This document shows positions 1-30,784 of a stretch of 30,784 bases of DNA, piece after piece (position 1 is the first letter of the stretch; each line of letters starts with the position of its first letter). Source of the DNA: Pseudomonadota bacterium. GTDB taxonomy: Bacteria > Bdellovibrionota > FAC87 > UBA2466. The position numbers and the translations under genes are program-made. The DNA lies in NCBI GenBank assembly GCA_043718025.1, contig JAYSWN010000098.1, positions 1 to 30,784 on the forward strand. Reading direction: 5' to 3'. A model generated the notes under the pieces. That model was not told the origin of the DNA. It made no database searches and saw only the letters and a program-made list of their open reading frames with translations.

Positions 1-177
1 AGCAGGCGCGGCAACCTTTGGCCTGCTTGGTTTTGTCGACGTCCCTCTTCACTCATAGTGAAAGGGTTGCTTCAGCCGCACTGCGTGCGCAATGACGGCA
101 AAATAACACTTTTGAGACACTCTCTCAGGAAACAAGAAGAAATGGCTGGATTTGCATCAAAATGGGGCTTTATTTCC

Positions 178-204
178 TTGCGTGGGACGAACTGTCCCAC
201 GCGA
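178..204. promoter_or_regulatory. Inverted repeat upstream of the CBS gene (operator or hairpin)
   Basis: GCGTGGGAC (180-188), a 5-nt spacer, then GTCCCACGC (194-202): a perfect 9-bp inverted repeat. Function unknown. Confidence 0.35.
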
Positions 205-279
205 AATAAATTTCCGCGTTCAACGTACTTGAGAACAGCTTTTGCATTGCCTCTGCCAAACCATGAGAGAGGTGAAACT

Positions 280-735
280 TTGAAGATTGCTAAAAATGAG
301 ATGACGCGCCAGGTGGCTTTTGTTTCTGAAAATGACGACCTCGAAAAGGCCCACCAGTCGATGGCCTCGTTAGGCATTCATCACGTTCCGGTGGTGCGCG
401 AAGGCAAGGTGGTGGGAATGCTTTCTGACCGGGACATTCTTCTCCATTCACATCGAAAAAACGGTCGACTCATTGTCGAATCCAAAAAGGTTCACGAAGT
501 GATGGGCGAAAAGATTTACGTCTGCCACCCTAACAACACCATCGCCGCGGTTGCCGATACCATGCTCAGCTATGGCGTACATGCCTTGCCGGTGCTCGAT
601 GCAAACGGAGGGCTGGCGGGAATTATCACGTCAACCGATCTGCTGGCCATTTTGCGCGACGGCGAATTCACGAGAGACAGTGAAATACCGTTTCAATTTG
701 AAGCACCGATATCCCTGTTCGGACTCGCCAGCTAA
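280..735 (+). CDS. CBS-domain pair protein
   Basis: Two CBS repeats (MTRQVAFVSENDDLEKAHQSM...IHHVPVV...VVGMLSDRDIL; VMGEKIYVCHPNNTIAAVADTM...VHALPVLD...LAGIITSTDLL). The track ORF starts at 58, but an in-frame TTG at 280 follows an SD-like GAGAGGTG and directly precedes the first CBS repeat, so I place the start there. Confidence 0.85.
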   Translation: MKIAKNEMTRQVAFVSENDDLEKAHQSMASLGIHHVPVVREGKVVGMLSDRDILLHSHRKNGRLIVESKKVHEVMGEKIYVCHPNNTIAAVADTMLSYGVHALPVLDANGGLAGIITSTDLLAILRDGEFTRDSEIPFQFEAPISLFGLAS

Positions 736-759
736 ACCACGCGAAAAGGAGCCTTACCG

Positions 760-2079
760 ATGAGTGTTGAGGTAAAAAACGTATTGATCTTGGGTGCGGC
801 TGGCCGCGACTTTCACAACTTTAATGTGCACTACCGCAACAACCCCGGCTATCGTGTCGTCGGTTTTACCGCCGCCCAAATACCCGACATCGCCGGACGC
901 ACCTACCCTGCTTCACTCGCTGGTCATCAATACCCCAAAGGCATTCCCATTTTTTCCGAAGACACTTTGATTCCCTTGATCAAAGAGTACGGAGTGAGAG
1001 AAGTGGTTTTCGCCTACAGCGACGTTACCAACCAGCACGTGATGACTTTGGCCGCCCAAGCGATGGCAGCCGGTGCCGACTTCACCTTGCTGGGCCCAGA
1101 TTCCACGATGCTCAAATCAAAGAAACCGGTAATCTCGGTCTGCGCGGTGCGAACCGGCTGCGGAAAAAGCCAAACCACGCGCGCTATCGCCGACCAATTA
1201 ATGAAAAAGGGGAAGCGAGTTGCGGTGATTCGCCACCCCATGCCGTATGGGGACTTAGCTAAACAGAAATGCGAAAAGTTCACCACCCTCAACGACCTTA
1301 AGAAATACAACTGCACGATTGAAGAGCGAGAGGAGTACGAGCAACACATTGAGAAAGGCCATCTGCTCTTTGCCGGAGTTGACTACCAGGCCATTCTTCA
1401 CGAAGCAGAAAAAGAGGCCGATATCATTCTCTGGGATGGGGGCAATAACGATCTCCCTTTTTATCGCCCTACCCTCCACATCGTGCTGGTCGATCCGCAT
1501 CGACCCGGGCACGAACTCAACTACTATCCAAGCCTGGCTAATCTTCTCATGGCCGATGTAGTGGTGATGGCGAAAAGCCAAAACGCTACTGAGGAGGGCA
1601 GGCGCATTGTTTCTGAAAACGTAAAACGCTTAAATCACCGGGCCATCTTCATCGAAGCCTCATCGGTGGTTCACGTAGCCAATCCCGAAGCCATTACCGG
1701 CAAAAGAGTTCTCGTTATCGAAGATGGCCCCACGTTAACTCACGGTGGAATGCCCTACGGCGCGGGTACGGTGGCAGCTAACCAGTACAAAGCGGCCGAA
1801 ATTGTTGACCCTGCCCCGTTTTCCGTCGGTTCGATCCGCGAAACGCTTCGGCGCTTTCCCCACATTAGAAAGGTGTTGCCGGCAATGGGCTACCATCCGG
1901 CGCAAATTGCCGATCTAGCCAAGTCGATCGCGCTCGTGCCTTGCGATACGGTGGTGGTTGGCACGCCGGTCAACCTTAAAAAGCTGATGCCTGAAGTCGA
2001 CCACCCCTTCGAGCGGGTTCGCTACGACTTGGATAAAGACTCGGTCAGCAAATTGATGACGATAATCGACAGAATCTAG
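760..2079 (+). CDS. COG2403-family P-loop NTPase (annotated as cyclic 2,3-diphosphoglycerate synthase/'GTPase'; arginine synthetase ArcE-like)
   Basis: Family motifs GAAGRDFHNFN, P-loop AVRTGCGKSQT, RHPMPYG, EEREEYE, WDGGNNDLPF and EDGPTLTHGGM. SD-like AAGGAG upstream. Confidence 0.85.
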   Translation: MSVEVKNVLILGAAGRDFHNFNVHYRNNPGYRVVGFTAAQIPDIAGRTYPASLAGHQYPKGIPIFSEDTLIPLIKEYGVREVVFAYSDVTNQHVMTLAAQAMAAGADFTLLGPDSTMLKSKKPVISVCAVRTGCGKSQTTRAIADQLMKKGKRVAVIRHPMPYGDLAKQKCEKFTTLNDLKKYNCTIEEREEYEQHIEKGHLLFAGVDYQAILHEAEKEADIILWDGGNNDLPFYRPTLHIVLVDPHRPGHELNYYPSLANLLMADVVVMAKSQNATEEGRRIVSENVKRLNHRAIFIEASSVVHVANPEAITGKRVLVIEDGPTLTHGGMPYGAGTVAANQYKAAEIVDPAPFSVGSIRETLRRFPHIRKVLPAMGYHPAQIADLAKSIALVPCDTVVVGTPVNLKKLMPEVDHPFERVRYDLDKDSVSKLMTIIDRI

Positions 2080-2091
2080 TATAGCTCCCCC

Positions 2092-2556
2092 ATGCGCATT
2101 TTGGGCTTGCTCCTTTTATGTTTTGCCTTCGTCAGAGCTTCCGCCCAAGGCGCGACTGCGGTGGCACCGGGCTGTAATCTGGCAGTAGCGGGAAGCGTCC
2201 TTAGTTACTACCGAAAGCTCGACGCCGGTGACATTGAAGGGGCAATCGCTTGGTTTGCGCCGCAGGCTATGTACTTACGGGGGGCCAGGCCATTCGAAGG
2301 AAGGGACGCCATTTTCCACTTTTATTCGACAGTAAGGAATCTCAAAGGACGCCATGAGATCACAGAATTGATGACCGTGGGGAATGAAATCAAGATTGAG
2401 GGCATATTTAAAGGGACCTTTGGTGAAGGGACCTCTGGCGAGCAACCGGTTCGGCTTTTATTCAAAGATCTCTGGCATTTCGATGACACTTTTGAATTCG
2501 TGACCTTTCGGCAATCCCAAATTTTTGATAACGAAGGAAAGCCCGCGGTCTTTTAG
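2092..2556 (+). CDS. SnoaL-like/NTF2-fold protein with N-terminal signal peptide
   Basis: Hydrophobic leader MRILGLLLLCFAFVRASA. The SnoaL_2-type pattern follows: YYRKLDAGDIEGAIAWFAPQAMY...FEGRDAIFHFY...H.I......G..I.IEG.F.G...F.DLWHF. Confidence 0.75.
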   Translation: MRILGLLLLCFAFVRASAQGATAVAPGCNLAVAGSVLSYYRKLDAGDIEGAIAWFAPQAMYLRGARPFEGRDAIFHFYSTVRNLKGRHEITELMTVGNEIKIEGIFKGTFGEGTSGEQPVRLLFKDLWHFDDTFEFVTFRQSQIFDNEGKPAVF

Positions 2557-2607
2557 CCGTAGGCAAAGCGCTTTTCGAACGGGCGAAAAAGCCCCATAGT
2601 GGCGCCC

Positions 2608-4212
2608 ATGTTTCTCCCCTATTTCTTCCTCTTTTTACTTTCCACCACGCTTTCCGCAGATCCGTTACTTCTCAAGCACTCTTCGCGACCGTTGCAGGCT
2701 GAGGCCACTATGGAGGCGCTGGAGAGCTGGGAAACCCCGATCGCCGGCTTTTTCATTCGCAGCCATCACGGTGTGCCGCTGGTCGATTTGGAAAACTGGG
2801 AGGTCCGCATCGACGGGCTGGTCGACAAACCCGTGACGCTGACACTCAAAGATCTTAAAAAGCTTCCGCAACACACCCTGCACGCGGTGCTCGAGTGTTC
2901 GGGTAACTGGCGTGGGCAACAGAAGCCACAAGTGCCTGGCGTTCAATGGGGAAAAGGCGCGGTGGGAAATGCCGAGTGGTCGGGAGTCCGCGTAAGCGAT
3001 ATTCTAAAGAGAGCCGGCGTTAAACCAACGGCAAAATTTGCCCGCGTCGAGGGGGCCGATAAACCGGCGCTGCCGACAACCCCAGGTTTTATCCGCAGCA
3101 TCCCCCTCGCCAAGATGATAGCTAACGAAACTCTATTGGCCGTGAAGATGAATCGCCAACCCATGCCGGCGCTGCACGGCGGACCGCTACGTTTAATTTT
3201 ACCCAACTGGTACGGACATAACTGGATCAAATGGGTAACCCACATCACCTTAACCGATAGCGAAGATAAAGGTTTTTACATGGCAAAGGGTTACCGAATG
3301 CCCAAACAGCTGGTGAAGCCAGGCGAAAAATGGGATTCGGCCACCGGAGTTGCGGTGGAAGAGATTCGCGTTCAATCGATAATCGTAAACCCCACCGAAG
3401 GCCAAACCCTGGGCGTGGGCAACTTCGTGGTAAAGGGCAAAGCTTTTTCCGGCACCGGAACGATCAGCGGAGTAGAAGTCTCTTCCGACGGAGGAGGAAA
3501 CTGGAATAAAGCGGCGGTTGATTCCCCTCGTTCCAGCGGGGGCTGGCAGGAGTTTGAGATTTCTGTGGTCGCCGAAGGCACCGGAAAAATGATTCTGCTC
3601 TCCCGCGCCACCGACAGCTCGGGCAACGTGCAGCCGCGAGAGGCAGAGTGGAATCCACCCGGTTACTTGCGAAATGCGGTCGATAGAGTTGAAGTAGAAG
3701 TGGTTAAGGGGCCGGTAAGTGCGGAAGAGCCGTTGCTCCGCACGCGGTGCCTTAGCTGTCACACCCGCGAATTGATTTCAAGCCAACGACTTTCAAAGGA
3801 GGCCTGGGGCAAAACGGTGACCAAAATGGAAGGCTTCGGCGCAAAATTTGAGGCAGGCGAAAAAGAGCGGCTCATTGACTACCTTGCCCGCTGGTCCACG
3901 GAAGCAGAAAAAGAGGGGCCAACCCCCACCGCGTATTGGCTTGAAGACTCGCCGCTCAACTCTCGGCAGTATGCTAAGGGGAATGCTTCGCGGGGCGGCG
4001 GCCTGTTCAAAAGAAACTGCGCGATCTGCCACGGTAACTTAGGGCAAGGCCACACCGCCCCGGCACTCACCGGCCGGGAGATTCCGGGCCCCTATTTTTG
4101 GGCCGTGGTGAGTGAGGGGAAAGGCGACATGCCAGGCTTCGGCGAAACTTTGACCCGCCAGCAGGTAGCCGACCTAAGTGCCTTTATAAAAGTAAAGCAA
4201 CCGGCTCATTAG
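2608..4212 (+). CDS. Sulfite oxidase-family molybdopterin oxidoreductase (SorA/SoxC-like) fused to two cytochrome c domains
   Basis: Mo domain motifs FFIRSHH, Mo-ligand Cys in VLECSGN, GAVGNAEWSGV, F.RSIP, HGGPLRLILP, W.G..WIKW; dimerisation domain G.AFSG...VEVS.DGG..W...SRATD..GNVQP...WN..GY. Two CxxCH motifs: CLSCH (3748-3762) and CAICH (4018-4032). The start is ATG 2608 or GTG 2599. Confidence 0.88.
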   Translation: MFLPYFFLFLLSTTLSADPLLLKHSSRPLQAEATMEALESWETPIAGFFIRSHHGVPLVDLENWEVRIDGLVDKPVTLTLKDLKKLPQHTLHAVLECSGNWRGQQKPQVPGVQWGKGAVGNAEWSGVRVSDILKRAGVKPTAKFARVEGADKPALPTTPGFIRSIPLAKMIANETLLAVKMNRQPMPALHGGPLRLILPNWYGHNWIKWVTHITLTDSEDKGFYMAKGYRMPKQLVKPGEKWDSATGVAVEEIRVQSIIVNPTEGQTLGVGNFVVKGKAFSGTGTISGVEVSSDGGGNWNKAAVDSPRSSGGWQEFEISVVAEGTGKMILLSRATDSSGNVQPREAEWNPPGYLRNAVDRVEVEVVKGPVSAEEPLLRTRCLSCHTRELISSQRLSKEAWGKTVTKMEGFGAKFEAGEKERLIDYLARWSTEAEKEGPTPTAYWLEDSPLNSRQYAKGNASRGGGLFKRNCAICHGNLGQGHTAPALTGREIPGPYFWAVVSEGKGDMPGFGETLTRQQVADLSAFIKVKQPAH

Positions 4213-4332
4213 CCGTAACGAAAAAGACAGCTGTCAAACCGCTATTCAGCCCGGAAAATGGCATTTAATTAGTAAAAATATCCTGCCCGTATTCAGTTAG
4301 ACCACACCTAATCTGTGTAGGGGGAATAAAGG

Positions 4333-7300
4333 ATGGCTCATCGTCCATCATCGGCCGGCTTTCGCTTAGTGAGTGCGCTATGCATTTTTTTGCAGCTGCA
4401 CGCGCCTATTCTTTTTGCGGCGGACCCCACAAAACCCGCCGCAAACGCGCCCGCCGCCATAGAGCCTTTGGGACCCTCCGATGAAACCATCGCCCGAATT
4501 TTTGTTCAACAGCTTGGCGCCGATAACACTAAAAAGGTAATGTTTCTTTCTGCCCTTGAACTCACGCGCGACACCCAAGTGGGAAAGCCCGATGATTACG
4601 CACTCGAACCTGAAGTTAAAAAGCTTATTGAAGCGTGGCTGGATAAATTCCCCACTAAAACGCGAAAAGTTCCCGCTGAGCTATTGGCGCTCGACCCCAA
4701 TCTACAGGCTAAGGTTGACGAAGGGCATCGCCTAATGAGGTTGCATTATCACGAGCAGATTACCGGAGTTGATAAATACCTATCTGACCTGCCTGATCCG
4801 CTTGCCGACGCGGAACGCCGTTTGCTGATGCTCATGAAACAGGCGCGCCTTTACCGCGAAGCCAAAATTTCGGAGCTCGAAGCCAAACGAATGGCCGCCG
4901 AAGCCACTCGCCGCCGCACCGGCATACCGCCAGAAGTGTCTCGCCAGTTAATGGAATCAAAGGCACTTCTCACTGACCTGGAATATTCGATACACCGACA
5001 CAATATTAAGATGCACGGCGCCCTCACCGAATATTTCAGAGACGAGACACGTTTTAAAACGGACAGCAAATTCCCTCCCCAGATGCTCAAAATATGGGCC
5101 GAAGACACCAAAAAGAATTTGAAAGCTGCCCAAGAGAAATCCCAACCGTATCTCATGGCGGCGATAAATGTTCGCAATTTAAATAACGATTTTACGGTAA
5201 TGGGAGGTCTTAGACTTGCGGACAAAATTGCCACACCCGCCGGCGCGCAATTGGTGATGGCGCGCATTCGTCTGGAGAGTGATGACAATAAAAAACTGGC
5301 CGAGACCATGGCCAAAGTAGAGGCCACCGATTCGCTCGCTTCGCAAATTGGTACAAAGCCTTACAGCCCAGATAAATTATTGACCGAGATTCAACTCCAG
5401 CGCGAATCGCACGCGGTAAAAAGGGAGGCTTACGCTGATTTCTACGCCTATAATTTTGTGCGCGGAGAAATTGTGGTTCCTCCGGCAAATGACTCCTCTT
5501 CCGATATAAAAATCATCCGCCGGCCATGGCTAACGGCTTTGGCCTGGTACCGAAAAAGCATTGAGCAAAAAGAGGCAGCCGAAGGCAAGTCCCAGAAGGC
5601 CACCGATCCACCAAAACTGGGAAACTGGATTTACCAACGGCTAGCTTTTGGTTTACCCACGCCCAAAATCACGATCCAATCCACACCAAAAAACCCGACG
5701 CAAAGGCGTTCGTCGGCCGCTGTTTTAAAATGGGCCGTTGCCCTAGGCCTGGGGCTGGGCCTTGCCGCGGTGGGAGGAAACTACGTGTCCCCCCATCTGC
5801 CCACCCTAGTCACTTTACCGCTACCCAGCCTTACCCAAGTGGATTCGGGAGCGAGTTCCCTTACTTTTAGTGAAGCACCGCACATTGGCCAAAACTTTGA
5901 CCTCGGCTCTAGTTCATTCGACGATACCCCTTCGAAAAATCGGCCCCGCTACCTTCTAAAAACCGGGAGCGATAACCGACTCGAACAGCTTCCGACTGAG
6001 TTCGAATTTTCCTATTTGAATGAACGCCATAAGCCTTTAACTGATTTCTCTTTTACTCCCTCGCCAAGCCAAAAGTCAGATTTCCAACTCAAAACCGAGA
6101 AAGAGCTGCAAGCTAATCAAGGTTGGTTCCCCATCGCCACGGCGCCAGGCTATGAAACTCGCGCTGAAATCAAAGTGGGAAGCCGGGTTTTACGAGAAGG
6201 GGTGGACTATAAAGTTTACCGCACCGTTTCGGGTGGGTTACTAGCCAAGATTTTAAGCGCCGACGCCAGGGCCAACCTTGAAGTGGAAGCCTCTTTTTTC
6301 AGAAAAACCACTCCACCGAATGCCATTCCCGAAAAGGATCTTTATTTGTCGGCGACAGAACTGGCGCGTCTGACTAAAGAAGCCGAGTTCATGGAAAAAG
6401 AAGGCTTAACGGTTTGGGCAAAATCGCTGCGCGAAAGAACCCAAAAAGCTCAGGCCGGGGAGATGCCCCTAAAGATTACCGACCTGGCAGAAATTCTTAG
6501 AAAAGGTACCTACTACCCAGAGTTTGGCAGCGGCAAAATAGTTGCGGCGCACTCCGACAATCCGTGGAGTATGCTTCGCGATCTTCCGCGCGAAGAGGGC
6601 AAGCTTGTCGGACAGTGTTCGGTTTCCGAAAGCGCGCTACACCTATTGATCGAGCGAATTGCCCCGCGCTTTGGCAGCGCCCTCTTTACCATGGGAGTTG
6701 AAACTCGCGACGCCGACAGCATTAAGGTTGGAAAAGACTTTGGCCACCGCTACCTGGTTTTCAAACTAGGCAGCTACGACGGCATCGCTCTGGACGCCAC
6801 GTCCGGCGAGGTTCATCCGAAGTACGCCGCGCCTGCAGTTCGATCTATGGCAAATGGCGGCGATTTCTTAACGTTGCACACGTTGGGCTACAGTGCCGCC
6901 GGAATTCTAGGGCTTGCCGCATTGGGAGGAGGCGCCTGGTATCTTCGTCGCGGCCGTGCGCTACGTCTCACCCCGGCGGAAGAGCTTGAAGCCAAGGCCG
7001 ATCGTGAAAACTTCAAAGCCCAGCTCGACGGCGCAGTGCTGTCGCCAGCATTAGAAACTGAGAAGCAGGCCGGCCCCACCGCCGATGAAATTGAGCTCGC
7101 CGCCCTGAAAAGGCGAAATGCCAAGCGGCACGCAATGGCCGCGAGTCTCGAACGCCTGACCGATCGTCTGATAATTTACGGCGACACGCTGGGGGCAGAT
7201 CCAGGTCGAAAAGATCGCAGCCTACCGTTTCCCAGGGTAGCGCATGCGGCCCGTTTACTGCGTGAATTTTCACTGGGACAATCAGAATATAGAACTGAGG

Positions 7301-7686
7301 CAAAATTGGTTGAGGCACTGGCCGATGTCTTTGGTCTTTCACATGAGGAACGTTTGGCCTGCGAAGGTAAGGTCAGCAAGTCTGTTCAATTAGGAATGGA
7401 GACTGTCAAAAAAACGAGAGCTGCCTACTTGGTGCTTCATCCCGAAGAAAAAGACTCACCTAACCTCTCCGAGCCCCTTTTCAGAGAACTCTCCGGAGTT
7501 TTAGAGTTCATGTCCAGAGAACGTTGGACCGCGTACGAACGAGAGCCAAACCAGTCGCCCGTCGGCTGTAAGACTTCTTTGAGTAGCCTGGCGCTTCCCA
7601 AGTCTAGCGGCTCAGCGAAGATCAATGTCGCGTCGGAACCGCCATGGCACAAAGCCCGAACAATGATTGGTCTTCAAAGTATCTAG
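4333..7686 (+). CDS. Large membrane protein with a transglutaminase-like (Cys-His-Asp) domain
   Basis: 1117-aa ORF with an N-terminal signal-like segment and two hydrophobic helices (~5731-5778 and ~6883-6945). Between them lie GQC (Cys 6616-6618), GHRYLVF (His 6745-6747) and ALDAT (Asp 6793-6795), matching the GxC...HAW...DPT layout of bacterial transglutaminase-like cores. Confidence 0.6.
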   Translation: MAHRPSSAGFRLVSALCIFLQLHAPILFAADPTKPAANAPAAIEPLGPSDETIARIFVQQLGADNTKKVMFLSALELTRDTQVGKPDDYALEPEVKKLIEAWLDKFPTKTRKVPAELLALDPNLQAKVDEGHRLMRLHYHEQITGVDKYLSDLPDPLADAERRLLMLMKQARLYREAKISELEAKRMAAEATRRRTGIPPEVSRQLMESKALLTDLEYSIHRHNIKMHGALTEYFRDETRFKTDSKFPPQMLKIWAEDTKKNLKAAQEKSQPYLMAAINVRNLNNDFTVMGGLRLADKIATPAGAQLVMARIRLESDDNKKLAETMAKVEATDSLASQIGTKPYSPDKLLTEIQLQRESHAVKREAYADFYAYNFVRGEIVVPPANDSSSDIKIIRRPWLTALAWYRKSIEQKEAAEGKSQKATDPPKLGNWIYQRLAFGLPTPKITIQSTPKNPTQRRSSAAVLKWAVALGLGLGLAAVGGNYVSPHLPTLVTLPLPSLTQVDSGASSLTFSEAPHIGQNFDLGSSSFDDTPSKNRPRYLLKTGSDNRLEQLPTEFEFSYLNERHKPLTDFSFTPSPSQKSDFQLKTEKELQANQGWFPIATAPGYETRAEIKVGSRVLREGVDYKVYRTVSGGLLAKILSADARANLEVEASFFRKTTPPNAIPEKDLYLSATELARLTKEAEFMEKEGLTVWAKSLRERTQKAQAGEMPLKITDLAEILRKGTYYPEFGSGKIVAAHSDNPWSMLRDLPREEGKLVGQCSVSESALHLLIERIAPRFGSALFTMGVETRDADSIKVGKDFGHRYLVFKLGSYDGIALDATSGEVHPKYAAPAVRSMANGGDFLTLHTLGYSAAGILGLAALGGGAWYLRRGRALRLTPAEELEAKADRENFKAQLDGAVLSPALETEKQAGPTADEIELAALKRRNAKRHAMAASLERLTDRLIIYGDTLGADPGRKDRSLPFPRVAHAARLLREFSLGQSEYRTEAKLVEALADVFGLSHEERLACEGKVSKSVQLGMETVKKTRAAYLVLHPEEKDSPNLSEPLFRELSGVLEFMSRERWTAYEREPNQSPVGCKTSLSSLALPKSSGSAKINVASEPPWHKARTMIGLQSI

Positions 7687-7811
7687 CCACATCCCGCAAT
7701 TCGCCAAACCTTCTAAATGTGCTTTCATCACGCGATTTGACGCGCCGCTCTCTGCCCATAACTCCATCGGGATTGAGTTTTCTTTTCACCCTTGGTCGTT
7801 ACAATATCAAA

Positions 7812-9815
7812 ATGAAATCACTCTCTTCATTTGTGACCTTGTCGCTTTGTTTTCTTTGTCTTGCCTCGGTTGCCAACGCAACCCCCTATCTATTGGGAGC
7901 GGGCAAAGCCGACATTACCGGCCCGCCGGGCGATGTGCTGATGATGGGGTACGTAAAACTCTCCCAGAAGACGGCCGGAATTCACACTCGCCTGTGGGCC
8001 CGCGCCTTTGTGATGGCCGAGGTTCAATCAAACAAGCGCGTAGTCATCGTAGCCAGTGATCTGCTGCAAATTCCTCAGGGCGTAAAGCAGAAGGTGATTG
8101 AAAAGCTGCGCGAGAAATTTGGGGATTTATACTCTGACGAAAATGTTTTGCTGTCTGCCAGCCATACGCACAGTGGACCGGGGGGGTATTCGCACTATCA
8201 ATTGTACAAACTGATCAACCTTGGGTTTTCCGAACAGAATTTTAACGGCGTAGTTGAAGGCGTAGTTCGCGCCATTTCCGCAGCCCACGCCTCCGCCGTA
8301 CCCGGACGCCTAAAGTGGAATCGAGGGGAGTTACGGGGGGCTAGCCGAAACCGCGCGATCGAAGCCTACGTGCTCAATCCCTCTACCGAACGGGATAAGT
8401 ATAGCGACGATACCGACAAAGAAATGACTCTGCTGCGCATGGAGACTACCCGCGGTGAGCCAATTGCCAGTCTCAACTGGTTTGCGGTGCACGCCACGTC
8501 GATTAAAAGTTCAAACCACCTGATCAGCGCCGATAACAAAGGGCTGGCGCAAACTCTTTTCGAAAAGGAGATGCCGGCCGGTTTTATTTCAGCCTTCGCC
8601 AATAGTAACGCCGGAGACGTGACACCAAATATTTCAAAAGATCTAGACGGGGATGATCACTGGGATTGTCCGCTGATTGACGGCTTTCTTTGTGCCGAAT
8701 CATCGGCCCGGCAACAATATGCAACGGCTCGACGGCTGTACGATTCAGCCTACCAGACGGTTAGCGGACCGATCGATTTTCGGCATCAGTATGTGAATTT
8801 TTCGAAGGTAAAAATCTCCGAAGCTTTTTCAGATGGGGTAACCGGGGCCACCACTTGCCCGGCGGCGGTTGGCGTGTCGATGCTCGCTGGAACCAAAGAT
8901 GGCCGCGGCGTTGGTAAGGAGGGGGTGAATTGCAGTAGCGGGGGACCCGGGGTTCAGGCCCTTTGCCTGCGCGATCGCTGTCACGGTGAGAAGCCAATCG
9001 CACTTTCATTGGGTTACCACTCTCCCTACCCATGGACCCCCGAAGTGCTGCCGGTACAAATAGTTCGTCTCGGCGCCTTAGCCATTGTGGCCGTACCTGC
9101 AGAATTTACGACGATGTCGGGGCGGCGCTTACGAAATACCGTGCGCGAAATCTTGAGCAGCATTGGGGTTGAGCACGTGATTCTTGCCGGTTATTCAAAC
9201 GCTTACGCCGGCTACGTGGCCACTCGCGAAGAGTATCAGGGGCAGCAATACGAGGGGGCTTCGACCCACTTTGGCGAATGGACGCTGGCCGCTTACCAAC
9301 AGTCGTTTGCCACCATCGCCCAGGCCATGGCCAATTTTTCTAACCATGATCCGGGCCCCACGCCGCGCGATTTGAGTAGCGTCGCCCAATCCACAAAACC
9401 TAACGTAAGTACTTACGATAACCTCGCCAAGGGCACAAATTTTGGCGACGTTTTAGACGACGCAAAAAGAGTTTATCCCGTCGGTTGCGAGGTGAGAGTT
9501 TCATTCGTCAGCGCCAATCCCAATCGTAACGTGCGGCACGGCGACAGCTACCTCGAACTGCAAAAACTGATTGGCACCGGCTGGAGCACGGTGGCAACCG
9601 ATGATGATTGGAACACCCGTTTTATGTGGAATGCCAATCGCCGCAACATCTCAAGCGCAACGGTGGCCTGGAATATTCCCGCCAGCCTCGACTCCGTCGG
9701 CACCTATCGCTTGGTGCATAGGGGCACGGCAAACTCTCGAGCGCGCGGAAGGCTAGAGTTTCAAGGCACCTCTCAGACTTTTGAGGTGAGCCCTAATACC
9801 GGAAACTGTCCGTAA
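7812..9815 (+). CDS. Neutral/alkaline ceramidase, secreted
   Basis: Motifs G.GKADITGP, GIHTRLWARAF, SASHTHSGPGG, NWFAVHATS, ISADNKG, GDVTPN, EFTTMSGRRLR, YEGAST, and a C-terminal Ig-like domain (TDDDW.T.F.W, G.YRL.H.G). Start moved to the in-frame ATG 7812, which gives a clean signal peptide MKSLSSFVTLSLCFLCLASVANA. Confidence 0.93.
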   Translation: MKSLSSFVTLSLCFLCLASVANATPYLLGAGKADITGPPGDVLMMGYVKLSQKTAGIHTRLWARAFVMAEVQSNKRVVIVASDLLQIPQGVKQKVIEKLREKFGDLYSDENVLLSASHTHSGPGGYSHYQLYKLINLGFSEQNFNGVVEGVVRAISAAHASAVPGRLKWNRGELRGASRNRAIEAYVLNPSTERDKYSDDTDKEMTLLRMETTRGEPIASLNWFAVHATSIKSSNHLISADNKGLAQTLFEKEMPAGFISAFANSNAGDVTPNISKDLDGDDHWDCPLIDGFLCAESSARQQYATARRLYDSAYQTVSGPIDFRHQYVNFSKVKISEAFSDGVTGATTCPAAVGVSMLAGTKDGRGVGKEGVNCSSGGPGVQALCLRDRCHGEKPIALSLGYHSPYPWTPEVLPVQIVRLGALAIVAVPAEFTTMSGRRLRNTVREILSSIGVEHVILAGYSNAYAGYVATREEYQGQQYEGASTHFGEWTLAAYQQSFATIAQAMANFSNHDPGPTPRDLSSVAQSTKPNVSTYDNLAKGTNFGDVLDDAKRVYPVGCEVRVSFVSANPNRNVRHGDSYLELQKLIGTGWSTVATDDDWNTRFMWNANRRNISSATVAWNIPASLDSVGTYRLVHRGTANSRARGRLEFQGTSQTFEVSPNTGNCP

Positions 9816-9819
9816 ACCA

Positions 9820-10638
9820 CTACTTTTTTAAGGGCTGAATTGAGGGCTGATTTAGGGGCAGCAGCCAAATATTTTTCCAATCGGCGGCGGTTAAATTGGC
9901 CCCGCCGCGAATCACGAGTTTTCCACCGCTGGATACGTACCCTTTTTCTTTGAGCTCAGGCAGCATTTCGGGGAACTCGGAAAAGACAATTTGCCCATGT
10001 TTTTTAAGCGTCGCCAGGGGCGCGGCTAAGATGGCATCGGTTAGTTTCTTAAGTTTGACGGGCGTAAATTCAAAGAGATCATTCTCCGTACCTCGGTACA
10101 GCATAGCAACCGGCACCCTTGTTTTTCGTTTTATTATTCTCGCGTCTTCCTTCGTATAAGCCTTAGCCCAGAGTGAAGTGATCTCGATCATGGATTTCAC
10201 TTTCTCGCCCCGCTCCGTCACCCCGGGGCGAATAACAAAAGTGGGTGGAGAATCTGACTGGAATTCAAATTCACTGATTCCGTTTTCCTTGAAGCCCCCA
10301 AAACGTAAACGAGCGCCATCGGGAAGCGTAGTGGGCTTCACCTTTAAGCTAACAAAACCCTGTACCGTCTTTTTTACGTTTTCATCTGTATCGCCAGTAA
10401 CAAATGAGACCGACTTTAGTTTTGGATACTGTTTGATCAGCAATTTTGTTGCCTCCTCGCGTAGCTTCGGCCCCTCCAGAGCGTCAAGTCCAACTTCCGC
10501 CACTTTTTCCGTTTCAACCGCCTTCTTTTCGGCAGAAGGTTCGCCACCCGCCGTGCCCGTATCGGTAGCCAAACAGATTCCTGAAATAAAAAACAAGGCT
10601 GCCGCCACGGCAGGTAAATTGCGCACAAGTCTTTTCAT
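9820..10638 (-). CDS. Hypothetical exported protein
   Basis: 272-aa ORF with signal peptide MKRLVRNLPAVAAALFFISGICLA and SD GGAGG upstream on the minus strand. No family recognised. Confidence 0.7.
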   Translation of the reverse strand: MKRLVRNLPAVAAALFFISGICLATDTGTAGGEPSAEKKAVETEKVAEVGLDALEGPKLREEATKLLIKQYPKLKSVSFVTGDTDENVKKTVQGFVSLKVKPTTLPDGARLRFGGFKENGISEFEFQSDSPPTFVIRPGVTERGEKVKSMIEITSLWAKAYTKEDARIIKRKTRVPVAMLYRGTENDLFEFTPVKLKKLTDAILAAPLATLKKHGQIVFSEFPEMLPELKEKGYVSSGGKLVIRGGANLTAADWKNIWLLPLNQPSIQPLKK

Positions 10639-10732
10639 GGGGTAGCCTCCAAAGCGCTAGGTAATGTCGTTGAATGAGACGGTAGAACCGGCTGTTATTT
10701 TAACCCAGTTTTGCAGGGGCTTAAAATAAAAC

Positions 10733-11266
10733 TTAGAGCGAAAGACCCACTTGCACGACGCCCCTAAACATAACGGGCACCCCAGTAAAGGCGGGCCAGA
10801 AACCAATTTCGATTGGAATGTCCAAGTGGACCGTTTGACTTAGGTGGAAGCGGGGCCCGGCGTGGCCACCGAGATAGAGGTAAACGGGGGAAACCGAGTC
10901 GCCCGTAGCCAGATCGAGGTTTACGCCCGTTCTTAGGTCCACGCTGTCGCTCAAACCAAACAGCTTGTAGGCCTGCGTCCCAACGTAAAACTTGGTGCTC
11001 AGATTGGTAACGGGAATGCTGGTGAGAACTTGTTCTTGAAAAATACCGAGGCGGCCGCCTACGTAAATTCGGTTTTCCTCACTCATCAAAAGGTCGTAAC
11101 CGGCATACGCATCAATGTGATTCTTGCTCACACTGTCCCGGTTCTCAATGTGGCCGCCGAGGCTTACGTAAACTCTACTATGGCTGTCCGAGTTTTTTGC
11201 TTCCTCCGCCATCAGCGCGGCCGAGGCAAAACTGGCGATCATAAGTAAAGTGAAGCGTGTGAACAT
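10733..11266 (-). CDS. Small outer-membrane beta-barrel protein
   Basis: Signal peptide MFTRFTLLMIASFASAALMA, alternating amphipathic beta-strands (VYVSLGG, IDAYAGYDL, IYVGGRLG, VDLRTGVNLD, VHLDIPIEIG), C-terminal strand RGVVQVGLSL, and SD AGGAG upstream. Confidence 0.72.
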   Translation of the reverse strand: MFTRFTLLMIASFASAALMAEEAKNSDSHSRVYVSLGGHIENRDSVSKNHIDAYAGYDLLMSEENRIYVGGRLGIFQEQVLTSIPVTNLSTKFYVGTQAYKLFGLSDSVDLRTGVNLDLATGDSVSPVYLYLGGHAGPRFHLSQTVHLDIPIEIGFWPAFTGVPVMFRGVVQVGLSL

Positions 11267-11566
11267 GGGTGACTCCTAAAGGCATTCTATTGACTTGCGA
11301 ATGCTAGTACCTCGTTCTGGTCGATTCTAAAAGCACTATCTAAAAACCGGTCGGCGGCCCCTTAGTCGAGTGAAAACAGGTGCATTCCGCACCGCGGCTC
11401 ATTCTGACACTGCCGTCTCTGCTCACTTTCGAGGTCACAACGCACCGCTTTACCTATTCCACCGCTAAAACGACTCGAATTCGGCTTGAATGCGTTGGCA
11501 TTGATCCTGCTTTACCTCCAAATACACGAAGCCAAATAAGGTTTCCATCCTGAGGAGTACGAACAG

Positions 11567-12025
11567 ATGAAGCAAACAATGAGTAAGTTGGTATTTTTTG
11601 GAACTCTTGCCCTAGCCGGTGGCCCGCAAGCAGCTTGGGGTTATAGCTGCGATTCGGACTGTGGCGCCGAGGCCGCCTTCCGCTATCCCTGTCCAACCTT
11701 CGGTAATCCCGGACGCAAATGCACGGGAAAAAATCCCGCCAAGTACGCGGCTTGCGAAGCCGACAAGGCCGTATCCTGTGAGTTGATGGACTCGGCAGTA
11801 GACTTCTTTGCGCCCAAGGTGAAACCGCTCATGGTCGGTCAGTTCAATGCATCGACGTATAATCCAGATCGGGAACAAGAGTACGTGCTCGATTGCACCG
11901 CTGCAGCGGTAGCGGCGCTAGCCGTGGTCGGATCGGCTTACGGCCCCCCCTACGGAACGCTGGCCGGCGGAGCGGCGGGGCTGTTCATCGGAAAGCGTAT
12001 CTGCATCCAATCCACCACCTGGTAG
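11567..12025 (+). CDS. Small secreted Cys-rich protein with C-terminal glycine-zipper hairpin
   Basis: SD GAGGAG at 11552-11557, signal-like leader and 8 Cys. The C-terminus AAAVAALAVVGSAYGPPYGTLAGGAAGLFIG is hydrophobic with GxxxG repeats. Confidence 0.7.
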   Translation: MKQTMSKLVFFGTLALAGGPQAAWGYSCDSDCGAEAAFRYPCPTFGNPGRKCTGKNPAKYAACEADKAVSCELMDSAVDFFAPKVKPLMVGQFNASTYNPDREQEYVLDCTAAAVAALAVVGSAYGPPYGTLAGGAAGLFIGKRICIQSTTW

Positions 12026-12049
12026 CCTCCCCGAACTAAACTCTCAATC

Positions 12050-12082
12050 GGCCTCTTCCCCAGTTTGGGGAGAGGCCTTTTT
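12050..12082 (+). terminator. Rho-independent terminator after the Cys-rich gene
   Basis: GGCCTCTTCCCC-AGTTT-GGGGAGAGGCC hairpin (one bulged T) followed by TTTTT, 25 nt after the stop codon. Confidence 0.75.
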
Positions 12083-12146
12083 CATTACCGCCACCAACGG
12101 TGAGTTTCGTGCCATTCACGACCGTTGGTGTTAACTCAAAACGCAT

Positions 12147-12896
12147 ATGTCTTACCTCGAAAAAGACCACGCCGTGCCGGCTCGTCACAATCCTTACTTA
12201 CACGAGTTGGTCATTGACAAGCTGAAGGCACTAAAGCCAGGGGGCGTACTCGATATTCCCGCGGGCCCCGGGTATTTGGTTCAAGACTTAAATCGGTTTG
12301 GCTTTCAGGCCGTCGCCGGCGAGATTGATGAATCTTTGCATTGCTTCAAAGACGTTTCCTACCGGCGCGTGGACATGACCCGCCCCTTCCCTTTTCCCGA
12401 CGCTAGCTTTGAGTACCTCACGTCTATCGAAGGAATTGAACACATCGAAAACCACTTGGCATTCATTCGTGAAACCGCCCGCGTGCTAAAGCCAGGCGGG
12501 CGTCTTTTTTTGACGACGCCCAATATTCACTCGCTGTCGAGCCGGTTGAATTTTCTCTTTTCTGGTTTTCATGAGATGGCGAAAAAGCCCATTCCCACTG
12601 ACACCGAAAATATTTACTTCGAGCACATTAACCCGATCTCGTTTCCGCAACTTTACTTTTACTGCGAACGCAGCGGGCTCGAGGTGGAACAGCTGCTCAC
12701 TTACCGGAAGAAAAAAGGGGCATGGATGGTTTACTGCCTTTTCTTTCCTTTTATCTGGCTGGCCTGCTACCGAGCCTGCTTCTTGGTTGAAAAAAAACCC
12801 CACCGGCGCGAAAAAAACAAAAAACTATTCCACTTTCTGATCTCACGGGAAAATCAGCTGGGTTCCCACACCGTCGTGGTCGCGAGAAAACGTTAG
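12147..12896 (+). CDS. Class I SAM-dependent methyltransferase (Methyltransf_11/23-like)
   Basis: Motif I VLDIPAGPG, plus FPFPDASFEYLTSIEGIEHI and RVLKPGGRLFLTTPN. Confidence 0.9.
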   Translation: MSYLEKDHAVPARHNPYLHELVIDKLKALKPGGVLDIPAGPGYLVQDLNRFGFQAVAGEIDESLHCFKDVSYRRVDMTRPFPFPDASFEYLTSIEGIEHIENHLAFIRETARVLKPGGRLFLTTPNIHSLSSRLNFLFSGFHEMAKKPIPTDTENIYFEHINPISFPQLYFYCERSGLEVEQLLTYRKKKGAWMVYCLFFPFIWLACYRACFLVEKKPHRREKNKKLFHFLISRENQLGSHTVVVARKR

Positions 12897-12950
12897 GCTT
12901 AGCGGCGAAAGCTGCCCAGCAAACCTTGTAAAAACCTCCAAACCCCACCG

Positions 12951-12979
12951 TTGATTGCCTATGTCATTGTTTTTATAAA
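12951..12979 (+). promoter_or_regulatory. Candidate sigma70 promoter for the 13151-29614 operon
   Basis: TTGATT (12951-12956), 17 bp, TATAAA (12974-12979) in an AT-rich intergenic region. An alternative TTGACG at 13045 overlaps a GTCAA-N7-TTGAC palindrome (13033-13049). Confidence 0.35.
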
Positions 12980-13150
12980 TCTATTTACGGCTCATACCGG
13001 CCGCGGCTTACGTAAAAATATATTTGGACGTTGTCAAAGTTTAATTGACGCGGTGAATCACAAAAGCTAAGAGTCTGACGAAACGGGATATCGAGAAAAA
13101 ATGGGTTGGTTAGTGAAGTTCCCTTTCCCATTTTTAATCAGGGAGCATAA

Positions 13151-16100
13151 TTGAAATCGACCGCGTCAAAGCCGCCACTTCTCAATTGGCCGATTCCCCA
13201 TCTCATCACGGGCGCGCTGCTTCAGCTTTCGCTTTTATTTCCCCGAATCTCGCTGGGCGTTTTTAACGGGGTGGCACCCGGCGGAATGCATCCTGACTTT
13301 CCGGCCGTGTTTAAACTGGTCAATAGCAACGATAAACTTTGTAGCGGTGTCTTCATCAGCCCCACTGCAATGCTCACGGCCGCCCACTGCCTCGTCGATG
13401 ATGTCGACGGCGGACTGCTGCTGCACGGCAGCTCCCATCGTTCTCAATTGGTGGTAGCGCGTCCGGGAATTGTCAGCGAGATGCTTGGCAACAAAGGGAT
13501 CGTAGATAGCAAATCAATTAAATACGATCTGGCCGTAGCTTTTTTTCCGCCCGACGCAGCACGCCAGGCGATGGAAGCCTCTCCCCTAGAACCGATTCTA
13601 AGCGAAGCGATGACCGTCGCCGGTTGGGGAGTCACTGATCCGTCCAAGGAGTCAGCTAACGACAAGACTCTCGCTCTCCACGTCGGCTACACCCTTATTT
13701 CTGGCCGTTCGGACCAAAAACGTTTCTTTCGGGTGTCGAGCAATCGGAGCATAGTCACTAAGGACGGAACCAACGCCTCTCCGTTGGGTGGTGATTCCGG
13801 TGGTCCCCTCATTGACACCGCACTCAAAAAAATCGTGGGCATCTGCTCGGCCACTCGAAAAGACGACAAGGCCGACGTCTTTATTGGGGAATACGTCAGT
13901 CTTTACAGTGCGGAGAGCATTCAACTACTGAAAGAGGCGTCAGCAAAACGGCCGGGCGAGATTCCCGCCGCGTTCATCGATGCTCTCCTCCCCAAGCAAA
14001 AAGTATCATCGTCGGCCCCGGATGAGTCGGTCGTCACCACCGCACCGCAACCCGCGGGATCCGCCCCGCCGGCAGCCACTCCTCCCCCCCTCGTAAGTGG
14101 CCGCCCCAAAGCAAGACTGCGGCCCGACTTTCTTCAGCTCGACACTCGTCTGGCGGCAGAGCTCAGCAAGTTGTCGGGCCTGAACGTCCTTCCCGGTCTG
14201 GTCTACACTGACCAAGCCATCGCTGAATGGCGTCCGGATATCCGCGGCACTCTGCTTTCTGAAGGCTCTGTCGACCCCACCGGTACCGGCGAAGAGAGGG
14301 CGCGAGTCGGTTACTCCGTAGATTTCTCTAAAGAGCTTTGGCTCATCACCCAAAACAACTTGCGCTATCTCCTCTGGCGGCAAGACGGAACGCAGAACTT
14401 GCTCGTCGAGTCACTCCGTCATTTCATTCCGGTCAAAGACGGCGTGGTCTATTTCGATGCTGAGTGGATGGCGCATTTTCGCTCGCTAGACGGCAGCAAA
14501 AATAATGCCTACAAACTCAGGGCTTACCTTCATACATTCGATCCCAAATCGGGGCCGACGCCGATCTACCATTACGATTCCACTGAGCAGAAGCTCATCG
14601 TAGCCAATTGGAGTTTCCATCCTACCGCTCCGGTTCCCGATGACGCCCCTCAGTTTGAACCCTTCGAACTCTCCCTCATTGATTTTGTTGCCACCGTTGA
14701 AGACGACAAGCTTCTGCAATTGCATCGCAACTTGAAATGGCCGTTTTTTTTGCGGCCCAATGGCCTCTTTCAGATCGATGAGCCCACTAAGACTTTAAAT
14801 TTCCAGGAGCTAAACTGGCAGACCGGCGAACTGGCCCCTTCTAAAGCCGTACTTTCGTTAGAAGGAAAATATGAAGTTAAGCAGCGCAATGGGGAGTTCA
14901 CCCTTATGCACATCAACGCCGCCGGCCCCCCTACGCCGCTGTTGGTTGACTCGAACGGTCGCTTCGTGCGGCAGACCGGCCGCCAAGATCGTTTCTCTCC
15001 GGTCACCGATCGTACCGATCGTGCGATTGCTGATCTACCCATCAGCGCGGCCGTGATTGACCTGCTCGCACTGCCGCGCAAGGCGCCTCTCTATTCTAGC
15101 TCTCGCGCGAATGCCGCGATGGCAACGGCCCTGGGTGCTTCAAGAAAGACCTGGTCGATTCTTGTGTACGAAGATGGGCAACGCCCCAACGACGTCGTCG
15201 ACGGCTTCGCCCAAGTCATCGCCAATGGAATCCTACGGGTTTCACCTAGCCTTAAGCAGCTGGACCGGGTTTGGCGAATTCCGGGAGACACTGCGTTTAA
15301 CACTAAGGACGCTGAAGATCGGGATGAGACATTTCGCTCTCTCTTCGAAGCGCTCGACGGCACCCAGGCGATGGGTGTTTTTGCCGACTTTCCCACCAAA
15401 CGCTCAGAGGCCATCGGCACCGTCTCAGAAACAGTTGAAAATTTTTGGCACTACTTTGAGACCTGTATCAATGAAGGGACCTGCCGAATTCTCACTACGA
15501 TGCGAGCCCCCGTTTTTTTGGAATTGGCGCGCCTCTTCCCCAATATTGTTAATCAGGCCAACGTCTTTGAACTCCCTCGTTTGGAAAAGGACGAACGCAA
15601 ACAGGTTGCCCAAGTTTTAAGGCGCAACTTGGAACAGGAGTACGCAAAAGTGCTCAGCAACGCCGCGTTTGACAAGGCCCTCGGTTTTGGCGCCGCGGCA
15701 ACCAAAGGGTTACAATCTCCCGATCGCGAAGAAGGTCTATTAAGAGAGTTATTTGATTGGTTTGAACAGACGTCTCCCAATTCATTAGAAATCGCCAGCG
15801 CTTCAGTTGACCGATTTATAGAGCGCGGCAAAACGGATGGATCATCCAAAAAAATAGATATTGAAGGGCTCAGAAAATACCTCAAAGGCAAAATGGTCGG
15901 CCACAGCGACGTAGTCGACAGCATCTGCAATCAGTTAAAACCTCTGGAAAATGGAACTCACTTTGGTCCCATGCCGATCTATTTCACGTTGGTAGGAACT
16001 CCCGGAGTGGGAAAATCGTGGATTGCTGGTCTCATCGCCAACTATCTCACCGGAGAGGGTTCAAACTTATTAATCGATTTTAAGAGTTTCAAGGGATTTG

Positions 16101-16921
16101 ACGCAAACAATCCGGATAAGATTTCCACCGAGCTAAAAAGATCGCCCAATCGCCTTCACGTTGTCACCTTTGATGATGTCGACCAGGCCCACATGAGCGC
16201 TATGGATAAAATTCGCGGGATTTTTACCGACGGGTTCTACGCCAAAGAGACGGCCGATGAGGTGCCTTTCACCAACACCATCGTCATTCTCACCGCAAAC
16301 TGGGGTCAAAACCTAATCCTCCAGGATACAAATTTCGCCAGTGGGGACTTCACCGAAAGTCTGCGTCGCGAAATCGTATTTGATGATTCTGCCACTATAA
16401 ACGTCGACCCCGACCCCACCGGAAAAATCAGCAAGCGAGTCTGGAGTGCCCTGGCGGGAAAACTCTACATCATGAAGCCATTTTCCGAACCAGAACTGCT
16501 TCAATTGGCATTCAAATTTGCTGAGGATCGCCAAGTGGCAATTGCCGGCAGAAGTGGTGGTAAAGAACTTAGCATCCACCCATTAACCCTATTGAAATTT
16601 GTATCCCAGCGGCGTGCCGACACCGCCGGCGCAAGGGACATACAAAACGCATTAGATTTGCAACTCTTTCCCGCTTACGAAAACGCCATTCAGAAACGCG
16701 GGGTTACTAGAGTTGTATTGGTTCCCAACGAAGACAAGATCGTTGCGGTAACCAATCTAGATAAAAGCTTCAGTTATTGGAAAAAGAGCCAGGAGAACGC
16801 GAAGGCAAAAATTATCGGCAATGGGCCCAACCAAGGGCCCAAATGGTATCTGGAGAACGCCGCAAAATGGCATTTAGATGACTGGAAACTCATCGTGACC
16901 CCTCCCAAAGGTAAAAAATGA
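13151..16921 (+). CDS. Trypsin-like (S1) serine protease fused to a Clp/Hsp100-type AAA+ module (degenerate D1, D2 with Walker A)
   Basis: SD GGGAG then TTG start and a hydrophobic leader. Catalytic triad: TAAHC (His 13385-13387), YDLAV, GGDSGGP (Ser 13796-13798). Then a Pro/Ala linker, a beta-rich region and a relic D1 (WSILVYEDGQRPNDVVDGFAQ...GTCRILTT). D2 has MVGHSDVV, GTPGVGKS (15995-16018), VVTFDDVDQAH, FTNTIVILTAN and GARDI. Confidence 0.85.
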   Translation: MKSTASKPPLLNWPIPHLITGALLQLSLLFPRISLGVFNGVAPGGMHPDFPAVFKLVNSNDKLCSGVFISPTAMLTAAHCLVDDVDGGLLLHGSSHRSQLVVARPGIVSEMLGNKGIVDSKSIKYDLAVAFFPPDAARQAMEASPLEPILSEAMTVAGWGVTDPSKESANDKTLALHVGYTLISGRSDQKRFFRVSSNRSIVTKDGTNASPLGGDSGGPLIDTALKKIVGICSATRKDDKADVFIGEYVSLYSAESIQLLKEASAKRPGEIPAAFIDALLPKQKVSSSAPDESVVTTAPQPAGSAPPAATPPPLVSGRPKARLRPDFLQLDTRLAAELSKLSGLNVLPGLVYTDQAIAEWRPDIRGTLLSEGSVDPTGTGEERARVGYSVDFSKELWLITQNNLRYLLWRQDGTQNLLVESLRHFIPVKDGVVYFDAEWMAHFRSLDGSKNNAYKLRAYLHTFDPKSGPTPIYHYDSTEQKLIVANWSFHPTAPVPDDAPQFEPFELSLIDFVATVEDDKLLQLHRNLKWPFFLRPNGLFQIDEPTKTLNFQELNWQTGELAPSKAVLSLEGKYEVKQRNGEFTLMHINAAGPPTPLLVDSNGRFVRQTGRQDRFSPVTDRTDRAIADLPISAAVIDLLALPRKAPLYSSSRANAAMATALGASRKTWSILVYEDGQRPNDVVDGFAQVIANGILRVSPSLKQLDRVWRIPGDTAFNTKDAEDRDETFRSLFEALDGTQAMGVFADFPTKRSEAIGTVSETVENFWHYFETCINEGTCRILTTMRAPVFLELARLFPNIVNQANVFELPRLEKDERKQVAQVLRRNLEQEYAKVLSNAAFDKALGFGAAATKGLQSPDREEGLLRELFDWFEQTSPNSLEIASASVDRFIERGKTDGSSKKIDIEGLRKYLKGKMVGHSDVVDSICNQLKPLENGTHFGPMPIYFTLVGTPGVGKSWIAGLIANYLTGEGSNLLIDFKSFKGFDANNPDKISTELKRSPNRLHVVTFDDVDQAHMSAMDKIRGIFTDGFYAKETADEVPFTNTIVILTANWGQNLILQDTNFASGDFTESLRREIVFDDSATINVDPDPTGKISKRVWSALAGKLYIMKPFSEPELLQLAFKFAEDRQVAIAGRSGGKELSIHPLTLLKFVSQRRADTAGARDIQNALDLQLFPAYENAIQKRGVTRVVLVPNEDKIVAVTNLDKSFSYWKKSQENAKAKIIGNGPNQGPKWYLENAAKWHLDDWKLIVTPPKGKK

Positions 16922-17706
16922 AAATGCTTGCTCACAAACTAACGCTAGTCGCTTTGGGTTTAGCCTTTCACGCCACCGCCCACGAAAACGTCCTCTTCCT
17001 GGTGGACGTCTCCGGAAGCATGGCCGCGCTGTTACCCAACATCGCCACTACCCTTCGAGAGCAGGTCGTCAGTCCGCTACGTCAACAGTCTGGCCAGGGG
17101 CTCATCAGCTTTTCTGGTTGTGGCCGAGGTTTCGTCAATTATTTGGTTCCACTGGCCAAAAACAATGGACAGCAGATGAAAGAGGGCGCCGGAAAACTGC
17201 GGCCCGATGGCGCAACTGACATCGTCGCACCGCTTGAAGTGGCCAGGGAGACCATCCTCAAACAGCTACACGATACACACGAGTGCACCAATATCATCCT
17301 TTTTACCGACAATGAGGACACCTGTGGCAACGGCAATAAACACCACGATGTGCTTAGGGAAATTCAATCTCTTTGTGCGAACTACTCGGTGGATTTCAAT
17401 GTGGATGTGATCACCTCTAGCGTAAATGAAGAGGTTCTCCTTTTCCTCGATGGCATCACCGATATCACCGGCGGAAAAATTTACGACGCGGCGACGGTGG
17501 ACGAAATTGCGGCGCGAATCAAAACGATTGTCGAAGGGTACAAACGCAAGAAGGTAGGAACCCCGATGACGTCCAAAGCGACCACCCCCGAAAAGAAAGT
17601 GGTCGCCGATAAACCGGTTCAAGCGGTGCCCCGTCCCCAACTCAAAAAACAGCCTGCAAGAAGCGGGCAAGATGACAAAAAAGAAAAAAAAGAAGGTGGA
17701 CCATGA
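16918..17706 (+). CDS. Exported vWA-domain protein (MIDAS intact, YwmD-like subgroup)
   Basis: Signal peptide ending AFHATA. MIDAS DVSGS (17005-17019), T in PDGATD, D in IILFTDNEDTCG. Lys/Pro-rich C-tail. ATGA overlap with the upstream stop. Confidence 0.88.
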   Translation: MKMLAHKLTLVALGLAFHATAHENVLFLVDVSGSMAALLPNIATTLREQVVSPLRQQSGQGLISFSGCGRGFVNYLVPLAKNNGQQMKEGAGKLRPDGATDIVAPLEVARETILKQLHDTHECTNIILFTDNEDTCGNGNKHHDVLREIQSLCANYSVDFNVDVITSSVNEEVLLFLDGITDITGGKIYDAATVDEIAARIKTIVEGYKRKKVGTPMTSKATTPEKKVVADKPVQAVPRPQLKKQPARSGQDDKKEKKEGGP

Positions 17707-20306
17707 ACAAGATTTCTATCGTTTTCTCTACACTATTAGTATTCTGCACCCTGTCTCTAGCGGACACGACCGAACGCACCGAGCTAGAAGTAGATCGCAA
17801 TGCCGCGGGTCAGATCACCGCGATTCGCTGGAAAAGCGATGTCGCCCTAAGTGAAGCGGTGACCCCCGAGCTGCTTGAAATCATCACCGCGGATCCGCAA
17901 GCACTCTATGTTTCACCCAATTTCTCTCACGCCTTAGTCAAGCTCCCCTTTGGCACCGAGGGAGCCCTTATGGGTGACGTAGTGCTTTTGCGTCCCGGGG
18001 TGATAACTGGCCTTCCTAAACCAGGGGAAGGCATTATTGGGCAGTCGCCGACCGCTATCTCACTCAATCGATGGGGCTTTTACTATACCCGCAACTCGGG
18101 CTCTGTATTCACAGTGGAACACTACGATTTGGTAAGAAGTGCTTCCGAGATTCTGCAGACACTTGATGCCGGTCAGGTGGGTACCCTACACAATATCAAG
18201 TTGTCAGAAGACGTCGTAACTATCATTAGTGGTGGCACGAGCATCGACTACCGTCCCAATAAACGCCGAGCGCAGTCCACCCTAATTTTTAGCGCGCTGG
18301 CCCGCGATAACATCGACACCATCGAAGGCAGTTTCGGCGGCATCAATCTCACCAAAAGGGCGCTAGATGGCCAGTTGGACCCGGATGAGTCAGAGAGCGC
18401 TTTGGCGATTCAGATGGCTGAGAATATTCACCGCAGCCGAACGCAAAGAAGCGTTCTGCTCTGGGGAATACCCGGTAGCGATACCCAAGGGGTCGTCCAT
18501 CTCTTTGCCCAACGGGTAGCCGAAGCCAAAGAGGGAGATAAGCACTTTGGCTGGTTTGCGGGTTGGAGAGTCTATCAGATGAGTTGGGCCAATCTTAACA
18601 CCGAGGGGTATGTCGACGTCTCCTCTAACAAAACGATCAAACTCATCAACGCCACAAGGCAGAGAAAGGTGATTCTCTTTTTCGACCAAGCGGAACAGCT
18701 GATCGGGCTTGGCTCCAACAAAGACTATCGAAGCGACGTGGCGAGTGTTCTCTTAGGCTCAATGAAGTCAGGCGAAGTTATTATAATTGGCGCCACCACT
18801 TCGGATGGAATGCCCACCATGCGGTCTAATTCCGAAATGTTCAGTAGATTTTTTGAAATTCCACTTCCTGAAGCAAAGGGCGACCGTCTCTTGGCAAAAC
18901 TTCGTCTATCTGCCGACCGAAAAAGGGACGAATCCCGCGTAAACTTTTCGGATGAGTCACTTAAGAAGATCGTGGCCGTCAGCGATAAATATCTGAGCGA
19001 CAGAGGACAGCCGGAAAAGAGTCTGGCCGGCATCGAGGCACTTATCACTGAGTTCACACCACTTCGGCACCTAGACCCCGCCATTGACCCGGAAACCGTC
19101 CCGTTTAGAGACATCACCGAAAACAATGTAATGTCTTGGATATCAAAGGCAGCCAGAATCGGCTCACTTTCCATTGACGGGTCCGAAGCCCTCGCTAAGT
19201 TCGTACTCACTCAGGAGTACAGCGATGCGATGAACCGGCGAATGTCTGGTCAAAACGGCGCCAAAGAGGCCGTGCGCGATGCTCTGCTCGCCATTGCCAA
19301 GGGTAATAAAAAAACTAACTCTCAAGGCAAGGAAGTCGGCATTGAGACTCTGCTCATGGTGGGTCCGTCCGGATCGGGGAAGTCCTACATTCACCAAGTT
19401 TTATCGAAAGTGTTGGCAGAAAAAGACATTCTCTTGCCCTATGAAGAGCCAATGGAAGGCTCCGTTCTCATTGATGGCGATCAGGCCGTTCGTACCCTAC
19501 TGGGAGCGGCGCCTGGATACATTGGATTCGATCCCTCTGGTGAGGGCGGCCTTTTATACCAAAAGGTAAAACGTTCGCCTCAAGCCATTTTGGTGCTTGA
19601 GGAGTTCGACAAGGTCCATCCGTCTATTGACCTGACTCTCTATTCCTTTTTGGACGAGGGGAAAGTCCAAAACGTCACCGGCAAGGTGGCCTGGTTTACC
19701 CGTGGTCTATTCATTCTCACGGCGAATTTCGGTGTCACCGGCTCCGGAGGTTCCACAAACCGCAACGGCGCGGCCGGGCCCGCTAAGCCTGCCCAGTGCG
19801 ACTACATCGATCGCTGGGATCGACACCATCTTTTTCCCGTCGGGGATCCCCTTCATATAGATGACCCGATGGTGGCTAATTGGACCGAAGAGGGTCTCAG
19901 AGCGGCCCTTTTCACTTGCTTGCAAACGAACCAACTTCTTAACCCCCAAATACTTGGCCGAATCGGTCGTTCCAATCTAGTCATTTTTCATCACCTCACG
20001 CGCGCCGACATTCAAACCATTCGTGATCAAGAGATCGCCAAATTGGCGAAAGAATACCTTCAGACTCATGACGCTAAACTGGAATTCACTCCCGAATTTC
20101 TACAATGGCTATTTGATTTCGCGTGGGGCGTCGACGGAATGCTCACCTTTAACTCAGGTGCCCGCGGAATCGTTGACGCGGTGAAAGCAGAAGTCAGCAA
20201 ACCGCTTCTTAAATTTGCGGCCCTTGGCGGTGACCCAGTGAAAAGCAAAACTTGGAAAATTGAACTCACTACAAACCCAGATCAGGCAAAAGTCTCGGTG
20301 AAGTAA
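17703..20306 (+). CDS. Second Clp/Hsp100-type AAA+ protein with signal peptide (degenerate D1, near-canonical D2)
   Basis: Signal peptide MNKISIVFSTLLVFCTLSLA. D1 relic: NLTKRALDGQLDP, LLWGIPGSDT (Walker A Lys lost), ILFFDQ (DE>DQ), IIGATT, SRFFEI, KYLSDRGQPEK. D2: MSGQNGAK, GPSGSGKS (19362-19385), pore loop GAAPGYIG, VLEEFDKVHP, ILTAN, PQILGRI, GARG. ATGA overlap. Confidence 0.88.
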   Translation: MNKISIVFSTLLVFCTLSLADTTERTELEVDRNAAGQITAIRWKSDVALSEAVTPELLEIITADPQALYVSPNFSHALVKLPFGTEGALMGDVVLLRPGVITGLPKPGEGIIGQSPTAISLNRWGFYYTRNSGSVFTVEHYDLVRSASEILQTLDAGQVGTLHNIKLSEDVVTIISGGTSIDYRPNKRRAQSTLIFSALARDNIDTIEGSFGGINLTKRALDGQLDPDESESALAIQMAENIHRSRTQRSVLLWGIPGSDTQGVVHLFAQRVAEAKEGDKHFGWFAGWRVYQMSWANLNTEGYVDVSSNKTIKLINATRQRKVILFFDQAEQLIGLGSNKDYRSDVASVLLGSMKSGEVIIIGATTSDGMPTMRSNSEMFSRFFEIPLPEAKGDRLLAKLRLSADRKRDESRVNFSDESLKKIVAVSDKYLSDRGQPEKSLAGIEALITEFTPLRHLDPAIDPETVPFRDITENNVMSWISKAARIGSLSIDGSEALAKFVLTQEYSDAMNRRMSGQNGAKEAVRDALLAIAKGNKKTNSQGKEVGIETLLMVGPSGSGKSYIHQVLSKVLAEKDILLPYEEPMEGSVLIDGDQAVRTLLGAAPGYIGFDPSGEGGLLYQKVKRSPQAILVLEEFDKVHPSIDLTLYSFLDEGKVQNVTGKVAWFTRGLFILTANFGVTGSGGSTNRNGAAGPAKPAQCDYIDRWDRHHLFPVGDPLHIDDPMVANWTEEGLRAALFTCLQTNQLLNPQILGRIGRSNLVIFHHLTRADIQTIRDQEIAKLAKEYLQTHDAKLEFTPEFLQWLFDFAWGVDGMLTFNSGARGIVDAVKAEVSKPLLKFAALGGDPVKSKTWKIELTTNPDQAKVSVK

Positions 20307-20329
20307 GTAGTTCGGCAATGGAGTAGATC

Positions 20330-22378
20330 GTGAATCGTATTAATAGAAATAAAATCCCAACGGCATTTATCCTCGGACTTGCCTTTTATCTTCCGGTCTA
20401 CGGAATTGACGAAACCAAGGCCCCCCCGGCGACCCTCGCCCAATTGGCGCAGGCGGATCAAAAACAAGACGCGGCTCGAACGGCAATTCTTCAACAACAA
20501 AAAACGGAGCTTCTGGCCATCGACGAACGGCGAACTAAAATTGGCACCGACTTAGACAATGAATTGAAGAAACTGCAGACCGCACGCGAGGAGCTTCGGG
20601 CCACGCATGGCAAGCGCCAGATTGAAAGTGCCGCAAAGATGGCGGCGTTAGACGAAAAGTTCCAAGCGCAGTTGGTTCTGTTGAGAAACAAGCGCAGCCA
20701 AGTCTCCACGGCTAACGCCGCCAAGATTGTTGAACTAGACAAAGAGCTTGCGGTCATTCAGGAACAAGCAAGGGTGCGGTACACCGATGAGGTTAGTAAA
20801 TCGCTAAAGGCTCACGACGAAAAAAGAAAAGGGCAAGAGGCCGCGCGGGCCGCCAGTGAAGCGACGGTCGAAGACGAGAGAGTCGCCGCTTTAAACGCCT
20901 ACTTTGAGGCACTAGCCGCCCACGAAGTTGCCACCCAAGCTGAAACCCAGACGCTGGATCAGGCTAAAAGTGACCAGCTAAGCGAACACGCCACAAAAAC
21001 GGCGACGTTAACCGATCTATACAACGAGCAGTTGGCCAACCTCGCCGCCGAGCGGGCAAAAATCGCCCAAACCTCGTCTGACAAACTATACAGCCTACTG
21101 CAGGTGACCGATCGAACTACGCCGGTGGTGGTTGGTCCGCTGCAGGGAAGCAAAGGGCACTCCCTTTCCGATCTCGCCGAGGGGCGGAAAATAGACATGG
21201 TATTTACCTACGCAGGAGTAACGCTACCCACGACCGATCCCATGACCACAACTCTCTCTAAGTCGATCTCCAACGTTGTCGCCGGAATTTATGTTGAGGG
21301 CTTCTCATTTTCTGAGGACGGTGAAATTCTCTTTTTGGCTAAGCCGCTCACCATTGCTCTTCACTACACGGTTGGCGGCATAAAGCTCAGCTTGCCAACG
21401 GCCGCTGAATTGAAAATGCAGCAGACCATTTTGGCGGCCCTTATTCAAAATCTCTACCGCGTTCCGGAGGAAAGCTTTACTGGCTTAAAATATGAGCCCG
21501 TAGATACGGCGGGAAAAAAGGTTACCTACCGCGATAATCCACGCCTTACCGCCGTAATACGCGCGTTGGTAACAAGAAATAGTGGTGATCTCACGGGGGT
21601 TACTCAGGTCGACGATCAGACCTTTGCCATCGACGGAAAAGCGTTTCGCGTTAATTGGTATTTTACTGACGCCAATAATGCTGTTCAACCCGTGTCCCTC
21701 AAACCAAAGACCGAACAAGATGAAATACAGGCGCGATGGGTAAGGGTCATGAAACGATCCTTCACCCCCATCTCAGTCCCGGCAAAAGTCAGAGCCAAGC
21801 TTGCGACCGCTGCAAGCGTCAGTGGGCCGGCCACCATAAAACTCGCCACACTATTGAAGGCGCCCGACCGCTGTAAGGGGTTAATTTTTGTCCAAAATGG
21901 AACGGGAGAGATTTTGGTGGCCCGGGCCCAGGATAAAGCAATGTTATTCACAGCGATTGGCGTGGACTCTCTAGGGGGGGTCGCCTGCGCCGCAGATTCA
22001 ATTGCCGTTGTTGCCAAAGCAATACGGCGCACCGAACTTCTCAAATTTGATATCAATCAAACCCCGGGAATAGACATTCCCGCCGCTGACTTGGTGGTAA
22101 CCGACTCCCAAGTTGAATCGCGCGGAAACATTGCCACGCTATTCGTTATTCACCAGAACATTCTTAAGATCGCCGTGGTCTCAACGGAGGGAACCTTTAA
22201 AAAGGTTCAAGCCCTCGGCACTGAAAAGGGTAGCTTTCGCGCCTGGTCGGCAGACGAAAAAGGCGTTTGGAATACTCAATTCACTTTCGCCATTCCCTAT
22301 GATGCTTCTGTCGTGAATCCAGACGTTGGCTCAGTGCCTCCGGCCGAGTCCGAACTCACCGTCGCGGAGGGTAAGTGA
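20330..22378 (+). CDS. Exported protein with long N-terminal coiled coil and beta-rich C-terminal region
   Basis: SD GGAG then GTG, hydrophobic leader (TAFILGLAFYLPVYG), about 220 aa of A/E/K/Q/L heptad-like sequence, then a mixed/beta region. No family recognised. Confidence 0.75.
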   Translation: MNRINRNKIPTAFILGLAFYLPVYGIDETKAPPATLAQLAQADQKQDAARTAILQQQKTELLAIDERRTKIGTDLDNELKKLQTAREELRATHGKRQIESAAKMAALDEKFQAQLVLLRNKRSQVSTANAAKIVELDKELAVIQEQARVRYTDEVSKSLKAHDEKRKGQEAARAASEATVEDERVAALNAYFEALAAHEVATQAETQTLDQAKSDQLSEHATKTATLTDLYNEQLANLAAERAKIAQTSSDKLYSLLQVTDRTTPVVVGPLQGSKGHSLSDLAEGRKIDMVFTYAGVTLPTTDPMTTTLSKSISNVVAGIYVEGFSFSEDGEILFLAKPLTIALHYTVGGIKLSLPTAAELKMQQTILAALIQNLYRVPEESFTGLKYEPVDTAGKKVTYRDNPRLTAVIRALVTRNSGDLTGVTQVDDQTFAIDGKAFRVNWYFTDANNAVQPVSLKPKTEQDEIQARWVRVMKRSFTPISVPAKVRAKLATAASVSGPATIKLATLLKAPDRCKGLIFVQNGTGEILVARAQDKAMLFTAIGVDSLGGVACAADSIAVVAKAIRRTELLKFDINQTPGIDIPAADLVVTDSQVESRGNIATLFVIHQNILKIAVVSTEGTFKKVQALGTEKGSFRAWSADEKGVWNTQFTFAIPYDASVVNPDVGSVPPAESELTVAEGK

Positions 22379-23400
22379 GGCCCTTCTTTTTCACAATCGC
22401 CTCCCTGTTATTTTCCAATTCCTTAGTGGGATTTGAGATGGCGCCTTTAAAAGGGACGTTGAGTGAATTCCCTCTTCTCACGCGAAGTAAAAATCAACCG
22501 GCCATGGCGGTTTTAGCCGGCAATTCTCTTATTTTTACCGAGGGCACAAATCTCGACAGCGACAACCCTGAAGACTGCCCGGCGACCGATCTTTATCGAT
22601 ACGATCTCGCCCAAAAAACCGAGACCAGAATCGCCGAAATTAGCTGCGTCATCAATTTGCTATCAGATGGCAAAGTTGCTTACGTGATTACCAAAGATGC
22701 TCAGAAGGTTCTATCCGTCGGCCGAATTACCGATGAAAAGACGTTGGAAATTGAACCTGAAGGTTCACTCGCCCGCATGATCGCAAAGGTGGCCTTTAAA
22801 CGCTCGATCCTCAAGCTACCCAAAGGCAGCGAACTAAAGCAGCTGAACTACGTGATCCGCGACAACGAGCTGAACGCGGTGTTTAAAACCGACACCCATC
22901 TTTTTCTCGACGCCGTGATTTTCGACCAAGCCTCCAAACAGCCGGTCTTGCCGTTCGAGCTTAAAAACGGCGTTGGCTCTTCAGTTGGGTTGAGTGATGG
23001 AAAAATTCTCTACGCCCTTACCGCCGGCGATGGTGCCTGGTTGCGCGTGGTGGAAATGGGGGCCAATGGGGCTAGCGCCACTTTGGGCCATCCACGCCCC
23101 CTCGCCAAGGACTGGACAAAGGCCGGAGTTTTAGAATGGGCCGTGAGAAAACCCCGTTTTCTGGTCGGAGTTCCCGATGGCTTTCTCGTAGCCGATCGCA
23201 CCCCCGAGGTGTTTTCGGAAGCCACCGCGATCTCCTGGTATTGCAGCACCGAAAAACAATTCTACCGACTTAATATCCCCGACCAAGATGTTGGGGGGTT
23301 GAGCTACGTACACGGTGGCGTGTTGGTTTCTAAGCCTATGGCCGGGTCGATCGTTTGGTACGGTAATAAAAGTCCCTTTCAGACTGAGGTGAAAAAGTGA
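22375..23400 (+). CDS. Exported hypothetical protein, possibly beta-propeller
   Basis: GTGA overlap with the upstream stop and a leader MRPFFFTIASLLFSNSLVG. Repeated short strands (SLIFTE, LYRYDL, KVAYVI, KILYAL, GFLVAD, GVLVS, SIVWY) are typical of propeller blades. Confidence 0.65.
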   Translation: MRPFFFTIASLLFSNSLVGFEMAPLKGTLSEFPLLTRSKNQPAMAVLAGNSLIFTEGTNLDSDNPEDCPATDLYRYDLAQKTETRIAEISCVINLLSDGKVAYVITKDAQKVLSVGRITDEKTLEIEPEGSLARMIAKVAFKRSILKLPKGSELKQLNYVIRDNELNAVFKTDTHLFLDAVIFDQASKQPVLPFELKNGVGSSVGLSDGKILYALTAGDGAWLRVVEMGANGASATLGHPRPLAKDWTKAGVLEWAVRKPRFLVGVPDGFLVADRTPEVFSEATAISWYCSTEKQFYRLNIPDQDVGGLSYVHGGVLVSKPMAGSIVWYGNKSPFQTEVKK

Positions 23401-24497
23401 AGAAAAATTCCAGTATTTTGTTTTGTAGTTTCATTCTGTTGGTCCTCGCGCTGATGGGAAGCTGGGCTTCTTTTTCCCACGCTCAAGAGCACAGCGATGA
23501 CACCGCGGCGATTTTAATCACCGAGGCCAGCCTCACCAAGTTTGGAAAAGGAAACGTGGTGGGCTACTTCCCAAAGGCGTTAATTTCGCGAGATCCCACT
23601 CGCCGCAAAAAAGGCTACTTTATTTTTGACGACAGTGCAGAAAGTTTTGAGAAGACCCAAATCCCCCTACAAATCACATTTGAATGGGGCACTAAAACCC
23701 TTGAGCAAAGCTCCAAAGATTGGAAACTGGGGACTCCGGAAACCTTTACCTACGCCTTAGCCACCGACGTGTTTCTCGCTAAATTACGCCTTCTGTTGGC
23801 GGAGAATTCAAAAGTGTTAGCGCCCGACTTTCTGCCCACCGAGCCTTTTACCGGTTTAAAATCGATTGCCAAGGAGACTCCGGTCAGTCGCTACCTCTTA
23901 AAGAAGGGTTCTGAAACCTCATATCGCATGGAGATAGGAGATCGCACTCTGCTGGACGAAAAACACAAGAGCATCAGCCTTCCCGAGGTCGTAAACCAAA
24001 TGGCTTTGTACCAGCAACATTTTAAAACGGTAAATTTACAGTTGCAGATTTTTAAATTGCGGCCCGGTGAACGCCCAAATAACCCTCGACTGGTGCAAGG
24101 CGTAGCGTTGGTTCGGCACCACCATCCCGCCATGCCGGAGGGACGCGTAGTGATCAATTATGGCGCCACCCGCCCCCCGTGGAGCATGGCCACCAACCGA
24201 CTGGAATTTGCCGGCGAGAGTGTTGATTTCGAATTTCCTGCCTCCACATTCATAGAAAATGTAGTTGCGCCATTGCTGGTAGAGAACGGCAAGATCCCGC
24301 TCAAATTCGAATGCGTTATCGGTGATTTTGAAGAGGAGACGGCCTGTAAGAAGAGCAAAGACGGATCAATTACGGTGAAAGGAAATTTAGCACCGGGCGG
24401 ATCACTAGCTTTCATTATCGAGCGGGCCGCCAATGCCAATGAGTCGATTGACGCGTACCGGGATCTTTACCGGGTCGATATTCACACGGCCAAGTAG
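23397..24497 (+). CDS. Exported hypothetical protein
   Basis: GTGA overlap, SD GAGG, signal peptide MKKNSSILFCSFILLVLALMGSWASFSHA. No family recognised. Confidence 0.72.
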   Translation: MKKNSSILFCSFILLVLALMGSWASFSHAQEHSDDTAAILITEASLTKFGKGNVVGYFPKALISRDPTRRKKGYFIFDDSAESFEKTQIPLQITFEWGTKTLEQSSKDWKLGTPETFTYALATDVFLAKLRLLLAENSKVLAPDFLPTEPFTGLKSIAKETPVSRYLLKKGSETSYRMEIGDRTLLDEKHKSISLPEVVNQMALYQQHFKTVNLQLQIFKLRPGERPNNPRLVQGVALVRHHHPAMPEGRVVINYGATRPPWSMATNRLEFAGESVDFEFPASTFIENVVAPLLVENGKIPLKFECVIGDFEEETACKKSKDGSITVKGNLAPGGSLAFIIERAANANESIDAYRDLYRVDIHTAK

Positions 24498-24525
24498 AAA
24501 TCTGCGTCGGAAGGGAATAGGGAAC

Positions 24526-25563
24526 GTGAAGTTATTTTTAATTAGCATCCTGCTTTTGGCCGGTCGACCCAACTTTGCCTTTTCAGAACAAGCGGCGGGC
24601 GTTCCGGGCGACGATTTTGAATCGGATGAAGGTTTTTTAAACGAAAAACTGAAAGAAGTCCGCCTTAGTCTCATTAGTGCCAATACCATATCGATCAATG
24701 GCGTGCAGGTGCCTCCGATGGCCACCCACTACTTTTACGACCAAACCTCGGTTCGCTACGTAGGGGGGCCGGCAGGAACAAGCTCATGGCCGATTTCTCC
24801 TTTTTTTGTAGACTCCCAAACCATTTTCTCTTTACCCGAAAATGGTTTCACGACGAAGTACGGAAACTTTTTGGGTAAGGCGGCGGCAGGAGTTTTTGCC
24901 TACTTCGAATTACTTGACGAGCCGATTGGGATTCAATCGTTTGACAGTCCAGTAGTAGAAGTCCCCACCCTGAGCGAAGCCCAAAAAAAAGAGGCAAACC
25001 AAGATCGTTTCACAACCATCAAGGCTCTATTTGATAACTCAAAGTTGCCAAATCTTTCGACGACAGCCGTTAATTCCGTTTGGGTGGGACGCTGCGCCTT
25101 TAAATCGACTCCCGATGTAGAAACCGGCGCGCTTTTTTCGTTAACCGCGGACGGGACAATGGCTAAACCATTTCTCTACACTGCGGCACGCGCGATGGAT
25201 TTGATCAACGGTAGTGTGGCTGCTCAGGCCGATAGATTCGAGCAGATGGGCGAAAGTTCCATCGCGGCGGCCACTCAACTTCAAACTCAAACCGGGCTTA
25301 AATATAGTCCGCTGAGCGAACGCCCCCTGCAGACTCGTCCATTGGAACTCAATTCCCTCTTCTTTGATTACAAAAAAGAATTTGAACGGGGAATGGTGCG
25401 GATGGGATATCGCCTGCGAGATTATACCGGCCCGACCGGAAGGCGCGTGGTTGTTTTAGAAGGTTACTCTCCTTTTAAAGAAGGCGCTTCGTTCACGCAG
25501 AAAAGAGTTAGTTATCTCGAACCACTTCAATACTGCTACTTCAGCCAGCATTGGAAATGGTAG
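24526..25563 (+). CDS. Exported paralogue 1 of the four-gene 'KALFD...WxGRC...YCYF' family
   Basis: In-frame GTG at 24526 after GGGAATAGGGAA gives signal peptide MKLFLISILLLAGRPNFAFS and avoids overlap with the upstream gene. Shared C-terminal domain from ~24847. Confidence 0.78.
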   Translation: MKLFLISILLLAGRPNFAFSEQAAGVPGDDFESDEGFLNEKLKEVRLSLISANTISINGVQVPPMATHYFYDQTSVRYVGGPAGTSSWPISPFFVDSQTIFSLPENGFTTKYGNFLGKAAAGVFAYFELLDEPIGIQSFDSPVVEVPTLSEAQKKEANQDRFTTIKALFDNSKLPNLSTTAVNSVWVGRCAFKSTPDVETGALFSLTADGTMAKPFLYTAARAMDLINGSVAAQADRFEQMGESSIAAATQLQTQTGLKYSPLSERPLQTRPLELNSLFFDYKKEFERGMVRMGYRLRDYTGPTGRRVVVLEGYSPFKEGASFTQKRVSYLEPLQYCYFSQHWKW

Positions 25564-25591
25564 TGCGTTTTTTTTAATGGAGGAGCTCTCG

Positions 25592-27016
25592 ATGAAAGCT
25601 CATTGGACTAAGTTCTCGATTTTTTTTATCTGCACACTGGCCTCCGCGCGTCCTCCCGGGGGAGGAGGTTACCATGGCAATCCGGCGGCCTCACAGGCAA
25701 TGATGCGAGCCGCTCAATCTAGCGTCCAAAACAACCAACGTATGCGGGAGTCCCTTCAGAGGGCCGCGCAGCATAGCAGTCAATCCAGGCAAAGCGGATA
25801 TGAAGCCCTTCAGCGAGCCCGCTCCTCTTACTCGCCCGCCTACCCAAGTGCCGCTCAGCAGCGGGCCGAAATTCAGCGCTATAGCCCTCAGCCAAGGTAT
25901 TCCGCGCCTTACGTGCCTCCTCAGAGCGTGATTATCGGCCAAGGGAGTCCGTACTCGCAACCGCCCGATTATTTTCCGCAAGAGGATTTTTATTCCGGAC
26001 ATCCGGAATACCCTTCGGCGCGGTCGAAAGGATCAAAGTCTTCGAATCGCTTTTCTATCGACCCTGGCGTGGTCTCAGTTGACGGCGTGCCGGTACCTAG
26101 GGGCGCCACCCACTATGTTTTTGAAAACGGAAATATTCGCTACCTCGGAGGCGAGGCTGTAACGGAATCTCCGACGGCCGCTACACCAAGCGCCCCAAAA
26201 CCTGAACCCGTGCCCCACCTCGTAACGGTTCCGATGCCCGACCGTGTAACGGCTCCAGAGCCTGCCCCGGTTCCTGTCGTCACGCTTCCCACGGAGTCAT
26301 TTCCTGCCCTCTACGGCAAATTTTCTGGCAACAAGGCCGTTGGCATTCATGCCGCTTTGGAATTGCTTAACGAACCCATTGCCCCTCAATCACTTGATGA
26401 GCCGTTGTTAGAGCTGCCGCCCCTCAGTGGTGAGTTGGCAAAGGAGATCACTCGAGATCGGTTGGCAACGATTAAGGCGCTTTTCGACAACTCAGATCTC
26501 ACCATTCATACCGAATTAACCCAGAACTCAAGTTGGACCGGTCGATGTGTTTTTAGATCCACGCCCAATAGCGAAACCGCAGCGGTCATAAATATGTTAG
26601 CCATAGATCCAACGACAAGAATTTCGGTTCTCACCGCGGCTACGGCCACGGAGCTAATGGCAGATCCGGCCAGTGGCCAGGTCAATAAATTCGATATTCT
26701 CAGCGACAGTTTGATTGCCAGCATCAAAGGGGAGCTAGAACAGGCCGATGAAGCGTTAACCACCTTACGCTTAGTCCCTCTGCAAGAACGACCCTTTTTG
26801 AGCGATGCCCTTTTCTTTGACGGTAAAGATGAGTCTAATCAGCATTTAACTCGGCTTGGATTTCGATTGCGCACCTTCAAGGGGCTAGCCGGTAAAACAA
26901 TCTTGGTGACGGAGGCATACTCTCCGTTTAACGCCGGGGTGGCCTTCGCCGGCAAAAGAGTCGCCTACCTCGAGCCCATTCAGTACTGCTACTTCACCAA
27001 AGCAATGAATTGGTAA
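25592..27016 (+). CDS. Exported paralogue 2 of the family
   Basis: SD GGAGG before ATG 25592, signal MKAHWTKFSIFFICTLASA, Q/S/R/Y/P-rich N-region, shared domain from ~26300. Confidence 0.8.
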   Translation: MKAHWTKFSIFFICTLASARPPGGGGYHGNPAASQAMMRAAQSSVQNNQRMRESLQRAAQHSSQSRQSGYEALQRARSSYSPAYPSAAQQRAEIQRYSPQPRYSAPYVPPQSVIIGQGSPYSQPPDYFPQEDFYSGHPEYPSARSKGSKSSNRFSIDPGVVSVDGVPVPRGATHYVFENGNIRYLGGEAVTESPTAATPSAPKPEPVPHLVTVPMPDRVTAPEPAPVPVVTLPTESFPALYGKFSGNKAVGIHAALELLNEPIAPQSLDEPLLELPPLSGELAKEITRDRLATIKALFDNSDLTIHTELTQNSSWTGRCVFRSTPNSETAAVINMLAIDPTTRISVLTAATATELMADPASGQVNKFDILSDSLIASIKGELEQADEALTTLRLVPLQERPFLSDALFFDGKDESNQHLTRLGFRLRTFKGLAGKTILVTEAYSPFNAGVAFAGKRVAYLEPIQYCYFTKAMNW

Positions 27017-27023
27017 TTGAGGC

Positions 27024-28262
27024 ATGAAACTTACCTTTCAAACCGTTCCTCTCTTGAAGTCCTTTCTGATCGCCACCCTATTCTTGCCCCTCCCGGCACC
27101 GGGTGGCCCGCAGCCTCCGTATTCCTATCGATCTTCCGGTAGCAGCCAAGCCGAGATCATGAACGCGCAGAGCGCAGAGAGGTACCGTCAGATCAATGCT
27201 CGGCGAGCGGTTGAGCAGTCGCAAAGAATTGAAGCAAATCGCCAGCTCAATCAACGGCTGGCAAGCGAAGCGGTGCAAAGAGCAAATGGTCAGACCGTGT
27301 TTCCAATCTCACCCCAGTCAAGCTATCGTCGACCGGTTGGCCCCACCACCTACCGACCGCAAAGGATAGTGATCGGAGAAGAGAACATAGTAAAACCTGC
27401 TGTCCTTCCCCCGACGCCAATTGCGAAAGCGAAAGAACGGCCGATTGCGAAAATTGCAGATCGGCCCATTACCACAGCTAAAGACGAATTAACTGCGGAA
27501 GCCCCATTACCAACTAAGACCTTTTCGCGCACCTACCCTAACTACTCAAACAATCCCTTAGCCGGAAATTACGCCCTCTTTCATCTGCTCAACGAGACGA
27601 TTGGCCCGCAGTCGTCGGATGGCCCGGTCATAGAAAATCCAGAAATCGAAGCAGTGTGGGCGGACAGCATCAACCGTGACCGTTTCTCCATGGTTAAGGC
27701 GTTGTTTGATACCGCGGCAATGCCGGAAATAGAAGCTATGCGCAGCCATTCCGCTTGGGTTGGCCGCTGCATTCACCGGTCAACGCCAAATCTTGAAACT
27801 GGAGCCGCGATTGGAATACGGGTGGACAACAACAGCACAAAGATTGTGCTTCTGCTCGCCAGAACGGCGGAGGAATTAATGGTGGTGCGATCCGACGCCC
27901 ACCCCACAAAATACGACGACATGAATGCGACGACCGTTGCGGAAATAACGGCTCGGCTAAAGGACTCCCACCCCGCTCTAAGTGAGTTGAGTCAGGTTCC
28001 GATGGGTAGACGTCCGCATATTCGCGATTCTCTTTTTTTCGACGTGGCGATCCCCTCTGATCCCGGTTCAAGGGTCAAAACCGGCTACCGCCTGCGCATG
28101 GCCCACGGGCCAAATGGCGAGCTCGTGCCTGTGCTGGAAGGTTACGCCCCCTTTGAAGAAGGGACGGCAATGACCGGAAGAAGAGTGGAGTTTCTTGATC
28201 ACATTCGCTACTGCTACTTTACGAAGGCGTACGATTTACATTCATGGAGTGAGTCCAAATGA
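27024..28262 (+). CDS. Exported paralogue 3 of the family
   Basis: Hydrophobic leader, Q/R/S/P-rich N-region, shared domain from ~27522 (KALFD, WVGRC, LFFD, GYRLR, YCYF). Confidence 0.8.
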   Translation: MKLTFQTVPLLKSFLIATLFLPLPAPGGPQPPYSYRSSGSSQAEIMNAQSAERYRQINARRAVEQSQRIEANRQLNQRLASEAVQRANGQTVFPISPQSSYRRPVGPTTYRPQRIVIGEENIVKPAVLPPTPIAKAKERPIAKIADRPITTAKDELTAEAPLPTKTFSRTYPNYSNNPLAGNYALFHLLNETIGPQSSDGPVIENPEIEAVWADSINRDRFSMVKALFDTAAMPEIEAMRSHSAWVGRCIHRSTPNLETGAAIGIRVDNNSTKIVLLLARTAEELMVVRSDAHPTKYDDMNATTVAEITARLKDSHPALSELSQVPMGRRPHIRDSLFFDVAIPSDPGSRVKTGYRLRMAHGPNGELVPVLEGYAPFEEGTAMTGRRVEFLDHIRYCYFTKAYDLHSWSESK

Positions 28263-29614
28263 GCCCACGGTTAATTTGCTTACTATTTATCTTAATCAAT
28301 GCCCCGGCTCTAGCGCAGCAGTCCTATAATGGATACGGATCTAGTAGTGCAAGCGCCCAATGGGCGGCATCTCAAAGGGAAAACGAGCGGCGCAGAGCAG
28401 AAGCCACGGCGCAATGGGCGGCCAACGAAAGAGAGAAAGAGAGACAGCGTTCAGCGGCTACGGCACAGTGGGCGGCCAACGAAAGAGAGAAAGAGAGACA
28501 GCGTTCAGCGGCAAACGCACAATGGGCGGCAACTCAAAGAGAAAACAGAAACCAAACCTATTCAAATTCCTCACAACGGACCGTGGTCGCCAATATCGGT
28601 GGCGTGAATTACTACTCTGCCCCTCCCCCCGTAGCCCATCAAGACAGTGGCGCCGCGTCTGTCGTAAACACCTCAACACCCCAACCGCCAAAGGTTTATC
28701 TCAGCCGAATTGACGTCGGTGTTACTGCCTACAATGGCGTTCCGATTCCCCCGGGGGCCACTCACTACCTGATCCAGAATGGAGTCGCCCGCTACTACGC
28801 CAGAAGTCCCTCCGATCCCAACGTGCCGGTGGAAATAAGCGCATCCAAACCTGCGCCTCAAGCCGAAACTCTGCCGGCACCCGTACCACCAAAAGAGTCG
28901 TACCCTGCACTCTACACAAAATTCTCTAATCAATCGGCGGTGGGAAACTATGCCTACTTTCAATTGTTCGACGAACCCATCGGTCCGCAATCAATCGACA
29001 GCCCCGTTCTAGAAAACCCCGTCGTTGAGGACGCCATGGCCGAAGAGGTGAATAAAAACCACCTCTCCAAAATCAAAGCGCTGTTCGATAACTCGGAGCT
29101 GCCCGCCCCAACGATCTTGGCCCAGAATTCGGCCTGGGGGGGCCGTTGCGTCTTTCGATCGTCACCAGATACGGAAGTCGGAGCGCTGTTAGCCATCGCC
29201 ACCGATAATCAAAAGAGCACGGTAGCCCTTGCTACGGCAGTTGGCCCAACGGGCCTTGGCTCGAGCAGCAGCAACGCCCAAGCCGATAGGTATGTGGGCA
29301 ACGTGGCGAATTCGATTGAGGAGGCCAAACGGCTTATGGCCAACCCAGAAAGAGCAAAGAGTACGCTAAATCACTCCGCATCGGAGGATCGCCCCTTTGC
29401 CCGAGACGCCCTTTTTTTCGATGCCGTCGAAATAGACAAATACAACGGCAAAATCGGCTATCGCCTTCGCACGTTTATCGGACCAACGGGTAAGACTGTG
29501 CTAGTCGCTGAGGCGTACTCGGCATTTAAAGAGGACGCCGATTTTGTCGGAAAGAAAGTCGGGTACCTAGAACCTATCTACTACTGCTACTTCACCCGCG
29601 CGGGAAGTTGGTAG
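28259..29614 (+). CDS. Exported paralogue 4 of the family, with internal 18-aa repeats
   Basis: ATGA overlap, signal MSPRLICLLFILINAPALA, AQWAA repeats, shared domain from ~28901. Confidence 0.8.
   Translation: MSPRLICLLFILINAPALAQQSYNGYGSSSASAQWAASQRENERRRAEATAQWAANEREKERQRSAATAQWAANEREKERQRSAANAQWAATQRENRNQTYSNSSQRTVVANIGGVNYYSAPPPVAHQDSGAASVVNTSTPQPPKVYLSRIDVGVTAYNGVPIPPGATHYLIQNGVARYYARSPSDPNVPVEISASKPAPQAETLPAPVPPKESYPALYTKFSNQSAVGNYAYFQLFDEPIGPQSIDSPVLENPVVEDAMAEEVNKNHLSKIKALFDNSELPAPTILAQNSAWGGRCVFRSSPDTEVGALLAIATDNQKSTVALATAVGPTGLGSSSSNAQADRYVGNVANSIEEAKRLMANPERAKSTLNHSASEDRPFARDALFFDAVEIDKYNGKIGYRLRTFIGPTGKTVLVAEAYSAFKEDADFVGKKVGYLEPIYYCYFTRAGSW
28355..28548 (+). repeat. Coding tandem repeat, 54-bp period (~3.6 copies)
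   Basis: TGGGCGGC recurs at 28361, 28415, 28469 and 28523. Positions 28415-28458 and 28469-28512 are identical over 44 bp. The unit encodes AQWAANEREKERQRSAAT-like sequence. Confidence 0.92.
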
Positions 29615-29775
29615 CGAAAGCTGGCCATTTCATTTAAGACGGCCGGAGTCTGTGCTGGCCTTGCGTCCCGAATGCCAGCGCCACGATGACGCAAACCCAA
29701 AAACGGGGCTGACCAAACAGCCTATAGTTTCGGCAGCTTCTATATTATTCTATTCAAATTTAAGGTGAGAAACCT

Positions 29776-30784
29776 ATGGCAACTTGGGTAGTGCATAAGT
29801 TTGGCGGAACCAGCGTGGCTAACGCCGGGCGTTACCGGGGGGCCGCAGACATTATTCAGTCAGAATCTAAAGGGCCCATCGCCGTGGTGGTGTCGGCCAT
29901 GGCCGGGGTCACCAACGCCCTGATCGAGTTGGTGGTTTTAGCCAGCAAGCAGGACACCGCCTATGAATCCAAACTTGCGGATCTGAAAAAAAAGCATCTG
30001 GAGACCGTCGAGAATCTATTTCCAGATGCCAAATCGCCCGAACGGCTCGCCCTCAAAGCCATACTTGCCTCTGACTTTAGTGATCTACAAGAGCTGTTGC
30101 GGGGAATCTGGCTGGCGCGCGGATACCCCGAGCTCTCGGTCGAACTTATCTCGGGTTACGGCGAGGTGTGGTCGGCTCAGTTCTTATGCAGCTATTTTAA
30201 TTCCATCGGTACCCCTTATCGTTATCTCGACGCCAGAAAAATTTTGATCGTTGAACCCGTAACTACGGGCGTGGTTATCGATTGGGAACGCACGCGGCAA
30301 AATTTAAAAAATTGGCTCGAACTCAACCCCGGTAAAAATTTGGTAGTGACAGGTTTTGTTGCCTCGACCAAAGACGGAATGGCCACCACGCTGAAGAGAA
30401 ACGGTAGCGACTTTTCGGCCTCTATTTTTGGGGCGCTGCTAAAAGCTTCGGCGATTGTGATTTGGACCGATGTGGACGGGGTGATGAGTGCCGACCCCAG
30501 ATTGGTGCCCGAAGCCCAAGTTTTAGATGAAATGTCTTACCGAGAGGCCACGGAGCTCGCCTACTTCGGCGCCAAGGTCGTGCATCCCAGCACCATGGGC
30601 CCCGCCATTGCCGACGAGATTCCCATTTGGATTCGAAATACCTTTAATCCCAAAGCACGAGGCACGCGCATTCATTCGAACGTAAAATCCGACGTGCTCG
30701 TTAAAGGTTTTGCCACGATTGATCAAATGGCCCTGTTTAATGTCGAGGGCACCGGCATGGTGGGGGTTCCCGGCGTGGCTCAGC
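29776..30784 (+). CDS. thrA: Aspartate kinase, probably bifunctional aspartokinase/homoserine dehydrogenase I (3' truncated by the window end)
   Basis: Not in the ORF track because there is no stop in the window. Reads MATWVVHKFGGTSVA...VVVSAMAGVTNAL...TTLKRNGSDFSAS...IWTDVDGVMSADPR...MSYREATELAYFGAKVVHP...NVEGTGMVGVPGVA (start of ACT domain). SD AAGGTG upstream. The HSDH part is not visible, so the thrA label is inferred. Confidence 0.88.
   Translation, partial: MATWVVHKFGGTSVANAGRYRGAADIIQSESKGPIAVVVSAMAGVTNALIELVVLASKQDTAYESKLADLKKKHLETVENLFPDAKSPERLALKAILASDFSDLQELLRGIWLARGYPELSVELISGYGEVWSAQFLCSYFNSIGTPYRYLDARKILIVEPVTTGVVIDWERTRQNLKNWLELNPGKNLVVTGFVASTKDGMATTLKRNGSDFSASIFGALLKASAIVIWTDVDGVMSADPRLVPEAQVLDEMSYREATELAYFGAKVVHPSTMGPAIADEIPIWIRNTFNPKARGTRIHSNVKSDVLVKGFATIDQMALFNVEGTGMVGVPGVAQ

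Follow-up and report, generated by a model that had tools for sequence, protein, structure and literature searches.

What kind of machine is encoded by ten adjacent genes that combine two Clp-like AAA+ ATPases, a trypsin-fold protease and a vWA protein, with every product beginning with a leader apparently suited for export? We addressed this question for a window of 30,784 nt (the whole stretch of DNA that was analysed) from the genome of an uncultured member of the Bdellovibrionota. The reading that we tentatively favor, with slightly less than even confidence, is that the cluster constitutes a lineage-restricted, Sec-exported Clp-like unfoldase/vWA/serine-protease module of Bdellovibrionota. 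Its function would then most likely be that of an exported, ATP-driven unfoldase-protease machine acting where ATP is available, e.g., in prey.

Organization of the gene cluster

ORF analysis yielded 10 co-directional ORFs, all on the + strand and spanning positions 13151–29614 (Table 1), just as the original prediction had it. The five 4-bp start/stop overlaps it listed are located at 16918, 17703, 22375, 23397, and 28259, and the remaining gaps, expected to be shorter than about 30 bp, measure 23, 28, 13, and 7 bp, provided that g7 starts with the GTG at 24526; the longest ORF for g7 begins at 24433, and such a start would create a 65 bp overlap with g6. The TTG start codon of g1 at 13151 is preceded by the ribosome-binding site AGGGAG. 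In a consensus scan, + strand terminators inside the cluster were no commoner than in shuffled sequences. The anticipated Clp-type AAA+, trypsin, and vWA domains were recovered by Pfam in g1, g2, and g3, and no Pfam family was matched by g4–g10 (7 of the 10 proteins).

Table 1. Coordinates and predicted features of the ten genes
Gene	Position	Strand	Predicted product
g1	13151..16921	+	1256 aa; leader, S1 trypsin-fold protease, Clp-like D1 and D2
g2	16918..17706	+	262 aa; leader, vWA domain with complete MIDAS, Lys/Pro/Glu-rich tail
g3	17703..20306	+	867 aa; leader, N-domain, degenerate D1, intact D2
g4	20330..22378	+	682 aa; leader, probable coiled-coil N-half, C-half without assignment
g5	22375..23400	+	341 aa; leader and beta-propeller (family E)
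g6	23397..24497	+	366 aa; leader and family F domain with conserved Cys pair
g7	24526..25563 (longest ORF from 24433)	+	345 aa from GTG 24526; shortest paralogue
g8	25577..27016	+	479 aa; paralogue, Gln/Arg/Ser-rich N-region
g9	27024..28262	+	412 aa; paralogue
g10	28259..29614	+	451 aa; paralogue with 18-aa tandem repeat

The ATPases and their partner proteins

The most complete ATPase of the cluster is g3, which carries two AAA+ modules in one chain. Pfam assigned AAA_2 (1.8e-19, residues 549–680), AAA (1.9e-10, residues 287–378), and ClpB_D2-small (1.1e-4), and the g3 family profile aligned to both rings of the solved ClpA, ClpB, and ClpC structures (E 1e-54 to 1e-70; ClpB 1.5e-70), with Hsp104, Plasmodium HSP101 (6e10, 6e11), and human CLPB also among its matches. 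In D1, the GK[ST] and DE motifs are missing in 6 of 6 orthologues; ClpA and ClpB of this genome, by contrast, carry GVGKT and IDE. D2 retains Walker A, Walker B, sensor-1, Arg finger, sensor-2, and the pore-loop Tyr; the corresponding motifs (GPSGxGK[ST], [ED]E, N675, R753, GAR, which is GAG in one of six, and PGY[IV]GF) are conserved in orthologues that are 23–67% identical and agree with the genome's own ClpA and ClpB. By its sequence, g3 is a ClpA-like two-ring Hsp100 that lacks an M-domain and has a dead first ring and a second ring with all ATPase motifs.

With ClpA and the class I Clp/Hsp100 proteins in general, g3 thus shares the two-tier AAA+ architecture, the pore loop, D2-small, and the lack of an M-domain, opposite which (in the genome's own ClpB) the alignment has a gap. 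It differs from ClpA by its leader, by the degenerate D1, and by a system-specific N-domain of ~190 aa (residues ~21–210) in place of Clp_N (PF02861), which was matched in Pfam by neither g1 nor g3. A conserved insertion of 45–60 aa follows sensor-1 at the position of the ‘SIGI’ loop of the genome's own ClpA-like protein, which we take to be the ClpP-docking loop in ClpA. The scores of g3 remained far below the NCBIfam equivalog cut-offs (best, ClpA: 137.4 bits vs 993). The placement of an unfoldase gene beside a serine protease gene is reminiscent of ClpAP, but the place of ClpP is taken here by an S1 protease with a monomer-type trypsin fold.

This protease forms the N-terminal part of g1, in which a Sec-type leader (residues 1–35) is followed by the trypsin fold (~36–300), a Pro-rich linker, an N-domain with a degenerate D1 module (324–905), and a D2 AAA module with D2-small (906–1256). 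The Pfam Trypsin match covers residues 49–241 (E 9.1e-12, 45.7 bits vs a cut-off of 20.6); TAAHC, YDLAV, and GDSGG, i.e., the canonical His-Asp-Ser triad of S1 peptidases, are all present, and the 7 cluster trypsins that were aligned all retain His and Ser. The D1 of g1 became detectable only through hhalign, which aligned residues 307–594 to D1 of g3 (198–488) with a probability of 95.6%; AAA and AAA_2 matched weakly at 947–1062, and the best NCBIfam score was 30.6 bits vs a cut-off of 885. D2 has kept Walker A, its Walker B reads FDD without the Glu, the pore loop is absent, and the sensor-2 Arg was lost in G001 and G002. The full set of D2 hallmarks of class I Clp/Hsp100 proteins is accordingly found in g3 and not in g1. 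By its sequence, g1 is an old paralogue of g3, two-tier and Clp-like, that keeps only nucleotide-binding motifs. Of the two Clp-type ATPases originally proposed, g1 indeed possesses Clp-like AAA modules, but with a dead D1 and with both the catalytic Glu and the pore loop missing it is not a second motor.

The g2 product matches Pfam VWA_2 (E 3.6e-8). Without variation, 5 of 5 orthologues share DxSGS, T100/D101, and D131, which marks g2 as a vWA protein whose metal-binding MIDAS site is complete; C68 and C136 do not vary either. For g5, the AF2 model (pLDDT 76, pTM 0.78) retrieved exclusively beta-propellers in Foldseek (E ~1e-7, TMq ~0.5), and we regard g5 as a predicted beta-propeller; its C68 and C91 are nearly invariant. 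No usable match was obtained for g6 in the Atlas search; its G004 orthologue bears a C-terminal PDZ domain (E 3.7e-5). The g5 and g6 families are conserved within two families of the phylum, both with orthologues in G001, G004, G025, G012, G156, and G146, and g5 additionally in G011. Conserved Cys pairs were noted in five protein families, with g2, g5, g6, and g7–g10 being named.

The proposed four-paralogue array is real: g7–g10 are mutually 37–43% identical. Alignments revealed the motif INGVxVPxGATHY in g7 and a C-domain with WxGRC...YCYF; the AF2 model of g7 was poor (pLDDT 49). The repeat in g10 consists of 54-bp units in 2.7 copies (28406–28549). The N-half of g4 is Gln/Ala/Glu-rich; g4 matched neither Pfam nor NCBIfam families, all its Atlas leads were sub-threshold, and the sole BLAST relative (55% identity) is in G001. 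Since relatives of g4 and g7–g10 were found within this genus only, we consider these genes accessories and not part of the core.

Conservation of the core and predicted export leaders

The conserved core, in fixed order, consists of a g1-type Clp-like ATPase, a vWA protein with intact MIDAS, a g3-type two-ring ATPase, and a trypsin-fold protease. Among the 401 genomes of the phylum that were sampled, 12 have this order, and they belong to four families. The g1-type, vWA, and g3-type genes occur in this order together with a trypsin-fold gene in the f1/f2 loci of G001/G002, G004, G025, G012, and G156; G011 is represented by fragments containing a g1-type, a g3-type, a small trypsin-like, and a g5-like gene; and in two more distant families (G282, G173) the core order was found in 4 of 4 loci. 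Synteny elsewhere, named as a test in the original prediction, was hence observed, so the possibility that the homologues are never syntenic falls away. The ‘built-in protease’ fared less well: the fusion of trypsin with g1 is genuine, but it is confined to this genus, with examples in G000, G001, G002, and the representatives P0007 and P0010, and in the other carriers the trypsin is encoded separately. Another family fuses the vWA protein with the g3-type ATPase (L033:5794-9051; VWA E 3.6e-11, AAA_2 E 3.3e-21).

In a D2 tree, g1-type, g3-type, and housekeeping Clp sequences formed three well-supported groups (100/99, 97/94, 100/99), from which we infer that both exported lineages are old. Proteins of a sister family possess as many as three AAA modules that are intact and have a DE Walker B, and leaders are still present. 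The G146 variant is devoid of D2, vWA, and g3; in G146 and in several representatives of ~800–880 aa (P0019–P0028), the g1 N-domain and its dead D1 persist next to beta-propeller, g6-like, and trypsin genes, with no ATPase.

As proposed originally, all 10 ORFs of the cluster start with a basic and then hydrophobic segment. Applied to the cluster ORFs of 8 genomes, a home-made heuristic that also passed one cytoplasmic-looking control ORF (760–2079) detected such leaders in all 60 ORFs that could be evaluated (of 65 ORFs, 5 were dropped as 5′-truncated or with ambiguous start). Leader-like segments likewise begin 6 of the 9 non-cluster ORFs of the window. In the 60 ORFs, net charge averages +1.35 ahead of the hydrophobic core and −0.7 behind it; compared with the following 15 residues, the n-region is more positive in 43 ORFs, of the same charge in 8, and less positive in the remaining 9. 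The uncharged stretch has a median of 17 residues, within which the hydrophobic cores look shorter, and AXA-like sites come after them; in 7 of 7 orthologues of g3, positions −3 and −1 relative to the likely cleavage site are occupied by small residues. Leaders conserved in orthologues that are just 23–30% identical are consistent with predicted export.

A further argument comes from g1. Trypsin-fold proteases mature when their activating N-terminus is freed by cleavage, and the g1 leader ends immediately before VFNG/IFNG, a position at which the separate G004 trypsin has IIGG. Cleavage at this site would thus be needed for maturation of the protease, which in turn implies that g1 is exported together with its ATPase domain. 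No dedicated secretion genes were detected inside the cluster, so passage beyond the periplasm lacks support from it.

Proposed mechanism, alternative explanations, and known systems

If the module is exported, a g3 hexamer could spend ATP to unfold and thread proteins, with g1 docking on or beside the g3 ring so that the protease stays close. Targets or surfaces might be bound by the vWA protein, by the beta-propeller g5, and by g6, in this genus also by g4 and g7–g10. The producer's periplasm contains no ATP, so the machine would most likely work outside the producer, in a compartment that contains ATP. In the case of a Bdellovibrio-like predator, this site could be the prey cell or the prey envelope once permeabilised, and prey proteins would be dismantled there; all carriers are uncultured genomes, and predation is accordingly assumed from taxonomy. 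Besides the missing secretion genes, the erosion of ATPase sites (dead D1 in g1 and g3, DD for DE in g1, loss of the g1 sensor-2 Arg in G001 and G002, the G146 variant without D2) counts against this reading, as it fits a compartment without ATP.

The same erosion could instead indicate an ATP-independent assembly in the own periplasm or on the outer surface, in which Clp-like folds, possibly loaded with nucleotide before export or never, would provide rings or scaffolds to proteases and binding modules with roles in adhesion, remodelling of the envelope, or quality control of proteins. We consider this unlikely, even though motifs were lost progressively in this branch, G146 and several of P0019–P0028 persist without any ATPase, the textbook periplasm has no ATP, and the PDZ domain on one g6 orthologue recalls ATP-independent periplasmic proteases: the catalytic and pore-loop residues of the g3 D2 are all conserved in orthologues that are 23–67% identical to g3 of the window, and together with the intact modules of the leader-bearing sister-family proteins this is hard to explain without ATP turnover. 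The ATP problem would also vanish if the leaders were uncleaved anchors, with the catalytic parts in the cytoplasm and the trypsin as effector of a membrane-tethered conflict or defence system. As a Clp-type equivalent to the vWA-MoxR ternary systems, it would match their theme, i.e., co-encoded NTPase, vWA with MIDAS, beta-propeller, and peptidase-type parts with variable extras, according to the accessible text of Kaur, Burroughs, Iyer, and Aravind (2020; PMC7159879), and the lineage-specific g7–g10 array resembles diversifying conflict components. This explanation appears quite improbable. The charge distribution favors N-in/C-out, short cores followed by AXA-like sites typify cleaved signals rather than anchors, the leader directly precedes the activating N-terminus of the protease, and the Cys pairs also speak against it. 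The ATPases are Clp-type and not MoxR: g1 and g3 gave no MoxR-family Pfam match, and their significant matches were all to AAA_2/Clp families. Moreover, the beta-propeller is a separate protein here and fused to vWA in the ternary systems, every component here bears a predicted export leader, and ‘signal peptide’, ‘secreted’, and ‘Bdellovibrio’ do not occur in the accessible text of PMC7159879, in which the Bdellovibrionota, the phylum of the present cluster, go unmentioned. Finally, the ten genes might be unrelated neighbours in a genome rich in exported proteins, given the leader-like starts outside the cluster and the lack of relatives of g4 and g7–g10 outside the genus. Gene order kept over four families, two independent fusions, and five overlaps suggestive of translational coupling make this scarcely credible and largely refute it for g1, g2, g3, the trypsin, g5, and g6.

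The expectation that the cluster matches no described system was borne out. PADLOC-DB 2.0 returned generic AAA-region matches for g1 and g3 (DolB, PDC-M37B) and none for the other 8 proteins, no NCBIfam cut-off was reached, and no description of the whole system was found in the family libraries or literature searched. Partial likenesses exist. RavA-ViaA and CbbQ-CbbO pair a MoxR AAA+ protein with a vWA partner, and the same is described for NorQ/NorD in the accessible part of the source; they resemble the cluster in the AAA+ gene adjoining a vWA gene with MIDAS, but are cytoplasmic single-ring chaperones for cofactor insertion or enzyme activation, without protease or leader. HtrA/DegP are exported trypsin-fold serine proteases too, but ATP-independent and with their own PDZ, whereas the PF00089-type protease here is linked to AAA+ ATPases. 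HSP101, which belongs to the Plasmodium PTEX translocon, human CLPB/SKD3, and the Torsins are Clp-type AAA+ proteins targeted to non-cytosolic compartments; the accessible parts of the sources place CLPB/SKD3 in the intermembrane space of mitochondria and TorsinA in the ER. All are eukaryotic, reside in ATP-supplied compartments, and are uncoupled from vWA or S1 proteases. An idea bolder and less likely than the prey-delivery reading given below is that the exported Clp-D2-like clade may be related to the stock that gave rise to the ER-lumenal Torsins of eukaryotes. Three g1-type relatives scored around the Pfam Torsin cut-off (PF06309, 27 bits; P0016 26.9, P0018 28.9, P0032 30.6); g1 and g3 of the window gave no Pfam Torsin match at E <= 0.01, and solved-structure searches with the g1 D2 region and P0032 retrieved no Torsin chain.

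To our knowledge, AAA+ unfoldases are confined to compartments containing ATP, and no description of an exported bacterial Clp-type ATPase was found in the literature searched. Predicted export signals on a conserved Clp-type ATPase module challenge this rule in one of two ways: either usable ATP exists at an extracytoplasmic site, e.g., inside the prey during predation, or AAA+ rings serve a purpose outside the cell that does not depend on nucleotide. Possible, if doubtful, is that the exported module preferred here is the first bacterial ATP-dependent Clp-type unfoldase-protease that is delivered into prey and run on prey ATP to unfold prey proteins and digest them; it would then in effect be a secreted ‘proteasome’ serving as a feeding weapon. 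The module offers an instance in nature of an unfoldase whose partner protease is not ClpP, and a concrete, testable candidate for how Bdellovibrio-like predators may dismantle folded prey proteins.

Gene layout and content of the window

The ten co-directional ORFs of the original prediction (g1 to g10) are present over the predicted interval, with the 4-bp overlaps found where they had been placed (g1/g2, g2/g3, g4/g5, g5/g6 and g9/g10). The gaps elsewhere are as small as claimed (23, 28, 13 and 7 bp), provided that g7 starts at GTG 24526; the longest ORF of g7 starts at 24433 and overlaps g6. The start of g1 is TTG 13151, the first start codon past an in-frame stop, with AGGGAG just 5′ of it. 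Pfam matches likewise supported the proposed trypsin, vWA and Clp-type AAA+ domains in g1 (Trypsin at residues 49–241, E = 9.1e-12; AAA and AAA_2, both weak), g2 (VWA_2, E = 3.6e-8) and g3 (AAA_2, E = 1.8e-19; AAA, E = 1.9e-10; also ClpB_D2-small), and Pfam returned no family for g4 to g10, i.e., 7 of the 10 proteins. All Clp matches in NCBIfam were below threshold, g3 reaching 137 bits against ClpA at a cut-off of 993. Rfam gave no family anywhere in the window, and a consensus scan did not show + strand terminators to be enriched within the cluster. The sequencing runs listed as containing the window DNA were four sediment metagenomes from one study, with no RNA run among them.

Several other genes of the window also carry leader-like N termini, and six of the nine non-cluster ORFs tested look exported according to our leader heuristic. 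The ceramidase, an enzyme uncommon in bacteria, is located 3 kb upstream of the cluster; its longest ORF is overlapped by the end of the preceding 1117-aa ORF, and a signal-like leader follows from an internal start.

Positions of features in the window and of variant loci in other genomes
Feature	Position	Strand	Remarks
Sulfite-oxidase-type molybdoenzyme	2599-4212	+	Oxidored_molyb, Mo-co_dimer; C-terminal cytochrome c domains; leader
1117-aa ORF	4333-7686	+	Leader-like N terminus, internal hydrophobic stretches; no Pfam/NCBIfam family
Neutral/alkaline ceramidase	7644-9815	+	PF04734, E = 1.6e-161; C-domain present
Small ORF	9820-10638	-	Leader-like start; no family match
Small ORF	10733-11266	-	Leader-like start; no family match
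Small ORF	11567-12025	+	Leader-like start; no family match
Cluster g1 to g10	13151-29614	+	Ten co-directional ORFs
g1 leader stretch	13151-13285	+	Dropped by public gene call
g6 leader stretch	23397-23453	+	Dropped by public gene call
g10 tandem repeat	28406-28549	+	54 bp, 2.7 copies, 88% match
Reduced cluster in genome G146	L020:4251-11652	+	g1-like (802 aa, D2 absent), two g5-like, g6-like and trypsin-like genes
Unusual protein, sister locus	L031:6086-9724	-	Leader
Unusual protein, sister locus	L032:6853-10479	+	Leader

Export signals and protein anatomy

The basic-then-hydrophobic leaders that had been claimed were recovered in 60 of 60 evaluable cluster ORFs from eight genomes (5 of 65 were left out as truncated or of uncertain start), as scored with a home-made heuristic that also passes a cytoplasmic-looking control. 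The n-region was more positively charged than the next 15 residues in 43 ORFs, equally charged in 8 and less so in 9, a bias that fits an N-in, C-out arrangement. In all seven g3 orthologues, the leader has small residues at −3 and −1 relative to a plausible cleavage site, and the ClpA of the window's genome has no leader segment. Twin-arginine (Tat) signals were ruled out, as the leaders lack an RR motif, and lipoprotein signals were rejected as a property shared by the leaders, an LVAC box occurring in one g5 orthologue only.

The strongest single argument for export is the predicted junction between leader and protease in g1. The leader ends immediately before VFNG or IFNG, and in the separate trypsin of genome G004 it ends before IIGG, which is where trypsin-fold proteases have their activating N terminus. 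Because g1 forms a single chain, export of the protease would take the ATPase module with it. The Cys pairs conserved in five families likewise favour export. In public records, g1 (1211 aa) and g6 (347 aa) are called from internal ATG starts downstream of the leaders, and homology among the orthologues of both genes reaches upstream of these starts. Since the public records cut the leaders, automated localisation predictions based on them would miss export.

Aligned with the ClpA-like and ClpB proteins of the window's genome, the g3 orthologues possess neither a Clp_N domain nor the ClpB M-domain. In their first AAA ring (D1), GVGKT and the IDE Walker B are missing in 6 of 6 orthologues; the second ring (D2) keeps GPSGxGK[ST], [ED]E, the sensor-1 N675, the Arg finger R753 at the NRxD/GRI position and the pore loop PGY[IV]GF, as well as GAR in five of the six. 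A conserved insertion of 45–60 aa after sensor-1 matches the place of ‘SIGI’ in the genome's ClpA-like protein, the position of the ClpP-docking loop in ClpA. Among solved structures, the g3 family profile matched ClpB (1.5e-70) and also ClpC, ClpA, Hsp104, Plasmodium HSP101 and human CLPB.

The prediction of two Clp-type ATPases stands insofar as both g1 and g3 are two-tier Clp-like proteins: the g1 middle region aligned to the D1 of g3 at 95.6% probability (hhalign), and the weak matches of its profile were Clp D1 domains. It does not stand for g1 as a second motor. The D2 of g1 keeps Walker A, but FDD or LDD replaces DE in all orthologues, the pore loop is absent, the finger arginine is lost or shifted in the window's genus, and the sensor-2 arginine is lost in two genomes of that genus (G001 and G002). 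Because of these changes, g1 is best read as a nucleotide-binding paralogue. In the sister family of more distant g1-type relatives, both the g1-type and the g3-type proteins have a DE Walker B. An unrooted tree of 33 D2 sequences, two of them on long branches, separated g1-type, g3-type and housekeeping Clp proteins with high support (100/99, 97/94 and 100/99, respectively). Judging from this split, the g1-type and g3-type exported lineages are old and were inherited together.

Among the other products, g2 stands out by two invariant Cys and a MIDAS site that is complete. The protease of g1 has TAAHC, YDLAV and GDSGG, and all 7 aligned cluster trypsins retain the catalytic His and Ser. For g5, a model with pLDDT 76 and pTM 0.78 gave beta-propellers as its only structural matches. 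No recognisable fold was found for g6, for which the ESM Atlas gave no usable match, and one of its orthologues carries a PDZ domain; for the C-terminal half of g4, the ESM Atlas leads were all below 0.9. In the paralogues g7 to g10, the leader is followed by a variable stretch rich in Gln and Arg and then by a C-domain in which two Cys are invariant. The tandem repeat in g10 encodes an 18-aa unit rich in Gln, Trp, Ala, Asn, Glu and Arg, and comparable stretches rich in Gln and Arg are present in g8 and g9 and in long proteins encoded at other loci. From an alignment of 8 rows, AF2 produced a poor model of g7 (pLDDT 49). The best match in a wide structure search (VIA-align), to small 8-stranded beta-barrels, had a Z of 6.2; as noise in this tool extends up to Z 8, no fold is assigned to g7. 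These sub-noise matches comprised designed barrels, nitrobindin-like proteins, TbpB/HpuA-type surface lipoprotein barrels and OmpA/OmpW-type barrels. The predicted complex of g3 (residues 40–867) with the g2 vWA domain (22–190) scored 0.00 vs a mark of 0.32, a result that is given no weight for or against an interaction.

Conserved order and distribution

Loci from other genomes were compared using tblastn, BLASTP and family HMMs. In four genomes from other genera or another family (G004, G025, G012 and G156), the order begins with g1-type, vWA and g3-type genes, followed by a small, weakly Trypsin_2-like gene, one or two g5-like genes, a g6-like gene and a PF00089 trypsin; G025 has only Trypsin_2-type genes within the stretch examined. 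Their g1-type proteins are about 1000 aa long and have no trypsin domain. Fragments from G011 contain a g1-type, a g3-type, a small trypsin-like and a g5-like gene. Within the window's genus, G001 and G002 share the arrangement of the window, including the trypsin–g1 fusion; two paralogues of the g7–g10 type lie on the G001 contig, which ends about 930 bp past the second, vs four in the window. No relatives of g4 or g7–g10 were found beyond the genus.

All four sister loci (genomes G282 and G173) show g1-type, vWA, g3-type and trypsin genes in unchanged order, and one of them encodes vWA and g3-type ATPase as a single 1085-aa protein. The order is thus kept over four families, contrary to the possibility that homologues are never syntenic. 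With two independent fusions (trypsin–g1 and vWA–g3), fixed order and translational coupling, the only reasonable reading of these sequences is that the cluster is a functional unit. Additionally, the reduced cluster of G146 has no vWA or g3-type gene within the 20 kb covered. Of the two unusual proteins at L031 and L032, one is a g3-type protein whose three AAA modules all have GxxGxGKT and a DE Walker B, and the other is a g1-type protein carrying an FGE-sulfatase domain at its N terminus.

The system-specific g1 middle region (residues 330–900), searched against 401 sampled genomes of the phylum, was present in 10, including the window's own. Apart from the latter, the window's family contributed 8 of its 33 genomes and a second family of its order 1 of 4; none was found in the remaining families searched (e.g., 0 of 100, 0 of 58 and 0 of 53), nor in a third, 77% complete genome of the window's genus. 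The corresponding profile matched 42 of 1.84 billion representative proteins at E ≤ 0.001, and 25 at E ≤ 1e-30. The ten family representatives looked up were all metagenome sequences from clusters of one or two members, so the g1 family is real but very rare. Word-indexed protein searches yielded close relatives only, four for the g1 middle region, five for the paralogue family and three for the g6 family, and metagenome locus scans with alignment A1 and then the representative protein P0005 gave no relative.

The weak tail of the large search led to the sister family, whose g1-type proteins have an intact D1 P-loop. A search with its representative P0034 recovered full-length relatives from 2 of the 401 genomes (G282 and G173), each having one relative that spans nearly all of the query plus another locus with a less full or lower-scoring match; in the other 112 matching genomes, matches were confined to ClpA-like ORFs. 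Both searches together place the four-part core (g1-type, vWA, g3-type and trypsin) in 12 of the 401 genomes, from four families.

A possible exported unfoldase-protease

Based on composition, order, fusions, motifs and leaders, we suggest that g3 would act as an ATP-driven threading motor to which g1 tethers the protease, and that the vWA protein, the propeller g5, g6 and the genus-specific proteins may bind targets. The site of action would then contain ATP and most plausibly be prey. This exported, ATP-driven mechanism as a whole is put forward tentatively, at slightly less than even confidence. Of its main rivals, an ATP-independent envelope scaffold is favoured by the eroding ATPase sites and by the G146 variant, which has no ATPase, yet we consider it unlikely. 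A shade less probable still is a ternary-type conflict system, cytoplasmic and tethered to the membrane. MoxR–vWA pairs and ternary systems (PMC7159879) are among the closest known kinds, but the cluster has no MoxR-type ATPase.

Other close kinds are the ClpA-type unfoldase-proteases, from which the cluster differs by its dead D1 and the missing Clp_N domain, and the non-cytosolic eukaryotic Clp relatives; contact with Torsin in Pfam was borderline and seen in relatives only. The claim that no such system has been described held up. PADLOC returned only generic AAA matches and no system, and we found no description in the literature on Bdellovibrio AAA+/ClpB, torsin homologs or prey-directed proteases. 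Literature searches also returned no paper on periplasmic, secreted, exported or extracytoplasmic AAA+ proteins, and the text of a comparative-genomics paper (PMC11656739) contains no occurrence of AAA, Clp, von Willebrand, trypsin, ATPase or VWA. As far as its sequences tell, the cluster is real, conserved and undescribed, a variation on the theme of AAA+ unfoldase-proteases, and the surprising point about this variant is its apparent exported state.

Follow-up and report, generated by a model that had tools for sequence, protein, structure and literature searches.

An S1 serine protease fused N-terminally to a Clp-type double AAA+ module in an operon with putative export signals

The 30,784-nt stretch of DNA analysed here (the window) encodes a 1256-residue protein, P0001 (Clp1-T), in which an S1 serine protease is placed N-terminal to D1 of a Clp-type double AAA+ module. 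The evidence supports a new domain architecture without a ClpP-docking loop, as the first-pass annotation had proposed; literature searches turned up no published account of such a fusion or of an exported Clp/vWA/protease system. Judged by motifs, the protease domain looks functional and the Clp motor of P0001 is crippled, so that the protein is not a self-contained ATP-dependent protease, and the apparently intact motor of the locus is D2 of a second Clp protein (Clp2) encoded two genes downstream. The DNA probably comes from a predator of the Bdellovibrionota type.

Domain architecture of Clp1-T

The fusion gene and its parts are as follows.

13140..13145, +, AGGGAG, RBS-like, 5 nt upstream of the P0001 TTG start (from sequence)
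13151..16921, +, fusion gene P0001 (Clp1-T), 1256 aa, TTG start (from the ORF and orthologues)
13151..13258, +, leader of residues 1-36 resembling a Sec-type signal peptide, with cleavage predicted at ISLG/VFNG (inferred from a hydrophobicity test)
13259..13945, +, serine protease of the S1 (trypsin) fold, spanning residues 37 to about 265, with H79, D126, S216 and a C64/C80 pair
13988..14110, +, Pro/Ala/Ser/Thr-rich flexible linker (from sequence)
14123..14986, +, open, partial beta-propeller-like domain (predicted structure), corresponding to the N-terminal domain of protease-less relatives
15020..15826, +, D1, Clp NBD1 fold, catalytically dead by motifs, with LVYEDGQRPN in the place of Walker A, ADFP in that of Walker B, and C772/C778
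15839..16777, +, D2, Clp NBD2 fold, with Walker A GTPGVGKS (K955), Walker B FDDVD, no pore loop, and sensor 2 GAR

Six full-length copies of the fusion were found, sharing 39-73% identity; P0001 matches those of G001 and G002 at 65-66%, P0164 at 59%, and P0004 and P0005 at 44%. An assembly chimera or a read-through of two genes, for which the join at 13900-15100 had been marked for checking, is ruled out for practical purposes, since the same junction occurs in all six copies from separate assemblies. In addition, positions 12500-21000, and with them the whole gene, were covered by a single contig with zero differences in two of four runs, both of which may be the source of the window and are thus not independent. 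In a quick tree of Clp1 D2, in which five of the six fusions were placed and P0017 was left out, the fused clade was nested within protease-less Clp1 relatives (SH-aLRT 100). One gene caller places the start at M46 (P0003); such a start would remove the protease activating residue V37, which counts against it. An Atlas search with residues 320-1256 returned generic AAA clusters.

The Pfam Trypsin family matched residues 49-241 (E 9e-12, 45.7 bits, cut-off 20.6), and the His/Asp/Ser triad described at first pass is complete: H79, D126 and S216 (TAAHC, DxA and GDSG motifs) are unchanged in all five aligned fusions. In S1 proteases, a free Ile/Val N-terminus pairs with the Asp preceding the catalytic Ser, and V/I at position 37 and D215 are likewise present in 5/5. 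Lys/Arg specificity, as in trypsin proper, calls for Asp at position 189 on the floor of the S1 pocket, which we equate with residue 210; it was rejected because the five aligned fusions carry S, V, V, I and A there and never Asp. The Pro-rich linker was confirmed and varies from 45 to 61 residues among the fusions (our own boundaries). The adjoining beta-rich region was modelled as an open, partial beta-propeller-like fold (AF2 pLDDT 86.6), the listed Foldseek matches being beta-propeller-type chains at TM about 0.3 and the best structural Z a middling 8.4. In G175:C10 and P0024, an FGE-sulfatase-like domain occupies the N-terminal slot of Clp1 instead.

The assignment of D1 and D2 as Clp-like, made by eye at first pass, was borne out by the predicted structure. 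D1 matched ClpB NBD1 (4hse) at Z 19.2 (rmsd 3.1, 253 aligned), D2 matched CLPB/Skd3 (7xbk) at Z 23.4 (rmsd 3.2, 294 aligned), and the double AAA+ part gave a Foldseek E of 3e-26 across 615 columns, with both AAA+ folds complete in the model. The best sequence matches of this part were to D2 of ClpC/ClpB; in Pfam, AAA (947-1050) was barely above and AAA_2 below the cut-off, and the NCBIfam ClpA/ClpB/ClpV/ClpG models scored P0001 at ≤30.6 bits and P0002 (Clp2) at ≤137.4 bits against cut-offs of 885-1900. The absence of a Clp N-repeat and of a ClpB middle coiled coil agrees with zero Pfam matches to Clp N-domain or middle-domain families in P0001. Likewise, the IGF/IGL loop is absent after D2 sensor 1 in P0001 and P0002, whereas the host ClpA carries IGI there.

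In all five fusions examined for these motifs, D1 is without the Walker A Lys, the Walker B Glu and both arginines, and D2 has DD as Walker B and a deleted pore loop. Among 29 Clp1 proteins, the PPGYVG pore loop is missing from every one, the D2 Walker A is retained in every one, and Walker B is DD in 24. Walker A, sensor 1 and sensor 2 (GAR) of D2 are intact in P0001; the five further fusions have lost sensor 2. Most unfused Clp1 have an Arg at the D2 finger position, which is shifted by one in four fusions; P0001 has none at or beside it. Conservation within the fusion peaks in D2 (mean identity 61%). With DD as Walker B and no pore loop, P0001 should not thread substrates, and without an Arg at or beside the D2 finger position it would be unable to activate an adjacent Clp2 site by the usual mechanism.

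Partner genes and putative export signals

Downstream of the fusion, the window contains the following genes.

16918..17706, +, predicted exported vWA protein with complete MIDAS (D30, S32, S34, T100, D131) and C68/C136; its start overlaps the fusion stop
17703..20306, +, second Clp, Clp2 (P0002), 867 aa, predicted exported, with beta-rich N-domain, dead D1 and intact D2
20330..22378, +, predicted signal-peptide protein with a long helical/coiled-coil-like N-half; same genus only, among the loci compared
22375..23400, +, predicted signal-peptide protein, no family assigned; conserved in operons of family f1/f2, with invariant C68/C91
23397..24497, +, predicted signal-peptide protein, no family assigned; conserved in operons, with a stand-alone trypsin next in several relatives
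24433..25563, 25577..27016, 27024..28262 and 28259..29614, +, four paralogous genes for predicted signal-peptide proteins, no family assigned

Five of the nine gene junctions show stop/start overlaps of four bases, while promoter (7 against 11.0) and terminator (22 against 24.1) scans were both at chance level. The D2 of P0002 is intact (K560, E634, GYIG pore loop, R753, GAR; Walker B EE), and among 12 Clp2 proteins the D2 Walker A, Walker B Glu and Arg finger are invariant, with a Y[IV]G loop in nine. In the vWA protein, the MIDAS residues (DxSxS, T, D) and C68/C136 are invariant in 8/8. The 22375 family gave no Pfam match, no PDB sequence match and no profile likeness to the Clp1 beta region; for the 23397 protein there was no usable Atlas match, and a PDB search gave one chance-level row. 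Two copies of the paralogous genes for predicted signal-peptide proteins occur in each of G001 and G002. PADLOC, run across the operon, returned only generic D2 matches for two of eight proteins. A complex prediction of Clp1 (beta domain and D1) with Clp2 (N-domain and D1) scored 0.00 in two runs, with no controls folded, and counts for neither side; speculatively, the Clp2 N-domain might complete the open propeller of Clp1.

The operon products carry putative export signals, as suggested by our own hydrophobicity test (significance p≤0.05). The first 50 residues were more hydrophobic than all internal windows in 21/31 Clp1 and 9/12 Clp2, compared with 0/7 cytoplasmic Clp controls. Six of the 31 Clp1 leaders, two of them from fusions, missed p≤0.05, the h-region of the P0001 leader is weak (KD10 1.89), and a strongly hydrophobic N-terminal segment occurs in 45% of this genome's ORFs of at least 400 aa. 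In all six fusions, [VI][FW]NG directly follows a small residue at the leader end, with no propeptide, and 29/29 Clp1 have no second hydrophobic segment. In D1, C772 and C778 are both present in 17 of 20 proteins, both missing in three and never found singly; all three losses sit in one subclade and thus represent few independent events. Other invariant Cys pairs are those of the vWA protein (8/8) and of the 22375 family (10/10). To our knowledge, the periplasm is held to lack ATP; a TLC-type nucleotide transporter was found in 6/34 family genomes and in none of G000, G001, G002, G004, G012 and G030.

Distribution and origin of the protease

The order Clp1-vWA-Clp2 was found in 11 loci of nine genomes (counting G001 and G002, where it is split across contigs, and G175:C1, where vWA is fused to Clp2) and in the metagenome locus L076. 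The operon is rare, and its components have stayed linked in four families, all from a single phylum; in G027 and G033 there are D1-only loci without Clp2 or vWA nearby. DNA-pattern scans, which are insensitive, found no locus for the Clp1 part, one for Clp2 and three in metagenomes, of which one was a true member. A separate trypsin-family gene above the Pfam cut-off is present in 8/8 unfused loci with contiguous DNA, adjoining Clp2 in five, and also in G011; none was found beside the three fused genes with context (the window and the G001/G002 operon contigs). The fused protease clustered with the operonic trypsins of G011, G012 and G030 (SH-aLRT 96, 69 rows), and a second tree of 39 rows, from which 22 were dropped, gave the same grouping with support down to 55/83. 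By HMM score, 46 unlinked proteins exceed the operonic trypsins. Because the operonic trypsins branch at two or three points of the tree, the slot appears to be filled by different S1 genes.

Candidate mechanism, alternatives and known systems

The first-pass annotation had suggested that P0001 acts on its own as an ATP-dependent protease, with trypsin in the place of ClpP. With D1 dead and D2 carrying DD and no pore loop, this was not supported, and a housekeeping replacement of ClpP was rejected as the host genome retains ClpP and canonical ClpA. It is scarcely credible that a P0001 homo-hexamer uses ATP to unfold substrates that its own trypsin domains then degrade: both AAA+ folds and the protease triad are complete, as are D2 Walker A, sensor 1 and, in P0001, sensor 2, but the missing pore loop and Arg finger, the DD motif, the dead D1, the loss of sensor 2 in the other five fusions and an intact Clp2 always two genes further on oppose it. 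The protease is on a flexible linker at the entry face and not chambered under D2. The other half of the earlier suggestion, action at the ring entry on substrates or partners, survives as an option, in a predicted-exported multi-protein setting that had not been seen earlier. The predicted signal peptide, the Cys pair of D1 and its dead motifs, the absence of a D2 pore loop and the partner genes are all features beyond that annotation.

Tentatively, we read P0001 as the scaffold subunit that carries the protease in an exported machine of two Clp proteins, a vWA protein and a protease, a machine that would work where ATP is met, perhaps in prey. All subunits would leave the cytoplasm via Sec, and signal-peptide removal would free V37 for formation of the S1 active site, so that the protease would be switched on only after export. 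Clp1-T and Clp2 may then form a mixed double-AAA+ ring, to which the complementary motif pattern points; in it, only Clp2 D2 would hydrolyse ATP and grip substrate by its pore loop, and Clp1 would contribute ring surface together with a weak D2 site able to bind nucleotide. By analogy with the vWA partners of MoxR, the MIDAS vWA protein may capture an acidic, extended peptide and link the substrate to the motor, and the S1 protease, tethered at the entry face, would cut motor-loosened substrate or partner subunits. More speculatively, the machine would operate where it encounters ATP beyond the producer cytoplasm, the likeliest sites being lysed cells or the inside or surface of prey. Counted for this reading were the gene order, the separate trypsins in 8/8 loci, the nesting of the fused clade, the trypsin grouping, the complementary Clp1/Clp2 motifs, leader hydrophobicity, Cys pairs and gene overlaps. 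Counted against it were the ATP lack of the periplasm together with the missing TLC transporter, the weak or atypical leaders and their high base rate, the weaker second trypsin tree, the HMM ranks, the missing finger Arg of P0001, the few Cys-loss events, and G027/G033.

The Clp pair could alternatively act as a nucleotide-gated switch that detects ATP or ADP escaping from prey or damaged cells, oligomerises and clusters or unmasks the protease without threading. Retention of the D2 Walker A throughout Clp1 while hydrolysis motifs erode and the high conservation of D2 favour it, as does the parallel of cytoplasmic MoxR-vWA ternary systems in which an inactive AAA+ is fused to trypsin, as described in the sections of PMC7159879 that we draw on. 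We nevertheless regard it as unlikely: a pure switch would not need the Clp2 pore loop, Walker B Glu and Arg finger, kept in 9-12 of 12, and the mature N-terminus appears active already after export, without a propeptide. Improbable, too, is a maturation protease that processes only operon subunits or its own linker during assembly of an exported structure, uncoupled from the ATPase, with the fusion securing stoichiometry. The long low-complexity linker, the different S1 genes filling the slot and the FGE-sulfatase-like domain found there, which suggests an accessory position, fit such a role; the protease gene in all eight unfused loci, adjoining Clp2 in five, and a fusion to the ring subunit that persists down to 39% identity do not. 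If the leaders were uncleaved membrane anchors or unread, the machine would lie on the cytoplasmic side, which would remove the ATP problem and suit the atypical P0001 leader and the M46 start of one gene caller. This is highly improbable in view of the small residue and [VI][FW]NG at the leader end (6/6), the activating residue that the M46 start would delete, the Cys pairs of D1, of the vWA protein and of the 22375 family, and the lack of a second hydrophobic segment.

Among known systems, class I Clp/Hsp100 proteins (ClpAP, ClpCP, ClpB/Hsp104) share the tandem NBD1-NBD2 folds and the top sequence matches (ClpC/ClpB D2). P0001 differs from them by a predicted signal peptide, the lack of Clp N-domain, middle domain and IGF/IGL loop, a dead D1, a D2 without pore loop, 30.6 bits against an NCBIfam cut-off of 885, an S1 protease at the entry side, and a co-encoded second Clp and vWA. 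Lon and FtsH likewise combine protease and AAA+ on a single chain and have the protease C-terminal, its chamber beneath an active single ring, whereas that of P0001 has the S1 fold and is N-terminal, on a flexible linker and on a non-motor subunit. In PTEX of Plasmodium, HSP101 is a ClpB-type protein that works post-export as a fully active homo-hexamer on a membrane pore. Its structure (6e10) matches both P0001 AAA+ domains at Z 21.3, but it has no protease fusion or vWA, and no pore gene was identified at the present locus.

Torsin is a Clp-related AAA+ of the secretory lumen; with LAP1/LULL1, a partner whose AAA+ is degenerate, it is proposed to form an alternating ring (PMC4358337). TorsinA matches P0001 D2 at Z 18.1, and most unfused Clp1 keep the D2 finger-position Arg; P0001 itself is without it, and Torsin, as described there, is eukaryotic, with a single AAA+, a membrane-bound partner, an ATP-supplied lumen and no vWA or protease. 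MoxR-vWA ternary conflict systems of the iSTAND and FtsH types combine an active AAA+, a MIDAS vWA and an inactive or half-inactive AAA+, with trypsin-like peptidases at the N-terminus of the inactive NTPase, in the sections of Kaur et al. (2020, PMC7159879) used here. A MIDAS vWA (8/8) is shared with the locus; an inactive AAA+ with an N-terminal peptidase is shared in logic only, being Clp-derived here and not STAND. Measured against those sections, both ATPases here are of the Clp clade with no MoxR family match, the hosts lie outside the multicellular phyla named, and all components have a predicted signal peptide, whereas the main text of PMC7159879 contains neither 'signal peptide' nor 'secreted'.

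It is possible, if doubtful, that the locus represents an undescribed class of exported ATP-dependent protease, with a mixed ring of motor Clp and pseudo-Clp, a MIDAS vWA adaptor and a chymotrypsin-fold protease that would be armed by signal-peptide removal, the whole drawing on ATP encountered by a predatory bacterium within or near its prey. If so, P0001 would be a Rosetta-stone fusion and the first instance in which a Clp unfoldase is coupled with an S1 protease. As far as we know, bacterial Clp unfoldases are taken to be cytoplasmic and paired with ClpP, the former because ATP is assumed to be absent beyond the inner membrane. Two Clp paralogues whose broken and intact motifs complement each other, a vWA protein and a serine protease, all apparently built for export, are unusual for ATP-driven machines, and a protease and Clp scaffold on one chain would offer a direct handle on the ATP dependence of an S1 protease and on extracytoplasmic AAA+ function.

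The protease-Clp fusion and its authenticity

The following gene encodes the fusion protein P0001:

13151-16921, + strand: fusion ORF P0001, 1256 amino acids, TTG start with AGGGAG 5 nt upstream

Pfam analysis of P0001 identified a Trypsin domain at residues 49-241 (45.7 bits versus a cut-off of 20.6) and a weak AAA match at residues 947-1050; PDB sequence matches were to ClpC/ClpB D2 and to trypsin-family proteases. In Foldseek, an AF2 model of residues 321-1235 (24 alignment rows, pLDDT 82) matched entire chains of ClpB, ClpC and ClpA (E 3e-26, ~615 columns). In VIA-align, its D1 aligned with ClpB NBD1 (4hse; Z 19.2, rmsd 3.1, 253 aligned) and its D2 with CLPB/Skd3 (7xbk; Z 23.4, rmsd 3.2, 294 aligned), confirming the trypsin-like protease fused to a Clp double-AAA+ module proposed in the first-pass annotation. 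The beta region modelled alone reached a pLDDT of 86.6; because its likeness to propeller blades was only loose (TM ~0.3, Z ≤8.4), it is assigned with modest confidence as an open or partial propeller.

A search among 61 related genomes recovered the whole fusion in G001 and G002 (65-66% identity to P0001). Full-length fusions P0004 and P0005 (44% identity) came from a 50%-cluster protein library, and P0164 (59%) from searching the protease region against long proteins. These copies rule out an assembly artefact. Pairwise identity among the six fusions was 39-73%, and a single contig spanned the gene with zero differences in two of four sequencing runs, which are possibly the window's own source. 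Conservation extends to all four domains: mean identity over five fusions was 48% for the protease, 48% for the beta region, 51% for D1 and 61% for D2. In a quick D2 tree (51 rows), which separated Clp1 (the beta-D1-D2 relatives of P0001), Clp2 (the second Clp of the operon) and canonical Clps, the five fusions included formed one clade (SH-aLRT 100) within protease-less relatives, a nesting that points to one derived fusion event on an older beta-D1-D2 scaffold.

Protease domain, signs of export and the Clp half

Residues H79, D126, S216, G214, D215 and C64/C80 were invariant in all five aligned fusions, in accordance with the complete His/Asp/Ser triad noted earlier. The S1-pocket position, placed by trypsin numbering, is occupied by S, V, V, I and A; trypsin specificity is ruled out by the missing Asp, and the specificity of the fused protease therefore differs from that of trypsin. 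S1 proteases need an IVGG N-terminus. All six fusions have a hydrophobic leader with a small residue at its end, followed immediately by [VI][FW]NG, the counterpart of IVGG, and from this arrangement the protease looks as if it were armed by export.

As a heuristic export test, the hydrophobicity of the first 50 residues was compared with every internal window. The first 50 residues ranked highest in 21/31 Clp1, 9/12 Clp2 and 0/7 cytoplasmic Clps; 6/31 Clp1 were above the p ≤ 0.05 limit, and hydrophobic leaders are common in the window's genome (45% of 1106 long ORFs). The D1 cysteines C772 and C778, occupying the place of ClpB PALARGEL, occurred together in 17 of 20 rows, were jointly missing from three and were never found singly (0/20), the three losses being confined to one subclade of the quick D2 tree. 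This co-occurrence is as expected of a disulfide within the AAA+ fold and would be a sign independent of the leaders. Invariant Cys pairs were also found in the vWA family and in the 22375 family (signal-peptide-like, window gene 22375-23400).

Clp motifs were aligned in 29 Clp1 rows together with ClpA and ClpB of the window's genome, which also retains ClpP. The D1 Walker A lysine was present in 6/29 rows, none of them fusions, and in 0/29 together with a Walker B DE; both D1 arginines of ClpA were missing from all five aligned fusions. GxxxxGK[ST] of D2 was kept in 29/29, the D2 Walker B read DD, not DE, in 24/29 (including all five aligned fusions), and the PPGYVG pore loop was missing from 29/29. 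P0001 has no D2 arginine finger; in the other four aligned fusions an Arg sits one residue before the finger position. Sensor 2 reads GAR in P0001, and GAS in these four, P0164 and the metagenomic locus L076. By the established mechanism of Clp proteins, a ring without pore loops is unable to thread substrate, and by its motifs the Clp half of P0001 appears to be a pseudo-motor. The IGF/IGL ClpP-docking loop, reported as lacking in the first-pass annotation, was not present when searched for in P0001.

The operon, its variants and its range

The operon comprises ten co-directional genes (13151-29614), each with a hydrophobic leader; five of nine junctions are four-base overlaps. Gene 2 encodes a vWA protein with a MIDAS complete in 8/8 homologues. 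Gene 3 encodes Clp2, the D1 of which is dead in the window copy and has an intact Walker A in only 3/12 homologues; its D2 Walker A, Walker B Glu and Arg finger are invariant in 12/12, and a Y[IV]G pore loop is found in 9/12. The order Clp1-vWA-Clp2 recurs in G001 and G002 (each split over contigs), G004, G012, G030 and G034, twice each in G282 and G175, and once in L076.

A separate trypsin-family gene above the Pfam cut-off was present in 8/8 unfused loci with this order, and likewise in the broken operon of G011. A local trypsin HMM picked up the fusion alone in the window, and it detected no trypsin-family gene on the G001/G002 contigs that hold the downstream part of the operon, which have small gaps at contig breaks. 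The carrier genomes are kin, and these counts are therefore not independent. The fused protease domains clustered with operonic trypsins of G011, G012 and G030 in a 69-row tree (SH-aLRT 96) and at only 55/83 in a 39-row tree (22 long or distant rows dropped), where two unlinked proteins shared a ten-member clade (95/95) with the fused and operonic trypsins; 46 unlinked proteins outscored the operonic trypsins by HMM score. Given this mixed tree support and HMM ranking, descent of the fused protease from the operon's own trypsin is likely but not firm. The mutual exclusion of fused and free protease is a stronger sign than the tree grouping.

At L059:5797-9051 (G175:C1), vWA is joined to the Clp2 N-terminus, a second Rosetta-type fusion of the system. 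Clp2 at L057:5089-8724 (G282:C30) has three AAA+ domains with a second D2-like copy, and an FGE-sulfatase-like domain fills the trypsin's N-terminal slot on Clp1 at L058:6853-10476 (G175:C10) and in P0024. Shorter variants (L025:8251-15649 in G027, L060:8488-14519 in G033, L061 in G017) contain a Clp1 relative of ~800 amino acids without an AAA Pfam match, followed by 22375-family, 23397-family (window gene 23397-24497) and trypsin-like genes; vWA and Clp2 do not adjoin. In G004, a 23397-family protein with a C-terminal PDZ domain (L062:523-2037) is followed by the trypsin gene, which amounts to an HtrA-like arrangement in trans. Four paralogues at window 24433-29614 have in common a C-terminal domain outside the known families. 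Their N-termini vary and are rich in Gln, Arg and Ser, a segment kind that also matches long operon proteins in G012, G017, G027 and G034, possibly by low-complexity bias.

The operon system is rare and patchy: among 401 genomes of the phylum, a vWA profile matched 11 (E ≤ 1e-22), of which nine are operon carriers and two weak matches. A Clp1 profile (two candidates scored per genome) matched 45/301 genomes at E ≤ 1e-30. Twelve of these also passed E < 1e-40, and the remaining matches look like ordinary Clps. The window's genome (G000) has 11 DUF4423 copies, an expansion also seen in Bdellovibrionota, and predation by the host is assumed. It also encodes a 707-aa ClpC-like protein (G000:C29:21523-23643, + strand) with a signal-peptide-like leader and intact catalytic motifs in both domains, near which no vWA or second Clp was seen, and a 1555-aa signal-peptide protein (G000:C36:1451-6115, + strand) with Clp-D2-like domain(s), Walker A and GYLG loop intact. 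Window genes for a molybdopterin oxidoreductase fused to cytochrome c domains (2599-4212), a 1117-aa signal-peptide protein with zero Pfam matches (4333-7686) and a neutral ceramidase (7644-9815) had no linkage to the operon in the relatives examined.

Mechanism, rival readings and precedents

Architecture, motif pattern, gene order and the fused or free protease were observed directly. We tentatively favour a protease-bearing Clp1 within an exported Clp1/Clp2/vWA machine, whose export, assembly and activity are predicted from sequence. Sec export would activate the protease, Clp1 and Clp2 would form a mixed ring powered by D2 of Clp2, substrate would be captured via the MIDAS of the vWA protein, and the protease would cleave at the entry face; ATP might, speculatively, be drawn from prey. 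ATP supply is the main difficulty of this reading, because a search of six carrier genomes from the family detected no TLC-type transporter. Possible candidates for nucleotide supply, directly after the operons of relatives, are a membrane-protein gene with zero NCBIfam matches (L056:16216-17487, G282:C11) and an MFS transporter gene (L063:11374-12768, G034).

The system might alternatively act as a nucleotide-gated switch, which we regard as rather unlikely, or its protease might mature partner subunits, for which the chances appear slim. A cytoplasmic orientation of the machine is highly doubtful. Most improbable is the homo-hexameric ATP-dependent protease of the first-pass annotation: its Clp-type fusion without a ClpP loop stands, and its self-contained motor is not supported, the D1 motifs and the pore loop being missing.

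The operon logic of the favoured exported machine is closest to the MoxR-vWA ternary system, which combines an active AAA+ and a MIDAS vWA with an inactive AAA+ that bears a trypsin at its N-terminus (PMC7159879). Fusions of trypsin to an NTPase are thus already known. The machine is also likened to Torsin-LAP1 (PMC4358337), but the operon belongs to neither system. The operon Clps fall outside ClpA/B/C. Neither a trypsin on a Clp scaffold nor an all-exported Clp pair was found in the searchable literature, whose reach leaves out most subscription papers. The fusion and its operon would be surprising to Clp specialists, and the three adjacent genes make direct testing feasible.
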